Source: Rebecca billardiae RCC1528 (taxonomy: Eukaryota; Protista; Haptophyta). From it: 64,000 nucleotides of DNA. Positions 1 through 64,000 of this stretch are shown here, piece after piece. How positions within the stretch are numbered: the stretch's first letter is position 1; the number at the start of each line of letters is the position of its first letter. Location: assembly GCA_965240325.2 (NCBI GenBank), contig OZ251240.1, positions 1,240,001 to 1,304,000 of the forward strand. The letters run 5' to 3'. A program made the translations under genes and the position numbers. The notes beneath the pieces were generated by a model, which saw only the letters and a list, made by a program, of their open reading frames with translations, had not been told where the DNA came from and did not search any database.

Positions 1-1511
1 CTGCCACGGCTGTTCAGCAAAGAGCGGGGTCCCGCCGCTCCCGCCGCTCGCTCAGCCAGCGTGCATCCACCATCGCGCGTGCGCACCGCCGCGCATGCCC
101 CTGTGCAGCCGCCGCCGCTGCGCACACCTTGTCGATCCAGAGATACGGCTGCCGGCCCTGCGTGCTCGCAAAGCGCTCGCACCACGCCTGCAGCTCTGTC
201 CACTTCTGCTGCGGGTCGTCGTGCCAGCTGCACGGCAGCACGCCACACGTCACACACGCGGGTTGGGCGGGCGCGGAGACGGGCGCATGCACGCGCGCGC
301 GCGCGTCGGGCCGCACGATGGATGAGGGCGCTGCTGCGGCGCCGCGGCGCCTCGGCCCCGCGCTCCGCAAGGCGCGGCGCAGCGGAGGGGTCGGCCGTCC
401 GGCGCGCGCGCGTCGCGCAGCACCTGTGCGAGACGAATGCATCGACCATCTCGAGGTGCGCCGGCACCGAGCGCTCGTACCACTCGTTGCCCGCTGCGTT
501 CGTCGCGAACACCTCGCGCGCGAGGCTGCTTGCAAGGATCGCGCGCATCCGCTGCCGCCCCGATCGGATCGCTTCCTCGGGCGCCATGTCCTCCGCGAGC
601 AGGGAGGCGATGCTCGCCGCGGTGCGCACGTTCTCGCCGCCCGCGGCGAGCATCGCCTGCACGCGCTGCAGCACGCCGGGGATCCAGAAGAACCCCGCGA
701 GCGGCGCCGACACCAGCAAAATGCCCACCTCGCCCATGAGCCGCTCCGAGCGCGTATATGCGGGTACAAAGTGAAGGCCTGCGGCGAGCGCGTACGCGGC
801 GCCGCAGCCGGTGATGACGTAGAACGCGCCGAAGACCTTCCAGAGGCGTTGGAGCATCCAGCGCGACGTGACGGCGTCGAACGCGGGTGGCGCGCTCACC
901 CTGCTCTCGGGCGGCATGTCGCTCAAATCGCCGACCGAGGCCGTGGCCCACCTGCTGCGCAGCCGCGACGGCGCGCGGTACCAGCGCGCGAGCCCGGCGA
1001 TGTAGTAGAGGACGAACATCAGGTGGAAGGCGCCGTGCCACGCGACGCGCGCGAACGCGTCGTGCGCGTCGTAAAGCACGCGGCAGTCCGCCACGCCGAG
1101 CACGCGCGTCGCGCCGGGCAGCGCCTGCAGCGCGAGGAACACAGTCGCAAGCAGGACGTTGCATGCAAGCATCAGGTACGTGGCGCCGAGGACGAGGCGC
1201 CGGTCGACCGGGAGGACGGGGAGGACGACCAGCCAGCTCGTGCTCATGCCCAGCACGAAGCCCGCGTAAATCAGCAAAGTCCACTCGCCCTGGTCGAGCA
1301 TGATGAAGGTGAGCCCGCCGAGCGAGCCGAGCACGCCGCCGACCAGCGGCGGCACCGTGAGCTTGCGCCGTCGTGCGCGGCTCGTGGCGCGCGAGTGCTC
1401 GAGCTGGGAGCGAATGCGGTCGACGCGCGTGCTGTGGGCCGCATCGTCGCCCGCGCCGTCCGCGAGCTCCTCGTCGAACGGCACGACCGTGGCGGCCGTC
1501 GACGCCCGCAT
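1..1511 (-). CDS. Multi-pass membrane protein with C-terminal TIR-like domain; spliced, runs off the window start
   Basis: ATG at 1511 opens MRASTAATVVPFDEE... with several hydrophobic helices. GT-AG intron 423-228 joins ...VDAFVSH|SWHDDPQQKWTELQAWCERF...PYLWIDK, and another GT donor follows at 127. DAFVSHSW...LWIDK resembles the first strands of TIR/HET-like folds. Confidence 0.7.
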   Translation of the reverse strand, partial: MRASTAATVVPFDEELADGAGDDAAHSTRVDRIRSQLEHSRATSRARRRKLTVPPLVGGVLGSLGGLTFIMLDQGEWTLLIYAGFVLGMSTSWLVVLPVLPVDRRLVLGATYLMLACNVLLATVFLALQALPGATRVLGVADCRVLYDAHDAFARVAWHGAFHLMFVLYYIAGLARWYRAPSRLRSRWATASVGDLSDMPPESRVSAPPAFDAVTSRWMLQRLWKVFGAFYVITGCGAAYALAAGLHFVPAYTRSERLMGEVGILLVSAPLAGFFWIPGVLQRVQAMLAAGGENVRTAASIASLLAEDMAPEEAIRSGRQRMRAILASSLAREVFATNAAGNEWYERSVPAHLEMVDAFVSHRCCATRARRTADPSAAPRLAERGAEAPRRRSSALIHRAARRARARACARLRARPTRVCDVWRAAVQLARRPAAEVDRAAGVVRALCEHAGPAAVSLDRQGVRSGGGCTGACAAVRTRDGGCTLAERAAGAAGPRSLLNSRG

Positions 1512-1854
1512 CTCTCGGGTCGCGGGGCCTTCCCCACCTGCGCAACTCCCGCACGGTCAACTTGGTTTGTGTGGTGCCGAGATGGTCGTAAACCACATGT
1601 CAAACGCCTTTAGCATTGGAGGTTGCGCTACTTGATGACTACTCAAAAGAGGTTCGATCGACGTTCGACGAAGCGTCCCGGGGATGATTATATCCTCGTC
1701 CGCCGCTCGTCAGACGCTACAGCGCTGCTCATTCGCTGACACCGCCCAGTATCCGCTCCGCTCGGCAATTCACTCGGCGTAAACCGTGCCGACCCGCACT
1801 GGTCATGAACTCCGAACATCACGCTCGCAAGGGCCGTGATCACGCGCCAAATAA

Positions 1855-2018
1855 TCCACCCGTCCCAGAAAGCCTCTGAGCCCGTCTTCGGCTCAGCGGG
1901 CTCAAAAACTTCGCAGCGAGGTTTTTGAGCTCAGTGACTATGAAATGGACTGGCAACGAATAGCTGCGGGTATTTTTCAATACCAGGGGCCTTGATGTAG
2001 GGGGCTGGGACGGGTGGA
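1855..2018. repeat. Small inverted-repeat structure (possible MITE remnant)
   Basis: TCCACCCGTCCCAG (1855-1868) is the reverse complement of 2005-2018. There is an internal hairpin GCTCAAAAAC...GTTTTTGAGC. No TSD seen. Confidence 0.4.
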
Positions 2019-2112
2019 GGTCTTGCATATCAGGTTCGGAGAATCCCCACTGGAGTTTACCGGCTTCGAAGCTCCGGGACGTTGTATTTATTGCACGCTT
2101 GGCAGTTGGCAC

Positions 2113-4765
2113 CCGGGGAACTTACAGTCAGACGCTCTGAATCGGCCCCCTCGCTCAGAGCGCTCTGAGCGAGGGGCCGATTCAGAGGGTTTTGACTTTT
2201 CCGCCCGCCCCACTGGCGAGCGCGGTGCGGGACGCACATCGCACTGGGGCGGTGCTCAGCACTGCACTCACGGCGCGCCGCGATGTGTTCGGGCGGTGGA
2301 CGGGGCTGAATCGGCCGAGAGTGACGGTGCGATGGGCCGTGGTGACTCTGCCATCACCCAGTGATCTCGTGCGGTGCCAGCTCGCCCTTCGCTTCGTCGC
2401 CACTCGCACTCGCACCAGTCGCGTGCGCCCATGGCTTGCCTTTCGCGCGCCGTGTTCCCGCGCAGTGTGTGCTTGGCAGCAGGGTGCTGGTGGCCGGTGG
2501 TTGCCGGCGCGGAGGAACGAAATGTTCGCAGCTACGCTACATCCCAGACGCCATGTGTCCGTCCTCGTCGAGCGATGGACAGACACGCGTGTCGCGCATG
2601 CGCTCGCAGAAGCAGGCTGCACAGCGGCGCGCGGGCCTGGCTGCACGCGCAGGACAAGCTGCACCACACAGCTGCCCCCGCCATGAGCCCCAGCTGCGTA
2701 CGCACACCTCTTCCGTGTTGTCTGATCCGCCAGGCCGACACGGTGCGGAGACTGCGTGCGTGAGACACCAACAGTCAGCGGCCACAGCGCACACGGTTGC
2801 GTGCGGCAGCAATCTGGCTTACAGCTTTCTCTCGGAAGCGATGGCCACGTCGACCGGCTGGCAACGTCGGTGCGCTAAGCGATGGCGCGACATCGCTGCA
2901 ACCTGCCGTTGGGGACCCCTCGCGCAAGAAAGCCCTCGTTCCTCGTCGGAAGGGCGGGCGCGACCGCGCCACGCGTCCCTCGCGCTGCTCGCATTGCTCA
3001 CGGCCACGCTTGCGCTCACGCTCGCGACATCGGCCGCGCCACCGCCCGTGGTAGTGAGCTCGGTCACCACCGCCGTGGTGCTTTCGGGTGCTTTACGTTT
3101 GCCCTGGCCTACCGTGCGCCGGCAGCCGCCAGGCGAGTGCATTGGCCTCCGGCCGGCAGGGCGGCCGTTCTCACTCTGCGAGTGCGCGCGCTGGGGCGAA
3201 CTGCTTCGGCACGCATGCCCGGCGTCCTGATTCAGACGGCAAGTGCATCTGCATCCGCCCGACACGCCGCCCACTGAGCGCCAGGCGCCGCACCGATGGT
3301 GCTATTGCTGCAGCTGAGCGGACCTGGTGCCGAGCGTCTGACGCTGTGCATGTTGCGAAACCCACCGCCATTGCCGCACCCGTCCGCATGCGCATGGGTC
3401 AGCGCTGCTTGAGGTGCTGCCGTCAGGCGCGCGCGGCGAGCGGCCTCCACCATCGGCACCGCCGCCGAAGTGCCAGACGCGGAAGGGGCTGTCTCGCCCA
3501 CGTACAGCGCTAAGCTGCGCGCCGGGCGGGACACGCCCACCACGCCCGGCGGGTACGAACTCCTCCTAAGGCTCCGAGCGCCGACGCTGTACGCGGTGAC
3601 GAGTTGAGCCCTGCTGCACAGCTTCTGCAAACGCCAAGTCTCGGACTCTGCTCAAGCTGGATTTTTTTTATTTAAAATCCCTGCAAGGCGGAATGTAAAA
3701 AGAGGCTGCATAAAATCCCAATCCGCAAGTCATCTCCCCTCATAACGCTGGTACGGCTGCGTTGAAGCTGCCAACGCGAGCCACAACAGTTGCTGTCCCA
3801 GCCGCAGCATCTGCAGCAGCTACTTGGAGCAGGACTCCCGCGACAGCGACCCCCCAAAGCACCTTCCCGCGCGGCTGCTCGGACGACAGTGTCCTTAAAC
3901 TGCCGCCGCTCAGCCGATCGTCGAGCCACAGCTGCCGGAGGTGCAAGGGCTGCGAGTGCTGTTGGCGATATGTCAGCAAGTGCGGGTGTGCCAGCGGCAG
4001 CGATGGGGCGACTGCCACCGGCGCTGTTGCTGTTTCATCAATCGAAGCAACGGCTGCATCAGCTGCTGCGCGCCGCCGCATGTGCCAGTGACCTGTGTGC
4101 GCCGTGGCCGCTGACTGTCGGTGTCTCACGCAGTCTCCGCGCGGTGTCGGCCTGGCGGATCAGACAACACGGAAGAGGTGTGCGTGCGCAGCTGGGGCTC
4201 ATGGCGGGGGCAGCTGTGTGGTGCAGCTTGTCCTGCGCGTGCAGCCAGGCCCGCGCGCCGCTGTGCAGCCTGCTTCCGCGAGCGCATGCGCGACACGCGT
4301 GTCTGTCCATCGCTCGACGAGGACGGACACATGGCGTCTGGGATGTAGCGTAGCTGCGAACATTTCGTTCCTCCGCGCCGGCAACCACCGGCCACCAGCA
4401 CCCTGCTGCCAAGCACACACTGCGCGGGAACACGGCGCGCGAAAGGCAAGCCATGGGCGCACGCGACTGGTGCGAGTGCGAGTGGCGACGAAGCGAAGGG
4501 CGAGCTGGCACCGCACGAGATCACTGGGTGATGGCAGAGTCACCACGGCCCATCGCACCGTCACTCTCGGCCGATTCAGCCCCGTCCACCGCCCGAACAC
4601 ATCGCGGCGCGCCGTGAGTGCAGTGCTGAGCACCGCCCCAGTGCGATGTGCGTCCCGCACCGCGCTCGCCAGTGGGGCGGGCGGAAAACCCTCTGAATCG
4701 GCCCCTCGCTCAGAGCGCTCTGAGCGAGGGGGCCGATTCAGAGCGTCTGACTGTAAGTTCCCCGG
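2113..4765. mobile_element. Non-autonomous foldback DNA transposon, ~680-bp terminal inverted repeats
   Basis: Arms 2113-2794 and 4095-4765 are near-perfect reverse complements. The flanking direct repeat is TTGGCAC (7 bp), or GTTGGCACC (9 bp) if the ends are 2114/4764. A subterminal palindrome CTCTGAATCGGCCCC...GGGGCCGATTCAGAG is present. No transposase ORF inside. Confidence 0.88.
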
Positions 4766-4821
4766 TTGGCACCGCCCCCATCGTGCGTGCCGGGAGCAGT
4801 GGCGCCTTTTGCAGCGCAAGC

Positions 4822-6597
4822 ATGAGCGCCGTGCTCCGCGCGCGGGCGGGCCGCGCCCCCCGCGCGCTGCTCGGGCCCCGGTGGGGCGCGCGCGCGTCGG
4901 CCTCGTCCTCGGCCGACGCGCCGTCGGCCTCGTCCGCGCCCGCGACGCCGACCAAGACGAGCAGCTTGCCACCACCGCCGGGCGCCAGCTCGTGGCGCGA
5001 GTACGCGGACCGCGCGCAGGACCGGCCGCAGCGCCGGCCGCCGCGGCTGCGCGAGCTCGACCCGACGGGGTACTACGGCGGGTACTACCAGACGATCAGC
5101 GCCACGTCGAGCGGCGCCGAGCCCAACGCCGACGCCGCCGACGCCGCCGACGCGCGCGGCGCACGCGCGCCCGCGCAGACGTGGGCTGAGAAGTTTGCCG
5201 CTCCCGCCGAGCCGCCGCCGCCGCCGCCGCCGCGCGAGTCGGAGGGCTGCCGCTTCGTGCGCTCGTTCGCGATGCGGCCGAAGGACGTGGTCGAGCGTCT
5301 GAACGAGTACGTGATCGGCCAGGACGCCGCGAAGCGCACCCTCGCCGTCGCCGTCTGCGACCACTTCAACCACGCGCGCCGATGCCTGGAGGACCCGTCG
5401 GCAGAATCGGCCGAGCGCGCCAAGCCCAACGTGCTGCTCGTCGGCCCGACGGGCTCGGGGAAGACGTTCCTCGTGCGCACGCTCGCGCGGCTGGTCGACG
5501 CGCCCTTCGTCCAGGCCGACGCCACCAAGTTCTCCGCCACCGGCTTCGTCGGCCGCGACACGGACGAACTTGTGCACAGCTTGGTCGACGCGGCGGGTGG
5601 CGACCTGCGCGCGGCCGCGCACGGCATCGTGTTCGTGGACGAGGTGGACAAGCTGTGCGCGAGGCACGGGCTGGCGGGGATGCTCGGCGGGGGCGGGGGC
5701 GGGGTCAACACGCGCGACGTGCAGACCTCGCTCCTCAAGCTGATGGAGGACGCCGACGTGCCGCTCGACGCGCGCGCGCCGGGCGCGCCGCCCGCGGCGC
5801 GCGCCGGCCGCGCGGGCGCGGACGGCGCCGCCGAGGGCGGCCGGCGGCTGAGCACGCGCCACGTGCTGTGGGTGTTCAGCGGCGCGTTCAACGAGATGCA
5901 CGCGCGGCTCGCCGCCGACGAGGCGCGCGAGGACGCCGCCGAGGACGCCGCCGCCGCCGCCGCCACCGCCGCCGAGGATGACCACGGCGGCGGCACGGCC
6001 GCTCCGCCGCCGCCCGCAGACGCCGCGCCGGCGCCGCGCCGCGCGCCGCCGAGCGGCGGCGCGCAGCGCGAGGCGACGCGTCGGCTGCGCGCGCGCGCGC
6101 GCGAGAGCGTGGGCACCGCGCACCTCGTCGACGCCGGCCTCGAGCCCGAGTTCATCGGCCGGCTCCCCGTCCGGGTGCGCTGCACCGGACTCTCGGAGGA
6201 CGACTATGTGAATATTCTGCTTCACTCGAAAGCATCGGCGCTCGCGCAGCTCGCCGACTCCTTCAAGGGGTACGGGATCGAGCTGACGATCTCGCAGAGC
6301 GCGGTGCGGCAGCTCGCGCGGCTCGCGATGGCGCAGGGCACGGGCGCGCGCGGGCTCGTCACCGCCGTCGAGGCCACCTTCCGCGACCTCAAGTACGAGC
6401 TGCCGTCGGCGGGCGTTACCCACTTTTTCGTCGACGAGGAGATGGTGGCCGACCCGCACGCGGCGCTCGAGGCGCTGCTGGTGGCGGAGGCGGCGCAGGG
6501 GGCGGGCGGCGCGGGGGTGGCGGGGAGGGGCGGTGGCGGCGGGGAGGACGGCGCGGGGCCGAGCGGCGGCGATGGCCCGGAGAGAAGGGGGCGGTGA
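4822..6597 (+). CDS. clpX: ClpX-like AAA+ ATPase/unfoldase, probably organelle-targeted
   Basis: LNEYVIGQDAAKRTLAVAV, Walker A GPTGSGKT, DATKFSATGFVG, Walker B IVFVDEVDK, VQTSLLKLME, PEFIGRLP, GARGL. Arg/Ala-rich presequence from ATG 4822; the track start at 4648 lies inside the transposon arm. Confidence 0.88.
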   Translation: MSAVLRARAGRAPRALLGPRWGARASASSSADAPSASSAPATPTKTSSLPPPPGASSWREYADRAQDRPQRRPPRLRELDPTGYYGGYYQTISATSSGAEPNADAADAADARGARAPAQTWAEKFAAPAEPPPPPPPRESEGCRFVRSFAMRPKDVVERLNEYVIGQDAAKRTLAVAVCDHFNHARRCLEDPSAESAERAKPNVLLVGPTGSGKTFLVRTLARLVDAPFVQADATKFSATGFVGRDTDELVHSLVDAAGGDLRAAAHGIVFVDEVDKLCARHGLAGMLGGGGGGVNTRDVQTSLLKLMEDADVPLDARAPGAPPAARAGRAGADGAAEGGRRLSTRHVLWVFSGAFNEMHARLAADEAREDAAEDAAAAAATAAEDDHGGGTAAPPPPADAAPAPRRAPPSGGAQREATRRLRARARESVGTAHLVDAGLEPEFIGRLPVRVRCTGLSEDDYVNILLHSKASALAQLADSFKGYGIELTISQSAVRQLARLAMAQGTGARGLVTAVEATFRDLKYELPSAGVTHFFVDEEMVADPHAALEALLVAEAAQGAGGAGVAGRGGGGGEDGAGPSGGDGPERRGR

Positions 6598-7003
6598 CAG
6601 CACGGCCATCAAGTCGCATCGGCGGCGCATTCTCCGCCGACCAGTCGCGTGACGCGGGCAGCGTCGGCCGTCGTGGCTCCCGCTGCTACGACAGACTTCC
6701 GCTGCTCTCTGCGCATCACACAGTACATACCGCTGGTAACGATACTCATACTACAGACTACCAGCAATTATAACTCATCTGCTAGTTATATCGGGCCGGG
6801 CACAGGCGTGACAGCCGGACAGCGGCGGCCGAGACGCGTCACCCGAGTGCCCGCCCGTGCCCGTGGGCGTGGGGCCCGCACTGGCCGACTGGGGGGCCGT
6901 GGCCGTGGGCCCCAGTCCCGTGGGCCCCGCCCTCACGGCCTCACCCTGCTGCCAGGCCTGGGGCTGGGCCACTGGCCTCGGGGACTCCCGTCCCATGACT
7001 ACG

Positions 7004-7843
7004 TTACCACAGTGGCACCGTGAACGGCTTGAGATGAATGCCACCGCCCGACGCTGGCGCGGTGATGACGACCGACGCGGTTTGCCCAGGCCTGATCATG
7101 CGCGTGTTATCGAGCACCAGCTCCCACATGGCGTTCCCGGGAGTCGCCCGACTCTGCTCAACGAACCGCTCGACGCCTTCGAGGCTCTCAGTGACGACCA
7201 TGCCCAGGAGCCACTCCTCGCGCTCATCCCAGCCGCGCACGAAATTTTCCTTCACGCACAGCCGGCGGCCGACGTCGAGGCTGGCGCACTTGAAGTTCAG
7301 CAGCCGGTACTCGCTCAGGCCGTTGGGGAACGGCATGGTCGCGAGTTCAGCGACAACCCGCTTGGCGTCGGGATCGTTGAGGAGCATCTTGGCGAACTTG
7401 TGGAAGACCGCTTCGGCCGCGCAGCTGACCTTGTGGATGGGCCAGTGGGCGGCCTGGCACTCAGCCCCGCAGTACTTGGTCCCACCGCAGGCCGCGCACT
7501 TTTTGAGCTGGCGCTGCGCCTCGCGCGCGCACGAGCGTCCGGTCCCGATGATGATGAGCGGACAGTTCGGATTGGCGCAGACCTCCATAGCGTAGTCGGT
7601 CTTGCCGTCGGCGTCGAACATGCGAGTGTTCGATATCACGAGAGAGTTGGTAGCCCTCTCCATCTCCTCGGTGAGGGCGACCCTGAGGTTTGCTGGCTTG
7701 ATCGCGAGCACCTCGCCATCAAGGTCGACCGCGCACCGCCCGCGCTCCTCATCGTGCGCCGTCACGAGCGCAGTCTTGCCGTTCAGCTCGGGACGGCTCG
7801 ATAGCCCATGGAGCCTGACGCGGTCCCCGACGAGGTGTGCCAT
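7004..7843 (-). CDS. MYND zinc-finger protein
   Basis: CAACGGTKYCGAECQAAHWPIHKVSC MYND motif. N-terminal GDRVRLHGLSSRPELNG...KPANL module of a type common in algal proteins. Confidence 0.8.
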   Translation of the reverse strand: MAHLVGDRVRLHGLSSRPELNGKTALVTAHDEERGRCAVDLDGEVLAIKPANLRVALTEEMERATNSLVISNTRMFDADGKTDYAMEVCANPNCPLIIIGTGRSCAREAQRQLKKCAACGGTKYCGAECQAAHWPIHKVSCAAEAVFHKFAKMLLNDPDAKRVVAELATMPFPNGLSEYRLLNFKCASLDVGRRLCVKENFVRGWDEREEWLLGMVVTESLEGVERFVEQSRATPGNAMWELVLDNTRMIRPGQTASVVITAPASGGGIHLKPFTVPLW

Positions 7844-7992
7844 AGCCGCCAGACGAGGCGTGAGTGCGCGCCCACCTGGTGAGCGGAAGAAGGGCGGCCG
7901 GGGCCGGAAGCCAGGACCGGGCGTCTGGACGCGCCCTCTTTTTTTGAGTCTTTTCCCTTTTCTTGAAAGAAAAGAAAAAGCGCAGCACGACG

Positions 7993-8980
7993 ATGACGGC
8001 CGCCAGCATCATTCTGATCGCCGCGTGCGTCACGAGCGGCGCGCTCGCGCCGGAGTGGGGCGCGGACTGGGTGAGCCTCGTGGGCGACCCTGGCATGCGC
8101 TCGCCCCATCCGCGCCTCATGCTCGAGGCGTGGTCGTTCTGCAACCGCGCCTGCGTCCCGGGCGAGCCGTCGTGCGCAATCGCTCCCCGGTACGCGGACT
8201 GCGCGCACCGGGACGGGCCTGGGCCGGGCGGGAACCGCGTGACGCGCGAGGCGAACGGCGCGGGCGCGCGCGCGCACGAGTCGGCTGACGAGGCCGCCGT
8301 GCGCAAGGAGGCCGAGCTCGCCGAGCGCTGCCGCGAGCCGCCGCTTCGGCCGGGCATGGCCGAATCGTTCTTCTGGACGGCCATGCTCAAATCGGGGAAT
8401 GCAATCGACGTGCCGCAGTGCGGGCTGGGCGGCGGGCAGTGCACGGCGTACTACGCGAATGGCACGGCGCCCCGCCCGCCCGTCGCCGAGGCCGACATCG
8501 TCGCCGCCGACGCCGCCGCGCGCCTCGAGCCCCGCGGCCGAGCGGGCACGGCTGCGGCCGTGGCGCGCCGCCTGAGCGTCGCCGACGACTCGCGCTCGGC
8601 GCCGCTTCCGTGCGCGCAGGTGCCGCGGCCGTGGTACGCGAACCGGCTGCCGGTGAACCAGCCGCGCGTCGAGCACGCCTGGTCCGCGCGCAGCCCGGCC
8701 GCGGGCGGCGGCTTTGCGGGCGCGCTGCGCGGCAGTTACGGAAACGGCTCGGCCTTTGCCGTCGAGTGGGCGGCGGAGGCGCGCGCGGCCGGCGGCGGCG
8801 GCGGCCGGGGGCGCGTGTACCGATGCACGCTGCGCACCTCGGCGAGGTACCCGTGGCTCATGCTCTACCTCGGCGCGGACGCGGCGCGCGGGCTCAAGGG
8901 CGGCGTCGCGTACGACGGTCGAGGCATGCTCTCGGTGCCGTCTCAGAGCGCGCTGCGCAGCGCGCTGGGCGGCGCGCTGG

Positions 8981-9011
<31 letters not shown>

Positions 9012-9792
9012 CAGCGGCGGCAGCGGAGCGGCGCGCGGCGCGCGGCGGCTCTCTTGGGTGCCTCTCGTCGTCTCGTTCTGGGTGCGTGTGCTGGAGCTCT
9101 CGCCGGCCGACGGCGCGTGCTTCTACCTGCTCAACCTGGGCGCTTGCTGGAAGCTGGACGGTGGCGCGTGCGACGGCGACACGCGCACCGACGTCACGCG
9201 TTACGCGCTTCTCGACCTCACCGGCCCGCAGCTGTGCGCGCCCGCCGCGCCGCACAACTGCCCGGCGGCGCACACGTTCGCCGACGGGACGGTCGCTCTT
9301 CGGAACGAGACGGGGCGCTTCCCGTACGCGGCGTATAAATACTACTGCTGGGGCCCGCACTGCGACCACTATTCAAACCCGCAGCTGCAGGAGATCGTCA
9401 AGCTCGCGCCGCACCCGGAGTGGGCGGCGCACGGCGTGCCCGCCGCCACGCCGCCTTCGGCCGCGGCCTGGCTCCTCGCGCGCCGCCGCGAGCTGTCCAT
9501 CGACGTGGGCGCGCTCGGCGCGCGGCTCGTCTTTGCAGGCACGCCGCCGCCTGCGGTGCGCTTCAGCACTATCAACCTCGGCGCGGAGGCCGGAATCCCA
9601 GGAGTCTCCTCCGCCTCCGCCACCGCGCGCGTCCGCTTCGAGCTCGGCGGGATGGATGTGCGCGCGCCCGCGGCGCTCGCGGCGGCGATGGCGGCCGAAG
9701 CGGCGCGGGGCGGCGCGACGCGCGGCTCGGAGGAGCGGGGTGCGCGCCCGGCGGCGGAGGGGGCGAGCACGGGAGTCTCGTCGGCGTCGCCT

Positions 9793-9843
<51 letters not shown>

Positions 9844-11827
9844 TCCGCCGCGCCGCCGCCGCCGCTGTCGGCGCGCGCGAGCATCGACGGCATGCGACTT
9901 CTCTCGGAAACTTCCGACGCGTTCATCTGCGTGACCCTGGACTGGTGGCCCGAGAATAAGTGCGACTACGGCCGGTGCCAATGGGCGAACGCGTCCGTGC
10001 TCAGCGCCGACCTCGGCTCGGCGCGGCTCGTGCACGCGCTCCGTGCGCTGCGCCCCGTCACGCTTCGCGTCGGCGGCACCGCCGAGGATAACATCACCTA
10101 CGCCCATTTCCACGGCGGCGAGGAAAGCAAGGATACGAATACTGAAGAAGAAATCATGCTCCACGGCAACCACCACGACGGCGGCGGCGCCGGAGGAGAG
10201 AAGGAGCAGCACGAAAACGCACGACACGGGAGCCAGCGGACAAGAAACCTGCTGGCGGCCGAGGACAGCGGCAGCAGCAGCCTGCATCGCGCCGCCGCAG
10301 AGCCGTCCGCGGCGGAGCGTGGCGGCGGCCGCGCCGAGGGCGAGGGCGGCGGGAGGCGCGGCGTGGCGGCGGCGGCGCGCGGCGGCGCTGCGCGCGGCGG
10401 CGCTGGGGCGGACGAGGAGGCGGCGACAGCGCGCACTCACGCCGAGTCGGAGTGCCCGACCTTCACGCCGCGGCCGCCCGTGCCGGCGAACAACTTCCGC
10501 GGCGGCTGCCTCACCGCGCAGCGCTGGGACGAACTCGCCGGACTCGCCCAGAGGTCCGGCGCGCGCCTCGTGCTCTCAATCAACTCGGTCGTGGGCCGCT
10601 CCAACCGCTCGCTCGCGGAAAACGTATGGGACGCGCGGCAGGCGCGCGCGCTGCTGCGGCGCGCGCGCGCGCGGGGGCAGGCTGTGTGGGGCGTCGAGTA
10701 TGGTAACGAGCCGGGCCACGCGCCGCCCTCAAGCTACGTCTTCTGCGAGCCGCCCAAGCGCGGCGGCAGGCCGTGCGCGCTCGGCAGCGCGGCGCAGATG
10801 ATTCGGCTGTACGCACAGGGGCTGCGCGCGCTCGACGATCTCGTGAGCGAGATCTACGGCCCGCGCGACAATCTCGTGAGCGAGATTGACGGCCCGCGCG
10901 CGCACGCCGTGGAGGAGGAGGGCGACAACAACAAAGGCGGCGGCGGCGTCGATGGCGGCGCGGGCGAGGCCGACGCGCCCGACGACGACGACTATGACGA
11001 GCATCACGACCGCCCCCGCGCCGCGCCGCGCCGCCCCCTCATCCTCGGCCCGGCGGCGACCTGGCTCGAGCCGCGCTCGGCGCGCGCGTACGCGCGCGCG
11101 TGCGGCCGCGCGCTCGACGTCTTCACATTCCACTGGTATCCGCTGGGCCCGGCGTACGGCCGCGGCGGGCTGCTGGGGCGGATGCTGGGCGCGCGTGGCG
11201 CGACGTATGCCAAGACGGCGCGCGCCGCCGTCGACGCGATGCGCGCCGGCGCGGCCGACGCGGCCGCGGACCGCGCGCGCGGCGCTCGCGGCCGGCGGCG
11301 CGGCACGCGCGCCGCGTCGACCGCGCCGCGCCCGCCGCGCTCGCCACGCGTGTGGCTGGGCGAGTCGGGCGGCGCGTACAACTCCGGGCACGCGCGTCTC
11401 TCCGGCTCCTTCGGCAACAGCTTTTGGTTCGCACCCTTCCTCGGCGGCCTCGCCGCGGGCGGCGCGCACACCGTCTGCCGGCAGACACTTATTGGAGGGG
11501 GGTACGAGCTGCTTAGTCGGAAGCGCGCGCTGCAGCCTACGCCAGATTACTACCTCGCCGCGCTGTTTGGCAGGCTGATGGGTCCGGAGGTGCTGCGCGC
11601 CGAGCTGCGCGTCACGCTCGCAGGGGAGGAGGCGGAGGAGGCGACGCCCACGGAGGTGGAGGCGGCGGAGGCGGCGGAGGCGGCGGAGGCGGCGAAGGCG
11701 TCGGCGCGAGGCGGCGGCGGCGGCGGCGGCGGCAATTCCGGCGGCGGCGGCAGTTCCGGCGTGGCCAAGAAGGCCAAGCAGCCTCAGCTGTCCATCTTCG
11801 CACACTGCGCGCGCGCGCCGCTGGCCC
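7993..11827 (+). CDS. Secreted fusion: plant DUF7705-like Cys-rich domain + poly-Pro linker + GH79 heparanase/beta-glucuronidase; 3' end lost in assembly gap
   Basis: Signal peptide, then GDPGMR..EAWSFCN, YPWLMLYL, CWKLDGGACDGDTRTDVTRY, YSNPQLQEI. GH79 part has FICVTLDWWPENKCDYG, LRVGGT, VEYGNE (acid/base), WLGESGGAYNSG (nucleophile), CRQTLIGG, PTPDYY. Confidence 0.82.
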
Positions 11828-12027
11828 NNNNNNNNNNNNNNNNNNNNNNNNNNNNNNNNNNNNNNNNNNNNNNNNNNNNNNNNNNNNNNNNNNNNNNNNN
11901 NNNNNNNNNNNNNNNNNNNNNNNNNNNNNNNNNNNNNNNNNNNNNNNNNNNNNNNNNNNNNNNNNNNNNNNNNNNNNNNNNNNNNNNNNNNNNNNNNNNN
12001 NNNNNNNNNNNNNNNNNNNNNNNNNNN
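11828..12027. other. Assembly gap (200 N)
   Basis: Run of N. Confidence 1.
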
Positions 12028-13085
12028 CGGCGGCCGCCCGCGGCCGTAGCTTGTAACGGACTGGCGGGGGCCGGCCCGAGGCGGCGGGCTGGCCGGGGCC
12101 GGGCGGCGCCGCGGCGCGGGCCCCGCGGCCGCGGGCCAGCAGATGCCGACGGTGTCAACGGTCCGACGCGATATATATTATAATATATGATACGCCATGT
12201 CAGTGTTGAGTGTACTGTAGCCCCACTGATGACGACTCCGCCCGACTTGGCGACTACCCTAACTAACTACCGTTACTGGCGGGAGACCCTGACCGGTAAG
12301 GCGGTAACCCGTCGTAGTAGTTACTACGCTACCGGCCCGTACCGTCATCACTATTCACTTTCAGACGACTTCTTATAATGTCGTAGTCGTGACTCGTGTA
12401 CGTAAGTCACACCGGACTAATACTACTGTCACTGTACAGACTACTCATACAGAGTGTTATTAACAGTGTCAGTGTACGCAGCACAGCCTGTGGCTCAGAC
12501 TCCGTAGGCTACGAGTACGACTAGTACGAGTACGGAGTAGCCTGGCTGAGTACGGGCTGCGCCCGGAGTGGCCGGAGCATCCGGCCAGTCGGCGGCAGTC
12601 CGACTCGGACCGTGACTTCGGGCGATACGAGTAATCTGAGTTCGGATCAGACATCAGTTCGTCGGCGGCTCCGCCCGCGCGTCACTTCACGCGCCCGCGG
12701 ACCGTCCGGCTCCGCGGCGTCAGGACCGGGTGCCGCGTTTCATAGTGGGGCCATGTCACAGTTTCAGTGTCAGACGAGAGACATAGGACTGACCGAATGA
12801 CGTGCGGTCGCGGGTCGTGAGCCGCCACAGCAGCCACGCCGGTGGCACGCCTGACAGCGCAGATGGCAGAGCTGAGAGCAAGCCAAATGCATGCCAGCCC
12901 ATGCCAGCAGCGGTGGCAGATGACCGAATGGAAGGCCTCGATGACCAGAGCTCGCGCGGCGGAGGGGTACAATGCGCGCGCGGCGCCTGCCCACGCGCGC
13001 GCCAGGGCGTCGCCCGCTGCTCGCCGCGTGCGACCGCAGCGACGGCACAGCAGCAGCGGCGCGCCCTGCGCCACACCGTGAGCGC

Positions 13086-14031
13086 TTATCGGTAACTGCG
13101 CAGAGGCAGCGCGGTCGCGAGGAGGCGGGCGGGAAGCGGGGTGAGACACGTCGCGCGGCCGCCACGAGCCGGCGCACGCCGCCGAGCACGCCGCCATCTC
13201 GGCCCACGCCGCGCGCCACCCGCTCGGCACGGCGCGTCGTGCCGGCTCCAGACGTCAGCAGGCTGCGCACGCACGCGCGCGCGCGGCGCATCACGCACCT
13301 CTTCTGGAAGCGCGCGCGGGCACCCGGACCGCCGAACTTCTTCGGCTCGGTGCGGCGCGGGTCGGCGACGAGGAGCGTGCGGTCGAACTGCACGAGGATG
13401 TCCCGGATCTCCTTCTTCGACGCCTCGTCCACGTACTTCTGGTAGTAGGCAACAAGGCTCTTCGCAATCGCCTGTCGCCAGCGCGCGGCGCGCACACGCG
13501 TGCAGGCGCGTGCACGGTGGGGAGGGCGAGCCGAGAGCGGGCGTGAGCCGATCGCCACGCTGGCTCCACGGACGAGGGCGCGAGCGCCCACTGCCCGAGC
13601 CGCCACAGGCGCGACGAGTCCGTCTGGCCACTGTCCACACAGCGCGGCCGGGCTGCGAGCCACGTGGCCCAGTGCAGTGCGCGAGCACACCCACGCCACT
13701 CGCGCGCCGTGCGGCGGCAACGCCAGGCGTGCAGCAGAGCCATGCCCCAGGTCCCCCCACGCGCTCGCACCTGCCGGATCGCGTAGATCTGCGAGGTGTA
13801 CCCGCCGCCCTTGCACCGGATGCGGATGTCGACCTGCGCGAACCGATCCTGGCCAAGCAGCAGCACGGGCTCAAAGACCTTGTACCGCAGCAGCTCGGGC
13901 TGAATGAGCTCGATGGGCGTGCCGTTGAGCTTGAGGATACCCTTCCCCTTCTTGCAGTACGCGACGGCCACCGCCGTCTTCTTCCGCCCGAAGCACTGCA
14001 CGGCCTGCGGCGCGCTCGCTGGCGTCGACAT
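13086..14031 (-). CDS. RPS16: 40S ribosomal protein S16 (uS9); exons 14031-13771, 13471-13299, 13095-13086
   Basis: [14 protein letters not shown]...[13 protein letters not shown]|[16 protein letters not shown]...[22 protein letters not shown]|YR*. Two canonical GT-AG introns. Confidence 0.97.
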
Positions 14032-14196
14032 GATGGGGAAGCGCGCCCACCCTGCGAGCCCGCTGCTGGCACGTCGACGACCACGCCGAGCGAGGTTTTT
14101 CGCTCGCGCGCGGCGAACTCGATTTCTTTTTCCGCGGCTCGGAGTCCGGGAGAATCCGCAGGACGCGGCCGCGCGGAGAGCCGGGGACTGCGGACT

Positions 14197-14271
14197 AATT
14201 CTATGATTTAAAGACACAGGCACGAGGGCGCAGCTCTCCTGATTCGTCTGTAGTGGTACTGGTCGAAGCTT
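14197..14271. repeat. ~74-nt dispersed repeat, copy 1
   Basis: Reverse complement of 38566-38639 apart from a 1-nt indel. Confidence 0.9.
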
Positions 14272-14567
14272 GCAGCAGTGGCAGTGGTGTGAGCGCGTTG
14301 ATGTTGGTCCCCATGGCGGATGACTGGGGAGCTCGGCATTTCCGGACCACCGCACTCGGCGGTGACTAAACTCCGCCAGTTTGTGGCCCGGACACCACCC
14401 TGCCGGGCGGGCGTGGGCGTGGCCGCGGGCAGGATGATACAGGAATACAGCGCGCAACGACTTAGTGACAGACTCTCGGATGTACGTCATGCATTCACAC
14501 TCGCGAAGGAGCCCACACGCCGGCCTACGCGGATCCCGATGGCATCGGACTCAGAGCGGACTGAAGC

Positions 14568-16177
14568 CTATGTCGGCAGCGCGGGCTCGCCCTTGCACGG
14601 CAGCTTGATCACGATCGCGGTGATGTCGTCCCGATAGTCGCCCTCCTCCGCGCGCCACTTCTCGGCAGCGGCGAGGATCAGCCTGCGGGCGGCGCGGGGC
14701 AGGGCGGGGCCGGCGGCAGGGCGCGGGCGCGTCTGAGCCTCCGCGCCACGGGCGCCCGGCGCGTCGGGCAGGCTCACGCGCGGCCGGCCGCCCAGCCGCC
14801 GGCGCGCGGCGCGGCCGCGCGCACTTGGAGCAAGCCGCTGTCGCGCCCTGCGACTCAATGTGGCGCGCGATGATGTTCACGGCCGCCTGCGAGTCGATGA
14901 ACTCCCAGATGCCGTCGGAGGCGATGATGAGGAAGTCGTCGTCCTCGCGCAGCACGTGGCGCGTCACCTCGGGCTCGGCGACCACGCCCACCTTCGTCGC
15001 CAGGTGGTCGCCGATCGAGCGCGACATGGCCAGGCCGGGCCGCACCATCGAGCTGTTGGTCCACACGCGCGCGGGGCCACCCCAGTCCTCCGCTGGCGAG
15101 ACGTACCCTCCGCGCTTCAGGATGCGCGCCTGCTCGCTCTTGCCGTCGGGCTTGTGGTCGCGGCTGAGCTCGAGCGCGGTGTACGTCACGTTGCCGCCAC
15201 CCGAGGCCTTCGAGCTCCTCGCGAGCACTGTGTGCGGTGGCGGAGGCGGAGGCGGGCGGGCGGGCGGGAGGCACGCCCCGCGCGCGGGGGGTCCAGGCGG
15301 GCGCGTGAGCGCGCGAGAAAGAGCGAGCGCGCGTGCGCACGGCGCGGGCGGGCGAGGCGTCCGCGGGCGGGCGGGCTGGCGAGCGGGAGGCTCGCGCGCA
15401 TCCGCACCTGCGCGCGAGTCGCCCGCCCACGCGAGGTGGAGCACCTTGCCGAGCATGAGCGCCACAGTGGCGGTCGTCCCCGAGAGCGAGCTCTCAACCG
15501 ACGCCTCCGCCTGCAGCAGCGCGTCCGCGCGGAGGAAGGACTCCTTGAGCGCGCGCTCGGGCTCGTCCTCGAGCGCCGGGTGGTCCTCTAGCAGCAGCTG
15601 CAGCGCGTTCGCGACGAAGTGCGCGCACGAGTCGCCCGAGCCGCCGTGGCCGTCGAAGACGGCGAAAACCGCGTTGTCCGAATTCTCAGAGAAGGGATAA
15701 GAAATCAGCCCGCGGTCCTGGTTGATCTTGCCGTGCGGCCGGCCCTCTTGCTGCGAGGGCTCGATGCCGTGGCACGAGTACGTGCCGACGATCGTCTTGG
15801 GGAAGAGCAGGTCGGAGTCCTTCACCGGCTTGCCCATCTCGGTGCTGGCGGCGGAAGGGATTTGCACACACAAACGGGCGCGCGCACGCGTGTCATCAGG
15901 CCCGGCAGCGAACGGCGGTGCAGCACCGCGGGGGGTTGGGGCTGCTCGTTGCATGCGCACAGCACGCTGCTGCATGCACACGGGCGCGTGCGCGTGCACC
16001 CGCAGACGCTCACCTCAGCGCCATCACGCGCGAGCGCGCCTTGCGCGCTGGCGCGGTCGTGCCGTCATCGAGCGCCTCGCCAAGCGTCTCGACGGAGAGG
16101 CGGCGCCTGCGGAAGGACGCGGACTCCACTTTGGCAGCAACCGCTGCGGGTGCTGGCAGCGCTGCAGGAGGGGACAT
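14568..16177 (-). CDS. PP2C/PPM-type protein phosphatase (spliced)
   Basis: KINQDRG, VFDGHG, AWAGDSRA, LSRDHKPD, PGLAMSRSIGD, SDGIWEFI, YRDDIT. First exon MSPPAALP... ends at a GT donor at 16013. Confidence 0.93.
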
Positions 16178-17166
16178 GGCGGCGAGAGACGTGATTCGTC
16201 CCCGCGCGCGTGCGCTTTGCTCGTGTCGAGCTCGTGCCTGTTGGCGGGACTGGGCGATGCAGCCACGGTGAGTCGACCGTGTAAGTGGGTACTCACCTTC
16301 TTCCGAACTCACATTTGACTTGGTTGGGTTGACGCGACCTGCACTCAGAATCGAATCGAAGCTACGAAGACCTTCGCTCCGTCGCTTGGACTGTAGGGGG
16401 ACGGGGTTAAAGAGAACCCACATACGGGGCTTGTGCTCTATTAGCGTCGTCAGTTCGCCCACCGGCTTCTATGTGGGTTTGCCATGCGGGTGCTTGACCC
16501 CCATGGTGGCGACGGCGGATATACTGTATCGTGGGAAGCCCAAGTCTCGGTTCATTAAGGTTCGCCGAAAGCCATCAGTCATCAATGAAGCTAGCGGCTC
16601 TAAGTATTTCGAGGGCTTCGTTGATGAATCGTTGATGATGAATTCGCCGCCTTCTTGCAGTCGCAGCTTATTAATTGATGCCGGTTCGCACAAGGGGAGC
16701 ATTCGCACGTCGACTCGATGGCGAACATCAGCCATCACACTGACACGGGGGGTCTGCAGTCACGTGGCTTGAGTTGACGCGGCCCGCGCGGGCGGGCCCG
16801 CGGCGGCACCGCGGGCCCGCGGCGGTACCCAGTCGGAATCGGTGGTCCCAGCAGTCCGCAGTCGTCTGCCGGGCCGCCGGACACGGCCCGGGCTGGCCAT
16901 ACCGTCGCGGCCAGGGGCCGCACACTATTAGTAATACTAGTATTAGCGCGGAGTAGTGAATGAGCCGCCGCGGGGCCCGGGGCGCACCCGCGGCGGCGCA
17001 CCGGTGGCCGCGGCGACCGCGGCTGCCACTACCACCGCTGAGGCGCGGCTGAGCGGGCCGGGTTCGGGCCCCGTGGCCGTGACCGGCCGTGCCGTGCTGC
17101 CTGCTGGCCGGGCCGCGGCCGGTTGCGATCTGACGAGCTGACGCTGTGGCCTGTGCCGTCTAGGCG

Positions 17167-18644
17167 TCAGGCAACGATTCGCCGCCGCCCCCTGCCAGTG
17201 CCAGGGTGTACGATGCCGCGACCGGATTCGCCGCCGTGCCTGGCGCGCGCTACGCCGTACGGCGCGCGCGCGCCCGCGCTCGGCCTGCCCTGCGCCTCGC
17301 CGCCTGCGGCCTCCGCCGCCGCCGCCGAGCGCGCCGCCGCGCCCGCGCCCGCGCGCTCGCGCTCAGCAATGCGCGCGGCGAGGGCGGGCTGGCCCGCGCG
17401 CTCGCACAGCAGGCTGAGCGCGTGGAGGGCGGGCGGCCGGAGCGCGCCGCCGCGCGCGGCGCGCGCGCGCACGTACAGCCGCAGCGCCGCGCGCAGCTCG
17501 CCCGCCGCGCACGCCGCGCGCAGCGCCAGCTCGAGCGTGCGCGGCTGCGGCTGGAGCGCCGGCCACTCGCGGCGCAGTTGGGCCTCCAGGCCGAGCACGC
17601 GCGAGAAATTGGCCGCGCGCAGCTGCGTGTGCATGAGCTGTTGATAAGTGAACTCGTTCGGACGCACATACGTCGAGAAGTGGTTGGTCCGCTGCTGCAT
17701 CGCGGCGAACACGTCCTCCGCCGCCGATGCCAGCCCCGCCTTCCCGTAGGCCTTGATCAGCGCCGTGTACGTGTACACATCGGGCGCGAGGCCTGAGTCC
17801 TGTACCGCTCGGAAAGTCCGGAGCGCTCGAGACACGTCCCCGGCGACGGCGCACGCGGAGAGAAGCGCGTTGTACGCCGCGACGTCCGGCGCGACGCCGC
17901 TCAGCTTCATCTGCTCGAACACGTCGAACGCGCGCGCAAGCGCCGGGTGCTGCTGCTGCTCAGCAGCGGACGCAGCCGCGGCCGCCGCCGCGGTCGCCGC
18001 CGCGGCCGCCGCCGCCGCCGCCGAGCTGTCGGCCGCGCCGCCGCCGCCGCCGCCGTCGACAGCGCGCGGCTCGGCACCAAGCTCAACGGCCGCGCCGCGC
18101 GCGCCGCCGGCGAGCACGCCGGCCTCCGCGCCGTCACCACCCGCGTCCCGCCCGACGAGCGTGCGCAGCACCGCCTCTGTCTCCTCAGAGTCCCGCGCCG
18201 CGCGCTGCAGCTCAGCAAGCAGGCGGGTGACGCGCGCCTCTGTGCGCGGCGCCGCGCCGGGCGCGCCGGCGCGCTGCGCGGCCGCCTCGCTGCCGAGCTG
18301 CGAGAGCGCGTCGCGCGCGGCGTTGGAGGAGCGATGGGCGTGCTCGCACGCGCGGAGCACCGCCCCGCGCGCGCTCGCCGAGAGCCGCGCGCCCTCGCCG
18401 AAGCCCCCAGTCGCCACCGCCGCGCCGCCGCCTTCGCCGCTGCCGTCGTCGCCGCCGCGCCGCGACGCCTCGCGCGGGCGCCGGTCATCGAAGATGTTGA
18501 CGAGCAGCCGCGCCGCCGCCAGCGCGCCGCGCGCCACCTCGCGCGTCAGCTCCACCGCCCGGCCGAGCTCGCTCTCGAGTCCGCTCTCGAGTCCGGGGAT
18601 CCGGGCGACGGCCGGTGGTGTCGCAGTGGGCGCGCGCGGCTCGC

Positions 18645-18680
<36 letters not shown>

Positions 18681-20043
18681 CGGCGGCGGCGGCGGCGGTG
18701 CCGGCGGCGGGCGCGGCGGGCGGTGCGCCGGCGGTGCGCCGGCGCGGCTCCTCGGCGTGCGCGCGCGCGCGCGCCGCGCCGAGCGCGCCCACCAGCTCGC
18801 GCACCTTGTCGAAGGCGCTCGAGAGCCGCTGCATCCGGCCGCAGAAAGTGGCAACCTCCACGGCGGTATCGGTCGGGAGTGGAACACGCTCCGCGCGCAT
18901 GAGTGCGAGCACGGCGCCGAGCTGCGGGACGTCCTGCACGTCCATCGCGCGGCGGAGGAGCGACGTGTACATCCGGCGGCTCGGCCTGTACCCCGCCGCG
19001 ATCATCTCCTCCACCACGCCCACCGCGCGCTCGACGTCGCGCGCGCGAATCAGCGTATTAAATAAAACGTCGTAGGTGACATCGTTTGGGAGAATCCCCG
19101 AGGCCCGCATCTGCTCGTAGTGCTCGAGCGCGCCGTCGAGCCGGCCGGCCTTGCCGTGCGCGTCGATGAGCGCGGTCCACGTGAACACGTTGGGCGAGAT
19201 CCCCTCCGCCTGCATCTCGCGCAGCGTGTCCAGCGCGCGGCGCAGCTCGCCCGCGCGGCCGCACGCGTGGATGAGGGTCGAATATGTCACGGCATTCGGT
19301 TGGAGCGCCGAGTGCCGCATCATGCGCACGACGGAGAAGGCGGCGTTGACGCGCTCGGCGCGCGCGCAGCCGTTGATCACGATGGAGAACGTGCGCCCAT
19401 CCGGCGCGAGCCCCGTCTGCTTCATCTCGCGGAACGTGCGCAGCATGGACGTTACGTTCCCGGTGCGCGCGTACGCGTCGAGCAGCGAATTGAAAGTAAC
19501 GGCCGTGGGCGCGAGCGCGGCCTCGCGCAGCTGCGCGACGTAGGCGGAGGCGGCCTCGGGGTCGCCCGCCTTGGCGCACGCCTGGATCACCGAGTTGAAC
19601 ACCTGCGTGTCCGGCGCGCAGCCCAGCTCGAGCATCTCGCCGAAGATCCCTTCGGCGAGCTCGCGCCGGTGCGCGCGCGCCGCGCGCGAGATGAGCGTCG
19701 AGAACGTGACGGCGGTGGGCGCGGGGCCGTGCTCGAGCATGCGGCGGTAGCCGTCGATGGCGCAGTCGAGGAACCCGCCGTCCGCGAGCTGGAGCAGCAG
19801 CTGGTTGCACGCGCGGATCCCCGGCCGCTCCTGACGCAGCGACTGCTCGAAGAGCCGAAGCGCGGACCGGCCGTCGCCGGAGGACACGCGCGCGCGGCTG
19901 CGCGTGAGCAGCCCGGGCGCCGGGCGGGACGGGCCGCGGGCGGGGCTCGGCCGTGGCGGGCTCAGCTCCGCGCGGGCGGCCGCGGCGCACAGGGCGATCG
20001 CCACCGTGGCCAGAGCCCCGCGCAGTCCAGAGACTTCCACCAT
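17167..20043 (-). CDS. Pentatricopeptide-repeat (PPR) protein, probably plastid-targeted
   Basis: Many 35-aa repeats (PNAVTYSTLIHACGRAG, PDVYTYTALIKAYGKAG). Signal-peptide-like N-terminus from ATG 20043; the longer track ORF extends into the transposon arm. Confidence 0.92.
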
Positions 20044-20075
20044 CGCGCCGACGCCCGCTCGCGTGGCCGCCCTTT

Positions 20076-21198
20076 CAAGGGGAGTCAGGGTACAGCACGT
20101 CCAGTTGGGCTGCAGCTGGAGCTTGGGTCCAAAAGCTTCCCGCGGCGCAGCGGCACTCGCCGCCGCCGCCGCCGTGGAGGGGCGGTTGTGGCGCGCACGG
20201 CGTGAGCCGCTGCGGGCGCTGAGGTGCGCGCGACGGCGGCGCGCCCGGCGGCGCTGCTGTAGGAGGCCACTGCCCTCCTCTCTGCCCCGCGCGCTTCGCT
20301 CGTCGTCGCCGTCGCCGCGCCTGCGACCAGCGCGCACGCGAGCGCCGCACCGCCCGGAAGCCGGGGCAATCTCAGCCGTGACTGCGCATGTGCGTCGCGA
20401 CCTGGTCGGCCCAGCGCGCGAGGCGCGCGCGGGCGAGGCAGGGCCAGTGTGGCCGCGCGCCATGCCGCCTCGACCTTGCGCCAGTGGGCATGTCGCGGGC
20501 CTTGCACCTCTGTCGACAACGTTGACAAACAATGCGGCCCCCAAGCGCAGACGTCAGTGTGCACGATCGAGACAGTAGGCGTACAGACGCGATAGTTGCA
20601 GAGCCTTTTGTGATCATGCGAGTCATGTATCGTCAGTGACTCTCGCCCAGGTCGTCTGCGCGCTGAACTGACGTTTTGACTGAGTGCCTCGAGATCGCCT
20701 CGACGATGGCCCGTGCATTGCTTGAAGACTCGACACCGAGTCCAAGCGGCCAACCAGACACACGTGCTCAGTTCCCTGTTGTACGCTCAGATGGGCTTAC
20801 TTGAGGCGGCATGGCGCGCGGCCACACTGGCCCTGCCTCGCCCGCACGCGCCTCGCGCGCTGGGCCGACCAGGTCGCGACGCACATGCGCAGTCACGGCT
20901 GAGATTGCCCCGGCTTCCGGGCGGTGCGGCGCTCGCGTGCGCGCTGGTCGCAGGCGCGGCGACGGCGACGACGAGCGAAGCGCGCGGGGCAGAGAGGAGG
21001 GCAGTGGCCTCCTACAGCAGCGCCGCCGGGCGCGCCGCCGTCGCGCGCACCTCAGCGCCCGCAGCGGCTCACGCCGTGCGCGCCACAACCGCCCCTCCAC
21101 GGCGGCGGCGGCGGCGAGTGCCGCTGCGCCGCGGGAAGCTTTTGGACCCAAGCTCCAGCTGCAGCCCAACTGGACGTGCTGTACCCTGACTCCCCTTG
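20076..21198. mobile_element. Non-autonomous foldback element, 396-bp TIRs, CAAGGG termini, 7-bp TSD
   Basis: 20076-20471 is the reverse complement of 20803-21198. GCCCTTT lies at 20069-20075 and 21199-21205. Confidence 0.9.
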
Positions 21199-21304
21199 GC
21201 CCTTTCGTGACGGGGTAGCTCCTCACCGGCGGCAGGAACCCCACCCGCACGGCACTGGGCAGATGAGCAAACGGCTCCGGAGCACGTGCCCGCTGCAGGA
21301 GCCA

Positions 21305-22358
21305 GAGGCCGCTCGAGCGACTTCGTGTCTGGCGAGGCAGATCGCGCCAGTGCGTGGCGAGGCAGACGCTCGCCTGCCTCGCCGCTTGGCGAGGCAGCTA
21401 AGCTAGTAACGCCGCGGCCGAACTTTACGAAAGCCAAATGTCTGCCGGTGCGCCGCCCGTCTTTTGCGCACGGTGACAAGGGCGCGCGAGGGCGCTTCCT
21501 CACGATCCCGAAGAGCGCTGCGCGCGGCGTCGCGTTGGCGGCGGCAGCGGCGCTGGGGTGTATCTTGCCCATTCTGCGTGGCGGCGCGCTCTCATGACGC
21601 CTCGGCCGCCGCCACGCCATGCGCGACCGGGCGTGTCGCCTTCTTGACGGGCAGTGCACACGCCCTTGCAAGCGCACAGCCGTGAAGAGCCGAGAGCGTC
21701 CGTCGCGAGCACGCCGCCCACGCGGGATGCGTTATGCTGTCACCGAAGCCACCTTGCGCATGCGCTTCGCCGAGTTCGCCATGCGTTCAGAGCAGTCAAG
21801 ATCGCTGAACGAGAGGATGTCATCGGCTGAAATGCAGGTTAGCAGTGCTCATCGTAGCTGCTACCCATGGTCATCCTGGCTCGCACATGCCAGAGCGCGA
21901 GCACCCAGTGTCATACGAATAGCCCTGGCAACGCATCCCGCGTGGGCGGCGTGCTCGCGACGGACGCTCTCGGCTCTTCACGGCTGTGCGCTTGCAAGGG
22001 CGTGTGCACTGCCCGTCAAGAAGGCGACACGCCCGGTCGCGCATGGCGTGGCGGCGGCCGAGGCGTCATGAGAGCGCGCCGCCACGCAGAATGGGCAAGA
22101 TACACCCCAGCGCCGCTGCCGCCGCCAACGCGACGCCGCGCGCAGCGCTCTTCGGGATCGTGAGGAAGCGCCCTCGCGCGCCCTTGTCACCGTGCGCAAA
22201 AGACGGGCGGCGCACCGGCAGACATTTGGCTTTCGTAAAGTTCGGCCGCGGCGTTACTAGCTTAGCTGCCTCGCCAAGCGGCGAGGCAGGCGAGCGTCTG
22301 CCTCGCCACGCACTGGCGCGATCTGCCTCGCCAGACACGAAGTCGCTCGAGTGGCCTC
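21305..22358. mobile_element. Non-autonomous foldback element, 429-bp TIRs, apparent 5-bp TSD
   Basis: 21305-21733 is the reverse complement of 21930-22358 (one mismatch seen near the tip). AGCCA lies at 21300-21304 and 22359-22363. Confidence 0.85.
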
Positions 22359-22372
22359 AGCCAGGAATCAGC

Positions 22373-23761
22373 ATGGCGGCAAACGAGCTGGAAGGGATGG
22401 AGCCGGTGGCCTCCTCGATCGAGGCGGTCTGCGCGCTCACGCGCGGCGCGGAGGAGGCGACGCCGCTGCCAGAGGTGCTCGAGCTCACCGGGCGCGTCGT
22501 GCACCTCCGCCGCATCAGCCGCATCCTCACCTTCCTCGACCTGAAGGATGCGTCCGAGCTGCCGCCGCCGCCGAGCGCCGAGCGCCTGACCGTCGTGTGC
22601 AAGCAGCACTTCCTCGGCACCGAGCGCATGCAGGAGCTGCGCCAGACGGTGCGCGTCGGCGACGTGGTGCGCGTGACCGGACGCGTCGAGCCCACCGCCC
22701 CCGACGCGGACACCGTGCCCTCCCTCGCCGCCGCAAGATTCGATCTCGTCGCCAAGTGGAGCGCGGAGCGGCCGGGCGAGCAATTCATCCCGCAGCCGAT
22801 GGGCTCGCTGTACTGGTCGCGCGGGAAGCGGGAGCCCTCGTCGGAGGTGTGCAACCGCTTCGTCTCGTGCGGCCGGTGCGAGGTCGTCGGCTGCCGCTTC
22901 GCCCACCGCCTGCCGGACGAGGGTCGGACCGCGTGGGTGAAGGCGGCGACGGCGCGCCGGCTCGAGCGCGCGCAGCTCGCGGCCGACCCGCACGCGAGCG
23001 AGTCGAAGCAGTCGCGCGCGGCGCGCGCGCGGCTCTTCGCCGAGTTCCTGCTGGCCACGTTCGGCGCCGCGTACCTCGACAGCGGCACCGGCGTCATCGA
23101 CGTCGGCGGCGGGCGTGGCGACCTCGCGTTTGAACTGCACACGCGCCGCGGCGTGCGCACAACAGTGATCGACCCGCGGCCGGCGCAGCTGCGGCGGGAG
23201 CAGCACGCGTACATGCGCGCGCACCCGGAGGCGCGGCTGGCGCCGCACATCGCCGAGCCGTTCGACGGCGGCTTCGCCGCGCGCGGCGCCGCGCACGACG
23301 CGCCCGCGCGCGCGCACCTCCTTGAGCGCTGCAGCGCGCTCGTTGGCATGCACCCGGACGAGGCGACCGGCGCGATTGCCGAGTGGGCGGTGGCGCACGG
23401 CAAGCCGTTCGCCGTCGTGCCGTGCTGCGTGTTCGCGCGGCAGTTCCCGGGTAGGGCGCTGCCCGGCGCGTCCGGCGGGGCGCCCGTCAGCTCGTACGAG
23501 GACCTCGTGCACTGGCTGCGCGCGCTGCCCGCCAGCGCCGAGCCGTCCGCCCCGCGCGCGCAGCTCGCCTTCTTGCCGTGCGGCGGCAAGAACCAGGTGG
23601 TCTTCTGGAGCCCAGCAGCCTCAGCAGTCGCGCCGCTCGTCGGCCAGGGGCAGGGCGCGGGGCTCGACGGGGCGTGGGCGCAGTGCATCGAATGCGACGA
23701 CGCGCCCATCGACGGCGGCGGCGGCGGCGGCGGCAGCGGCAGTGGCGGCAGCAGCACCTGA
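22373..23761 (+). CDS. OB-fold + CCCH zinc finger + SAM-dependent methyltransferase-like protein (putative RNA methyltransferase)
   Basis: LTGRVVHLRRISRILTFLDL...VGDVVRVTGRV (OB fold), CNRFVSCGRCEVVGCRFAH (CCCH), VIDVGGGRGDL, VGMHPDEATG, FAVVPCCVF. Confidence 0.8.
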   Translation: MAANELEGMEPVASSIEAVCALTRGAEEATPLPEVLELTGRVVHLRRISRILTFLDLKDASELPPPPSAERLTVVCKQHFLGTERMQELRQTVRVGDVVRVTGRVEPTAPDADTVPSLAAARFDLVAKWSAERPGEQFIPQPMGSLYWSRGKREPSSEVCNRFVSCGRCEVVGCRFAHRLPDEGRTAWVKAATARRLERAQLAADPHASESKQSRAARARLFAEFLLATFGAAYLDSGTGVIDVGGGRGDLAFELHTRRGVRTTVIDPRPAQLRREQHAYMRAHPEARLAPHIAEPFDGGFAARGAAHDAPARAHLLERCSALVGMHPDEATGAIAEWAVAHGKPFAVVPCCVFARQFPGRALPGASGGAPVSSYEDLVHWLRALPASAEPSAPRAQLAFLPCGGKNQVVFWSPAASAVAPLVGQGQGAGLDGAWAQCIECDDAPIDGGGGGGGSGSGGSST

Positions 23762-24304
23762 TGCCAATGCTCACGAGTCAGCGGCACGGTCACAACTCAT
23801 CACAATTCAGCACATCCATGATATTATCACCGTCGTCTCGGCGCCGACCGCGGGCACTTGGGACCGCCTTAGGCCATCATCAGCCATTACTGCTGCTATT
23901 CTTACGACGCGCTTAATAATAAGGCTCGTCGCGCGATCTGTAGCTGTTCTGCGCGCCGCTTATTATTCTGGCCGCCGTTCTCTCTGGCTGAGGCCCCACG
24001 GCCCGGGCCCACCCCAAAACTACTATACCAACCCGGGAGTCGCGTGCGCACGCGCGGCGCGGCCGCGAGCTTGTGGGCAGTGCGCTGCAAGTAGTTCATT
24101 GCTGGCGATGTCAGCCGCCTTCTGCCGTTGCTGCTCACCATGACCAGTGCCCAGGCTGGGGTCACGGGCGTCCAGGGGTGGTTTATTAGTGGTGTCCGGG
24201 AGGAACGGCTTCAAGTTGCACTGCACATCCCGTGTTTTTTGGGCGCACAGCCCCCTGAGCAACCAAGGCCCTGCCACTGAAAGAGGGAGCACGGCCGAAC
24301 TCGG

Positions 24305-24386
24305 ACTCGTGATCACCTCCCTCCCACTGGGAGGTGATCACGAGTGGAGGGAGGTGATCACGAGTCTCGTGATCACCTCCCTCCAC
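24305..24386. repeat. Four copies of CTCGTGATCACCTCCC in forward/reverse/reverse/forward order
   Basis: Directly visible double hairpin, ~40 bp downstream of a CAAGG motif at 24264. Confidence 0.8.
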
Positions 24387-25665
24387 TGGCGCCGCCCGTT
24401 TGGCGCTGGCCGGGATGGCCGCGCGCGTGCGCGAGCGCCCGCCTCGCGTCGCGCGTCCCGCGCGCAGAGCGCGTGCTCGGCCGCGCGCGACGCGGCGGAG
24501 TCGAGGCTGACATGCCCCTGGCCCTCTTCGCGCCGCGCAACGCCGCCCACGCCCATCGCCGCTTGCACGCGCAGGCCTGCCGCGCGGCGGCTTGGGCTTT
24601 TTGGCACAGGCTGGCGGCGGCGCGCCGGGCCGAGGGCTCGGCCGGTGTTGCGCCCCTCGGCCAGGCCGAGACTTGGCGGAGGCGTGGGTAGTGCCATCGC
24701 CTGCCCAGATCCCGGGCCTCGCCGTCAGAGCGTGCACGCGAGGCGCGCTGTCGTGGTCGACAGGTGAGGCGCCGCGCGCTCGCCCTCGAGCGGGCAGCGG
24801 ACATACCGGCAGGCGCGGGCGCACACAGCGGGGCTGTCGAGCTGCTTGCGGCTGGGCAGATCGACGGCGCGTGCACTGGCCCTGGTCTGGTAGGCGTGCG
24901 CGGGTTCGGAGGCCGGTGAACGCTCGGCGCGGACCCACGTGTCTTGCCTGGCACGGTTGCGCGACAGGCGGCTCGGCGGCCAGTCTCGAGGCTGAGTGGC
25001 ATCAGAGCGCTTGCCGGCGTGCTGGCGTGCTCTACCGCCGGGCCGATGCCCACGCCTTGGCCAGGATGCGACCAGCCTCCGCGTCCTCCGCAGCCGCCTG
25101 GAGCCGTCGACCCGCCGCCCAATGGCAACGCGGCCGGCGGGCCGCGCTGTATGATAGCGTCAGCGCGAGAGGGCTGAGTTCGTGAGGGATATCCTAGCAA
25201 TCGAACCGTCTTCCTATTAATATTAATATATTGAAACGGGCTCCCTCTATTCCAAGCGGGTACATTTGAATACGCCCGCTATCAATAATAGTGCAGGCCG
25301 TGAGTGAGGACTGAGGCGACTACAGGCTGGTCTCACCAAGAACTTCCCGAGCGCTGCCGACGTGTCCGCGCTCGCGGCGGGCGAGCACGGGGAATCGGCT
25401 GAGTACGATCGCTCGCATCGTGGGTCTAGTCCCCGACAAAATTGTCCGCGGAGCCGCGCGCGTCGCTCACCTCGTGCCCGGCGCTCCGCCGCGGAGGCGC
25501 CGTCACAGTGGTTTTCACAGTGGGCCGAGCAGTCTGAAGTGGCGCTGAACTGAGGTTTCAAAGAAATAGAGGGGGTAGAACCGAAAGCTCTCCCGATTAA
25601 TATGGTTTCAGACTGCTCGCTCCGGAACACCGGGCTTCAGCTTCGTCACGCCCTCAGGCGCGGAG

Positions 25666-26731
25666 ATGCCCTGGTTGCTCCTCGCCCTGCACCTCGTCGC
25701 AGCCGCGCTGACTCTCGGCTCGTGCAGTGCACGCCCGACGTGCAGCCCGGGGCTTGAAGCCATGCGACCACGCAGAAACTCCACCGACCAAACCGACGAC
25801 GCGAGCGGCGCCGGCGATGGTGTCTCCAGGTGCGCCCGCGACCGGGCCTGAGCGTCGAGCCCCAAACTTGCCCGCGTGGCGCGCGACTGCCCAACACAGA
25901 GATACTGCGCGTAATTTCGTGTCCCTAAAGTATGGAGCCAGCGGGGCAGTGTGCTTACCCACCGCTCGAACCTTGAGGGACACGAATCTCACCCGTTTTG
26001 GCGCCCCCGAACCGCCCTCGTTTCGTGCGCACTACAGGTTGGCGGCGAACTGGTGGGTTGGGGATATCAACATGGCAAAGGCGCTGGCGGAGCACCTGAC
26101 GGGCAACGGCACGCCCCACGACATCATCAAAGACCGAGCGCGGCATGTCCCCGGTGTCGTAGACGGACGGATGGTGTACTACGTGAAGCCGGCCGGGCAG
26201 CCGAGCTATCTATGCCCACCGGCTCCTGTTTTCCAGCTCGAGCAGTTGTTGGCGCCCCTCTACGAGGATGGGGCTGTCGAGGAGCGCGCGCTCGCTGCAT
26301 TGCTCGCACGCGACGAGTTCGCCGAGGTGCTGCGGTCTGTCGCGCCCACGGTGGGCGTGTCGCTCGATTCGTCGGACGGCGCGCACGGCACGGAGCTCGA
26401 GCCTCGGGCGAGAACACTCGGCCTCATCCTCGCACACAAGCCGTTGCGCGTGAATGACCGGCGAGACGCGGGCGGCGGGCTCGTGAGCGCGTATGCGCTT
26501 CTCGAACGAAAGCTCGGCGTCGGGCACCAACTCGCGCCTCCCGCCCCGCCGCCCCCTGCTCCGGAGGCACCGCCTCCAGGATGGATGAGGGCTGCGGCCG
26601 CCTCGCGGCGCGCCAGCGCCCGTCGTCCTCGCCCCACCGTCGTCCGCCACAAAACGTCGTCCTCCGAACTCGCCGACTGGGCGCCGATGCAACAGCGCGC
26701 CGACAGGATGAGGATACGTATAGTCGCGTAA
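25666..26731 (+). CDS. Element-borne hypothetical protein with signal-peptide-like N-terminus (probable intron ~25830-25899)
   Basis: MPWLLLALHLVAAALTLG joins in frame, via a GTGCG...CACAG intron, to the 25727-26731 ORF. Confidence 0.45.
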
Positions 26732-27019
26732 TAATCTGCTATGTAATAAGTACGTACGTAAATTACATACAGTAATCCGGCGGCGAGCGCTGCTACTAGC
26801 AGTAGCAGGACTCACAGTGACAGTGTCACTGCCCCGAGTCATACAGACACAGCAGTGCCCGGCGCCGTGGCGCGCTGCTCACCTATATGTATATATAATA
26901 TATCTGTGACTACTGATATGATGACACGTGACGATATATATATCATCGATGACGCGCTAACTGACAATCATTGATGATACATCGTAGTCGAAGTCACTCG
27001 TCGTCAGCATGATCGCCGC

Positions 27020-28681
27020 TCACAGCAAAGGGGTCTGCACTCTGCCGCCCGCGCTGGCTGCATTGCCGAAGCACGCCTGCACGCCCTTCGTGATCAAGTT
27101 GAGGTGCTCGACATCAGCACCGTCATTGACCTCGTCGTCGAGCAGGCAGCGCTGCTGCTCGCTCTCGATGTCTGCGAAGAACGAGTCCACCATGCGCTCA
27201 TCAGCCTTCACCTCCTCTGCTGACTGCCCTTCGCCATCAGCCTCGTCGACGTCTCCAAGCGCAATCGCCTTGGCAAGCGACTCACGATGCGTCAGCATCG
27301 CCTCGGGCGCCGGCACGCTGAGCTGGGCGCCGGGCGACTTCGCCGCGACCGTAGCGAGCTTGGTGCGCAGGTTGGCCCGCTGGCTCTCCACGGTGAGCGA
27401 CGTGAACATGTGATCGAGAGCCGTGCGTGCAAAGTTCGGGCCGCGCACGCGCATGTACTTGTCCACGAGGAACTCGAAGAGGGCCAGCTGCTCCGCCTCG
27501 GCAGGCTTGGGGTCGGGCAGCGTGGCAGCGAAGAGCGCTGCGCACTCCGCACTAGCCAGGATGAGCTTGGACGCCTCGAGCATGATGTCGCCCCTGACGA
27601 GTGCGATGTGGTCCCGAGTGAGGACGGCGACGACGTGCTCCTCCATCCTCCACACGAGCATGAATAGCTCCTTGCGTGGGAGGTAGAGGGCAGAGTCGTG
27701 CACGTTGCGCCTGAGCGTACGCACCGACGGCAGATCCCAGAGGGACACGACATCGCTGCTCGCGAGCCCGTTCGCCTTGAGCCACGCGAGCCAAAAGGGC
27801 CCCGCTTCCAGGAGCGCCTTGGTACCGTGGCAAGCGGCAGCCTGCACCTTGCGCATGAGCCAGCCGGTGAGGTAGTACAGGAGCTGGGCGCGGAGGTCCT
27901 TCACATCCGGCGAGCAGGTCGGTGGCACCTGGACGGGTGGGTGGGCGGCGAGCTTTTCGCACGTGGCCGCGAAGAGCGCCTCGTCCAGCTCGTCCAGGAG
28001 CGCGACGTGCAACATGGGCCGAGCGTTCACAGCTGACAAGCTCCGGATCGCCTCCTCTGCGCGCGCCGCGTGCTCCTGGATAAACGCCTGTCGTGTCTCA
28101 CGCAGCTCCGAGTGGAAGGCCGAGCGCACGTTGCCGATCGCCGTGGTTGACTTCGCGCGGTGAGTCGCCATCACGTCGACCATGGCCCGCACGCGCTCCT
28201 CGAGCTCGTCCCCGAGCGCCGAGGCCAGCTTGTCGAAGCGGGCTGGCGTGGGATCACCCATCAACATCGCCGCATGAGAACTCGTCCGGCAGAACTCGAC
28301 GGCGCGCTTGACGATGAGCGACCTGTCGCCTAGCTGCTTCAGCGTCGACTCGACGAAGCCGCTCACCGGCGCCAGCTTCACACGCTGGGGCGGATCGAGG
28401 TAGCGCTTGTACGCGAGGGCGATCTGCCGCTGGCTGAGCTTGTGCCGCACCTTGATGAGCTTCAGCTCCAGCACGCGGTCGATCTGCGGCAAGCCGTTGG
28501 CGTTCCCCTTCGTCTTCCTCTTCTCCCACTCGGCGCTCTTCGCCTGGAATACGGCGACGAGCTCCGCCCGTGCGGCATCGGTGAGCATGGCTGCGGGGAT
28601 CAGGGGCGGACGACGCCAGTCTTTGCCAAGTGCGGCGGCGCGGAGCTGGGGCAAGCCGTCCGGACTCTGAAGCCCGGTCAT
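27020..28681 (-). CDS. Element-borne 553-aa protein with a motif resembling P-element transposase C-terminal/transposon accessory domains
   Basis: Long intronless ORF with coding-like codon use. LLYYLTGWLMRK...RRN..ALYLP..ELF..VWRME...KYMRVRG recalls the YIAGY...RGGL.P pattern. No DDE core recognised. Confidence 0.6.
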   Translation of the reverse strand: MTGLQSPDGLPQLRAAALGKDWRRPPLIPAAMLTDAARAELVAVFQAKSAEWEKRKTKGNANGLPQIDRVLELKLIKVRHKLSQRQIALAYKRYLDPPQRVKLAPVSGFVESTLKQLGDRSLIVKRAVEFCRTSSHAAMLMGDPTPARFDKLASALGDELEERVRAMVDVMATHRAKSTTAIGNVRSAFHSELRETRQAFIQEHAARAEEAIRSLSAVNARPMLHVALLDELDEALFAATCEKLAAHPPVQVPPTCSPDVKDLRAQLLYYLTGWLMRKVQAAACHGTKALLEAGPFWLAWLKANGLASSDVVSLWDLPSVRTLRRNVHDSALYLPRKELFMLVWRMEEHVVAVLTRDHIALVRGDIMLEASKLILASAECAALFAATLPDPKPAEAEQLALFEFLVDKYMRVRGPNFARTALDHMFTSLTVESQRANLRTKLATVAAKSPGAQLSVPAPEAMLTHRESLAKAIALGDVDEADGEGQSAEEVKADERMVDSFFADIESEQQRCLLDDEVNDGADVEHLNLITKGVQACFGNAASAGGRVQTPLL

Positions 28682-29686
28682 TTCAGTCCGGGAGGTGAGC
28701 TTTCGGTTCTACCCCCTCTATTTCTTTGGAGGTTTCGTCGGGGTTTCCGCAGTCCGGCGGGCTTCTGCCGCTTCGGACGCCCAGGCGGCATCCATCACCA
28801 CGAGGTCGGCCACGCGCGGACCTGGCCCGCGCGGAGGCGGAGCATGGCGCACTGCTTGATGACTGCGCCCGCGCGAGCCGTTCCATGATCGCTGTGGTTA
28901 CTGCCAAAGCCCCTGCCTCTGTTGGTGGGACCTCGCCAGATGCACTTGTCACTTGCGCGCCGCTCGAACGGCTCCGAACGAACACGACGAGCACATTGCA
29001 CTTCGTCGCAGTTGGCTCACTCGCAGCAGGTATTCGAATCTGTCGCAGTGGAAGCGGGGGGTGCGAGAGCCTACGTACGTCTGTCAAGGGCAGCCGCACG
29101 CTTCAACATTGCGAAGGAGTTCCGCCCTGAACAGTGCGGCGGCAAGGCGGGTTGAGTGTGCTCCAAGCAACATCGTCAGGCACTGATACAGGTGGGGAGG
29201 CGCAGGAAGGACGTTGCAACGAGCGCGATGAGGCCCACATACCTCGACAGCATGGGAGAGACGCGCTGTGGGACATGAAGACACCTGTCACTCATGCCAG
29301 GTCCCACGTTGACCCGCAACGCTCGGCGGCTTCTGCGGGCGAGAACAACGACGCAATGTTTCAGTGCTACAGCGAGGGTGGGGATGAGGAGAGGGGCTTG
29401 GGGTACGGGCAACCGTGTGAACAACACCACTAGGGGTCGCACGGACCGAGATCGCGCGCCGTTCATTTTTTGCAGGGGGGTGGGGGTTTGAATCTCGACA
29501 ACGGCGGGGCGGACAGAGGCGTGCGACCCCTCGTCGGAGAGCTCTCGATGCGGCCGATTTAATGGCGCCATCGAGAATTTTCCGCAGACGCAGTGGGACT
29601 GAAAAAAAAAATCCAAAGCCTCGGGAAGTTCTTGGTGAGACCAGCCTGTAGGCGAGGGGACCGCGTCACGAAAGAGTGTGGAGGTG

Positions 29687-30829
29687 ATGGTGACGCTCAT
29701 CATGCTCGCGCTCGCGCGCCTGCCGATGGTATCGGCCTGCACGACAGCGATGCCAATGGTCTTGCGCGCCTTAGGCTCCGGGTCCGCATCCGACGCCGAG
29801 CTGCGTTGCCAGACCCCGGCGCTCACCGGCCTAACGACGGACTACTGCGTCTCCGACACTCATCTGCGTCTCCTGCTGTGCGGCACGCCGAAGGGATCGG
29901 CGACCACCACGGTGAGGCTCATGATCATGCAGCTCGGCCTTCAGGATGAAGTGCGCGCGTTCAACGCCGCACAAGGGATCGCATCAGGCACTTGGCCTCA
30001 CAATTACGTTCACGAGGTGTTCCACTTGCAGCCCGAGCACCAGCTGCAGCTGCAGTCTCAGAAAAACGGCACACTGCTGTGCCGGCAGGAAGGCTGGCTG
30101 TGCATCAAGTTCGTGCGCAACCCGTTTGACCGCGCGATCTCATCCTTCCTTGCTACCGTATCGAAGTTGCACATGCCAGCCGGGCAGGTGGAGCAAACTT
30201 GGGCGTGGCCGGCGCTCACCGACACGGTCGGCGAAGCAGCGCTGCGCGCTGGCGACTGGTCGTTCGCTGACTTCGTGCGGGCACTCGAGGTGACCGCTGC
30301 CGCAGCGAGGCGTGCGGGGAGACCTGCCGCCTCCCTCATGGGGACCGGGGTTGCACGGCATGTGTTGCCGCAGTCGTTGGCGCGCCGGAAGGGCCGGTCA
30401 AGTACGCACGCCCCTGGCGACGAGCAGCAGGAGGATCCGACGGGCGACGATGCGGACGGCATGCACCTCGTGCCTATCGAGAGCTTGGCGACAAGGCTGC
30501 GCGCACTGGAGAAGCAGTTCCGACCCGATCTGCGCCTGTCCGCACACGCGCTCAACCTGAGCTCCGGGCACTGGAATTCAAGGTCGCACCTGCCGAAGAG
30601 CGAGGCAGCTGCCAATGCCATGCTGCCGCCAGTCAACGTGACCACCGCCGCAGTGCAGCTGTGCTCTGGTTTCACGCGAGGCCACTCGTGCTCGAAATTT
30701 CCTGCGGGCGCATACGATGCGATGCAGCACAGCGGGTGGGCCAGTGTCTGGAGTAAGGTTGGCTGTCTCTTCGCGCATGACGTTGAGCTCTTTGCAAGGT
30801 CCTGCGCGGCGCAGCAACCTGAATTATAA
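29687..30829 (+). CDS. Sulfotransferase family 2 (carbohydrate sulfotransferase-like)
   Basis: CGTPKGSATT (5'-PSB-like), KFVRNPFDRAISSF (3'-PB), SFADFV, HVLPQS. N-terminal signal or anchor. Confidence 0.78.
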   Translation: MVTLIMLALARLPMVSACTTAMPMVLRALGSGSASDAELRCQTPALTGLTTDYCVSDTHLRLLLCGTPKGSATTTVRLMIMQLGLQDEVRAFNAAQGIASGTWPHNYVHEVFHLQPEHQLQLQSQKNGTLLCRQEGWLCIKFVRNPFDRAISSFLATVSKLHMPAGQVEQTWAWPALTDTVGEAALRAGDWSFADFVRALEVTAAAARRAGRPAASLMGTGVARHVLPQSLARRKGRSSTHAPGDEQQEDPTGDDADGMHLVPIESLATRLRALEKQFRPDLRLSAHALNLSSGHWNSRSHLPKSEAAANAMLPPVNVTTAAVQLCSGFTRGHSCSKFPAGAYDAMQHSGWASVWSKVGCLFAHDVELFARSCAAQQPEL

Positions 30830-31014
30830 CATCACTTGGCGATTGACCGCCGGCCGCGCCGGGTGCTGCCTGCTGGGCTGCTGGCCGTGCTGCCGCCGCT
30901 GCCGTGCGTTACGACGCCGAGCGGCCGTGCGGCCGCTGGGCCCGCACGTGTTGAGTGTCTAGAGTGACGACGATACTGGGTGACGACGCGATCGAGCCAC
31001 GTCACGCGTCGTCA

Positions 31015-31045
31015 TAATATATATATATATATACTACTGTTATTA

Positions 31046-31112
<67 letters not shown>
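31015..31112. repeat. (TA)n microsatellite
   Basis: Direct observation. Confidence 0.95.
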
Positions 31113-31115
<3 letters not shown>

Positions 31116-31180
31116 GCAGATGCTGAGCTCATTGTTCATCCGCAATTTGACGGACAGCACGGTTACGATTGTCACCGTTG

Positions 31181-32551
31181 TCAGCTGCTGCTGTCCTTGA
31201 AGATGGTCGCGCTCCACACGATGGAGAGAGCGGTCGCGGACATGATGCCCACGTCGGTCAGCGCGAACGCGATCGTGATGCTCACCTCGCGCACGTCGTC
31301 GGGGATGTCCGCGTCGTGGTTCAGCCGGTACACGCAGTTCACGTAGCTCGCGCCGCCCATGCACCCCACCCAGACCATCCAGACCAGCATGGCCGCGTAG
31401 CCCGCGTCGCCGCGGTGCGCGAGCCAGCGCGTCTTCGCCTCGACAAACCAGAGCGCGCAGTTGAGCGCCTGCAGGAGCGTGAGGACCCACACGCGGCGGA
31501 TGCGCACCACGTTGATCGAGAAGCGCGCCAGCGTGACCCCCACGTTGTAGCACGCCCACGCCAGCGAGTAGGCCGAGCGCTGAAGCCACGAGCGCCGGTC
31601 CATCGGCCGCTTCGTGTCCGCGTCCACGCAGCCCGGGTAGATCTCGTACTCGAGCGCGAATACGCAGACGAGGTTGAGCGCGAGGAACCACGTGTGCGAC
31701 AGCGCCCTCCGCGCCGAGGTCGCCGCGGGCGGGACCAGCGGCGCCGACGCCCCCGCCACCTCCGCCACGTCCGCGTCGAGCGAGAGGTACCGTTCTGAAT
31801 CGTCCGAGCCCGACGCGTCCGCGCCGCCGCCGCGCTCGCGCAGCAGCTCGGGGACGTCGCGCACGATGCGGCGCATGCAGAGGAGGTAGAGGCAGGCGCC
31901 CATGCCGAGCGAGGCGACGCTCGACACGTCCGAGGCGCCCGAGCGCGCGAAGCCGAGCACGAGCAGCGGGCCCACCAGTCCGGAGAGTCCGGTGCCCATG
32001 CCCCACAGCCCGAGCGAGGGCTTGAAGCAGCGCGGCAGAACGCCTAGGTGCGTGACCTCGCCGATGAACTGCGAGAGGCCGAGCACGGAGGTCCCGCCCA
32101 GCGCGATCGAGATGCCCAGACCGCTGCGCACGCGCGTCGAGAGCGCGACCATCACCACCGACACGAGCTGGAGCACGATAGTGATCGTGATTCGCTGCTC
32201 GAACGACAGGCCGCGCCGGAGCAGCACGACGTTGAGCAGCGCGCCGACGAGGCACGCGGCCGTGGGCGTGAAGAGGAAGGCGGGCGTGAGCATCGGCATC
32301 TCGAACACGTCGTCGGTGAGGTGCTGCGCCGCCGCCGCGACGAAGCAGAACGGCAGGTTGTTCAGGATCGCCGCGAGGATCACCGCCACGCGCAGCGACA
32401 CGCGCCGCGCGGGCGCCGGCTCTCCAACCGACGAGACGGCCTGGACGAGGCGGCTCGGCTCGTGCGACGCGATGGGCTCTACGAGGCGGCTCGGCTCCTC
32501 CTCCCCCGAGACGGCATCGACGAAGCGGCTCGGCTCATCGAGGGCCGACAT
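31181..32551 (-). CDS. CLN3: CLN3/battenin (Btn1)-family membrane protein
   Basis: ILNNLPFCFVAAAAQHL, IGEVTHLG, WGMGTGLSGLVG, VFALEY, YNVGVTLAR, MGGASYVN, REVS. Multi-pass hydrophobic. Confidence 0.85.
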   Translation of the reverse strand: MSALDEPSRFVDAVSGEEEPSRLVEPIASHEPSRLVQAVSSVGEPAPARRVSLRVAVILAAILNNLPFCFVAAAAQHLTDDVFEMPMLTPAFLFTPTAACLVGALLNVVLLRRGLSFEQRITITIVLQLVSVVMVALSTRVRSGLGISIALGGTSVLGLSQFIGEVTHLGVLPRCFKPSLGLWGMGTGLSGLVGPLLVLGFARSGASDVSSVASLGMGACLYLLCMRRIVRDVPELLRERGGGADASGSDDSERYLSLDADVAEVAGASAPLVPPAATSARRALSHTWFLALNLVCVFALEYEIYPGCVDADTKRPMDRRSWLQRSAYSLAWACYNVGVTLARFSINVVRIRRVWVLTLLQALNCALWFVEAKTRWLAHRGDAGYAAMLVWMVWVGCMGGASYVNCVYRLNHDADIPDDVREVSITIAFALTDVGIMSATALSIVWSATIFKDSSS

Positions 32552-32960
32552 CGGCGCTGCTGCCGCGGCTCCCGTGCGCTCAATCGTCCATGCTCAGTGG
32601 ACTGTGGTTGCCGTGACTGGGATGGCGGCCAAGTTATCGTAGTATGCACAGTACCCCCATAGTACTTGTACTTGTGCAATGACAATGGTATTACGACGGC
32701 CTTGGGGCTTGGGCCGAGAAAACAGATAACCTCCGAGCCGGCCGCACTGGGAGTCTGGGAGTGGCAGTGGCCGTGGGGTGCCCTGGCCAGGCTTGCGCCA
32801 GTCGTGACTCGTGCCAGTCGTGGCGGCTGCTAGTAGTGCTATATATTAATAAGGTTTAGCTCATCAGCTATGTATATATTTAACGACGTGGCAGCATCGG
32901 ACAAGCGTCAGGCTCAGAGTGCAACAGACACATAGAATGCGTCCGCGCCTTCCGTCCAGG

Positions 32961-33365
32961 TCAGACAGTGCGCCACCCGCAGCCCTGCCCCCCTAGTGGC
33001 CCTACGGGAGCGGGGCCGGGATGGAGCACCGCCTCGGCCTGGGGCACGCGGCGGCGACGGCAGATGCCGCCGCGGCCGAGCGCCTTCCGGAGCACTTGGA
33101 TGAGGGTGAGGTCGTAGTCGATGTCGCCGCCCGCCGACCTAGCGGCGAGCAGCTCCGGCAAGCGGCAGCCGCGGCTGTCGCCCCCGTGCGCCCGCGTGGG
33201 CGCCTGGATGAGGATGAGGTCGTAGTACGCGTCGCCGCGCGCCGGCCAAGCGGCGCGCAGCTGCAGAAGAGGGGCTTGGAGAGTGAGCGCGCCGCCTAGC
33301 GCGCTCTGGGCGATGAAGCAGATGAGGTGGTAGTCGATGTCGCAGCCCAGCCCGCCGGCGGGCAT
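32961..33365 (-). pseudogene. Gene fragment with three degenerate 108-bp (36-aa) repeats, abutting a (TA)n tract
   Basis: DIDYHLICFI / DAYYDLILIQ / DIDYDLTLIQ at 108-bp spacing. Confidence 0.35.
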
Positions 33366-33368
33366 ATA

Positions 33369-33408
<40 letters not shown>
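33364..33408. repeat. (TA)n microsatellite
   Basis: Direct observation. Confidence 0.95.
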
Positions 33409-33412
<4 letters not shown>

Positions 33413-35611
33413 CTGATGCAGAGTGCACGGTACCTGGCTGGTATACTCTTCGTAGGTGGGTCCCTGGCGATTTTCCAGCGGTCTTTTAAACATTTACCGG
33501 GTTCTCTGGCCGGATTTCTTTCGCGCGGGGCGCGGCTCGGGAAAATCGCCGGGCCGCCGGCCGAGGTCCGATCTGAACGCTCCCGACGATGTCGGAGTGC
33601 CTCTCCAGCGCGACCGAGCCGCCGTGTGTCGGGTAGACTACTGCCAACACCTATCGCGCGCTCCAGCGCTTTGCGCGTGCTCACGGATGGGATCCGTGGT
33701 CACACATCCCCCGCCTGGCACGTGCCCGCATGTTTGACTCTCGCCCGGCTAGACGCGTACAGACAACTTGAATCGATCGGCAGGTGTTCGACCCGTGCCT
33801 TCGAGCAGGGTCACTTTTCGCTACAGGCGGGTCAGGCGACGGGAGGCATGGGTCACCATCAGGCATGTGCATACTCTTGACGCTCCCGCCATCTTGAGCA
33901 GCTCTACGCACCGTGAAGGTGACAATTGGGCTGCGCGCAAGCTGCTCGTGAGAACGCACGACAGCCAGCCCCGGGCTCTCGGGGAGCCATGTGAGCGATT
34001 GGCGACTTCCGAGAGGGCGTGTTTGGTGGGGGTTGGTACCAATCATCGACCAGCAGGCCTGGGATGGGTGCACTGAGGACTTGGGATGCTGAGAAGCCGC
34101 CGCGATGTGCATCGAGCACGCTGACTTGCCATCCGTGTGCACGATCAAGCGCCAGGAAGATCAGCAGGGCCTTTGACAGCGGCAGCAGGCGCTCAGCGAT
34201 CCTTCCCTATGCCGAGTGTGGGCATAATATGCGGTGCTCGAGCGTGGTCGCAGGATATGGGTCCATTCTTGACAGAACGCGGTCGCGTTGACAGGCGCGG
34301 GTGCCACCCCACGCTGTTGCTCCTGCCATCGGGTGGTCCCACTCGTTCCGCTTGTTATCTGCGAAGACTCGTACTCAGCAAATCTACGGCTAGGCGTGGT
34401 CGACCCCTCAGACGCATGTCTGATGATTGCCCAGCACGTTCTCGTCGTCACGTTGGGTGTACTTGAGCGAGCGGAAGCCGCAACGTGATGGCTAGGCCAG
34501 CAGCTCAACCATCTGACGTCTCGCCGGCCAACTGGCTGAGTGCTCTCAGCCTAGCAGCAGCGTCGGTGAACCTATCGTATTGCTGCCTGGCAAGAAGATT
34601 GTAGGAGGTATCGTCCACGGCATGGGCTGCAGCTGCGGTAGTCGTGGACTGGTGGCGGCCTCACGCGGGTGGGCATACGACGACCGGTGACACGCGGAGT
34701 ACGAGCACGCGGAGCACGGAAGCCGCCGAGCGCGGCAAGCTCCGGCGGTGGCGTTGGCTGATAGTCCAGCCTCGACGGCGGAGGGCTCCCGTGTGACGAC
34801 GGTGGCATGCTCGGTGGCGGGCGATGATGCGTGCCTCGGCATGCAGCCCGCCACAAACACTGCCACTCGCAGGCAGTCCGGTTGCGGCCCGGTTTGCCTG
34901 TGTCCGCGTCGCTCGGCGCCTATTCGATGACCCAACAAACGTACCCACATATCGGAACGAATTTGAATATATAGTGAGCCACATCCACGGTCAATATAAA
35001 GTGGGTAACCGTCGTTCTATATACGGGTAATTGGTATATACAAAGTGGGTAATCTGCTCGATCTTGCTGTAGTTTGTTGGAGGTATCCGCGCACAGCATA
35101 GAGCCCCACTCTTTGCTTCATAAAATGGTTCGGTCGGGTGTCAACGGTTGCCAATAAGTCGTTCCGATCGCATGTCGCCATCTAGCCACCATAACCATCA
35201 AGTAACGCTTCGCAAAATCTCTATGTGACACTAGTGGCGCGGCGCGCGCGCGCTCGGCCGCGCGACGGCACGCGGAGTAGGTTTTGAGGTCGAAACTTTT
35301 GCTCCGCCCCGATGGGACGCATTTATAGCGTCGATTCTGGGTGAGAGACGAAAGCTAGGACGCCATTCTGAGTGCGCCAGAACATCGCCCCAGTTGGGAG
35401 GGACCCACCTACTCTTCGCCATCCGCCATCGCACTCGCTTCATTCACGGTTATATATATTCACTGATTCACGCGAGGGTGCCCGCCCGGATGGCGGATTG
35501 ATACTCTCTCCTCTGAGTCTCTCGCGGGCCGAGCGATCGGATGCGGAGCAGCAGCCGGGCGCAGCCTCCGGAGCAGTGAGAGACGAGAGTACCAGACAGG
35601 TCAGCTGCTAC

Positions 35612-36936
35612 TCAGTCAGCTGCGGCAGATGATTGCGAGCCCCCTAGCCGTGCTGCCTGTGCCGCGCACCACGCGTTGCAGTGGGGCTTGTGCACCTTCC
35701 ACGAGCTGCGCAGGTGCTCACGCGAGCAGAAGACCGCCACGTGGCACCGCTCGCACTTCTTGAGACCACGGCCTGTCCGTGCGCAGGCGATGCAGCACTG
35801 GGAGACCACCTCGCGCTCTCCAGCTGCCACAGCCAGCGCATGGCACGCTCGATCTCTGAGGCTGGGATCGAGCTCTTGGCCACGGCGCAGCAGCCGCGCG
35901 CCCTCCTCCACGTCACGCTCCACCAACGCACCCACCAGCATCAGTGCTCCCAGCGCGAGGTGTGCATCTGCGCTCCCGCCGTCAATAGCCAGACGGAACC
36001 AGCGCGTCGCCTCGCTGAGATCGATCGACACGCCCTCTCCATACGAGTAGTGCATGCCCAGATGGTACTGCGCTGCCGCATCGCCCTGCTCTGCTGCCAG
36101 CCGGTACCAGCGCACTGCCTCGCCCCAATCCTGCTGCACACCCTTGCCGTGCTCGTAGCACAGGCCCAGATTGAACTGCGCTTGCACATAGCCCTGCTCA
36201 GCCGCCAGCCGGTAACAGCGCACCGCCTCGCCCCAATCCTGCTGCACACCATTGCCACGTGCGTAGCACACGCCCAGATTGCACTGCGCATCAGCATCGC
36301 CCTGCTCGGCCGCCAGCCGGTACCAGCGCACTGCCTCGCCCCAATCCTGCTGCACACCCTCGCCATGTGCGTAGCGCATGCCCAGATTGTACTGCGCGGG
36401 CGCATCACCCTGCTCGGCCGCCAGCCGGTACCAGCGCACCGCCTCGATCCAATCATGCTGCACACCCTTGCCTTGATCGTAGCACACGCCCAGATTGCAC
36501 TGCCCTTGCGCAAAGCCCTGCTCGGCTGCCAGCCGGTACCAGCGCACTGCCTCGCCCCAATCCGGCTGCACACCCTTGCCTTGCGTGTAGCACGCGCCCA
36601 GGTTGCACTGCGCTTGCGCAACGCCCTGCTCGGCTGCAAGCCGGAACCAGCGCGCTGCCTCAGCCCAATCATGTTGCACACCGTTGCCTTGATCGTAGCA
36701 CGCGCCCAGATTGCACTGCGCTTCTTGCCTGCCACGTAGACGTCACCCACCCTCACCTGCGCATCGGCAAAGCCGCGCTCGGCGGCGAGGGTGTACAGGC
36801 GAAAGGCTTCGCGCTCGTCCTGCGCGATGCCGTCGCCAACCTCAGCTCGCTCCGCCAGAAGGAACGTCGCACGCGCGTCGCCGCGCCCCGACTTGCGCCA
36901 GAGGAGACCGACCGCCGCGGAAGCGTTCGTCGCCAT
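35612..36936 (-). CDS. SEL1-repeat protein with C-terminal MYND-like finger; frame break near 36716-36756
   Basis: At least six near-identical 36-aa repeats WGEAVRWYRLAAEQGDADAQCNLGVCY. C-terminal CIACARTGRGLKKCERCHVAVFCSREH...HKPHC. Confidence 0.88.
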
Positions 36937-37225
36937 TCTGTTTTCTACCGGGATGACTCGGCGTGCGTCACAGCGTCAGCCCTCGTCGGCGGAGCTTGTT
37001 CCCAGAAATTGTTTTGCCGTTATTGGCGGAAACGGGAAATAAGCGCAGCACGACTCGTCCGTAGTCTCCGGACGGACGCACCCAGCGCGCACTGGCACTC
37101 GGGTCGACGCGGGAGCAAGCTGCCAGAGAGCAACCGTTCGCCACCAGCGTCAACGCCATGAGCCCAGCCGAGGCCGCTGCCGCGCCCGCCCGACGACGCC
37201 CGACTCAAGGGCCCGCTCTCATGAT

Positions 37226-38324
37226 TCATTCCTTGTACAGGTCGTATCTGATGATGTGCGCGAGCACCGCCGCGGGGATCAGCCCCTCGACCATCGAGTA
37301 ATTCCGCCCGCTCAGCTGCTCCAGCTCGCGCTCGCCGAACTTGTGCTGCTGCGGCACGTAGCTCGACGAGCGCTTGGTCAGCGCCTCCGGCGGCTGCTGC
37401 GGCACGTACGTCAGCCGCTTCCGGATTTCTGACGACGACATCTCCTGGCTGGCGAGCGTGAACGCGCCGCCGGGCGCCTCGAGCTCGATCGCCTTCGGAG
37501 GCAGCTCCTGCGCGCCGAGCTCGTACCCAGGCCTGCGCGCGGCGTGCGCGCGGGGCAGCGGCGACGGGCCGGCGCGGAGAGTCACGCGCGGGCGCGCACG
37601 CGAGCGCGCGCGTCGAGAACGCTCGACGTGCGCGAAGCCACAGCACCACGGGCGAAGCAAAAAGCGCCGCGCCGTCGCGGCGCCGGCCGGCCACGGCCAC
37701 GCACCTGCGGATGACGATGAACGCAATCTCGTCCCACAGCCGCTGGCCCTCGTCCCACTCCTTGAGGTGCGGCACCAGGTCGGACCTGGGCAGCGCCGCG
37801 GCAGCCAGCAGCGGCACGGCCGCGCAGGCGGCGCGGGGCGGCAGCAGCGGGGCGGCGAAGTCAGGCGCACAGCACAGTCCGCAGCTTGGCTCGGGCGCGG
37901 CAGGGCGGCGTGGGCGTGCGCGCCCCGCGCACCCGATAACAAAGAGCGGCTCGATGTCGGGCCGCTTCCTATTGAGCATCTGCAGCAGGTCCCACGTGGG
38001 CAGCGCCTTCTCCTCGTGCAGCTCAATGTCTGAGACTTTGACGGGGAATCCGGAGCCGAACGTGGTGTTGACGGCGAGGTGGCACATGAGCAGCCGGTCG
38101 AGCACGCTGCGCTTGAGGGACGGCTTGTCAGGGCGATTGCCGCACGGCACGAGCCAGACCTCCGCCGCCGCGCCGCAGTGCACGATCTCTGCCGCGCACT
38201 TGAGGTGCGCGTCGGTGATCGGATCAAAGCTGCCGCCCAGCAGGGCGACGCGCTTGCGCGGGATGCGTGGGCTCGAGGTGTCCCTCCCGGACTGTCCGGT
38301 CAGCATCTCGGCGAGCTGCTGCAT
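37226..38324 (-). CDS. Cytidylyltransferase-fold NMN/NaMN adenylyltransferase (NadD-like), spliced
   Basis: ALLGGSFDPITDAH, VWLVPCG.RPDK, FVIG|SDL, IVIR|RPGY, MSSSEIRKRL, V..HII...LY. Confidence 0.85.
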
Positions 38325-38555
38325 CGTGGCTGGGGGCGCGTGCCGGGCTCAGCGAGCCGCCCGGAGCACGCCGAGTGAGCACCCGCACGGCAGCCCTCCC
38401 GCCCAGTCGGCAGTCGTGGACGTCAAGCGCCAGCAACCCAGGAGGTCGCAGCGACCCAGCGACGACCCGAAAAAGACAAAGATGGGACTTCGTCGTCAAA
38501 GCAATTCGCATTTCGCGAGCACCCGCCGACGACGATTTGCCGAGGAGCACCGCGC

Positions 38556-39761
38556 CAAGGGCGGTAAGCTTCGACAGTACCACTACAGACGAATCAGGAG
38601 AGCTGCGCCCTCGTGCCTGTGTCTTTAAATCATAGAATTGGTAAGGGCTGTCAACTCCCAGTGGCGCCGAGTGGCGGAGGTTCCGTGCCCCTCAACTCGT
38701 GCGGCCTCGCGGCGCAGCGGCTAAGTCTCCTGGGGCGCCGCCCTGGAGGGCGCGTGGGGTGCGCACGCCGCGGGCTCATGCGCCCGCGGCAGCGGCCGCG
38801 GACACGGCGCGCGTGGTTGGTCGCCTGCTAGACAGCACGTAGTACCCTCCCACGCCGCGCGCCGCGCTCGCCGGTGCCCTCGCCGCGCCTCAGGCCAGCC
38901 GCGCACGCGCGCCGCGCCAATGGCCAGCCGTGGCCACGAGCCAGCCGCCGGCGCGCGCGCGGTGCGCGGTGCGGTCGGCGCGGGTCGGGCGCGCGCCCGG
39001 GGCGAGGCTCGCGTATGATGGGCGCGCGTCATGCCGCCTCGCGCCGCCGCGCTGACGCCCGCATGGGTCGGCGCGCACGCGTTTACATGCTGTCGAGTGT
39101 GCATTGCCATGTTTGAAAATGCTCACGTTGAGACGATCATGGGACGGCAGCGACGCGTGATAGACAAGCGCAGACCACTAATATGTGCACGGCCAGCCTC
39201 ATGTCATGGCAAGCAAGTCCCCGAGTGCCCGCGTTCGTCGCACTGATGCGCTCACAACCACTTATCCAAGCTCATTTCTGATGGCCGAGGAATGCTCGAC
39301 GAGCACTCTTCAGCAGCCGCGTGCAACGTGATCAAGCTCGTGGGTGGCGGCGCGAGGCGGCATGACGCGCGCCCATCATACGCGAGCCTCGCCCCGGGCG
39401 CGCGCCCGACCCGCGCCGACCGCACCGCGCACCGCGCGCGCGCCGGCGGCTGGCTCGTGGCCACGGCTGGCCATTGGCGCGGCGCGCGTGCGCGGCTGGC
39501 CTGAGGCGCGGCGAGGGCACCGGCGAGCGCGGCGCGCGGCGTGGGAGGGTACTACGTGCTGTCTAGCAGGCGACCAACCACGCGCGCCGTGTCCGCGGCC
39601 GCTGCCGCGGGCGCAGGAGCCCGCGGCGTGCGCACCCCACGCGCCCTCCAGGGCGGCGCCCCAGGAGACTTGGCCGCTGCGCCGCGAGGCCGCACGAGTT
39701 GAGGGGCACGGAACCTCCGCCACTCGGCGCCACTGGGAGTTGACAGCCCTTACCGCCCTTG
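38556..39761. mobile_element. Non-autonomous foldback element, 416-bp TIRs, CAAGGG termini, 7-bp TSD; left arm interrupted by a nested insertion
   Basis: 38556-39048, minus a 77-nt insert, is the reverse complement of 39346-39761. ACCGCGC lies at 38549-38555 and 39762-39768. Confidence 0.9.
38566..38639. mobile_element. ~74-nt dispersed repeat, copy 2, nested in a TIR arm
   Basis: Absent from the right arm. GGTAAG is duplicated at 38563-38568 and 38640-38645. Confidence 0.8.
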
Positions 39762-39821
39762 ACCGCGCATCGTGGCGGCCTCAGGTTGGCCAGCAGGGCG
39801 GACAATTGCGCGCGAGCAGCC

Positions 39822-40624
39822 ATGGGTGGCCTGCGCGACGCGCTGCGCTCGCTCGCCGCGTCCGCGGCGGCGGGGCTGGCTGCGACGCCGGTGATCATCG
39901 CGTTCACGGACAACGTCGCCACCATCGCATGCTGCGAGGGCCGCTCGATGCAGCCGACCATCAACCGCATCGGCGGGATGTCCGCCGTTGTGCTGCTCGA
40001 CAAGTGGAGCGGCCGCAGCAGCCGCTTCGACCGCGGCGACGTGGTCGTGCTCAACTCGCCGACGCACGACGGCAGCATGGTGCTCAAGCGCATCCTCGCG
40101 CTCGGCGGCGACTACGTCAAGCGCGCCGACGGGCGCGGCGAGCCGATTCACGTGCCCAAGGGCCACTGCTGGGTCGAGGGTGACAATCCCGCGGTCTCAC
40201 ACGACAGCAACGCGTTCGGGCCGGTGCGCGCGCCCGCGCCGCGCAGCGAGCGCCGCCAAGGGCCTCCGCGTCGCGCGGGCGCGGGCGGCGTGCGCCAACC
40301 CGCACACGCCGACTGTGCCGCCGCCCGCTCAGCCGCGCCTCCCCGCCGCGGCGCCGGCAGGTGCCTGTCGCGATGGTGAACGCTCGGGTCGTGTACAAGC
40401 TGTGGCCTCTCTCGGAGGTGGGCCCGGTGGAGCGGCTGTCCGCGCCTCCGAGCCGGGTGTGGCACCCAGGGCGGGACTATGGCGCGCTGACGCACCGGCC
40501 TGGCCCACCACCGACGTCGACGTCGCCTGCGTTCACCCACGGGCGCTTGGGCGGCGCTGCTGACGTGGGCGCGCTTGCGCCGAGTGTGGAGCAGCCTGCT
40601 GCGACGGCAGGCACGTGGAGATGA
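39822..40624 (+). CDS. IMP2: Mitochondrial inner membrane peptidase (S26, IMP2-like); one intron ending at 40360
   Basis: EGRSMQPT (catalytic Ser), RGDVVVL.SP, LKRILALGGD (Lys), VPKGHCWVEGDN...DSNAFGP|VPVAMV...KLWP. Confidence 0.88.
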
Positions 40625-40969
40625 TGAGCCGGGCGGGTGCTGCATCCTGTGCTGCCCAGCTGCCTGATAGACCGCTGCAGCCCCAGCCCGGCGGCGTTTA
40701 AGAGTCTGCTCGCAGCATGTGGCATCGGCGTAGTCGTCGACTAGATGTTCGCCTGCCTTGTGTACAATCGTCGCCCACGGTCATCGATCTTCATCTGGGC
40801 TCACTGGCTCCGGACTTTCAGCAGCAAGATTCTATCTCGAGCTCGCCAGTACGCTCACAATGTTCTGTTCGCCTTCTGCTTCTTGCTGGCCTTCTCGACG
40901 CCGCACGCCCTCATCAGCTTCCGAAGCGGACGTGGAGGCTGTGGAGTCGTGGACCGAAGCGTGACCACC

Positions 40970-41881
40970 ATGGCTACGAGGTCTGCACGCTGGACGCTCG
41001 CAGCGCTCGCGGCGCTGGTGGGCGGCGCGGAGGCGGCGCGGGTGCGCACGCCGTCGGCAATGCGGGCTCCCGCCCGCGCGCGCAGCGCACCCACGATGGC
41101 GGCGGACGGCGAGGTCGTGCTCGACGTGCAAGGGCTGTGCGCGTCGGTCGAGGGCACGCCCATCCTGAAGGGCGTGGACCTCAAGATCCGGAAGGGCGAG
41201 GTGCACGCGATCATGGGGCCGAACGGCTCGGGCAAGAGCACGCTCTCCAAGGTGCTCGTCGGCCACCACGCGTACGAGGTCACCGCGGGCAACGTCCAGT
41301 ACGAGGGGAAGGACCTCTTTGAGCTCGAGCCAGAGGAGAGGGCTCAGCAGGGCCTGTTCATGGCGTTCCAGTACCCGGTGGAGGTGCCCGGCGTGACGAA
41401 CGCGGACTTCCTGCGGGTCGCGCTCAACGAGAAGCGCGCCTCGCAGGGCCTCGACGAGATCAGCCCGCTCGAGTTCTTCTCGCTCGTCTCGACGAAGCTG
41501 CAGGACGTCGGCATGAACGCGGACTTCCTCAACCGCAACGTGAACGAGGGCTTCTCGGGCGGCGAGAAGAAGCGGAACGAGATCCTGCAGATGGTGCTGC
41601 TCGAGCCGACGATCGCGATCCTCGACGAGCTCGACTCGGGCCTCGACATCGACGCGCTCAAGGAGATCGCCGAGGGCGTGAACAACTACAAGTCGGAGGA
41701 CACGTCCGTGCTGATGATCACGCACTACCAGCGGCTGCTTGACTACATCAAGCCCGACTTTGTGCACATCATGAGCAAGGGGAAGATCGTGAAGACCGGC
41801 CCGGCGTCGCTTGCGCTCGAGCTCGAGGCGCAGGGCTACGGCTGGGTCACGAACGACGCGCCCGAGCCAGCTCTCGGCTGA
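40970..41881 (+). CDS. sufC: Fe-S cluster assembly ABC ATPase SufC (Ycf16), nuclear-encoded with a plastid-targeting presequence
   Basis: [77 protein letters not shown]. Signal peptide [22 protein letters not shown]. Confidence 0.95.
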
Positions 41882-42125
41882 GCGGGAATGATTTCGTGAG
41901 TGCGGCAGCCAGTGAGTCAGGCAATGTTGAACCGTATGACAGGGCCCTCAACTATGGCGGCAAGCCGCAAGAGGCCCTGGCCGCTCTGAGCGGGCCGCTG
42001 GCGCTGACCGGCGCGCCGGTAATAAAATATAAATGAGGCCGTGAGATGGCGGGTCGACAGCCGGCGCCCGGCGCCGCGCCGGTTTTTTCATACGCTCACG
42101 GTTACTCACCCGTGCAACGGGTCCT

Positions 42126-42637
<512 letters not shown>

Positions 42638-42860
42638 CGCAGTGTGTGTCGGTGTGTGCCTGTGAATGTGTGGCAGTGTGTGTATGTGTTTTTATTGGCG
42701 CATGACCCGCCGTCCCGCGCGGGGAACGCCGAACGCCCCTGAGCTAGGGCGAGAAGGGGGCGAATCTTTTTCGCCCAACCTGATGGGCGCCGTTTCAAAC
42801 CTGACAGTTATAGAGAGTGTGGCCGGCCAATAATATTCGACTCGCGGTGTCATTTTGACG

Positions 42861-45556
42861 ATGGCGCGCACACGATCCTGCCGTCAGCTTTACTGGGCCT
42901 TTTCTGTCCTGGCGCTCGCCTCCTCATCCCTCGAGGCCCAGCCGTCCGCATGCGCCCCGGGGTGCTCGCGCCACGGCACCTGCTACGAGCCCCTGGGCCG
43001 CTGCGACTGCCCCTTTGGTCGCACGGGCCCCACGTGCGTGCTCATCCGCGAGTGCGCGGCGCCCGGGACGGACTGCTTCACGCCGTGCTCGAGTGCCAAG
43101 CTCAGCATCCAGAGCTGCGAATGTGCGCGCAAGTGCTTTCCCCTCAAGTCCGAGCGCGGCATGCCCACGTGCTTTGAGCCCACCCAGCGCGCCCTGGACG
43201 CCCTGCCCCTCGTGAGCGAGGTCTCCCGGGGCGCTCCCGCGCCCAACACGTGCAACTTCAGCCACGCCAAGCTCATGGCCCAGATCCGCCCTGAGTCGTC
43301 CGACTGCGCAGTGGCCCTGACTGCCCCGAGCCCACGGTGCCCCTCGGCCTGCCGCGGGGGCTACTGCATGGACCTCCAGGCCTTTGACGACCGCATGCCC
43401 GGCGGGCCCGCCAACTGTGGGCCGCGGTGGGCACTCCCCCACAAGAACCGCGGCACGACGCTCCTGTGCCCCTGCCTCGCGGCGCCGGACGCGCTGGCCA
43501 ACGTGGACAAGCGCGTGATGGCGCTCCGCAGCACCGCCGGGGGCCCCGCCGCCGACTCGGCGTGCCCTGGCCTCGCGGCGGCGCGCAAGCAGCCCACGCT
43601 TAAGCCCTTTTGCTTTTCCGGGTGCTCGCTGCACGGCACGTGCGTGCACGACGGCTTCTGCCGCTGCGAGCGGGGCTTCTTCGGGCTCGACTGCGCGCTG
43701 ACCACGCGCGCCCACCTCGCCAGCCAGCCCGGCGCCCCCCCCGTGCCCCGGGGCGCCCGGCCCGCGGACGTGGTGCTCTGGTGGCGCCCCGAGGGCGACG
43801 CGGCAGCGCCCCGGCCGCGCATCTACGTCTACAACCTGCCGCCCGAGCACGTGGGGCACACCATGGCGGCGGACGCGTGGCCCCACGAGTACAGGCGGTG
43901 CGGGCCGCCAGGCATCGGGCGCGCGGTGGCGGGCCACGCGCGCGCCCGTGACCGGAGCGCCGGCATGCGAGACGGGTGCGAGGGTGGCACGTCGATTCAC
44001 GTGTCTGCATGCCCCCCCGCCTCCGCCTGCCCGCGCTCCCACCTGCTGCGACAGGCCCTACCAGTACACCCTCGTCGACCGCTTCCTCAACGCGCCCAAC
44101 CGCGTGGCCGACGCGGCCCTGGCGGACTTTTTCTTCGTCCCCGCCGTCGCCGCGCGCGCCTCGGGCGTGCGCGCGGCCAGCCTCTATGAGGTGATCCACC
44201 GCTGGCCGCACTGGAATGCCACGTCGGGCTACAACCACATTTGGATCGCCTCGTGCGCGCTCCGGGGGCGGGGCCGCGTGGGCGGGGGAGGGTGGCGGCG
44301 CTGGGTGCACGGGGGTGGGGGCCGGGGGGCTGGGCTGGGCTGCTCGTGCCGCGCTGCGCGCCTCCTCCCGCGCTCTGCCCCTCTGCGCGCGCGCGCGGGC
44401 CCGCGACTGATCGCGCGCGAGTGCCACGCGCGCCCCTGTCGGCCCGCGCGCGCCCCGCCGTGCGCCCAGGCGCGACGCTGGCTTCCACGAGTACTGGCCC
44501 GCGCACCTGCAGCCCGTGGGCGAGCCCCGCGCGCTGTCCGGCCCCGCCGTGCTGCAGCGTGTCCTGGACCGGTCAGTCGTCCTCTCCATCTCGGGCCACG
44601 AGCTCGGCGGCCCGGCGCGCCGGTGGGTGGACGTGGTCTTCCCGGAGAGCCTTCACCGCGACGGCCTCGTCGAACTGGCGCAGACCTACTCGCCCATGCG
44701 CGCCGCGCGCACGCGCGCCGCCCCCGCCGCGCGCAACGTGACCCTCTCCTTTGCGGGCATGGTGCGCGATGGCGACAAGATGCCCAACGGCCACTGCAAC
44801 GCGCGGTTCCTCGCCATCAAGCACCTGGGACGGGTGCCGGGCTTCAGCTTCCACAACCGCGGCGGCCGGGGCCAGGGCCGCGTGGACGGCCGCGCGCTCA
44901 CGCGCAGCTCCCACTTTTGCCTCTGCGCCACGGGCAACCGCGGGGGCTACGACGTGCGAGTCGTCGAGGCCGTGTACGCGGGCTGCATCCCCGTGATCGT
45001 GGACACGCACGCGACCGAAAAGTACGTGTGGCCGCTGGAGCAGCTGCTGCCCTACGACCGCTTCTCCGTGCGCGTGGCCTGCGCGGACCTCGCGGGCCTG
45101 CCCGCGCGCCTCGCCGCCATCTCGCCCGCGCAGCGCGAGGACATGCGCCGCGAGCTCCTCTGCGCGCGACGCGCCTTTGAGTGGTCCTCCGTCGACGGCA
45201 CCGTCGACATGGATCCGGCCAAGGACGGGCCGGGCGTCTTCGCCTCCGTGCTCGAGATCCTGCGCAGGCGCGTCGCCGATGGCCCGCTGCTGCACCAGCT
45301 CGACTCCGCCTGCGACTTTGATGGCGGCGCGGCGCGGCGTGCGCGCAGGCGCTGCGTGCACGCGCTCACAGACCCGACCGACATCCCGGACGGAGACCCG
45401 AGGCCGTCTTGCCGGACCCAGAAGGTCTTCGGGCGCCGGGGCGAGTTCCAGGAGGGCGGCCGGACGGGTACCAACCGCGTCTCCACCGCGCCAAAAGTGC
45501 GCTGGCTCGCGGGGGGGGCCGCGTGCGCAGGCCTGGCCACACCCCCGTGTGACTGA
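42861..45556 (+). CDS. Exostosin-family (GT47) glycosyltransferase with EGF-like domains; two introns
   Basis: Signal peptide, CSRHGTCYEPLGRCDCPFG and CSLHGTC..GFCRCERGFFGLDC EGF motifs, PRIYVYNLP, ADFFFVP, HIW, SHFCLCATG, RVVEAVYAGCIPVIV. Confidence 0.88.
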
Positions 45557-46425
45557 GGCGTGGCTACTGGGCCAAGTCTTCCGCAAGAGGGTTATAACGC
45601 GGCCTGTCGCCTATTGGGAGAGCAGGCCCGGGGTAGCGACTCGCGGTGGGCCGTGCTGCCGCAATCTGTCTGTGCAACGGTATAGCGATTTGCGCGCGGA
45701 CTGCCGCGCAGTCAGTGAGTCACTACTATATATACGGCGGCAGCACTATATCGTCCAGTAGCATGTCGTGCGTGATATGTATTATGTGTCAGACTCAGAT
45801 GTGTCTGACGACGACTCGGGCCACTGGGCGGCGAATGCGTCGGCACCACGTCGGACCGCGACGGCCCGGCGCATCCATGACGATGGGCTAGCAGTGATGC
45901 GCAGTGAGCGTGGGCATGGTCGACCGCGCGGGCCTGTGGCTGGACTTGGAGCCGGGCCCGGGGCCCGGAGACAGCGGAGTGCCCGAGCTCGGTGGCCCAG
46001 CTGCAGCAGATCAGACATGGTCCTGAGTCTGAGCCTGAGATGGTGACGTTGGCGGCATGCGTGATGAGCCACCCGCGGCCGCACGCTGCCATCAGTCATC
46101 ACGCATGATCTTGGAATCGGATTCCGGACCCGGGGCCGGGACCAGCGCCGCCGTGGTAGTAACGCCGAGCTGCTCAGTGCTCAGCTGCTGCACGGCTTGC
46201 GTATTCGACTATTCGCCGGCAAGAGCCGAGCTCGGCGAGACCTTCCGGGCTTCCAGGGCGCTCGAGGCCGAGGAGATCAGCCGCGCGCCGAGAGTCGGGG
46301 CGGCCGATGCCAGGCTACAGCCGCGCGCACTCCACGCCGCCCGCAGACGCAGTGACGGCGCGAGCGCGCACACGGCCACTCACGGCCGTGCACGTCAGTC
46401 AGTGAGTGCGTCGGCGCGTCGCGCG

Positions 46426-47376
46426 TCACGATTTGCGCGCGGCAGCGCTCGATTTGGAGACCGCGGCGTTCGCGCGCATCTCCTCGCTGTTGCGCGGCGA
46501 GCAGCACAGCATGCTGCCGAACGAGACGGCGAAGAATGACGCCACCGTCGACACGGCGAACACCGCGCCGAGCGCCGTGATGGGCTTTGACGCTTTGCAG
46601 AGGGCCCAGAGCAGGGGCTTGCAGCGGCACGAGCAGCCCTGCGCCTCCTCAGTACACACCATGTTGTCGCCGAGGTCGATGAGGTCCTCTTTCGTGCCGC
46701 GGCCGCACTCGGCGACCGCGGCGGCGATCGAACTCGCGTACTCCGCCTCGCAGCTCGCCGACGCCTTCGCCACGTGCGCTGCCAGCTGCTCGGCGCACAC
46801 GCCGGTATGCGAGTCGTCAGTCCAGTATGCTGTGCCCGACTCGATCAGCGCGGTCGCGAGGAAGAGCTGGAGGAGGAGGCAGACGCCGAGGACGGCGGTG
46901 ACGGCCGCGACGCCAGGGACGCTCCGCACGTGCGCGGAGCCCGCGCCGCCGAGCCCGAGCAGGAACAGCACCGACGCGCCGGTGAAGATGGCCGCCACCA
47001 TCCCAGGGCTCCCTTCGAGCGACTGGAAGATCTCATCGCCCGTGCGCTTGGGGAAGACGAGGTCTGGGTCGCAGTCGAGGGCCTCCTGGGCGTTGGCGAC
47101 GATCGCCTTCTCGCACTTGTACCCTTGCCGCAGCTCGTGCCACGAGCGGTGGATCACCGCGCCGGTGATGATGATCGCAAGCGCCATCACGGAGACGGCG
47201 GCGCAGAGGAACATGAATTTGGTGAGCAGCGCGTCGGTGCGCTCCTTGACGGTAGGCGTGTGGTACAGGTTGTCCAGGGAGCGCCTGTGCTTCAGATCCC
47301 GCTGGTCGCTGCGCGCCGTGTCCTTCGGCAGCGCCTGCTCCTTGTCCGGCGCCGGCGTGCTGCCGCAGCTCCCCAT
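46426..47376 (-). CDS. Four-transmembrane protein with possible N-acylation motif (MGSCGS)
   Basis: Coding-like ORF with about four hydrophobic segments and Cys-rich loops (tetraspanin-like topology). Confidence 0.65.
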   Translation of the reverse strand: MGSCGSTPAPDKEQALPKDTARSDQRDLKHRRSLDNLYHTPTVKERTDALLTKFMFLCAAVSVMALAIIITGAVIHRSWHELRQGYKCEKAIVANAQEALDCDPDLVFPKRTGDEIFQSLEGSPGMVAAIFTGASVLFLLGLGGAGSAHVRSVPGVAAVTAVLGVCLLLQLFLATALIESGTAYWTDDSHTGVCAEQLAAHVAKASASCEAEYASSIAAAVAECGRGTKEDLIDLGDNMVCTEEAQGCSCRCKPLLWALCKASKPITALGAVFAVSTVASFFAVSFGSMLCCSPRNSEEMRANAAVSKSSAAARKS

Positions 47377-48525
47377 GGCTGCGCACTTCAAGAGCAGCTG
47401 CTCGCCTGCTTGGTGGGGAGAAAGGCGCGCTCGCGACGGCGGCAGCCCATTTTTCGATGACGCGGTCGGCGGTCCGGCTACCGTGGCCGGACTCGTCGTC
47501 ATCGGTGATCATAAAAAGCGGGAAAATAATCCGGCGCGGAGACGGCTGGTAAATCGCTCGTCATTCTCGGACAGCACGACGGACACGCCCGCGGCGCGCG
47601 TCGAGGTTGAGCATAGGCGGCCTTGTGAAGGACGAGCCCCGGGGAATCGTGGGTGGACGCAGCAGCCTCCATCAAGAACAGGACAACTACGTGCGCCAGC
47701 CAAGAGGCAGCGCTCGAAAACGCGAAACAGACGCTTCAGCCAAGGTCACCGCCGCACAGCGAGTGGCAGACTCGGCCAGGCAGCTATCTATTTGCCATGG
47801 CTTTTCGAGGCATGCACGCTGAGAGTGAGTACATCTGCCTTGACATCTGCTGAAGGCAGCCCTTCAGCCGCAGTGGTCGTTGCCACTCGATTGTGTAGTC
47901 TGTAGAGGTACGCCGACACTCATGGTGTCACGCCCACCGGCACGGCGCGACCGACGCTGACAAGTCATCACATGACAACAGCCAACGACAATTCAAAGCG
48001 GCAACAGCAGGGCAGCAGCGGACAGACTCGTTTCCCAGCGACCCCTGCTACTCAGCCCAACAGCATTGCAATCACCGATCCCAGAATCAGTCAGATGTGT
48101 TCTATAATCTATTGCCGCACGCTGCTGGCACATCTGAGCGCTACTGTAGCTGCCGCCTACTGTGAGCCTAGTGCTTCCGCCACCCAGAGACCAGAAGCAG
48201 ATCCGCGTCCGACTACTGTACAGCTTAATACGAATAAGACACGCACACGGCTCAGGCACCCTTATTAGGCATGACCATACCGGGATTCACTGGGACCCCC
48301 TGTACAGTATGTAGAATTAGCCTCAGCATCAATGACCAGCCGTTGCTGCCCTAATCACACTATCACAGTTTGCCACGCGAATGTTAATACGTGCCACACA
48401 CAGCTCAGGCACCCTTCAATCTCTCTAGGCTGATTGATATTTGATATGCCGTAGTCTGTCGAAGCCGTCGCCAATTTCAGCGCAGCCGGACAATCCATTC
48501 GTCAGTCCGCCTGCTGGGCCTGGAA

Positions 48526-48645
48526 GGGGGCAGCGGCCGCCTCGCGGCGCGCCAGCGCCCGTCGTTCTCGCCCCGCCGTCGCCCGAAGTCTCTGACCTAT
48601 TGTCCGATTGGACGCCGAGGCGACAGCGCGCCGACAGGGTGATGC
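48526..48645 (+). repeat. Degenerate copy of the 3' end of the element-borne ORF (26586-26712)
   Basis: Shared GCGGCCGCCTCGCGGCGCGCCAGCGCCCGTCGT(C/T)CTCGCCCC...ACAGCGCGCCGACAGG.TGA. Confidence 0.75.
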
Positions 48646-49380
48646 AGTAGGGAATGATGTGCGGACTGCTGGTTTGGTAGGGGTGTATCATTACATAGTC
48701 ACTGAGTAATAACAGCAGTGATGTATCGAGCGGCAAGGCAGAACTGGGCGCATGCCATTTTGCATTGACGCAGCCGCTGGATCCTACCCGCCTGTCGTCA
48801 CTGTCAGTGTCGTCACGGTAATGACGGTCAGGCGGCTGCCTAGGTATCGTCAGAGGCAGCTAGAATTATGAGTCGTCGTAGTCAGGCATGCGCCACTGAA
48901 CTGTCCGACGCGTTTCAGCTGAGCCTACACTGTACACACTCAACTGTTGGCGTTTAATTATACATAGCATACCACGTCGTTAATATGCATAGCGTCGCGT
49001 GACGGTTATTGACGAGTTTTCAGCACGACGGCGTTATTCAGTGGCCGGTAAACACTCAATAATAAAACAGTCAGAACGCTATACTAATAATATGTTTTTT
49101 CATATTATTAGAGAGTTTTATCAGCACACACTGTCTGACAAGCTCCATCCACTTACCGCTCATCTCAGCACTGCGACGCTGTGGCCACTGTGCTGACGCC
49201 TGTCGATTCGTCTCATCACGTTACGACCGCTGCGGCTCGGTGAGCTGTCCGTCATAGTGTGGCGCTGAAACGCGCGCGTATCATCTGCACCTGGACAACC
49301 TGCCGCTTGCGCAGCCGGGAGGACGTGCGTCACGTGGACCCTGAGCGAGTCCACACGCACGCCAAATGGAAGCATGCCTG

Positions 49381-51160
49381 CTACACCTGCATCTTATTTG
49401 CAGCCTTGATGAGTGGGGTGGTCGCCACTTTGGGCTGCTGGGCCCTTGCTGTGCCAGATGGAGGGGGCACCGGCCGGCCAGGGCGGCTGGATGCCGACGG
49501 GGACTTCGCGCCGGTTGCCGTATGCGCTGCGCCTGCGAGCACGGGGTGGACGGGGCGCGATCGCCGCACGGGGGTTGCAGCGCAGCGCGCGGAGTGAGCA
49601 CCATGGTTGGCACTTCGTCACGCGCGCTGCGCGCGGGCGCGTGCTCAGTGCTGCGCGCCGCCGAGCTCGCGCACCCGCATCAGCAGCAGTCCCTTTTCGC
49701 TTGGCTGTCGACTCGTTCGGCGCGTCCGCGGCCTTGGCCGACCTGTCCGTCGAGACAGACGCGCTGCTGCTTGCGCCGGAGCCCGCACTCTCACGCGAGC
49801 CGTTCGAGCCCTTCGCGGTTTTGCGCGCCCTGCCACCGTCCCCGCCTCCGCCAAAGAGCGTAGCCACCCACGACGTGTTCTCCGCCGGCTTGGCCAGGAT
49901 ATCCGCGGCAACTGGGTCCTTGTCAGGCATCGGCCCCTGCTGCGCCCACATCATGTTGCCCGCGATATGGCTCGGGCGGTGCGAGAGCTGCTCGGCGGTG
50001 GGCTCCGCCACGCTGTCCTCCCTGACGCCCTTCATCGCGGCCTTGCGCTTCTCCTTCTCCTCGTACTCGTTCTTGCGGAACTGCTTCTTGATGACCTTGG
50101 GAGCGAGGTCCATCGCGGCCTCGGTGAGCGGCGGGAACAGGTCGGGCTCGGCGACGGGCTTGGGCGCGTCGCCCGTCTGCGTCGCAGTTGACGCCCCCTC
50201 GTGCTGATGGAAGCGGCCGCTGATGATGTTGGTGGGCGGAATGAAGAATTCCTGAGTAAGGCTGTTGCCATACTTGGCAATCGTGTACATGTAGTAGATC
50301 ACGAAGAGGGCGCACACGATCGCCGCGATGACGTGGAAGTTCAGAAAGCTCTGTTCGCGCGGTGGCGGCGCACACGGCAGGCGCCTAGCGATGAGCCGCT
50401 ACCACGCGCGCGGTAGTTGCGCGTTCGCGCACGCACGACGAGCACAGCTGCGCACATTCACGAGAATCGAGAACTGGAAGAGGTTGAGCGCGAACGCGAA
50501 CGACTGGATCACCTTGCGGTTGACGCGCGCGAGGCCCAGTACCGCGCGGTCGACCGAGCCCTCCGGCCCGCGCAGCGCGAGGCCCGGTCCGAGGATGGTG
50601 GAGATGAGGCAGATGTACAGCGTGTACAGCGTCGAGCCCATGGCTGCATCGTTAACACGTGGAGAGAAGTGCGCGCGTGGGTCGCGGCCGCTGGCAGTTG
50701 GGATCAGAGGGCGCGGGTGCGGCAGCAAGCTGGCGGGTGCTCAGCAGCCTCACCGCACGCCGGCCTGGAGCACAGGCGAGACCCGAACTCCCTGAGCACG
50801 CAACCATTGCGCGCGACGCGGTGCTGCCGAGCGCCGGCAAGCAGACAGTGCAGCCAACGCGCGCGCACCTGAGATGGTGGAGGTGAGGTAGAAGAGCTCG
50901 AGCACGACCTGCATCTGCTGCTGCGGCTGGAGCGCGAACGTGAGTACCACGAACGAATCCTGCGTGTAGTCGCGGAGCCACGACAGCTGGTCCGCCGACT
51001 CGTGGTTGGCGAGCGTCTGGAAGGCAAACCCAGCGAGCAGCGACGCCTGCAGGCCGATGTTGTTGATGTTGTTCGTGTAGTACTGAAGCTCGCGGTTGCG
51101 CACCTCGAGGATGTCCTTGGCGAGCTCGGCGTGCAGCTCGCGCTTCGTCGCGTACAGCAT
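49381..51160 (-). CDS. Orai-like/uncharacterised 4-TM membrane protein, paralogue A (spliced)
   Basis: MLYATKRELHAELAKD...NIGLQASLLAGFAF...LFYLTSTIS|AMGSTLYTLYICL...GPGLALRGPEGSVDRAV...|SFLNFHVIAAIVC. GT-AG introns; the 3' end is approximate. Confidence 0.72.
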
Positions 51161-52973
51161 CGCGCTGAAGTGAGCGCCGCGCTCGGAGGAGAGGCGCCCG
51201 GGCCCCGCCTTTTTGGGCGGTGGGCAGGCTTGATGGAGGCGCTGCTCGTCAAGCGACGGCCCCAGCCGCCCAAGCAAGTCCTGCTACGTACGGCTCGCCT
51301 GCAGGCGTCCCGGGCCGCGCCGGCGGGCGGCGGGGCCGGTACGGCCGACGAGGACAACTTATGATTCAGGCTGCCCCCGTGCCACTCGGTATTCACAGCT
51401 ATCGGATTGGCAGCCGCCGGGTGCAACAAATCCAGCGCACGCAGAAACGGTCGCCGTCGGTTCATTCCCAAACGGCCCTTGCCAAATCATGCGGTTACCC
51501 ATCTGATCTGAGCAGATCAGTCATCAGGCCAGAATGATCAGGCCAGATAGGGGCTGGTGATTATTGTTGCGCTGAGCCGAACGAGTGTGCGCACCCGCCG
51601 GCGCCGTCAAACTTGTAATTAAAAGAGGTTTGCTCGTGTGCAGATGAGCCGAGCGAGTGTGAAAGTATATATGGGGGTACAGTATTGGCCTAAAGTATTT
51701 GTAGTGATGCACGTTTCGTCGTTTGCCCAACAGTCGTACAGTAGCACCTTGGGAGCACTGTCTTGCGGTACTGTCGCCTGCCTGAGCCGTGTGCGTCTCT
51801 TATTCTGAGTAAACTGTACAGTACTGATGTACTCACTTGTTAGATTTTGACGACTGTGGCCGATGATACAATCAGCCGCTGATGCGGCAGGGCTGCGTGT
51901 GCGAGCAGATTTAGAATTGCCTGGCGGCATGTAGCCTGCATAGTACGCGCGGGCCGCTATAAACCTGGCCGCTGATGGCTACAGGCAATCGCAGGCAAGA
52001 AGAAGTCAGATAGATCTCACGGCTAGTCACGTCGGTTTCTTAGCCGTTCGGTAGCACGAGCGCCTACGGAGTCTCAGTTTCTTAGCTGCTAGGAATAGTA
52101 GGTTCGCCCGCCGCGCAGGCGCGGGGGGCGCAGGCCCAGGGGGGAGGGGGGGCAGACCGCAGAGCCCCCCGCCCGCTGAGTCTTTCAGGCCCGGCCGGCG
52201 AGGCCGAATATAAAAAATTGGGCCTTTTTGGAGCAAACTGGCAGGATGTTGAAGCATGGATGCCGCTGTGCACTGCGGCCAGAAGTCACTCAGTCAGTCA
52301 AGTCAGGAGAAGTCGGCGGGACTTGGCCTGTACTCGTATTCGGGCCGCGCGCCGCGTCCCATCACCCATGGGCACTGCGGCCTCGGCGGACCACTGAGTC
52401 AGCCGCGGCGACATAGGCCCGGTTTAGTTAGTGTGACTATGTGTATAGCGAACCAACCAATCGGCTAGTCTCAGTTTCTAGGCCAGATCCGCAGATAGCA
52501 CTAGCCCCAGTTTCTTAACTAATAATAACTCGTGACTGAGCTCCTCATTGCCCGCGATTGCCTACGTACTCGGTCTCGGAGTTATCATTGTTATTTTGAA
52601 ACCGAGCCGCTCTTAGCAACTCATACGAACTACTACGTCTACTATTAATTCGTCATATATATATTGATGAGTCGTATATTCTGTCTCACTGAAGACATTC
52701 ACAGAGTACGACATGCACGGTCCGAATGATACGATTTGACTCGGGCGCGGTCTGACCGTTCACCGTTGCGCATTATTATGGCTACAGCGCGGTTGAAAGC
52801 CACGCGCACCGCCGTATCTGCATCCGCGCCACTCTGGTCGTCCACCGGCCGCCTTCTGATCTGTCGTCGCCGCGCTCTCGCCTTTCGACGACGGCGAACG
52901 AGCTAGTGAACGACGACTGCGGGACGATCGTCCGAATCACCACACACGGATATATCCACATCATACCGCCTGC

Positions 52974-54391
52974 TCACCGGCGGCCGGCCCTTCCGTCGCG
53001 GCCGCCATCGTGGGTGCTCCTGGACGCGCTCGACGACCCGTCCTGGGAATCCGAGTAGAAGCTGCCCGAGTCGTAGCTGCTGCCATCGTCGTAGGGGCCT
53101 CGCTCGAGCGGACGGCGGATGGCCTCGAGCGGCTTTGGTGGCTCATCGTTGGGCACTGGCGCGGGCTTGGCGGCCTCGCCGCCGAAGACGTTGGTAAACC
53201 ACTCGTCGAGTGACCTCCCGCGTACGCCAGATCCGTCGGCGGCGTCGGGTGGCATGTTTGGCCCGTCCTCGCGCAGCAGCGGGCCCTGCCAGCGGTACAT
53301 CATGTTGCCCGCAACAGTGCTCGGCTTGTGTGCATGTGGGTACTCGTCGGCCGCAGAGACGCGCCCGCCAGTCTTGAGCGTGCGTGAGTCGCGCATGTTC
53401 TGCATCCGCGTTGGGAACAGATCGCCGGCCTTGTCGATCTCACGCCGCGCCATCGACGCGTCGTCCTCCTGGCCTTCGACCACCTCCTGCTCGAACTGGC
53501 CGGTCACGATGGAGCTCGGGTCGATGACAAACTCGCGCGTGAGCTGGTTGCCATTGCGCGTGATGCTGAACATGTAGTAGATGACAAAGATCATGCAGAC
53601 CACCGCTGCGATGACGTGGAAGTTGAGGAAGCTCTGCGCGAAGCGCGCGGCCGGGCGAGCGAGCGGCGGGGGGTCGCGCGGGTCAGCACGGTCGCCGGGC
53701 GGAGGCAGGCGCGCTGGGCGGGCGCGCGGGGCGCGCCGCGCCACACGTTCACGAGGATCGAGAACTGGAAGAGGTTGAGCGCGAACGCAAACGACTGGAT
53801 CACCTTGCGGTTGACGCGCGCGAGACCCAGCACCGCGCGGTCGACCGAGCCCTCCGGCCCGCGCAGCGCGAGGCCCGGTCCGAGGATGGTGGAGATGAGG
53901 CAGATGTACAGCGTGTATAGCGTCGAGCCCATGGCTGCGGGAAGCGTGCGCGCGCGCGCGCGAGCGGGTGCGCTCCAACGTCACGCTTGAGGCGGGCGGG
54001 CGGCGGGCGGGGTGGGGCATATCGCGCGCCCGCGCAAGCGCTATTGCGTGACGCGCCCGCTCTCCCCGCACGGCGGACGACGGCGCTTTTGGCGCGCACC
54101 TGAGATGGTGGAGGTGAGGTAGAAGAGCTCGAGCAGCACCTGCATCTGCTGCTGGGGCTCGAGCGCAAAGTCGAGGACAACGAAGGGGTCATCCGACTTC
54201 TCGTCAATCCATTGCATCACGTCGCGCGACTCGTGGCTTGTGAGCGTCGTGAAGGCGAACCCGGAGAGCAGGGACGCGTTCAGGCCGATGTTGTTGATGT
54301 TGGTCGTGTAGTAATCGAGCTCGCGCTGGCGCACCTCGAGGATGTCCTTGGCGAGCTCGGCGTGCAGCTCGCGCTTGAATGCGTAGAGCAT
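52974..54391 (-). CDS. Orai-like/uncharacterised 4-TM membrane protein, paralogue B (spliced)
   Basis: Same first two intron positions as paralogue A. NIGLNASLLSGFAF; exon 2 is identical to A at the protein level. Confidence 0.72.
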
Positions 54392-54694
54392 CGCGCCCGG
54401 TGAGCACCGGCGCCTGTCCGCGCGGCCGCTGCACCCTTTGTTGACTTGCCGCCCCTGACGTCCAGAGCACCTGGGTGCTCAGCGTGAGGCAGCCACCCTG
54501 ATGATCGAAAATGGTGAGACGATGCTTTTGCGCCCGCCCGCGTGAAGTCCGCGGCGAAGCAGCGAAGGTGGTTACGCGGCAAGGGTTATACAATGCGGGT
54601 ATCCTACCACAAGCGGCCAGTGAAGCGGGCAACTTCGGCCGTATGAGTATGGTACAGACTGTAGTATGGGGGTAGCGTTCCTGCAGGTCTGCAT

Positions 54695-56233
54695 GTGGAG
54701 CTGCACGATGCCGCGGCGGATGCGATGACGATGAGATCCATCGGGCTGGCCTCCACACGCGATGGCCGCCAGGTGGGCGCGACGGGGTGGACGGGCGACG
54801 AGCAGAGCGCAACCGGCCAGCGTTCCGCGCAGCCGCAGCCGTCGGCTCGACCCTGCGCGCCTGCTTGGCAGGTGGCGGGCAACCGGCGCAGGACAGCACA
54901 GCAGCGGCGGCGAGCGGTGGGCATCTTCGCACTCGTCACCAACTTCGCCCTGGCCCTGGCATTGCACGCTGGGGTTGCCGAGGGGCGAAACAAGCTCGCC
55001 GAGCTGGTGAGCACCATGCTTCAGCCCAACGCCGCCTTTCAGCGGATCGTGACGTGGCGCAAGTGCGTGGTCGTGCTAAGCGCGCACGGTGAGTGGTCGC
55101 CATGCGTGGAGGGCCGCGTGCGACACCTAGCCGAGACCGTGCCCCAAGTCTGCGACGCGGTGGTGCTGCTGGATGTCACCAACGCGTCGATGCCGGTGCG
55201 TGCGATCGCACACGCAGCCTCGCGCTTGCTCACATGGCGGTCCAACCTGCATGTCGTGCCCTTCGACCAAGAGCACGTCCTCGGCATGCTTCTCGAGCGC
55301 GGCTACTCGCGCGAAGCGATGGTCGCGTTCAGCCCGTTCACCTCGGGGCTGTCGAAGGTGCTCTGGCTGGTGTGGGCGTCCATGCAGACCTACGAAGAGT
55401 TCTGGTACGCCGAGGGCGACGTACTGGTGCTCACGCCGTGGAGAACGATGCTGATGCAGGCGCACACACGCGGCCTGCTGGCCGCGAGGCGCGATGGCTC
55501 GCAATACCTGGTCACGCGCGAGTGCGAGACTGACACGAGCTGGTTCTGGGCCCTGGCGGACTGCACGCTCTGCCCGCGCCCGCCGCTGCCGACCGTGCAC
55601 TGCCTCCTCGCGCTGCACGGCGCGAGCCGAGGCTTGCTGCGCGCGACGGCCCTGGCACTGCGCTACGGACAGCTGCGCGGGCATCACGAGGCAATGCTGC
55701 CGTGGGCGTGCGACCGGCTCGTCACCAATTGCACGCGCATGGCGCTCGACTACGACGGGCTTATCACGGACACGACGGCTGTGCAGCGCATCGAGCGAGT
55801 CCAGCAGCGCGAACTGCTCGGCGAGGCGCGCCAATACGAGCTGCACGCGCGCAATCTGCCTGGCGGCTGGCCGGTGAATCGGCACGCCTACCCACGGCTG
55901 CCGCCCGAGCTCTTCCGGCTCAAGCCGACGAAGGCCGTCGTCATGCACCCGGTCAAGTGCCTGCCCGGCGGTCTGCCGCTGCCACCGCTGCCAGTGGTCG
56001 CCGCGCCATTCGCTCAGGAGGGGATGCCTGGCGGTTGGCGGGCAGCACCTGCTGCCCCTGCGACGAACAAAGCGCACGGCGGCTCCCATTCATCGGGCTC
56101 ATCCTCGTCTGAAAGCAGCCGCCATCATCACAGTATTCGTCGCCACTCCAGCCACCCCAGCCAAAGCAGCGGGCACTCATCGCGCCATCATCACTCTTCC
56201 TCCTCGTCGTCATTGCATCAGCACCATCAATAA
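54695..56233 (+). CDS. Hypothetical type-II membrane protein, possibly glycosyltransferase-like, with His/Ser-rich tail
   Basis: Long ORF with one N-proximal TM, YEEFWYAEGDV, GHHE and HPVK motifs. Start codon uncertain. Confidence 0.55.
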   Translation: MELHDAAADAMTMRSIGLASTRDGRQVGATGWTGDEQSATGQRSAQPQPSARPCAPAWQVAGNRRRTAQQRRRAVGIFALVTNFALALALHAGVAEGRNKLAELVSTMLQPNAAFQRIVTWRKCVVVLSAHGEWSPCVEGRVRHLAETVPQVCDAVVLLDVTNASMPVRAIAHAASRLLTWRSNLHVVPFDQEHVLGMLLERGYSREAMVAFSPFTSGLSKVLWLVWASMQTYEEFWYAEGDVLVLTPWRTMLMQAHTRGLLAARRDGSQYLVTRECETDTSWFWALADCTLCPRPPLPTVHCLLALHGASRGLLRATALALRYGQLRGHHEAMLPWACDRLVTNCTRMALDYDGLITDTTAVQRIERVQQRELLGEARQYELHARNLPGGWPVNRHAYPRLPPELFRLKPTKAVVMHPVKCLPGGLPLPPLPVVAAPFAQEGMPGGWRAAPAAPATNKAHGGSHSSGSSSSESSRHHHSIRRHSSHPSQSSGHSSRHHHSSSSSSLHQHHQ

Positions 56234-56893
56234 TAAGCCCTAAGGCGCTGCGACTCAGCTATTTATAATAAGTGACCTATTCGGCGCATTACACTCATCA
56301 GGTGGCCCGGCCCTGCCATGCAGTCCGGTCATAGAAACCGGGCGTACCGAAAATGATATATCTTATTTGCATTCCTGCGGCCGAATGAGCACCGTTGACA
56401 GGCCGGACAGGGCCCCAAGTAGGGTTGCTTACTGATGGATGGCCAGCAATAAGTGCCCCGGTGACGGGGTGCACGTTAAAATCAGCAGTACTTGTGCTAG
56501 TGATGAGTGATGATGACTACTGCTTCAGATCAGACTATTAATTTTCGTCATGGCCATTTACCCAGGCCGGAGACATATTTCCAATAGCTACGGGTGCATC
56601 CGGATCGCTCCCGGATGGCATGTCGTTCGATGGCCAGGGTCTGAAATGTGGGCGGTAAATACATATATGTAATACAATATAACTAGAGTCTGAACTATAG
56701 AGAAAGTGCTTGTTGCATGGCCCAAAAGGCAGCAAAAATTAAAATATCGTCATCGCTCTATCTGATCGTCGTCATCGATCTGGTTACAGTAGGCATCATC
56801 CTTCGGGGTCCGCCTCGACTGTCATGATGCAGTTTAAATTGCTGCAGTTTTGACACGAGTAGCTAGTGACGACGACGCTTATCAATGTCGTAG

Positions 56894-57185
<292 letters not shown>

Positions 57186-57727
57186 CATGCCCTTAAATTC
57201 AGGCGAAGGAGCCCCGCCGGGATAGAGCTGGCACACTCACTGCGTCAGTGCGTGAGTCGTGCCGCTATAGCAGCTATAGTATAGCCGTGCCAGTCTCCGT
57301 GCGGTCACTGACTCTGACTGACGTCTGGATGCCCCGAGGCAGGGGCCCGTCCGGCTGACCGACTACTGAGCCATGCAGAGCCGACGTCGAATTTATATGA
57401 CACCGCTGCTGACAGCAGCAGCGCGCGCGCGCGCACCGTCGTGCATGACCGCCCGCCCGGACCCGATGGCCGATGCTGAGTCCCGTGTGGCGTGTCTAGG
57501 CCGGCGACTGCAAAGCAGCACCGGCGACGACCGGACAAGAAGCAGTTAGCAGACGGCTGAAGACGATCACGATGGGCACCGCGCGCACAGCCGTGGTAGC
57601 AAACGCATAGAATCATGGACTGCAGCGCGCACACTGCGTCGCAGCACCAGGCCTTGGGTGGTGTCTGCCGGTCTGCGCTGCCCGCCGCGCCCCAGCGGCC
57701 GCAGCCTGACATTCGCGCGCTATGCGC

Positions 57728-58807
57728 TCACACAAGCATCGTGCTGGTGAGCGAGCTCGCAGGCGCGAATGGCGTGCTCACCAGCGCGCGGTTGCCGGGC
57801 TCCCGCAAGAACTGAATCAGCTCGCGCACGTGCGGCCGGTAGAAGCCGTCGAGCGCCGCCCGCTCGCGCTTGCCCAGCGTGGAGGCGCTGCCGCTCTGCA
57901 CGTTGTGGTGAGCCGCCGTCAGCAGCGCGCGGCGGGGGTGCGCGTCGGCGGCCGGGCGCGTGGGCGCGAGCGTGGCGTTGTCCGCGCGCGCGCTTCGTCG
58001 GCTTGCGTGGAGCCCGCGCTTGGGGCTGCCGCCGCCCTTGCGCGTGCCCAGCCGTAACGGCCGGCCGAAAAAATGCGCCAGGTCGCTCAGGACGCGCGCC
58101 GTCTGGGTCAGGTAACCGCCAAATGTAACGATGGCCACCTGCCGCGGGCCGAAGGCGCGGACCCACGCGCCGAGCTGCGGGGCGTAGAGCCCGCCGATCA
58201 GAGCGTCCCCGAACTCGCCGCCGAGCGTGTTGCACGCCGAGCCCCACAGCCGCCCCGAGCCGAGTGGCAGCTGGTGCCTCTGCGCGCACGCGGCCATTCG
58301 GCGGAGCGACTCGCGTGCCCACGTGCTCACGTCGAGCTTCGAGTGGTGGAAATGGCGGCCCTGGTGGTCGAACCAGCTGCGCGCGCGGTCCGTCGGGTTG
58401 CGCAGCACCACAACGATCCGCACCGCCGCGCTCGCGCGCGCGCTGAGGTACGTCTCTCGCGCGCGCTCCGCCGAGCCGATCACCTTCAGGTAGTCAGGCG
58501 TGGCGTCGATGGCGAAGAGGCTGGTGCCGAGGAGGAGCGGGCACGGGCGGAAGTGCTGGACGTAGTACTTGGCGCCGGCCGCGTACGTGCGGTCGAAGAA
58601 GTGCGTCTCCTTCGCGTAGTACGCCGGCTCGTTGGGCAGCGCGCGGCCGCCGCTCGCGCCGACAACAGTCCGCATCAGATCGGCGTAGAGCGACGTGGTG
58701 CCGGCCTTTTGCGCGCCGACGATGAGCACGGCGGGCAGAAGGTGGTGCGAGAGGCAGATTGAGCGCTGCGCCCGCGAGCTCGGCGCCGCCAAGACGCCCG
58801 GCGGCAT
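57728..58807 (-). CDS. Sulfotransferase, heparan-sulfate 3-O/N-sulfotransferase-like
   Basis: PAVLIVGAQKAGTTSL, KETHFFD, DATPDY, VVLRNPTDRARSW, GLYAPQL..W, FYRPH. Confidence 0.85.
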   Translation of the reverse strand: MPPGVLAAPSSRAQRSICLSHHLLPAVLIVGAQKAGTTSLYADLMRTVVGASGGRALPNEPAYYAKETHFFDRTYAAGAKYYVQHFRPCPLLLGTSLFAIDATPDYLKVIGSAERARETYLSARASAAVRIVVVLRNPTDRARSWFDHQGRHFHHSKLDVSTWARESLRRMAACAQRHQLPLGSGRLWGSACNTLGGEFGDALIGGLYAPQLGAWVRAFGPRQVAIVTFGGYLTQTARVLSDLAHFFGRPLRLGTRKGGGSPKRGLHASRRSARADNATLAPTRPAADAHPRRALLTAAHHNVQSGSASTLGKRERAALDGFYRPHVRELIQFLREPGNRALVSTPFAPASSLTSTMLV

Positions 58808-59153
58808 GCCTCACTCGCCCGGCGACGTCGACACGCGGCGCCGAGCCACTCAACTCGCCCGGGCGAAACCCGCCATGGATGAGCTCTGGCTTGTGCTTGC
58901 TCATGATCACGGCCAGTCCTGCATCTTCAATCTGAGCCGGCGCGCGCCGGACAACCGGCGTCTGACGTCTGCGGCCGTGATGGCTACTGGTACGGTAGTA
59001 ATCGTCTGATGCCTGATGAGTAGTCATCAGTACAGTACGTGGCAGCTCGACGACTCACACTACGTGTCGCCTGGTACGACGACTTCATCGCGAGCAGTGC
59101 GCTCTGAGCAGCATCGTCCTCGTCATCTCACGCGTCGCCAGCGGATCCTCATG

Positions 59154-62036
59154 TCATGGGGCCCGTGCCCGTGCCTGCGAGGCCCCCGCCCAGTGCGCGC
59201 GCGGCGGTGCGACGCTGCTTCGGTTGTGACCGCCCTGGGCGCTGACACTGCCGGCGGCGGCGGCGGCGCTGGAGCCCGTGACCGTCGCAAGGTCCGGCGC
59301 CAGCCGCGGCGAGCTCGACCCGCCGAGCGCGCCGCGCGCGGCCGCGGTGCCATGCCGGCTCGTGCCGCCGCTCCACCCACCGAGCTGCGCGCCGCCCGCC
59401 CCGCGGCCGCGAAGCAGCGGCGGCGCGCGTCGCGCCCGCTCGCCGCCTCCGCCGCCGTGCGCGCGCGCCGCCGCAGCCGCCGCCTCCTGCGGTCCGTCTG
59501 AGCGCAGGCGCCTGCCGCCGCTGCCGCGCCGGCGGGCGCGGCCGCTGCTGCTGCCGCGCCGCACGGCCAGCCGCGCCCCGCCGCCGCCGGGCGGCCGCAG
59601 CGCCTCCGTCGCCTCCGCCAGCTCGACAAACTTGCGCGCGAGACGTGGCGTGTTGTGCGTTTGCATCACGTGCCGGCGCGCCGCGACGCCGAGCTCGGCG
59701 CGCAGAGTCCGGTTGGAGAGGAGCTCGGCGAAGGCGGCCTTGATGCGCGGCAGCCCGGCGAGTCCGGTGCCCTTCCACTCGCCCGCGAACCGGCCGAAGA
59801 GCGCCACCAGGTTCCCCGGGTTCACCGTGCTCAGCACGGGCGTGCGGCAGTGAAATGCTTCGAGCCAAGAGATGGCTACTCCCTCGTGCACGCTCAGGTT
59901 CACGACAAACCACGCGCGCGCGAGCCGCTCCGCCTTGGCGGCCTCGGAGGTGACGTGGCCGAGGAACCGGAGGTTGGGCACCTCGCCGTCCGGGGGCGCG
60001 CGGAACGAGCCGGCGCCCGAGAAGTGCGACTTGCCCGCCGCGAAGAAGGTCACGTGCGGGAACGCCCGCGCGAGCTCGACGAGCAGCCATGGCCGCTTGT
60101 ATGGGTCGAGCCGCGCTAAAAATAGAACCTCTGGAGAAGGCGCCTCCATGCCGGGCGGCTTGGGCTCGAGCCGCGTGCCGTGGAGCGTGCACGGCGCGAT
60201 CGTGTTGGGCAGCTCGCGCACCAGCGCGCCGGGCGGCAGGCTGTACGCCTCCGGCACGCGGTCCGACAGCGCGGGGCCATAAGTCATGCCCACGCCGATG
60301 CGCGCGGTGCGCCACAGCTCGCGCGCGCTGCGCGCGTCCGGCGCCTGCGCGCCCTGCGCGCGCGCGTGCTCGCCGGGCACGACGAGGTGCTCGATGTTCT
60401 TGCGCTGGCGCTGCGTGCGCGGGTCGCGCGCCCAGAGCAGCACCGGCACGTGCGGCATGATGCTGTGCGCCGCCTTATAATTCGTGCGGTAGTCAATAAA
60501 CAGAAAATACGAAATTCGCGCCTTGTTGGTGAGGTACGCGCGCGCCCACGCGGTCGAGCCCGGACCGGACGTGGCGCCCTCGGCGTAGTTGCACAGGTTG
60601 ATGAGCGGCCAGCCGTGCACGAGCGTCTCGCCCTGCTGGTAGAACCGGCCGTCCAGCCGCTCCGCCATGCACGCCATCACATACACCACCGAAATACCCA
60701 GCTCGGGGTGCTGCTTAAAGAGCGTCCCAATCATTCGCGTCGAATACCCAAACCCGCCCATCCGCGCGACGCGCTCGTCGAAGAACTCGGTGGCGACGAT
60801 CGCGACGGTGACGGGGCGGCCGAAGGGCATGACCGGCACGCGCGCCGGCGGGCCGGCCAGCCCGTCCGCCGCCGCCGCCGCCGCGTCGCTCGCCGCCCGG
60901 AGCGCGCTCAGCTGGTTGAGAGAAAAGTGGCGACTGTCGCGCCGCAGCGCACGGAGGATCTCAGCCGCGCCCGACCCGAATTGCTTCAGCGTGTCGTCGC
61001 TCCAGTTGAGCCAGAGCCGCGTCGCCGGGCGGAGCCACGGCACGGGCTGCCCGTCCGCGCCGGCGGGCATCGTCCGGTGGATGTACTGCGCGCACCGCGC
61101 GCGCAGCTGCCGCGCCGAGTGCGAATGACTGCTGTCGACGCCGCCGTCGGCGTCGGCGTCGGCGCCGCCGCCGGGGCCCACCCCGCCGACGCCCGACTCC
61201 GGCGCGTACGGCCAGAGCGCGCCCATCCCGCGCTCGGCCTGGTAGATGAAGTTGAGCAGCACGTCGTCGCACTGCGCCCCCTGCTGCCCGCCGCCGCCTT
61301 TCGTCGGAGCGTTGGGCGCGCCGCCGCGCCCGCCGCTCGCGCCGCCCGCCGGCCCGCCGGCCGAGCCCGCCGCCGCGGTCAGGTCGACCCAGGCGCGCAG
61401 CTGGGCGTACTTGGGGCTGTTGTACAGCTCGAGCAGGCCCCTGTCGAGCGCCATCACCCGCGGCAGCATCAGGTTGCCCCGCTCGTACGAGCGCGAGTGG
61501 ATGGGTTCGTCGCGTGGACGACGTCGGCCCGGTGCCGAGCCGGCGCCGAGCACGCGGCCGGGCGGGCTGAAGGCGCGCGCGCACGTGGCGACGAGGCGGC
61601 GCGGCTCGGCGGCCCAGGGCTGGAGCACGGCGAGCACGAGCTCGGAGATCACCGACGCGCGCACGCGGTCGTCGAAGAGCACCACCGCCTCGGTGTGCAC
61701 GTGCTCGACGTGGGTAAAGCGGTTACTCAGTAAGTAAGTCCGTTCGTAGAGCACGCGAAGCGGCGCGCCGTGCTGCGCCTGGAGCGCGGCGAGGGTCATC
61801 GGCGGCGCGGCGTTGAGCAGCGCGCTCTCCAGCTCGGCGCGCGGCGCGTTCCACACGAGCAGCACCTTCTGGCAGCCGGGCGTTGTGCGGACGGCGCTGA
61901 TGCTGCGCGTCGCGCCGCCGTGCAAGAAGCGCTCGGCGCTCGCGGCGAGGAGGATGGCGGTGAACTGGACGACGCCCGCGAGGCCATGGCGCGTGGCGGC
62001 GGGCGCGGGCGCCGGCGCTAGCGCCTCGGCGGGCAT
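59154..62036 (-). CDS. GT64 (EXTL-like) + GT4 glycosyltransferase fusion
   Basis: VLLVWN, LSNRF...TEAVVLFDD, CDDVLLNF (GT64), then MGGFG, FLARLDPYKRP, NLSVHEGVAISWLEAF..TPVLS (GT-B/GT4). Start uncertain. Confidence 0.75.
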   Translation of the reverse strand: MPAEALAPAPAPAATRHGLAGVVQFTAILLAASAERFLHGGATRSISAVRTTPGCQKVLLVWNAPRAELESALLNAAPPMTLAALQAQHGAPLRVLYERTYLLSNRFTHVEHVHTEAVVLFDDRVRASVISELVLAVLQPWAAEPRRLVATCARAFSPPGRVLGAGSAPGRRRPRDEPIHSRSYERGNLMLPRVMALDRGLLELYNSPKYAQLRAWVDLTAAAGSAGGPAGGASGGRGGAPNAPTKGGGGQQGAQCDDVLLNFIYQAERGMGALWPYAPESGVGGVGPGGGADADADGGVDSSHSHSARQLRARCAQYIHRTMPAGADGQPVPWLRPATRLWLNWSDDTLKQFGSGAAEILRALRRDSRHFSLNQLSALRAASDAAAAAADGLAGPPARVPVMPFGRPVTVAIVATEFFDERVARMGGFGYSTRMIGTLFKQHPELGISVVYVMACMAERLDGRFYQQGETLVHGWPLINLCNYAEGATSGPGSTAWARAYLTNKARISYFLFIDYRTNYKAAHSIMPHVPVLLWARDPRTQRQRKNIEHLVVPGEHARAQGAQAPDARSARELWRTARIGVGMTYGPALSDRVPEAYSLPPGALVRELPNTIAPCTLHGTRLEPKPPGMEAPSPEVLFLARLDPYKRPWLLVELARAFPHVTFFAAGKSHFSGAGSFRAPPDGEVPNLRFLGHVTSEAAKAERLARAWFVVNLSVHEGVAISWLEAFHCRTPVLSTVNPGNLVALFGRFAGEWKGTGLAGLPRIKAAFAELLSNRTLRAELGVAARRHVMQTHNTPRLARKFVELAEATEALRPPGGGGARLAVRRGSSSGRARRRGSGGRRLRSDGPQEAAAAAARAHGGGGGERARRAPPLLRGRGAGGAQLGGWSGGTSRHGTAAARGALGGSSSPRLAPDLATVTGSSAAAAAGSVSAQGGHNRSSVAPPRAHWAGASQARARAP

Positions 62037-62278
62037 CGGCTCCGCCGCTGGTGCTGCGCGGACGTGGAGCCCACCTGTCGCAGAGCGCGTGTGCGCCTGT
62101 GGATCCCCGGCGCGCAAGCGTTCTCGCCTGCCCGTGCAGTCCGGGAGCGACTCGAAACTCCGGCGCAGTCTTGACCGTTGGCGGCCTGGGAGCAGCGCGC
62201 CGGCGCGCTCAAAGGGGCGAGCGGCAGGAAGGGCGCCGTCGCTCGGCGTGGCGGCGCTCGCGCGCATCGATCGACGCG

Positions 62279-64000
62279 ATGGTGCCGGGCGCGCAGCAGC
62301 TCGTGGTCGAGGCGAGACGCCTCGCGCCCACCCCTCCGCCACTACACGCCGCCGCGCTGCCGCCCGACGTCGGCGCACGGCTGCGTGCGCTCAAGCGAGG
62401 CTCGCAGCCGCCGCCGCACGCGCCGCCGCAGCCGCCGAGCCGCCCGCTCGCCGTGCGCACGAACACCCGAGTGGACGCGGCCACGGCGGCGGAGGAGCGC
62501 GTGCGCGGCGCGGCGCTCGTCGCTCGCGCGCACGAGCTCGCCGATCGGCGCCGCGCCGACGAGCTCGCCGCCGCCGCCGTCGCGCGCGCGCGCGTCGCGG
62601 CTGCGCGCCGCGTGCGCGCGGCAGCGTTCGAGGCGTGGGCGGCGCTCGCGGCGCCGCGGCTGCAGTGGGTCCGGTCCGGCGCGCAGCGCGACCGGTTGGT
62701 GCTCGAGCGCGTCTTCGTCGGCTGGCGAGACGCGCACGCCGCGCGCCGCGCCGCCACGCTCGCCTATGCGCGCGCACTGCTGAAAGCGGTGCTCGGCGGC
62801 TGGCGGCGCGCGGCGGGCGCGCAGCGCGCGCGGCGCGTGGGGCTGCGCTCTGCGGAGATGCGCACGCGCGTGCTCGGCTTCGTGTGTGCGCGGCTCTGCG
62901 CGCAGGCGTGGCGCGGCTGGCTCGCGTACCACCGCCGTGCCGCCCGGCGATCGCACGGCCGCCGCGGCGGCGGCGGCGGCGCCTCGGCCGCCACCGCCGC
63001 CGCCGCCGCCGCCGCGGTTGCGGCCTCGTCGGGCGACGACTATAGCAGCAGTGGCGGCGGCGGCAGTGGCAGCAGCGGCGGCAGCAGCGAGGCGCGGGGG
63101 CCCGCGCGTGGCCGGCGGCGCGGCGACACGCGCGTCGCGCGCACCTACGCCGCCGTGCGCGGCGCGCGCCGCGCATTCGGTCGATGGGCGGCGGGCGGCG
63201 ACGGCAGCGGCGGCGGCGGCGCGCGCGCGGCGCCGCTGGCCGCGGCGGCGTGGGCGGCGCGCGCGTGCGCGACGGCGCTGCGAGCGTGGCTCGGCGCGGC
63301 GATCCGCGCGCGGCGCGCGTGCGGCGCGCGCACTCGCGCGCTCGCGCATGCCGCCGCGCGCGCGCCGCCGCTGCCGCCCGCTGCGCGAGCGCTGCGCGCG
63401 TGGGCGGCTGCGGGCGGCGCGCGGCGCGCGCGCACGCGCGGCGCGCGCGAGGTGGCGGCGCGGCGCGCTCGCGCGCACGGCCTCGCCACCTTTTTCGCCG
63501 CGCGCGCCGCGCGCGCCGCGCGCGCGCGCCTCGACGCCCGCGCGCGCGCGCGTGCCGCGCGCGCGGCGCGCGCGGTCGCCGCTCGCCTGTGGCGCGCGGC
63601 TGCGGCCGCGGCGCGCGGCCGCGCGGCGCGCGCGCGCACGGCGGCGGCGGCGGCGGCGACGGCTGCGGCGTGCGGCGCGCTGCGCGCGTGGCACGCTCGC
63701 GCACGCGACGTGGTGGGTGCGGCCGCCGCCGCCGCGCGCGTGCGCACGCACGTGCGCTCCGCGCGCGCGCGCGCGCTGGCGCGCGCGTGGGCGGCCGCGG
63801 CCGCGCGCGGCGCGGCCGCGCGCGAGGCGGCGGCGGTGCGCGCGGTCGCGGCCGCGGCACGCGGCGCGCGGCGCGCGGCGCTGTGGCGCGCGTGGCGCGG
63901 CGCGTTTGTGCTCGCGCGCGCCGAGTCGGACGCCGCGCGCCGCGGCGAAGCGCACTGGGCGGCGCGCGCCGCCGCCGCCGCGCTGCGCGCGGCCGCGGCC
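62279..64000 (+). CDS. Sfi1-like Trp-repeat (centrin-binding-type) protein, runs off the window end
   Basis: Frame from ATG 62279 with periodic motifs AAFEAW, RVFVGW, AVLGGW, QAWRGW, AAFGRW, RALRAW in an Ala/Arg-rich helical context. Confidence 0.6.
   Translation, partial: MVPGAQQLVVEARRLAPTPPPLHAAALPPDVGARLRALKRGSQPPPHAPPQPPSRPLAVRTNTRVDAATAAEERVRGAALVARAHELADRRRADELAAAAVARARVAAARRVRAAAFEAWAALAAPRLQWVRSGAQRDRLVLERVFVGWRDAHAARRAATLAYARALLKAVLGGWRRAAGAQRARRVGLRSAEMRTRVLGFVCARLCAQAWRGWLAYHRRAARRSHGRRGGGGGASAATAAAAAAAVAASSGDDYSSSGGGGSGSSGGSSEARGPARGRRRGDTRVARTYAAVRGARRAFGRWAAGGDGSGGGGARAAPLAAAAWAARACATALRAWLGAAIRARRACGARTRALAHAAARAPPLPPAARALRAWAAAGGARRARTRGAREVAARRARAHGLATFFAARAARAARARLDARARARAARAARAVAARLWRAAAAAARGRAARARTAAAAAATAAACGALRAWHARARDVVGAAAAAARVRTHVRSARARALARAWAAAAARGAAAREAAAVRAVAAAARGARRAALWRAWRGAFVLARAESDAARRGEAHWAARAAAAALRAAAA

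Follow-up and report, generated by a model that had tools for sequence, protein, structure and literature searches.

Terminal-inverted-repeat elements lie just upstream of start codons in a compact, GC-rich genome of a haptophyte-type protist

Transposons of the P superfamily possess termini of the CANRG type according to the Repbase classification. The terminal inverted repeats (TIRs) of maize Mu start with GAG, and Mu creates target-site duplications (TSDs) of 9 bp. Huff et al. reportedly described introners in 2016 as non-autonomous DNA transposons that possess TSDs and occur in compact, GC-rich protist genomes. Insertions of both Mu and P are most frequent within 50 bp of transcription starts, a behavior referred to as “precision targeting” (PMC7337890), and the TIRs of Mu often supply outward-reading promoters (bioRxiv 10.1101/2023.06.05.543741). 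Galileo, an element of the P superfamily, exhibits long, near-identical TIRs and 7-bp TSDs, and most of its copies lack a transposase (PMC4168063). Shanks, found in Tisochrysis lutea and belonging to a group known only from haptophytes, combines short TIRs with 7-bp TSDs and contains two ORFs of ~793 and 580 aa encoding proteins that neither Pfam nor HHpred recognizes; Repbase files it under hATv, not P (PMC10138859).

The current study concerns a 64-kb stretch of DNA (hereafter the window) from a GC-rich, haptophyte-type protist. When all of the window was scanned for TIRs with TSDs, the five elements annotated initially (E1–E5) were recovered, as well as E6 and E5i:

2113..4765, unstranded: E1, a non-autonomous long-TIR element with terminus CCGGGGAACTT; arms ~650-685 bp, 97% alike; 7-bp TSD TTGGCAC at 2106-2112 and 4766-4772
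20076..21198, unstranded: E2, a foldback-type element with terminus CAAGGGGAG; 396-bp arms with 1 mismatch, spacer 331 bp; 7-bp TSD GCCCTTT at 20069-20075 and 21199-21205
21305..22358, unstranded: E3, a foldback-type element with termini GAGGCC...GGCCTC; 429-bp arms with 1 mismatch, spacer 196 bp; 5-bp TSD AGCCA at 21300-21304 and 22359-22363
25320..29651, unstranded: E5 (outer), TIR 32-35 bp beginning CTACAGGCTGG; 4.3 kb with nested E5i, ~1.15 kb without; 4-bp TSD GCGA at 25316-25319 and 29652-29655
25559..28728, unstranded: E5i, nested in E5, 3170 bp; TIR 36 bp beginning CAAAGAAATAGAGGGGG; 7-bp TSD GAGGTTT at 25552-25558 and 28729-28735
33453..35411, unstranded: E6 (probable), TIR 13-16 bp beginning TAGGTGGGTCCCT; 193 bp downstream of the Sel1-MYND gene stop codon; 7-bp TSD CTCTTCG at 33446-33452 and 35412-35418
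38556..39761, unstranded: E4, an E2-family element with terminus CAAGGGCGGTAAGGGC; arms ~415 bp; 7-bp TSD ACCGCGC at 38549-38555 and 39762-39768
38566..38639, unstranded: 75-nt mini unit nested in the E4 left arm

A TIR with a flanking direct TSD is present in all seven elements, with E6 being the weakest case, and the TIRs and TSDs of the five elements originally claimed are all found in the sequence. These are not five different elements, as had been proposed, since E2 and E4 represent one family (66% arm identity over 345 bp) and TSDs of 7 bp are shared by five of the seven elements (E1, E2, E4, E5i, and E6), the exceptions being E3 (5 bp) and E5 (4 bp). Likewise, the single element proposed at E5 holds as an outer TIR element, but it is a composite that harbors E5i. 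In most of the elements, 7-bp TSDs are combined with termini of the C(A/C)(A/G)GGG or CAAAG type. A foldback or Galileo-type build is evident in E1–E4, which consist of 396-685-bp arms surrounding middle regions of 196-1300 bp, and these four elements exhibit no codon periodicity. Pfam detected no transposase of any kind, MULE transposases included, in the 64-kb window. Because the 75-nt unit interrupts the left arm of E4, the repeat finder places the start of this arm at 38640; a second copy of the unit (14197-14271, 98.7% identical) lies upstream of RPS16, 166 bp from its ATG.

Given arms that are 99.5-100% identical and separated by short spacers, one might suspect that chimeric foldback reads produced the long perfect inverted repeats during assembly. 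We attach virtually no likelihood to such an artefact, which is refuted by the TSDs found on every element, by contigs from other sequencing runs, and by contig L004. Short-read contigs from independent runs cover the arm-spacer-arm junctions of E2 and E3, including both arm-spacer junctions of each. L004, which was found via the peptidase gene IMP2 adjacent to E4, starts 25 nt inside the E4 right end and runs across the E4/IMP2 junction, with one mismatch over 39737-42069 and divergence only beside a microsatellite; it is not independent, because it derives from the same organism. Three contigs from the same organism start at the E5i end, at position 28726. In a contig of run X1, the E3 arm ends exactly at 21305 next to a different flank and differs at 1/429 bases, while in run X2 an E2-like arm ending exactly at 20076 is joined to a different flank. 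Thus, E3 and E2-like arms both occur at other flanks and the 75-nt unit occurs twice, and the elements are real transposons, mobile or multi-locus. No empty sites were recovered in the contigs of the four sequencing runs (DNA-type), and the 20-nt E2 terminus had no match in metagenomes. An assembly gap at 11828-12027, to the right of which no coding signal continues, is located at the 3' end of a GH79-like gene; it is >7 kb from any element and does not bear upon the transposon finding.

The genes downstream of the elements are as follows:

4822..6597, plus strand: ClpX-like AAA+ gene (Pfam), ATG 56 bp from E1
17167..20043, minus strand: PPR gene (Pfam), ATG 20043, 32 bp from E2
22373..23761, plus strand: OB-fold/CCCH methyltransferase-like gene, ATG 14 bp from E3
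29687..30829, plus strand: sulfotransferase-like gene (Sulfotransfer_2, 27.5 bits), ATG 35 bp from E5
ATG 33365, minus strand: small ORF, with E6 87 bp upstream
39822..40379, plus strand: S26 (IMP-type) peptidase gene, IMP2 (Pfam), ATG 60 bp from E4

The element-to-ATG gaps in the initial annotation (56, 32, 14, 35, and 60 bp) were all reproduced exactly. It had also been conceded that the true start codons might be elsewhere, but in the rebuilt pre-insertion sequence the ATGs are the first in-frame after a stop, with the exception of the methyltransferase, which has an extra in-frame ATG 51 nt further upstream; its homologues favor the reported start. The downstream genes had been described as apparently intact, which agrees with the whole ORFs and the Pfam families confirmed for the host genes, and the coding signal of the sulfotransferase-like gene is weaker than that of its neighbors. 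The closest homologues of the methyltransferase and clpX are 42% and 64% identical, respectively, with the named matches originating from stramenopiles and haptophytes; at this distance, no orthologous empty-site comparison is possible. An exact-product look-up yielded no record for the methyltransferase, clpX, the sulfotransferase, or g10. Several of the insertions reside between divergent genes: E1 separates gA (minus strand, ATG 1511) from clpX (ATG 4822), E4 separates an NMNAT-like gene (minus strand, ATG 38324) from IMP2 (ATG 39822), and E2 and E3 together split the 140-bp spacer shared by the PPR and methyltransferase genes into 32, 99, and 14 bp.

The proximity of the elements to start codons was compared with a null model consisting of the gene map with the elements removed, in which 15.2 kb of intergenic DNA is distributed over 21 spacers. 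This map was built from ORFs, codon log-odds, and Pfam, and some of its long spacers may conceal features; the ATG, rather than a mapped transcription start, served as the reference point for distances. Positions ≤60 bp upstream of an ATG account for 8.3% of the intergenic DNA, yet they contain five of the six elements, with P = 2e-5, or P = 4e-4 under a conservative null in which long spacers are capped at 500 bp, both values being derived from n=6 in one window that was picked for study because of this very pattern. Consequently, the enrichment persists once short spacers are allowed for; its disappearance is what the initial annotation had named as fatal to its proposal. All six elements are <90 bp upstream of an ATG (range 14-87 bp). 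The five divergent spacers constitute only 10% of the intergenic DNA and hold four of the six elements, those carrying elements being 140-650 bp long, whereas the five convergent spacers (3.8 kb) hold none of the six, and the unbiased TIR and TSD scan of all 64 kb identified no element outside spacers bordering a gene 5' end. Relative to random intergenic placement, there is enrichment at gene 5' ends as well as depletion at 3' ends (n=6). About half of this closeness is geometric, because E2 and E3 occupy one 140-bp divergent spacer, within which nearly any insertion falls ≤60 bp from an ATG. Nevertheless, it is supported that the elements are closer to start codons than expected by chance, short spacers allowed for.

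In our view, this pattern is probably due to an integration preference, which would have placed at least six independent non-autonomous insertions (seven with the nested element) at gene 5' ends. Most of these elements would be long-armed foldback derivatives with 7-bp TSDs, probably mobilized by a P-superfamily transposase encoded elsewhere, while E3 and E5, with their 5-bp and 4-bp TSDs, would represent two further types. Transposases presumably favor the open, nucleosome-poor DNA found at transcription starts, which would position elements 14-87 bp upstream of ATGs. In a compact genome, such open DNA would correspond to a 140-650-bp spacer, often common to two divergent genes, and the host genes would be expected to stay expressed. 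No single transposase property can explain all of the insertions, because the TSD lengths of E3 and E5 differ from the others. Dada-like targeting of RNA genes was considered and rejected, as tRNA and Rfam scans revealed no RNA gene near any element.

The preference would seemingly arise at integration, not through later selection. With arms that are 97-99.8% identical and an X1 copy of the E3 arm that differs at only 1/429 bases, the insertions look young, which favors integration bias over long-term sieving. It is improbable that insertion was random and only sites just upstream of ATGs were harmless enough for elements to persist. In a genome as compact as this (~57% of the window is gene bodies and ~19% elements), coding insertions would soon be purged, just as such a sieve supposes. 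However, 92% of the intergenic DNA is >60 bp from an ATG and contains just one of the six elements, and five convergent spacers (3.8 kb) as well as several spacers of 1-2 kb are without one. Insertions 14-60 bp before an ATG should also be more disruptive than those in a long spacer, and the insertions look young.

A separate issue is how the affected genes could tolerate these insertions. One possibility, although a doubtful one, is that the outer arms carry outward-reading promoters which replace those of the genes, such that the elements would function as mobile promoter cassettes. Only 14 bp (E3) and 32 bp (E2) of host DNA are left before the ATG, and any transcript starting in the 99-bp island would need to pass through a perfect 400-bp hairpin. 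In addition, the genes have intact ORFs and a normal coding signal, and the Mu TIRs offer a precedent (bioRxiv 10.1101/2023.06.05.543741). On the other hand, intact ORFs are no proof of expression when insertions are young, and no motif common to the outer arm ends of different families was seen. Promoter donation and targeted insertion are mutually compatible. Somewhat more speculative is the extended scenario, in which P-like arms with outward start sites would swap promoters while keeping genes expressed and several unrelated TIR families would have converged upon this strategy.

Tolerance could conceivably also be introner-like, with transcription starting upstream and the element being spliced from the 5' UTR via splice-like termini. 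Facing inward, the E4 terminus reads CAAGGGCG and then GTAAGG, while that of E2 reads CAAGGGGAGTCAG and then GTACAG; in the outward direction, these two termini give TTGAC or CTGAC ahead of a pyrimidine-rich run, and an outward-facing GTAAGT is found eight bases from each end of E1. Yet, the six delimited introns of the window begin with GTGCG and a short Sel1-MYND candidate begins with GTGAGG, with none beginning with GTAAG or GTACA, and E3 and E5 have no such signals at all. Since the element termini (GTAAGG, GTACAG, or none) mismatch the local GTGCG intron starts, we consider splicing of this type very unlikely and retain integration preference as the favored explanation.

Further insight into the source of mobility is provided by an ORF within E5i:

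27023..28681, minus strand: 553-aa ORF of E5i, all-helical AlphaFold model

Searches against Pfam, PHROG, PDB sequences, and Atlas, and with Foldseek, gave no match for this ORF, and its all-helical model indicates that it is not a DDE transposase. Its metagenomic relatives, however, are convergent to genes for proteins of 822-973 aa, the largest of which (973 aa, contig L005) matches TNP-like_RNaseH_N with 31.8 bits (Pfam cut-off 24.6) and TNP-like_GBD with 25.7 bits (Pfam cut-off 24.8). These P-type RNase H and GTP-binding domains, absent from the window, thus occur beside relatives of the E5i ORF on L005 and are listed again for contig L006; the two contigs count as a single lineage, because both are in one 90% cluster. 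No THAP domain was matched in the 973-aa protein at E <= 1, possibly because the protein has diverged or its N-terminus was called wrongly. A sequence located upstream of the L006 ORF starts with CAAGGGG and contains a block, AAATAGA.GGGGG.AGAAC, that is common to the E5i TIR. E5i is thereby linked to P-type transposases through the metagenomic relatives of its ORF. TSDs of the length typical of the P superfamily (7-8 bp) are found in E1, E2, E4, E5i, and E6, but not in E3 or E5, and the former five probably constitute one P-like superfamily. Assignment of E3 to Mutator was rejected, as its TSD is 5 bp with no 9-bp match and the window contains no MULE domain.

Several implications can be drawn from these results. 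Firstly, DNA transposons of flies and maize are known to target transcription-start regions precisely, and this behavior is extended to a little-studied, GC-rich protist of haptophyte type. As the promoters here are shared and span 140-650 bp, each insertion must switch off or rewire either one gene or two. Secondly, a haptophyte group with two ORFs and 7-bp TSDs, filed in the literature as hATv with unrecognized proteins, would be tied to P-type transposase domains. Thirdly, young, low-copy elements of this kind could be employed for promoter trapping or tagging and could mark open chromatin. If promoter swapping were true, they would also form a system that naturally shuffles promoters within a compact protist genome.

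When compared with known systems, the window elements differ from introners, which in Micromonas and Aureococcus are short, reside within genes, and provide working splice sites, whereas those described here are 1-4 kb and located upstream of coding sequence. The description of Shanks fits the 553-aa E5i ORF and its two-ORF relatives, a comparison made by description only; Shanks is filed as a hAT element, whereas the transposase beside the E5i-ORF relatives matches P-type domains. Mu of maize is alike in its long TIRs and its targeting of transcription starts, although promoter activity is known for Mu TIRs and hypothetical for the window elements. E3 begins with GAG just as Mu TIRs do, but its TSD is 5 bp, and those of the other elements are 7 or 4 bp. 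Relative to P and Galileo, the window lacks a transposase, the related 973-aa protein has no detected THAP domain, and the relatives bear a second, all-helical ORF. Unlike Galileo, the TSDs exhibit no AT-rich palindromic target motif, and the elements reside in a GC-rich protist of haptophyte type as opposed to Drosophila. Despite these distinctions, the 7-bp foldback elements share with Galileo and P both their 7-bp TSDs and their long TIRs with a short middle, and their termini fit the CANRG type of the P superfamily. Just as the P element prefers promoters and transcription starts, the window elements are found near gene 5' ends, and we regard their insertion into these regions as a real and fresh instance of known P and Mutator behavior.

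All six independent transposon insertions in this gene-dense, 64-kb window (GC about 68%, few introns, long open reading frames (ORFs) with 85-95% GC at third codon positions) lie within 90 bp of a start codon. The initial annotation had described five elements with terminal inverted repeats (TIRs), separated from the adjoining genes by 56, 32, 14, 35 and 60 bp. These elements are real and their gaps are reproduced exactly: a repeat finder and self-BLAST detected four long inverted repeats, a fifth inverted pair has 35-nt arms (25317-25351 and 29620-29654), and a direct target-site duplication (TSD) can be read at the ends of each of E1-E5. Furthermore, when the whole window was searched without bias for inverted 11-mers bordered by TSDs, all five elements came up again, together with E5i and E6.

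TIR elements of the window, with terminus or TIR length, TSD and, for divergent promoter spacers, length before insertion
E1, 2113-4765: terminus CCGGGGAACTT, TSD TTGGCAC (7 bp); 650-bp divergent spacer, gA (minus strand, ATG 1511) to clpX
E2, 20076-21198: terminus CAAGGGGAG, TSD GCCCTTT (7 bp); only 140-bp divergent spacer, PPR (minus strand) to methyltransferase, the same as E3
E3, 21305-22358: terminus GAGGCC, TSD AGCCA (5 bp); same spacer as E2
E4, 38556-39761: terminus CAAGGGCGGTAAGGGC, TSD ACCGCGC (7 bp); 284-bp divergent spacer, NMNAT-like gene (minus strand, ATG 38324) to IMP2
E5, 25320-29651: terminus CTACAGGCTGG, TSD GCGA (4 bp); beside the sulfotransferase gene
E5i, 25559-28728, nested in E5: TIR 36 bp, TSD GAGGTTT (7 bp)
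E6, 33453-35411: TIR 13-16 bp, TSD CTCTTCG (7 bp); between a small minus-strand ORF, whose ATG is 87 bp away, and the Sel1-MYND gene, whose stop codon lies 193 bp upstream of the element

Although the left arm of E4 appears to begin at 38640, its true end lies further out, the arm being interrupted 10 nt from that end by a nested 75-nt unit. This unit has two copies, 98.7% identical: the one in E4 at 38566-38639 and another at 14197-14271, 166 bp before the ATG of RPS16. No clear TIR can be made out in the unit, nor a clear TSD around the copy at RPS16. In each E1 arm a near-perfect palindrome, about 52 nt long, adjoins the terminus (CTCTGAATCGGCCCC...GGGGCCGATTCAGAG, at 2131-2186 and 4692-4747); it may represent either a hairpin or a small nested element. 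Between the methyltransferase stop codon and E5 lie 1.56 kb of non-coding DNA, in which a palindromic motif of 17-22 nt, GGGAGGTGATCACGAG, alternates with its complement in a cluster of four copies (24304-24387).

The distances depend upon the start codons, and those reported are supported. Pfam confirms the ClpX-like AAA+, PPR, OB-fold/methyltransferase, Sulfotransfer_2 and S26 peptidase proteins; named protein relatives, from haptophytes and stramenopiles, are only 40-64% identical, hence the organism is poorly sampled. Once the pre-insertion sequence was rebuilt by deleting each element and one TSD copy, no other ATG in frame lay between the preceding stop codon and the reported ATG in clpX, PPR, sulfotransferase and IMP2. 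For the methyltransferase, a second in-frame ATG lies 51 nt upstream, within the E2-E3 island; protein comparison favours the reported ATG, since the conserved OB fold is preceded by 22-32 residues in the homologues and by 32-35 from the reported start. The PPR (20463-20044, minus strand) and methyltransferase (22043-22372, plus strand) frames are also open into the adjoining arms, up to an arm-internal ATG. This looks like chance, as the arms are about 75% GC and show no codon periodicity, although automatic gene prediction may extend both proteins at the N terminus on account of it. Elsewhere, an N run (11828-12027) lies at the 3' end of a GH79-like gene, with no coding signal continuing to its right; the nearest element is over 7 kb away, and the run has no bearing on the result. 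Long microsatellites interrupt the 68% GC DNA at 42125-42689 ((TCTA)n of about 415 bp, then (TG)n) and 56896-57183 ((AT)144), and a shorter (TA)n run directly adjoins the ATG at 33365. Two tandem paralogous minus-strand genes without a Pfam match, at 49394-51283 and 53235-54391, have in common blocks of 97% and 83% identity as well as the position of an intron.

Neighbour mapping places four elements in divergent promoter spacers, and the whole-window scan for TIRs with TSDs found elements only in spacers bordering the 5' end of a gene. In a null model with the elements removed (21 spacers, 15.2 kb in total), five of the six insertions fall within 60 bp upstream of an ATG, versus only 8.3% of spacer DNA (binomial P = 2e-5; P = 4e-4 with spacers capped at 500 bp, allowing for unrecognised features), a statistic drawn from n = 6 in one window chosen for this pattern and a home-made gene map. 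Four elements lie in the five divergent spacers, which account for 10% of intergenic DNA, and none lies in the five convergent ones (3.8 kb). The closeness of E2 and E3 to their ATGs is largely imposed by the 140-bp spacer, whereas that of E5 (35 bp in a 1.6-kb spacer) and E1 (56 bp in 650 bp) is not forced in this way. Because the enrichment persists with short spacers allowed for, the earlier suggestion of targeting is supported at window scale.

An assembly artefact was considered and rejected. For E2 as for E3, both junctions between arm and spacer are covered by contigs from two other public sequencing runs, and a contig from the same organism (L004) crosses the E4/IMP2 junction. In other-run contigs an E3 arm (1 mismatch in 429) ends exactly at 21305 and an E2-like arm (11 mismatches) exactly at 20076, each followed by sequence unlike this locus; these families therefore occur elsewhere with the same ends.

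The elements had been called five different ones, a count that must be reduced, since E2 and E4, with arms 66% identical across 345 bp, form one family. Five elements have 7-bp TSDs; E3 (GAG ends, 5-bp TSD) and the outer E5 (4-bp TSD) are other, unclassified families. The ORFs scanned, both those of E5i among them, yielded no transposase domain. E5i retains one real gene of 553 aa (27023-28681, minus strand), modelled as all-helical and without a match in Pfam, PDB or Foldseek; identical copies occur on three contigs, all beginning at the element end. Its relatives, from marine metagenomes and an MMETSP transcript, are 22-31% identical (41% for one 94-aa fragment). On two metagenome contigs of a single lineage (L005 and L006) a relative is convergent to a protein of 822-973 aa, and the 973-aa neighbour scores above Pfam's own cut-offs for the P-transposase-specific domains TNP-like_RNaseH_N and TNP-like_GBD. 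On L006 the sequence upstream of the ORF starts CAAGGGG and has a block in common with the E5i TIR. These P-type neighbours and the shared block support a P/Galileo-like assignment of the CAAGGG-ended, 7-bp-TSD elements. Another metagenome contig (JGI; L007, 1-4498) carries a distant relative of the ORF; as its two ends are identical and inverted over 80 nt or more, it may be a complete long-TIR element. Galileo, a P-superfamily element, has very long TIRs and 7-bp TSDs (PMC4168063). In the haptophyte Tisochrysis lutea, Shanks is a two-ORF, 7-bp-TSD family whose proteins are unrecognised by any tool, and which Repbase lists as hATv (PMC10138859). Likened by description only, Shanks may belong to the same group, and the 553-aa family may be the unrecognised ORF2 of haptophyte Shanks/hATv elements. 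A probable connection between a haptophyte two-ORF transposon group and P-type transposases is thus a useful by-product.

Several readings of the shared location can be weighed. Selection alone is a poor explanation, as it needs insertions in long spacers or at convergent 3' ends to be more harmful than those 14-60 bp from an ATG, and the insertions look young from their arm identities (97-99.8%; 99.8% for the E3 arm copy in the public run X1). Splicing of the elements out of 5' UTRs would be in keeping with GTAAG-like motifs near the ends of E4, E2 and E1. However, none of the window introns starts GTAAG, which makes this unlikely: six delimited ones begin GTGCG, a GC-rich 5' splice consensus (e.g. 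13451-13767, 37598-37664, 43947-44055 and 50645-50872), and one further short candidate begins GTGAGG. The latter may be a very short intron, a 41-nt GTGAGG...CAG stretch where the frame of the Sel1-repeat and MYND-finger gene (35612-36936, minus strand; six 108-bp tandem repeat units) shifts near 36680-36720. It is also reasonable that the arms could supply outward-reading promoters to the adjoining genes. With E2 and E3 inserted, the 140 bp of promoter DNA that the two genes share is left as fragments of 32, 99 and 14 bp, and therefore PPR and methyltransferase must either start in arm ends or short remnants, be read through a 400-bp perfect hairpin, or be silent. Such promoter replacement, if true, would be a further example of an established principle, because Mu TIRs already provide outward-reading promoters (bioRxiv 10.1101/2023.06.05.543741).

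For the placement itself, the simplest reading is that an integration bias of the P/Mu type toward transcription starts would act in this genome too, looking extreme because promoters here are so short. That three TSD classes share this location speaks for something general, such as open chromatin or the initiation machinery, and not for one transposase's sequence preference. No motif is common to the TSDs. For P and Mu, new insertions are most frequent within 50 bp of the transcription start and 3' ends are avoided, a behaviour termed "precision-targeting" (PMC7337890). The window thus supports, at its own scale, the targeting of 5' ends as a behaviour known from P and Mu and newly met here.

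Follow-up and report, generated by a model that had tools for sequence, protein, structure and literature searches.

Long-hairpin DNA transposons with 7-bp TSDs in the alga Rebecca billardiae

The 64-kb stretch of Rebecca billardiae DNA analysed here (the window) contains two elements made up mainly of long inverted arms, each of which carries an ATG at its inner end. This raises the question of whether these elements are shortened forms of a transposon whose transposase gene starts inside the TIR, or mobile hairpins with no gene of their own. Taken as a whole, the best explanation, with a probability of about 0.6, is that they are non-autonomous DNA transposons of the cut-and-paste kind, without coding sequence and with a "two-TIR" or foldback structure. 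One old hairpin-shaped ancestor would have given rise to at least six families and about 290 copies, and a transposase supplied from elsewhere would recognise the CAAGGGNRGTMMGGG tip and probably further blocks of the arm, including the inner one. The elements would be cut at CA/TG and then inserted with a 7-bp stagger at a weakly palindromic target, which for the two elements of the window would have been just upstream of a host start codon. Occasional copying from arm to arm could keep the arms alike in multiplying lineages, not in stationary copies, and the loops would be replaceable filler.

Two hairpins upstream of host genes

Element 1, which belongs to family 1, occupies positions 20076-21198 (1123 bp), has CAAGGG...CCCTTG ends and is flanked by the TSD GCCCTTT (left copy at 20069-20075, right copy at 21199-21205). 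Its left arm on the + strand (20076-20471; 396 nt, GC 77%) starts with the tip CAAGGGGAGTCAGGG and is 100% complementary to the right arm on the - strand (20803-21198; 396 nt). The left arm closes with the block CATGCCGCCTC (20461-20471, + strand), and the complement of this block at 20803 is the inner end of the right arm. The loop between the arms (20472-20802; 331 nt, GC 57%) shows no relationship to the loops found in other families. The left end of the element is located 32 nt from the first in-frame ATG of a host gene encoding a PPR-repeat protein (17170-20043, - strand; PPR_2, E=7e-82).

Element 2, from family 2, occupies positions 38556-39761 (1206 bp) and presents the same ends and the TSD ACCGCGC (left copy at 38549-38555, right copy at 39762-39768). 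Its left arm is split into the outer tip CAAGGGCGGTAAG (38556-38568, + strand) and the remainder (38640-39048, + strand; 409 nt, GC 79%) by a foreign insert of 71 nt (38569-38639), which is bordered by the 6-bp duplication GGTAAG (38563-38568 and 38640-38645). Without this insert the element measures 1129 bp, the standard length of family 2. The right arm with its tip extends over 39346-39761 (- strand); the segments 38640-39048 and 39346-39754 (409 nt each) are 100% complementary, with the tips in addition. The block CATGCCGCCTC is found at 39030-39040 (+ strand) in the left arm and its complement at 39354, at the inner end of the right arm, and the loop comprises 297 nt (39049-39345; GC 58%). 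The ATG of a host gene for an S26 signal peptidase (39822-40376, + strand; Peptidase_S26, E=4e-15) lies 60 nt beyond the right end.

No other CAAGGG...CCCTTG pairs with a 7-bp TSD are present in the 64-kb window. The first-pass annotation had already given the coordinates, ends, exact 7-bp TSDs and arms of about 400 bp of both elements, all of which were confirmed (arms of 396 and 409 nt, 100% identical), and the common inner-end motif that it pointed out occurs at all four inner ends. As element 1 lies 32 nt and element 2 lies 60 nt upstream of a host start codon, both may influence gene expression. Furthermore, long-hairpin elements could cause inversions.

Related families with diverged arms and unrelated loops

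The 72-Mb GC-rich genome contains at least six related families with about 290 copies, nearly all of 1.07-1.2 kb, and every family starts with CAAGG. The 40-nt tip of family 1 matched 44 sites on each of the + and - strands of the genome, that of family 2 matched 49 and 44 sites on the two strands, and two classes of 15-mer tips gave 145/135 and 150/154 matches, while a control pattern gave 0. A tabulation of the TSDs, which had been suggested as a check of the first annotation, showed a consistent length of 7 bp: 38 of the 47 complete copies present a perfect TSD, 2 more a near-perfect one and none an 8-bp one, and in the remaining copies either another insertion sits at the boundary or the flanks do not match. 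Sister copies are as much as 100% identical. Elements 1 and 2 have been mobile recently, as members of a long-hairpin transposon group that is young and probably still active in this alga.

The targets are diverse, with a weakly palindromic bias that is mirrored at TSD positions 1/7 and 2/6 and at -3/+10. This weak palindrome, as well as the CAAGG tip, would also suit the hAT superfamily, whose terminal consensus is YARNG. However, hAT membership is extremely unlikely, as the TSD is 7 bp long and not 8, and the genome has a single match to the hAT dimerisation domain, located on contig 17, where a stop interrupts its 89-codon frame and all listed tips are far away. In their lack of coding sequence, uniform size, many similar copies, TIRs and TSDs, the elements agree with MITEs and non-autonomous TIR elements in general. 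The usual size limit of MITEs is about 600 bp, whereas the elements described here reach 1.1 kb. Regarding other sources of DNA, a degenerate tip pattern run against metagenomes gave 65 single matches, approximately the number estimated by chance, and none of the 65 showed homology to the arms.

The arms of the two elements had been taken for different sequences, but they align over their whole length (local score of 127 versus a mean of 34 and sd of 4.8 in dinucleotide shuffles; z = 19.5). Alignments between families gave z = 13-20 against shuffles in five of six family pairs. Arm identity across families is 55-62%, arm length is fixed at 396-417 nt, and the same inner boundary was found in the four families read. 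On the other hand, the loops (around 300-380 nt per copy) of elements 1 and 2 reached a local score of 22, compared with 19.4 (sd 2.2) in shuffles, a score attained by 54 of 300 shuffles. The arms of different families are thus diverged homologues, and their loops are unrelated.

Moreover, the variants in the arms follow a distinctive pattern. Variants private to one copy are one-armed in 108 cases and two-armed in 1, and variants shared by several copies are one-armed in some and two-armed in others. In family 1, for example, the variant at column 60 is present in both arms of 9 copies and in one arm of 4, and that at column 259 in both arms of 8 copies and in one arm of 5. If the arms are in fact re-copied from each other, this would explain why their length and boundary have stayed constant amid the drift in identity. 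In any case, the constancy of the arm geometry in families that have diverged so deeply, along with the variant pattern, provides a clean natural data set on the upkeep of long inverted repeats.

The ATG at the inner ends of the arms

According to the first-pass annotation, the elements arose by internal deletion from autonomous P-like foldback elements whose TIRs each hold the promoter, the 5' UTR and the ATG of the transposase gene, so that the loop would start with the N-terminal exon of this gene. Several features agree with this proposal. The inner block that includes CATGCCGCCTC covers about 24 nt in four families, and 15-19 of the 24 positions are conserved, which is above the average of the arms. 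Its ATG is kept in families 1, 2 and 6, and MPPR is read in frame in both window copies, whose peptides (MPPR...KRR..CAR) translate as they had been quoted.

Nevertheless, the frames that start at this ATG have chance lengths. In element 1 the frame starts in the arm and stops inside the loop after 38 codons (20462-20575; P = 0.28), in element 2 it also stops inside the loop, after 71 codons (39031-39243; P = 0.11), and across families the frames span 14-101 codons. The search of arm and loop frames against Pfam gave no match. The peptides of four families have only M/V-P-P/A-R in common, four residues that come from the arm block itself, and the ATG is present in both arms, with the two sides of one element leading to unrelated peptides. 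The KRR..CAR likeness, which had been read as a coding signal, comes down to 11 nt of matching DNA, CAAGCGCAGAC, a similarity that does not exceed chance; in the sister copy L032, which is 99% identical, an indel removes it.

The ATG itself is also replaced in some copies, by GTG in both arms of family 5 and by ATA in an older copy of family 6. Furthermore, the loops cannot be aligned and the arms can, which is the opposite of what would be expected for a conserved N-terminal exon beside a non-coding arm, and no long copy was found among the tip places listed. Elements 1 and 2 are non-coding, and the inner-end ATG belongs to a conserved DNA block with chance frames behind it and is not a working start codon. 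An origin by internal deletion from elements with such a start codon is very unlikely, and the idea of a transposase gene that starts inside the TIR can be set aside.

Known relatives and the mobilising enzyme

The P/Galileo-like label given to the elements was partly sustained: a mobile long-TIR family with a 7-bp TSD and a Galileo-like layout is present, but no transposase is linked to its listed tips. The 7-bp TSD and the CA...TG ends are compatible with the P superfamily, membership of which is unproven. The terminal consensus of this superfamily reportedly given by Yuan and Wessler in 2011 is CANRG, with 5'-CA...TG-3' ends. Its TSDs are of 8 bp for P and of 7 bp for 1360 and Galileo (PMC3698922). 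Galileo has TIRs of 0.3-1.2 kb, and its copies include two-TIR forms and chimeras whose TSDs do not match (PMC3573991). The elements of the alga resemble its two-TIR copies in the 7-bp TSD, in TIRs several hundred bp long that account for the greater part of the element, in the presence of several subfamilies per genome and in copies of about 1-2 kb without coding capacity (PMC3573991, PMC3698922). Likewise, a minority of copies has non-matching 7-bp flanks (12 chimeric copies in D. mojavensis, 9 of 47 copies here). The differences are also clear, since Galileo has traceable copies that carry the transposase, with none among the listed copies here, and its TIRs vary between 18 and 1250 bp, whereas the arms described here keep a fixed length and boundary. 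In addition, the host of Galileo is Drosophila and here it is a GC-rich alga in whose genome THAP is not detectable.

Another useful comparison is BuT5, a 1-kb MITE of a divergent P element, which is also uniform, non-coding and unrelated to its master in the interior, and which is thought to be trans-mobilised through shared ends (PMC3698922), much as we infer for the hairpins. It differs in its 3-bp TIRs with sub-TIRs, its TSDs of 8-9 bp and its known P-element master.

Foldback (FB) elements and their MULE relatives have TSDs of about 9-10 bp and arms of tandem repeats. Drosophila FB and the Mutator/Foldback element Tm1 share with the elements of the alga the hairpin layout, the long inverted arms and the short middle (PMC3169594), but the TSD here is of 7 bp and the arms are unique sequence, and Foldback/MULE membership was rejected on TSD length. 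Dada elements have TSDs of 6-7 bp, lack TIRs and insert into specific small-RNA genes (PMC3706591); membership of this group is contradicted by the TIRs of about 400 nt, the diverse targets and the Rfam search, which found no RNA gene in the 64-kb window.

Concerning the enzyme, autonomous elements of the P superfamily code for a transposase whose RNase H fold is split by a GTP-binding domain and whose N-terminal THAP zinc finger binds sites in the element ends. Pfam profiles detected a single P-like RNase H frame in the genome, on contig 21 (C21:1533082-1534365), with a match to PF21787 (E = 5e-6) and another to PF21789 (E = 0.29, below its cut-off); the two matches share one reading frame, follow each other in the expected order and are separated by about 270 codons. 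This P/THAP9-like frame is tentatively regarded as the likeliest enzyme, at somewhat less than even odds; otherwise, the transposase may be invisible to Pfam or missing from the assembly. Among the tips listed for families 1, 2 and 7, none is near the frame and the nearest is at about 100 kb. The THAP domain (PF05485), which was expected under the first annotation, had no candidate in the genome at E <= 1 in an exon-by-exon six-frame search with control genomes without THAP, a result that does not prove absence. In Tisochrysis, hAT, Mariner, Harbinger and PiggyBac transposons are on record, and P elements are not among them (PMC5963040).

It is possible, although rather unlikely, that the mover is not P-like at all but an uncharacterised DDE enzyme for which Pfam has no model, or that the autonomous partner is absent from the assembly or collapsed in it. 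None of the listed tips is physically linked to a P-like frame, THAP has no match, and the variant CAAGGGCGGTCAGGG accounts for at least 10 unpaired tips, which could end longer elements with unlike tips. Against this, the combination of a 7-bp TSD and CA...TG ends is the one made by 1360 and Galileo, two branches of the P superfamily (PMC3698922), and the genome does hold a P-type RNase H frame with the spacing expected for the insertion domain. The most specific version of the preferred explanation, namely that the approximately 290 hairpins are the non-autonomous swarm of a THAP-less, single-copy P-type transposase in a haptophyte-type alga, with arms re-copied in the course of transposition and repair, is doubtful. 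If true, it would provide an early documented example, from outside the animals, of a P-type transposase accompanied by its non-autonomous elements.

Longer copies had also been anticipated, but the tip places listed include no autonomous copy with CAAGGG tips, and the wide pairs that were readable or explained by their coordinates are nested or composite. An apparent element of 12.6 kb on contig 5 (tips at C5:1081203 and C5:1093805) consists of two separate elements of 1.13 kb. Among the solo tips of family 1 (L061-L065), one is a 65-bp remnant, one lies at a contig end, and two are copies that break off at one and the same base, with host genes beside them; the 1189-codon frame beside one of them (L064) is low-complexity junk. 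Since long frames arise by chance in such GC-rich DNA, the 1322 codons open on contig 21 say little about whether that gene is intact. Finally, the pairs spaced by 2.2-4.2 kb are nests of family 5 or family 6 within a family-2 arm, and in one of these nests a pogo-like fragment lies inside the family-5 loop.

Long-TIR elements in the window and their families

Two elements of the window present CAAGGG...CCCTTG ends, arms of about 400 nt and exact 7-bp target-site duplications (TSDs), as the first-pass annotation had described, and no other CAAGGG...CCCTTG pair with a 7-bp duplication is found in it. Element 1 (20076-21198, 1123 bp) consists of 396-nt arms, 100% complementary, and a 331-nt loop, and is flanked by the 7-bp TSD GCCCTTT. 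In element 2 (38556-39761, 1206 bp), the arms measure 409 nt, not counting the tips, and again show 100% complementarity; the loop is 297 nt long and the TSD is ACCGCGC. The left tip of this element is broken after nucleotide 13 by a 71-nt insert (38569-38639) bordered by the 6-bp duplication GGTAAG; without this insert it measures 1129 bp, the standard length for family 2. Concerning the neighboring genes, the first in-frame ATG of a PPR gene (minus strand) lies 32 nt from the end of element 1, and the ATG of an S26 signal-peptidase gene 60 nt from the end of element 2. The window also contains a 4.3-kb element (25320-29651) whose ends, CTACAGGCTGGTCTCACCAAGAACTTCCCGAG and its inverted copy, are unrelated to those of the CAAGGG family; it is not a member of this family.

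The genome searched is that of a eukaryote, with 72 Mb in 41 contigs and ~68% GC. The 40-nt tip of family 1, represented by element 1, gave 44 matches on each strand genome-wide, and that of family 2, represented by element 2, gave 49 and 44 on the plus and minus strands; a control pattern gave 0 matches in the genome. The tip classes CAAGGGSRGTMAGGG and CAAGGGWRGTMMGGG showed 145/135 and 150/154 matches, and from these counts the whole group amounts to ~290 elements. At least six families were distinguished, with the tips GAGTCAGGG (family 1), CGGTAAGGG (families 2 and 3), TAGTAAGGG (family 5), AGGTCCGGG (family 6) and TGGTCAGGG (family 7). Paired tips are spaced 1.07-1.2 kb apart in nearly all cases. 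Identity among copies reaches 100%, with median pairwise values of 97.7% in family 1 and 95.7% in family 2, and a 613-bp derivative of family 2 is present in at least 9 copies, that is, it has multiplied in its own right. The elements are real, recently mobile and non-coding, and the group is one of ordinary but well-preserved non-autonomous long-TIR transposons. To the earlier description this analysis adds the family census, the homology of the arms with their fixed boundary, the pattern of arm variants, the rejection of an ORF reading and the location of a single P-like candidate locus. The large contigs C2, C4, C6 and C9 are absent among the tips and copies listed, all other large contigs being represented; these four may have another origin or may be free of the family.

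Arm homology and the inner block

The arms of the two elements had been considered different sequences. Nevertheless, they are diverged homologues that align over their whole length. The local score between the arms of families 1 and 2 was 127, and the other pairs gave 105 (1 vs 5), 89 (1 vs 6), 125 (2 vs 6) and 83 (5 vs 6); dinucleotide-shuffle means were 30-35, which yields z = 13-20 for the five scored pairs. Families 2 and 5 are the sole pair that is weak in direct comparison. Global arm identity between families is 55-62%, and the best conserved parts are the inner block (15-19 of 24 positions) and the 15-nt tip (11-13 of 15). In all four families compared, the arm ends at the same homologous place, the block GC[G/A]CG[C/T]C[A/G]TGCC..C.CG. 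The GC content is 77-79% in the arms and 57-58% in the loops, which are not alignable (score of 22 vs 19.4, sd 2.2, for shuffles, 54 of 300 of which reach 22). Since the arms are homologous and share their inner boundary while the loops cannot be aligned, this hairpin geometry already existed in their common ancestor; afterwards, either the arms were constrained or the loops were replaced.

The inner block contains an ATG that had been read as the start of an ORF, and this claim did not hold, as the frames are of chance length, the peptides are unrelated and the ATG is not kept in every family. Codons 1-4 (MPPR) are encoded by the arm. Past them, family 1 has frames of 38 codons on one side and 14 on the other, and family 2 has frames of 71, 51 or 101 codons on one side and 17 on the other; past the block, the frames measure 100 and 29 codons in family 5, and those of family 6 measure 52 and 60. 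Every one of them stops within the loop. With shuffled loops, frames equally long or longer appeared in 28% of the trials for family 1 and in 11% for family 2. The peptides of different families are unrelated, as are those from opposite sides of the same element, and a Pfam search gave no match for them. The string 'KRR..CAR' derives from an 11-mer at chance level, and the sister copy L032, at 99% identity, has lost it by an indel. The ATG is replaced by GTG in both arms of family 5 and by ATA in an older family-6 copy. Furthermore, a loop that began with a transposase exon would be expected to be no less conserved than the adjoining non-coding arm, and the opposite is seen. From these comparisons, we conclude that the inner block is probably a cis element, such as a transposase binding site or an arm-copying boundary, and not a start codon.

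Target sites, relatives and transposase candidates

Tabulating TSD lengths, as the first-pass annotation had proposed, revealed a perfect 7-bp TSD in 38 of the 47 complete copies with flanks, and 2 more are off by one or two bases. In the remaining copies, either another small insertion lies precisely at the boundary (L026, L027, L052) or the flanks do not match; non-matching flanks are known from chimeric Galileo copies too (PMC3573991). The target is weakly specific, yet mirror-symmetric in base bias: TSD positions 1 and 7 are poor in T and A, respectively, and positions 2 and 6 in A and T, with an excess of A/T at -3 and +10. Foldback and MULE relatives do not fit, as they differ from the CAAGGG group in TSD length, and the same holds for hAT. 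Dada does not fit either, as it has no TIRs and targets small-RNA genes (PMC3706591).

The signature of Galileo is a 7-bp duplication, CA...TG ends and TIRs of several hundred bp (PMC3698922, PMC3573991), and 1360 likewise makes 7-bp duplications (PMC3698922). The CAAGGG group resembles Galileo in its 7-bp TSD, CA...TG ends and long TIRs, and the P-associated MITE BuT5 in being uniform (~1 kb), non-coding and unrelated on the inside to any master (PMC3698922). The group thus works like a Galileo-type two-TIR element. Membership of the P superfamily depends on the transposase, and here no transposase was linked to the tips. We give a probability of about 40-45% to the group being a P element.

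The genome contains one P-type RNase H N-terminal match (C21:1533970-1534365, minus strand, E = 5e-6, above the Pfam cut-off) and, in the same frame ~270 codons downstream, a weak P-type C-terminal match (C21:1533082-1533159, E = 0.29). Their order and spacing are as expected if a GTP-binding insertion domain lies between them. This frame is open for 1322 codons, which is weak evidence of an intact gene because a junk frame in locus L064 reaches 1189 codons. No listed tip of families 1, 2 (40-mers, all matches) or 7 lies near the C21 frame, the nearest of them being ~100 kb away. The hAT dimerisation domain has one match in the genome, broken, on contig 17, and a THAP profile search of the whole genome gave no candidate.

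Nests, remnants and arm variants

Among the matches listed, there are no tip pairs at a spacing not explained by nesting. A "12.6-kb element" on contig 5 turned out to be two 1.13-kb elements. The 2.2-4.2-kb cases read are family-2 copies with a family-5 or family-6 element in one arm, at a distance of 47-56 nt from the tip, and each inserted element is flanked by a 7-bp duplication of its own (CCCCAAC, GGGGCCC). Nested members are L041:2587-3791, L042:2603-3817, L046:392-1499 and, by coordinates only, C1:945401-946589, and a family-7 element lies inside a 112-bp family-5 shell. Mutual insertion at ~47-56 nt from the tip suggests a preferred target within the arm.

In one nest, a pogo-like fragment (L044:3199-4087, contig C1 of G000, the whole genome) is inserted at TA in a family-5 loop and starts, after this TA, with CAGGTCGCTGC. 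It encodes ...LLLDNHSSRY...EEPNTSHFLQ, an intron-like gap and then ALDQYNHKF..., which by eye corresponds to the final catalytic region of pogo/Tigger-type DDE transposases; its pieces had no match in Pfam. Its terminus recurs 10 nt past the right end of a family-2 copy in L049.

Two family-1 copies (L062:9496-9934 and L064:112-552) share their point of truncation to the base, at element position 439, which is 43 nt inside the loop. From there they run into different host DNA, L062 into an M1 peptidase/LTA4 hydrolase gene and L064 into an RCC1 gene. A 65-bp family-1 remnant (L061:751-815; G000:C8:637750-637814), made of 42 nt of one tip and ~20 nt of the other, looks like a product of abortive gap repair. 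Moreover, at least 10 tips of the CAAGGGCGGTCAGGG variant are unpaired, with no second tip of this kind in the vicinity (for example C5:3032994, C11:224038, C14:977322 and C23:669704); they may be ends of longer or unlike-tipped elements and hence master-copy candidates.

Variants private to single copies are one-armed in 108 cases and two-armed in 1; therefore, resident copies do not homogenise their arms. Variants common to several copies are often present in both arms, and a given variant may occupy one arm in part of the copies and both arms in the rest: in family 1, it is two-armed in 9 copies and one-armed in 4 at column 60, in 8 and 5 at column 259, and in 10 and 3 at column 371. Arm-to-arm copying in lineages that propagate would produce such a pattern, possibly through template switching in repair after excision. 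The one-armed shared variants show that transposition does not need perfect arm pairing.

Finally, a unit of ~71 nt, bordered in the window by the GGTAAG duplication, was observed in or exactly at the CAAGGG tips of several independent copies (window 38569-38639; L021, about 2608-2667; L026, just right of 2619; L027, 2620-2656; L052, 2623-2659). L027 and L052 have a related 37-nt flank in common, and the unit looks like a mini element aimed at CAAGGG tips.
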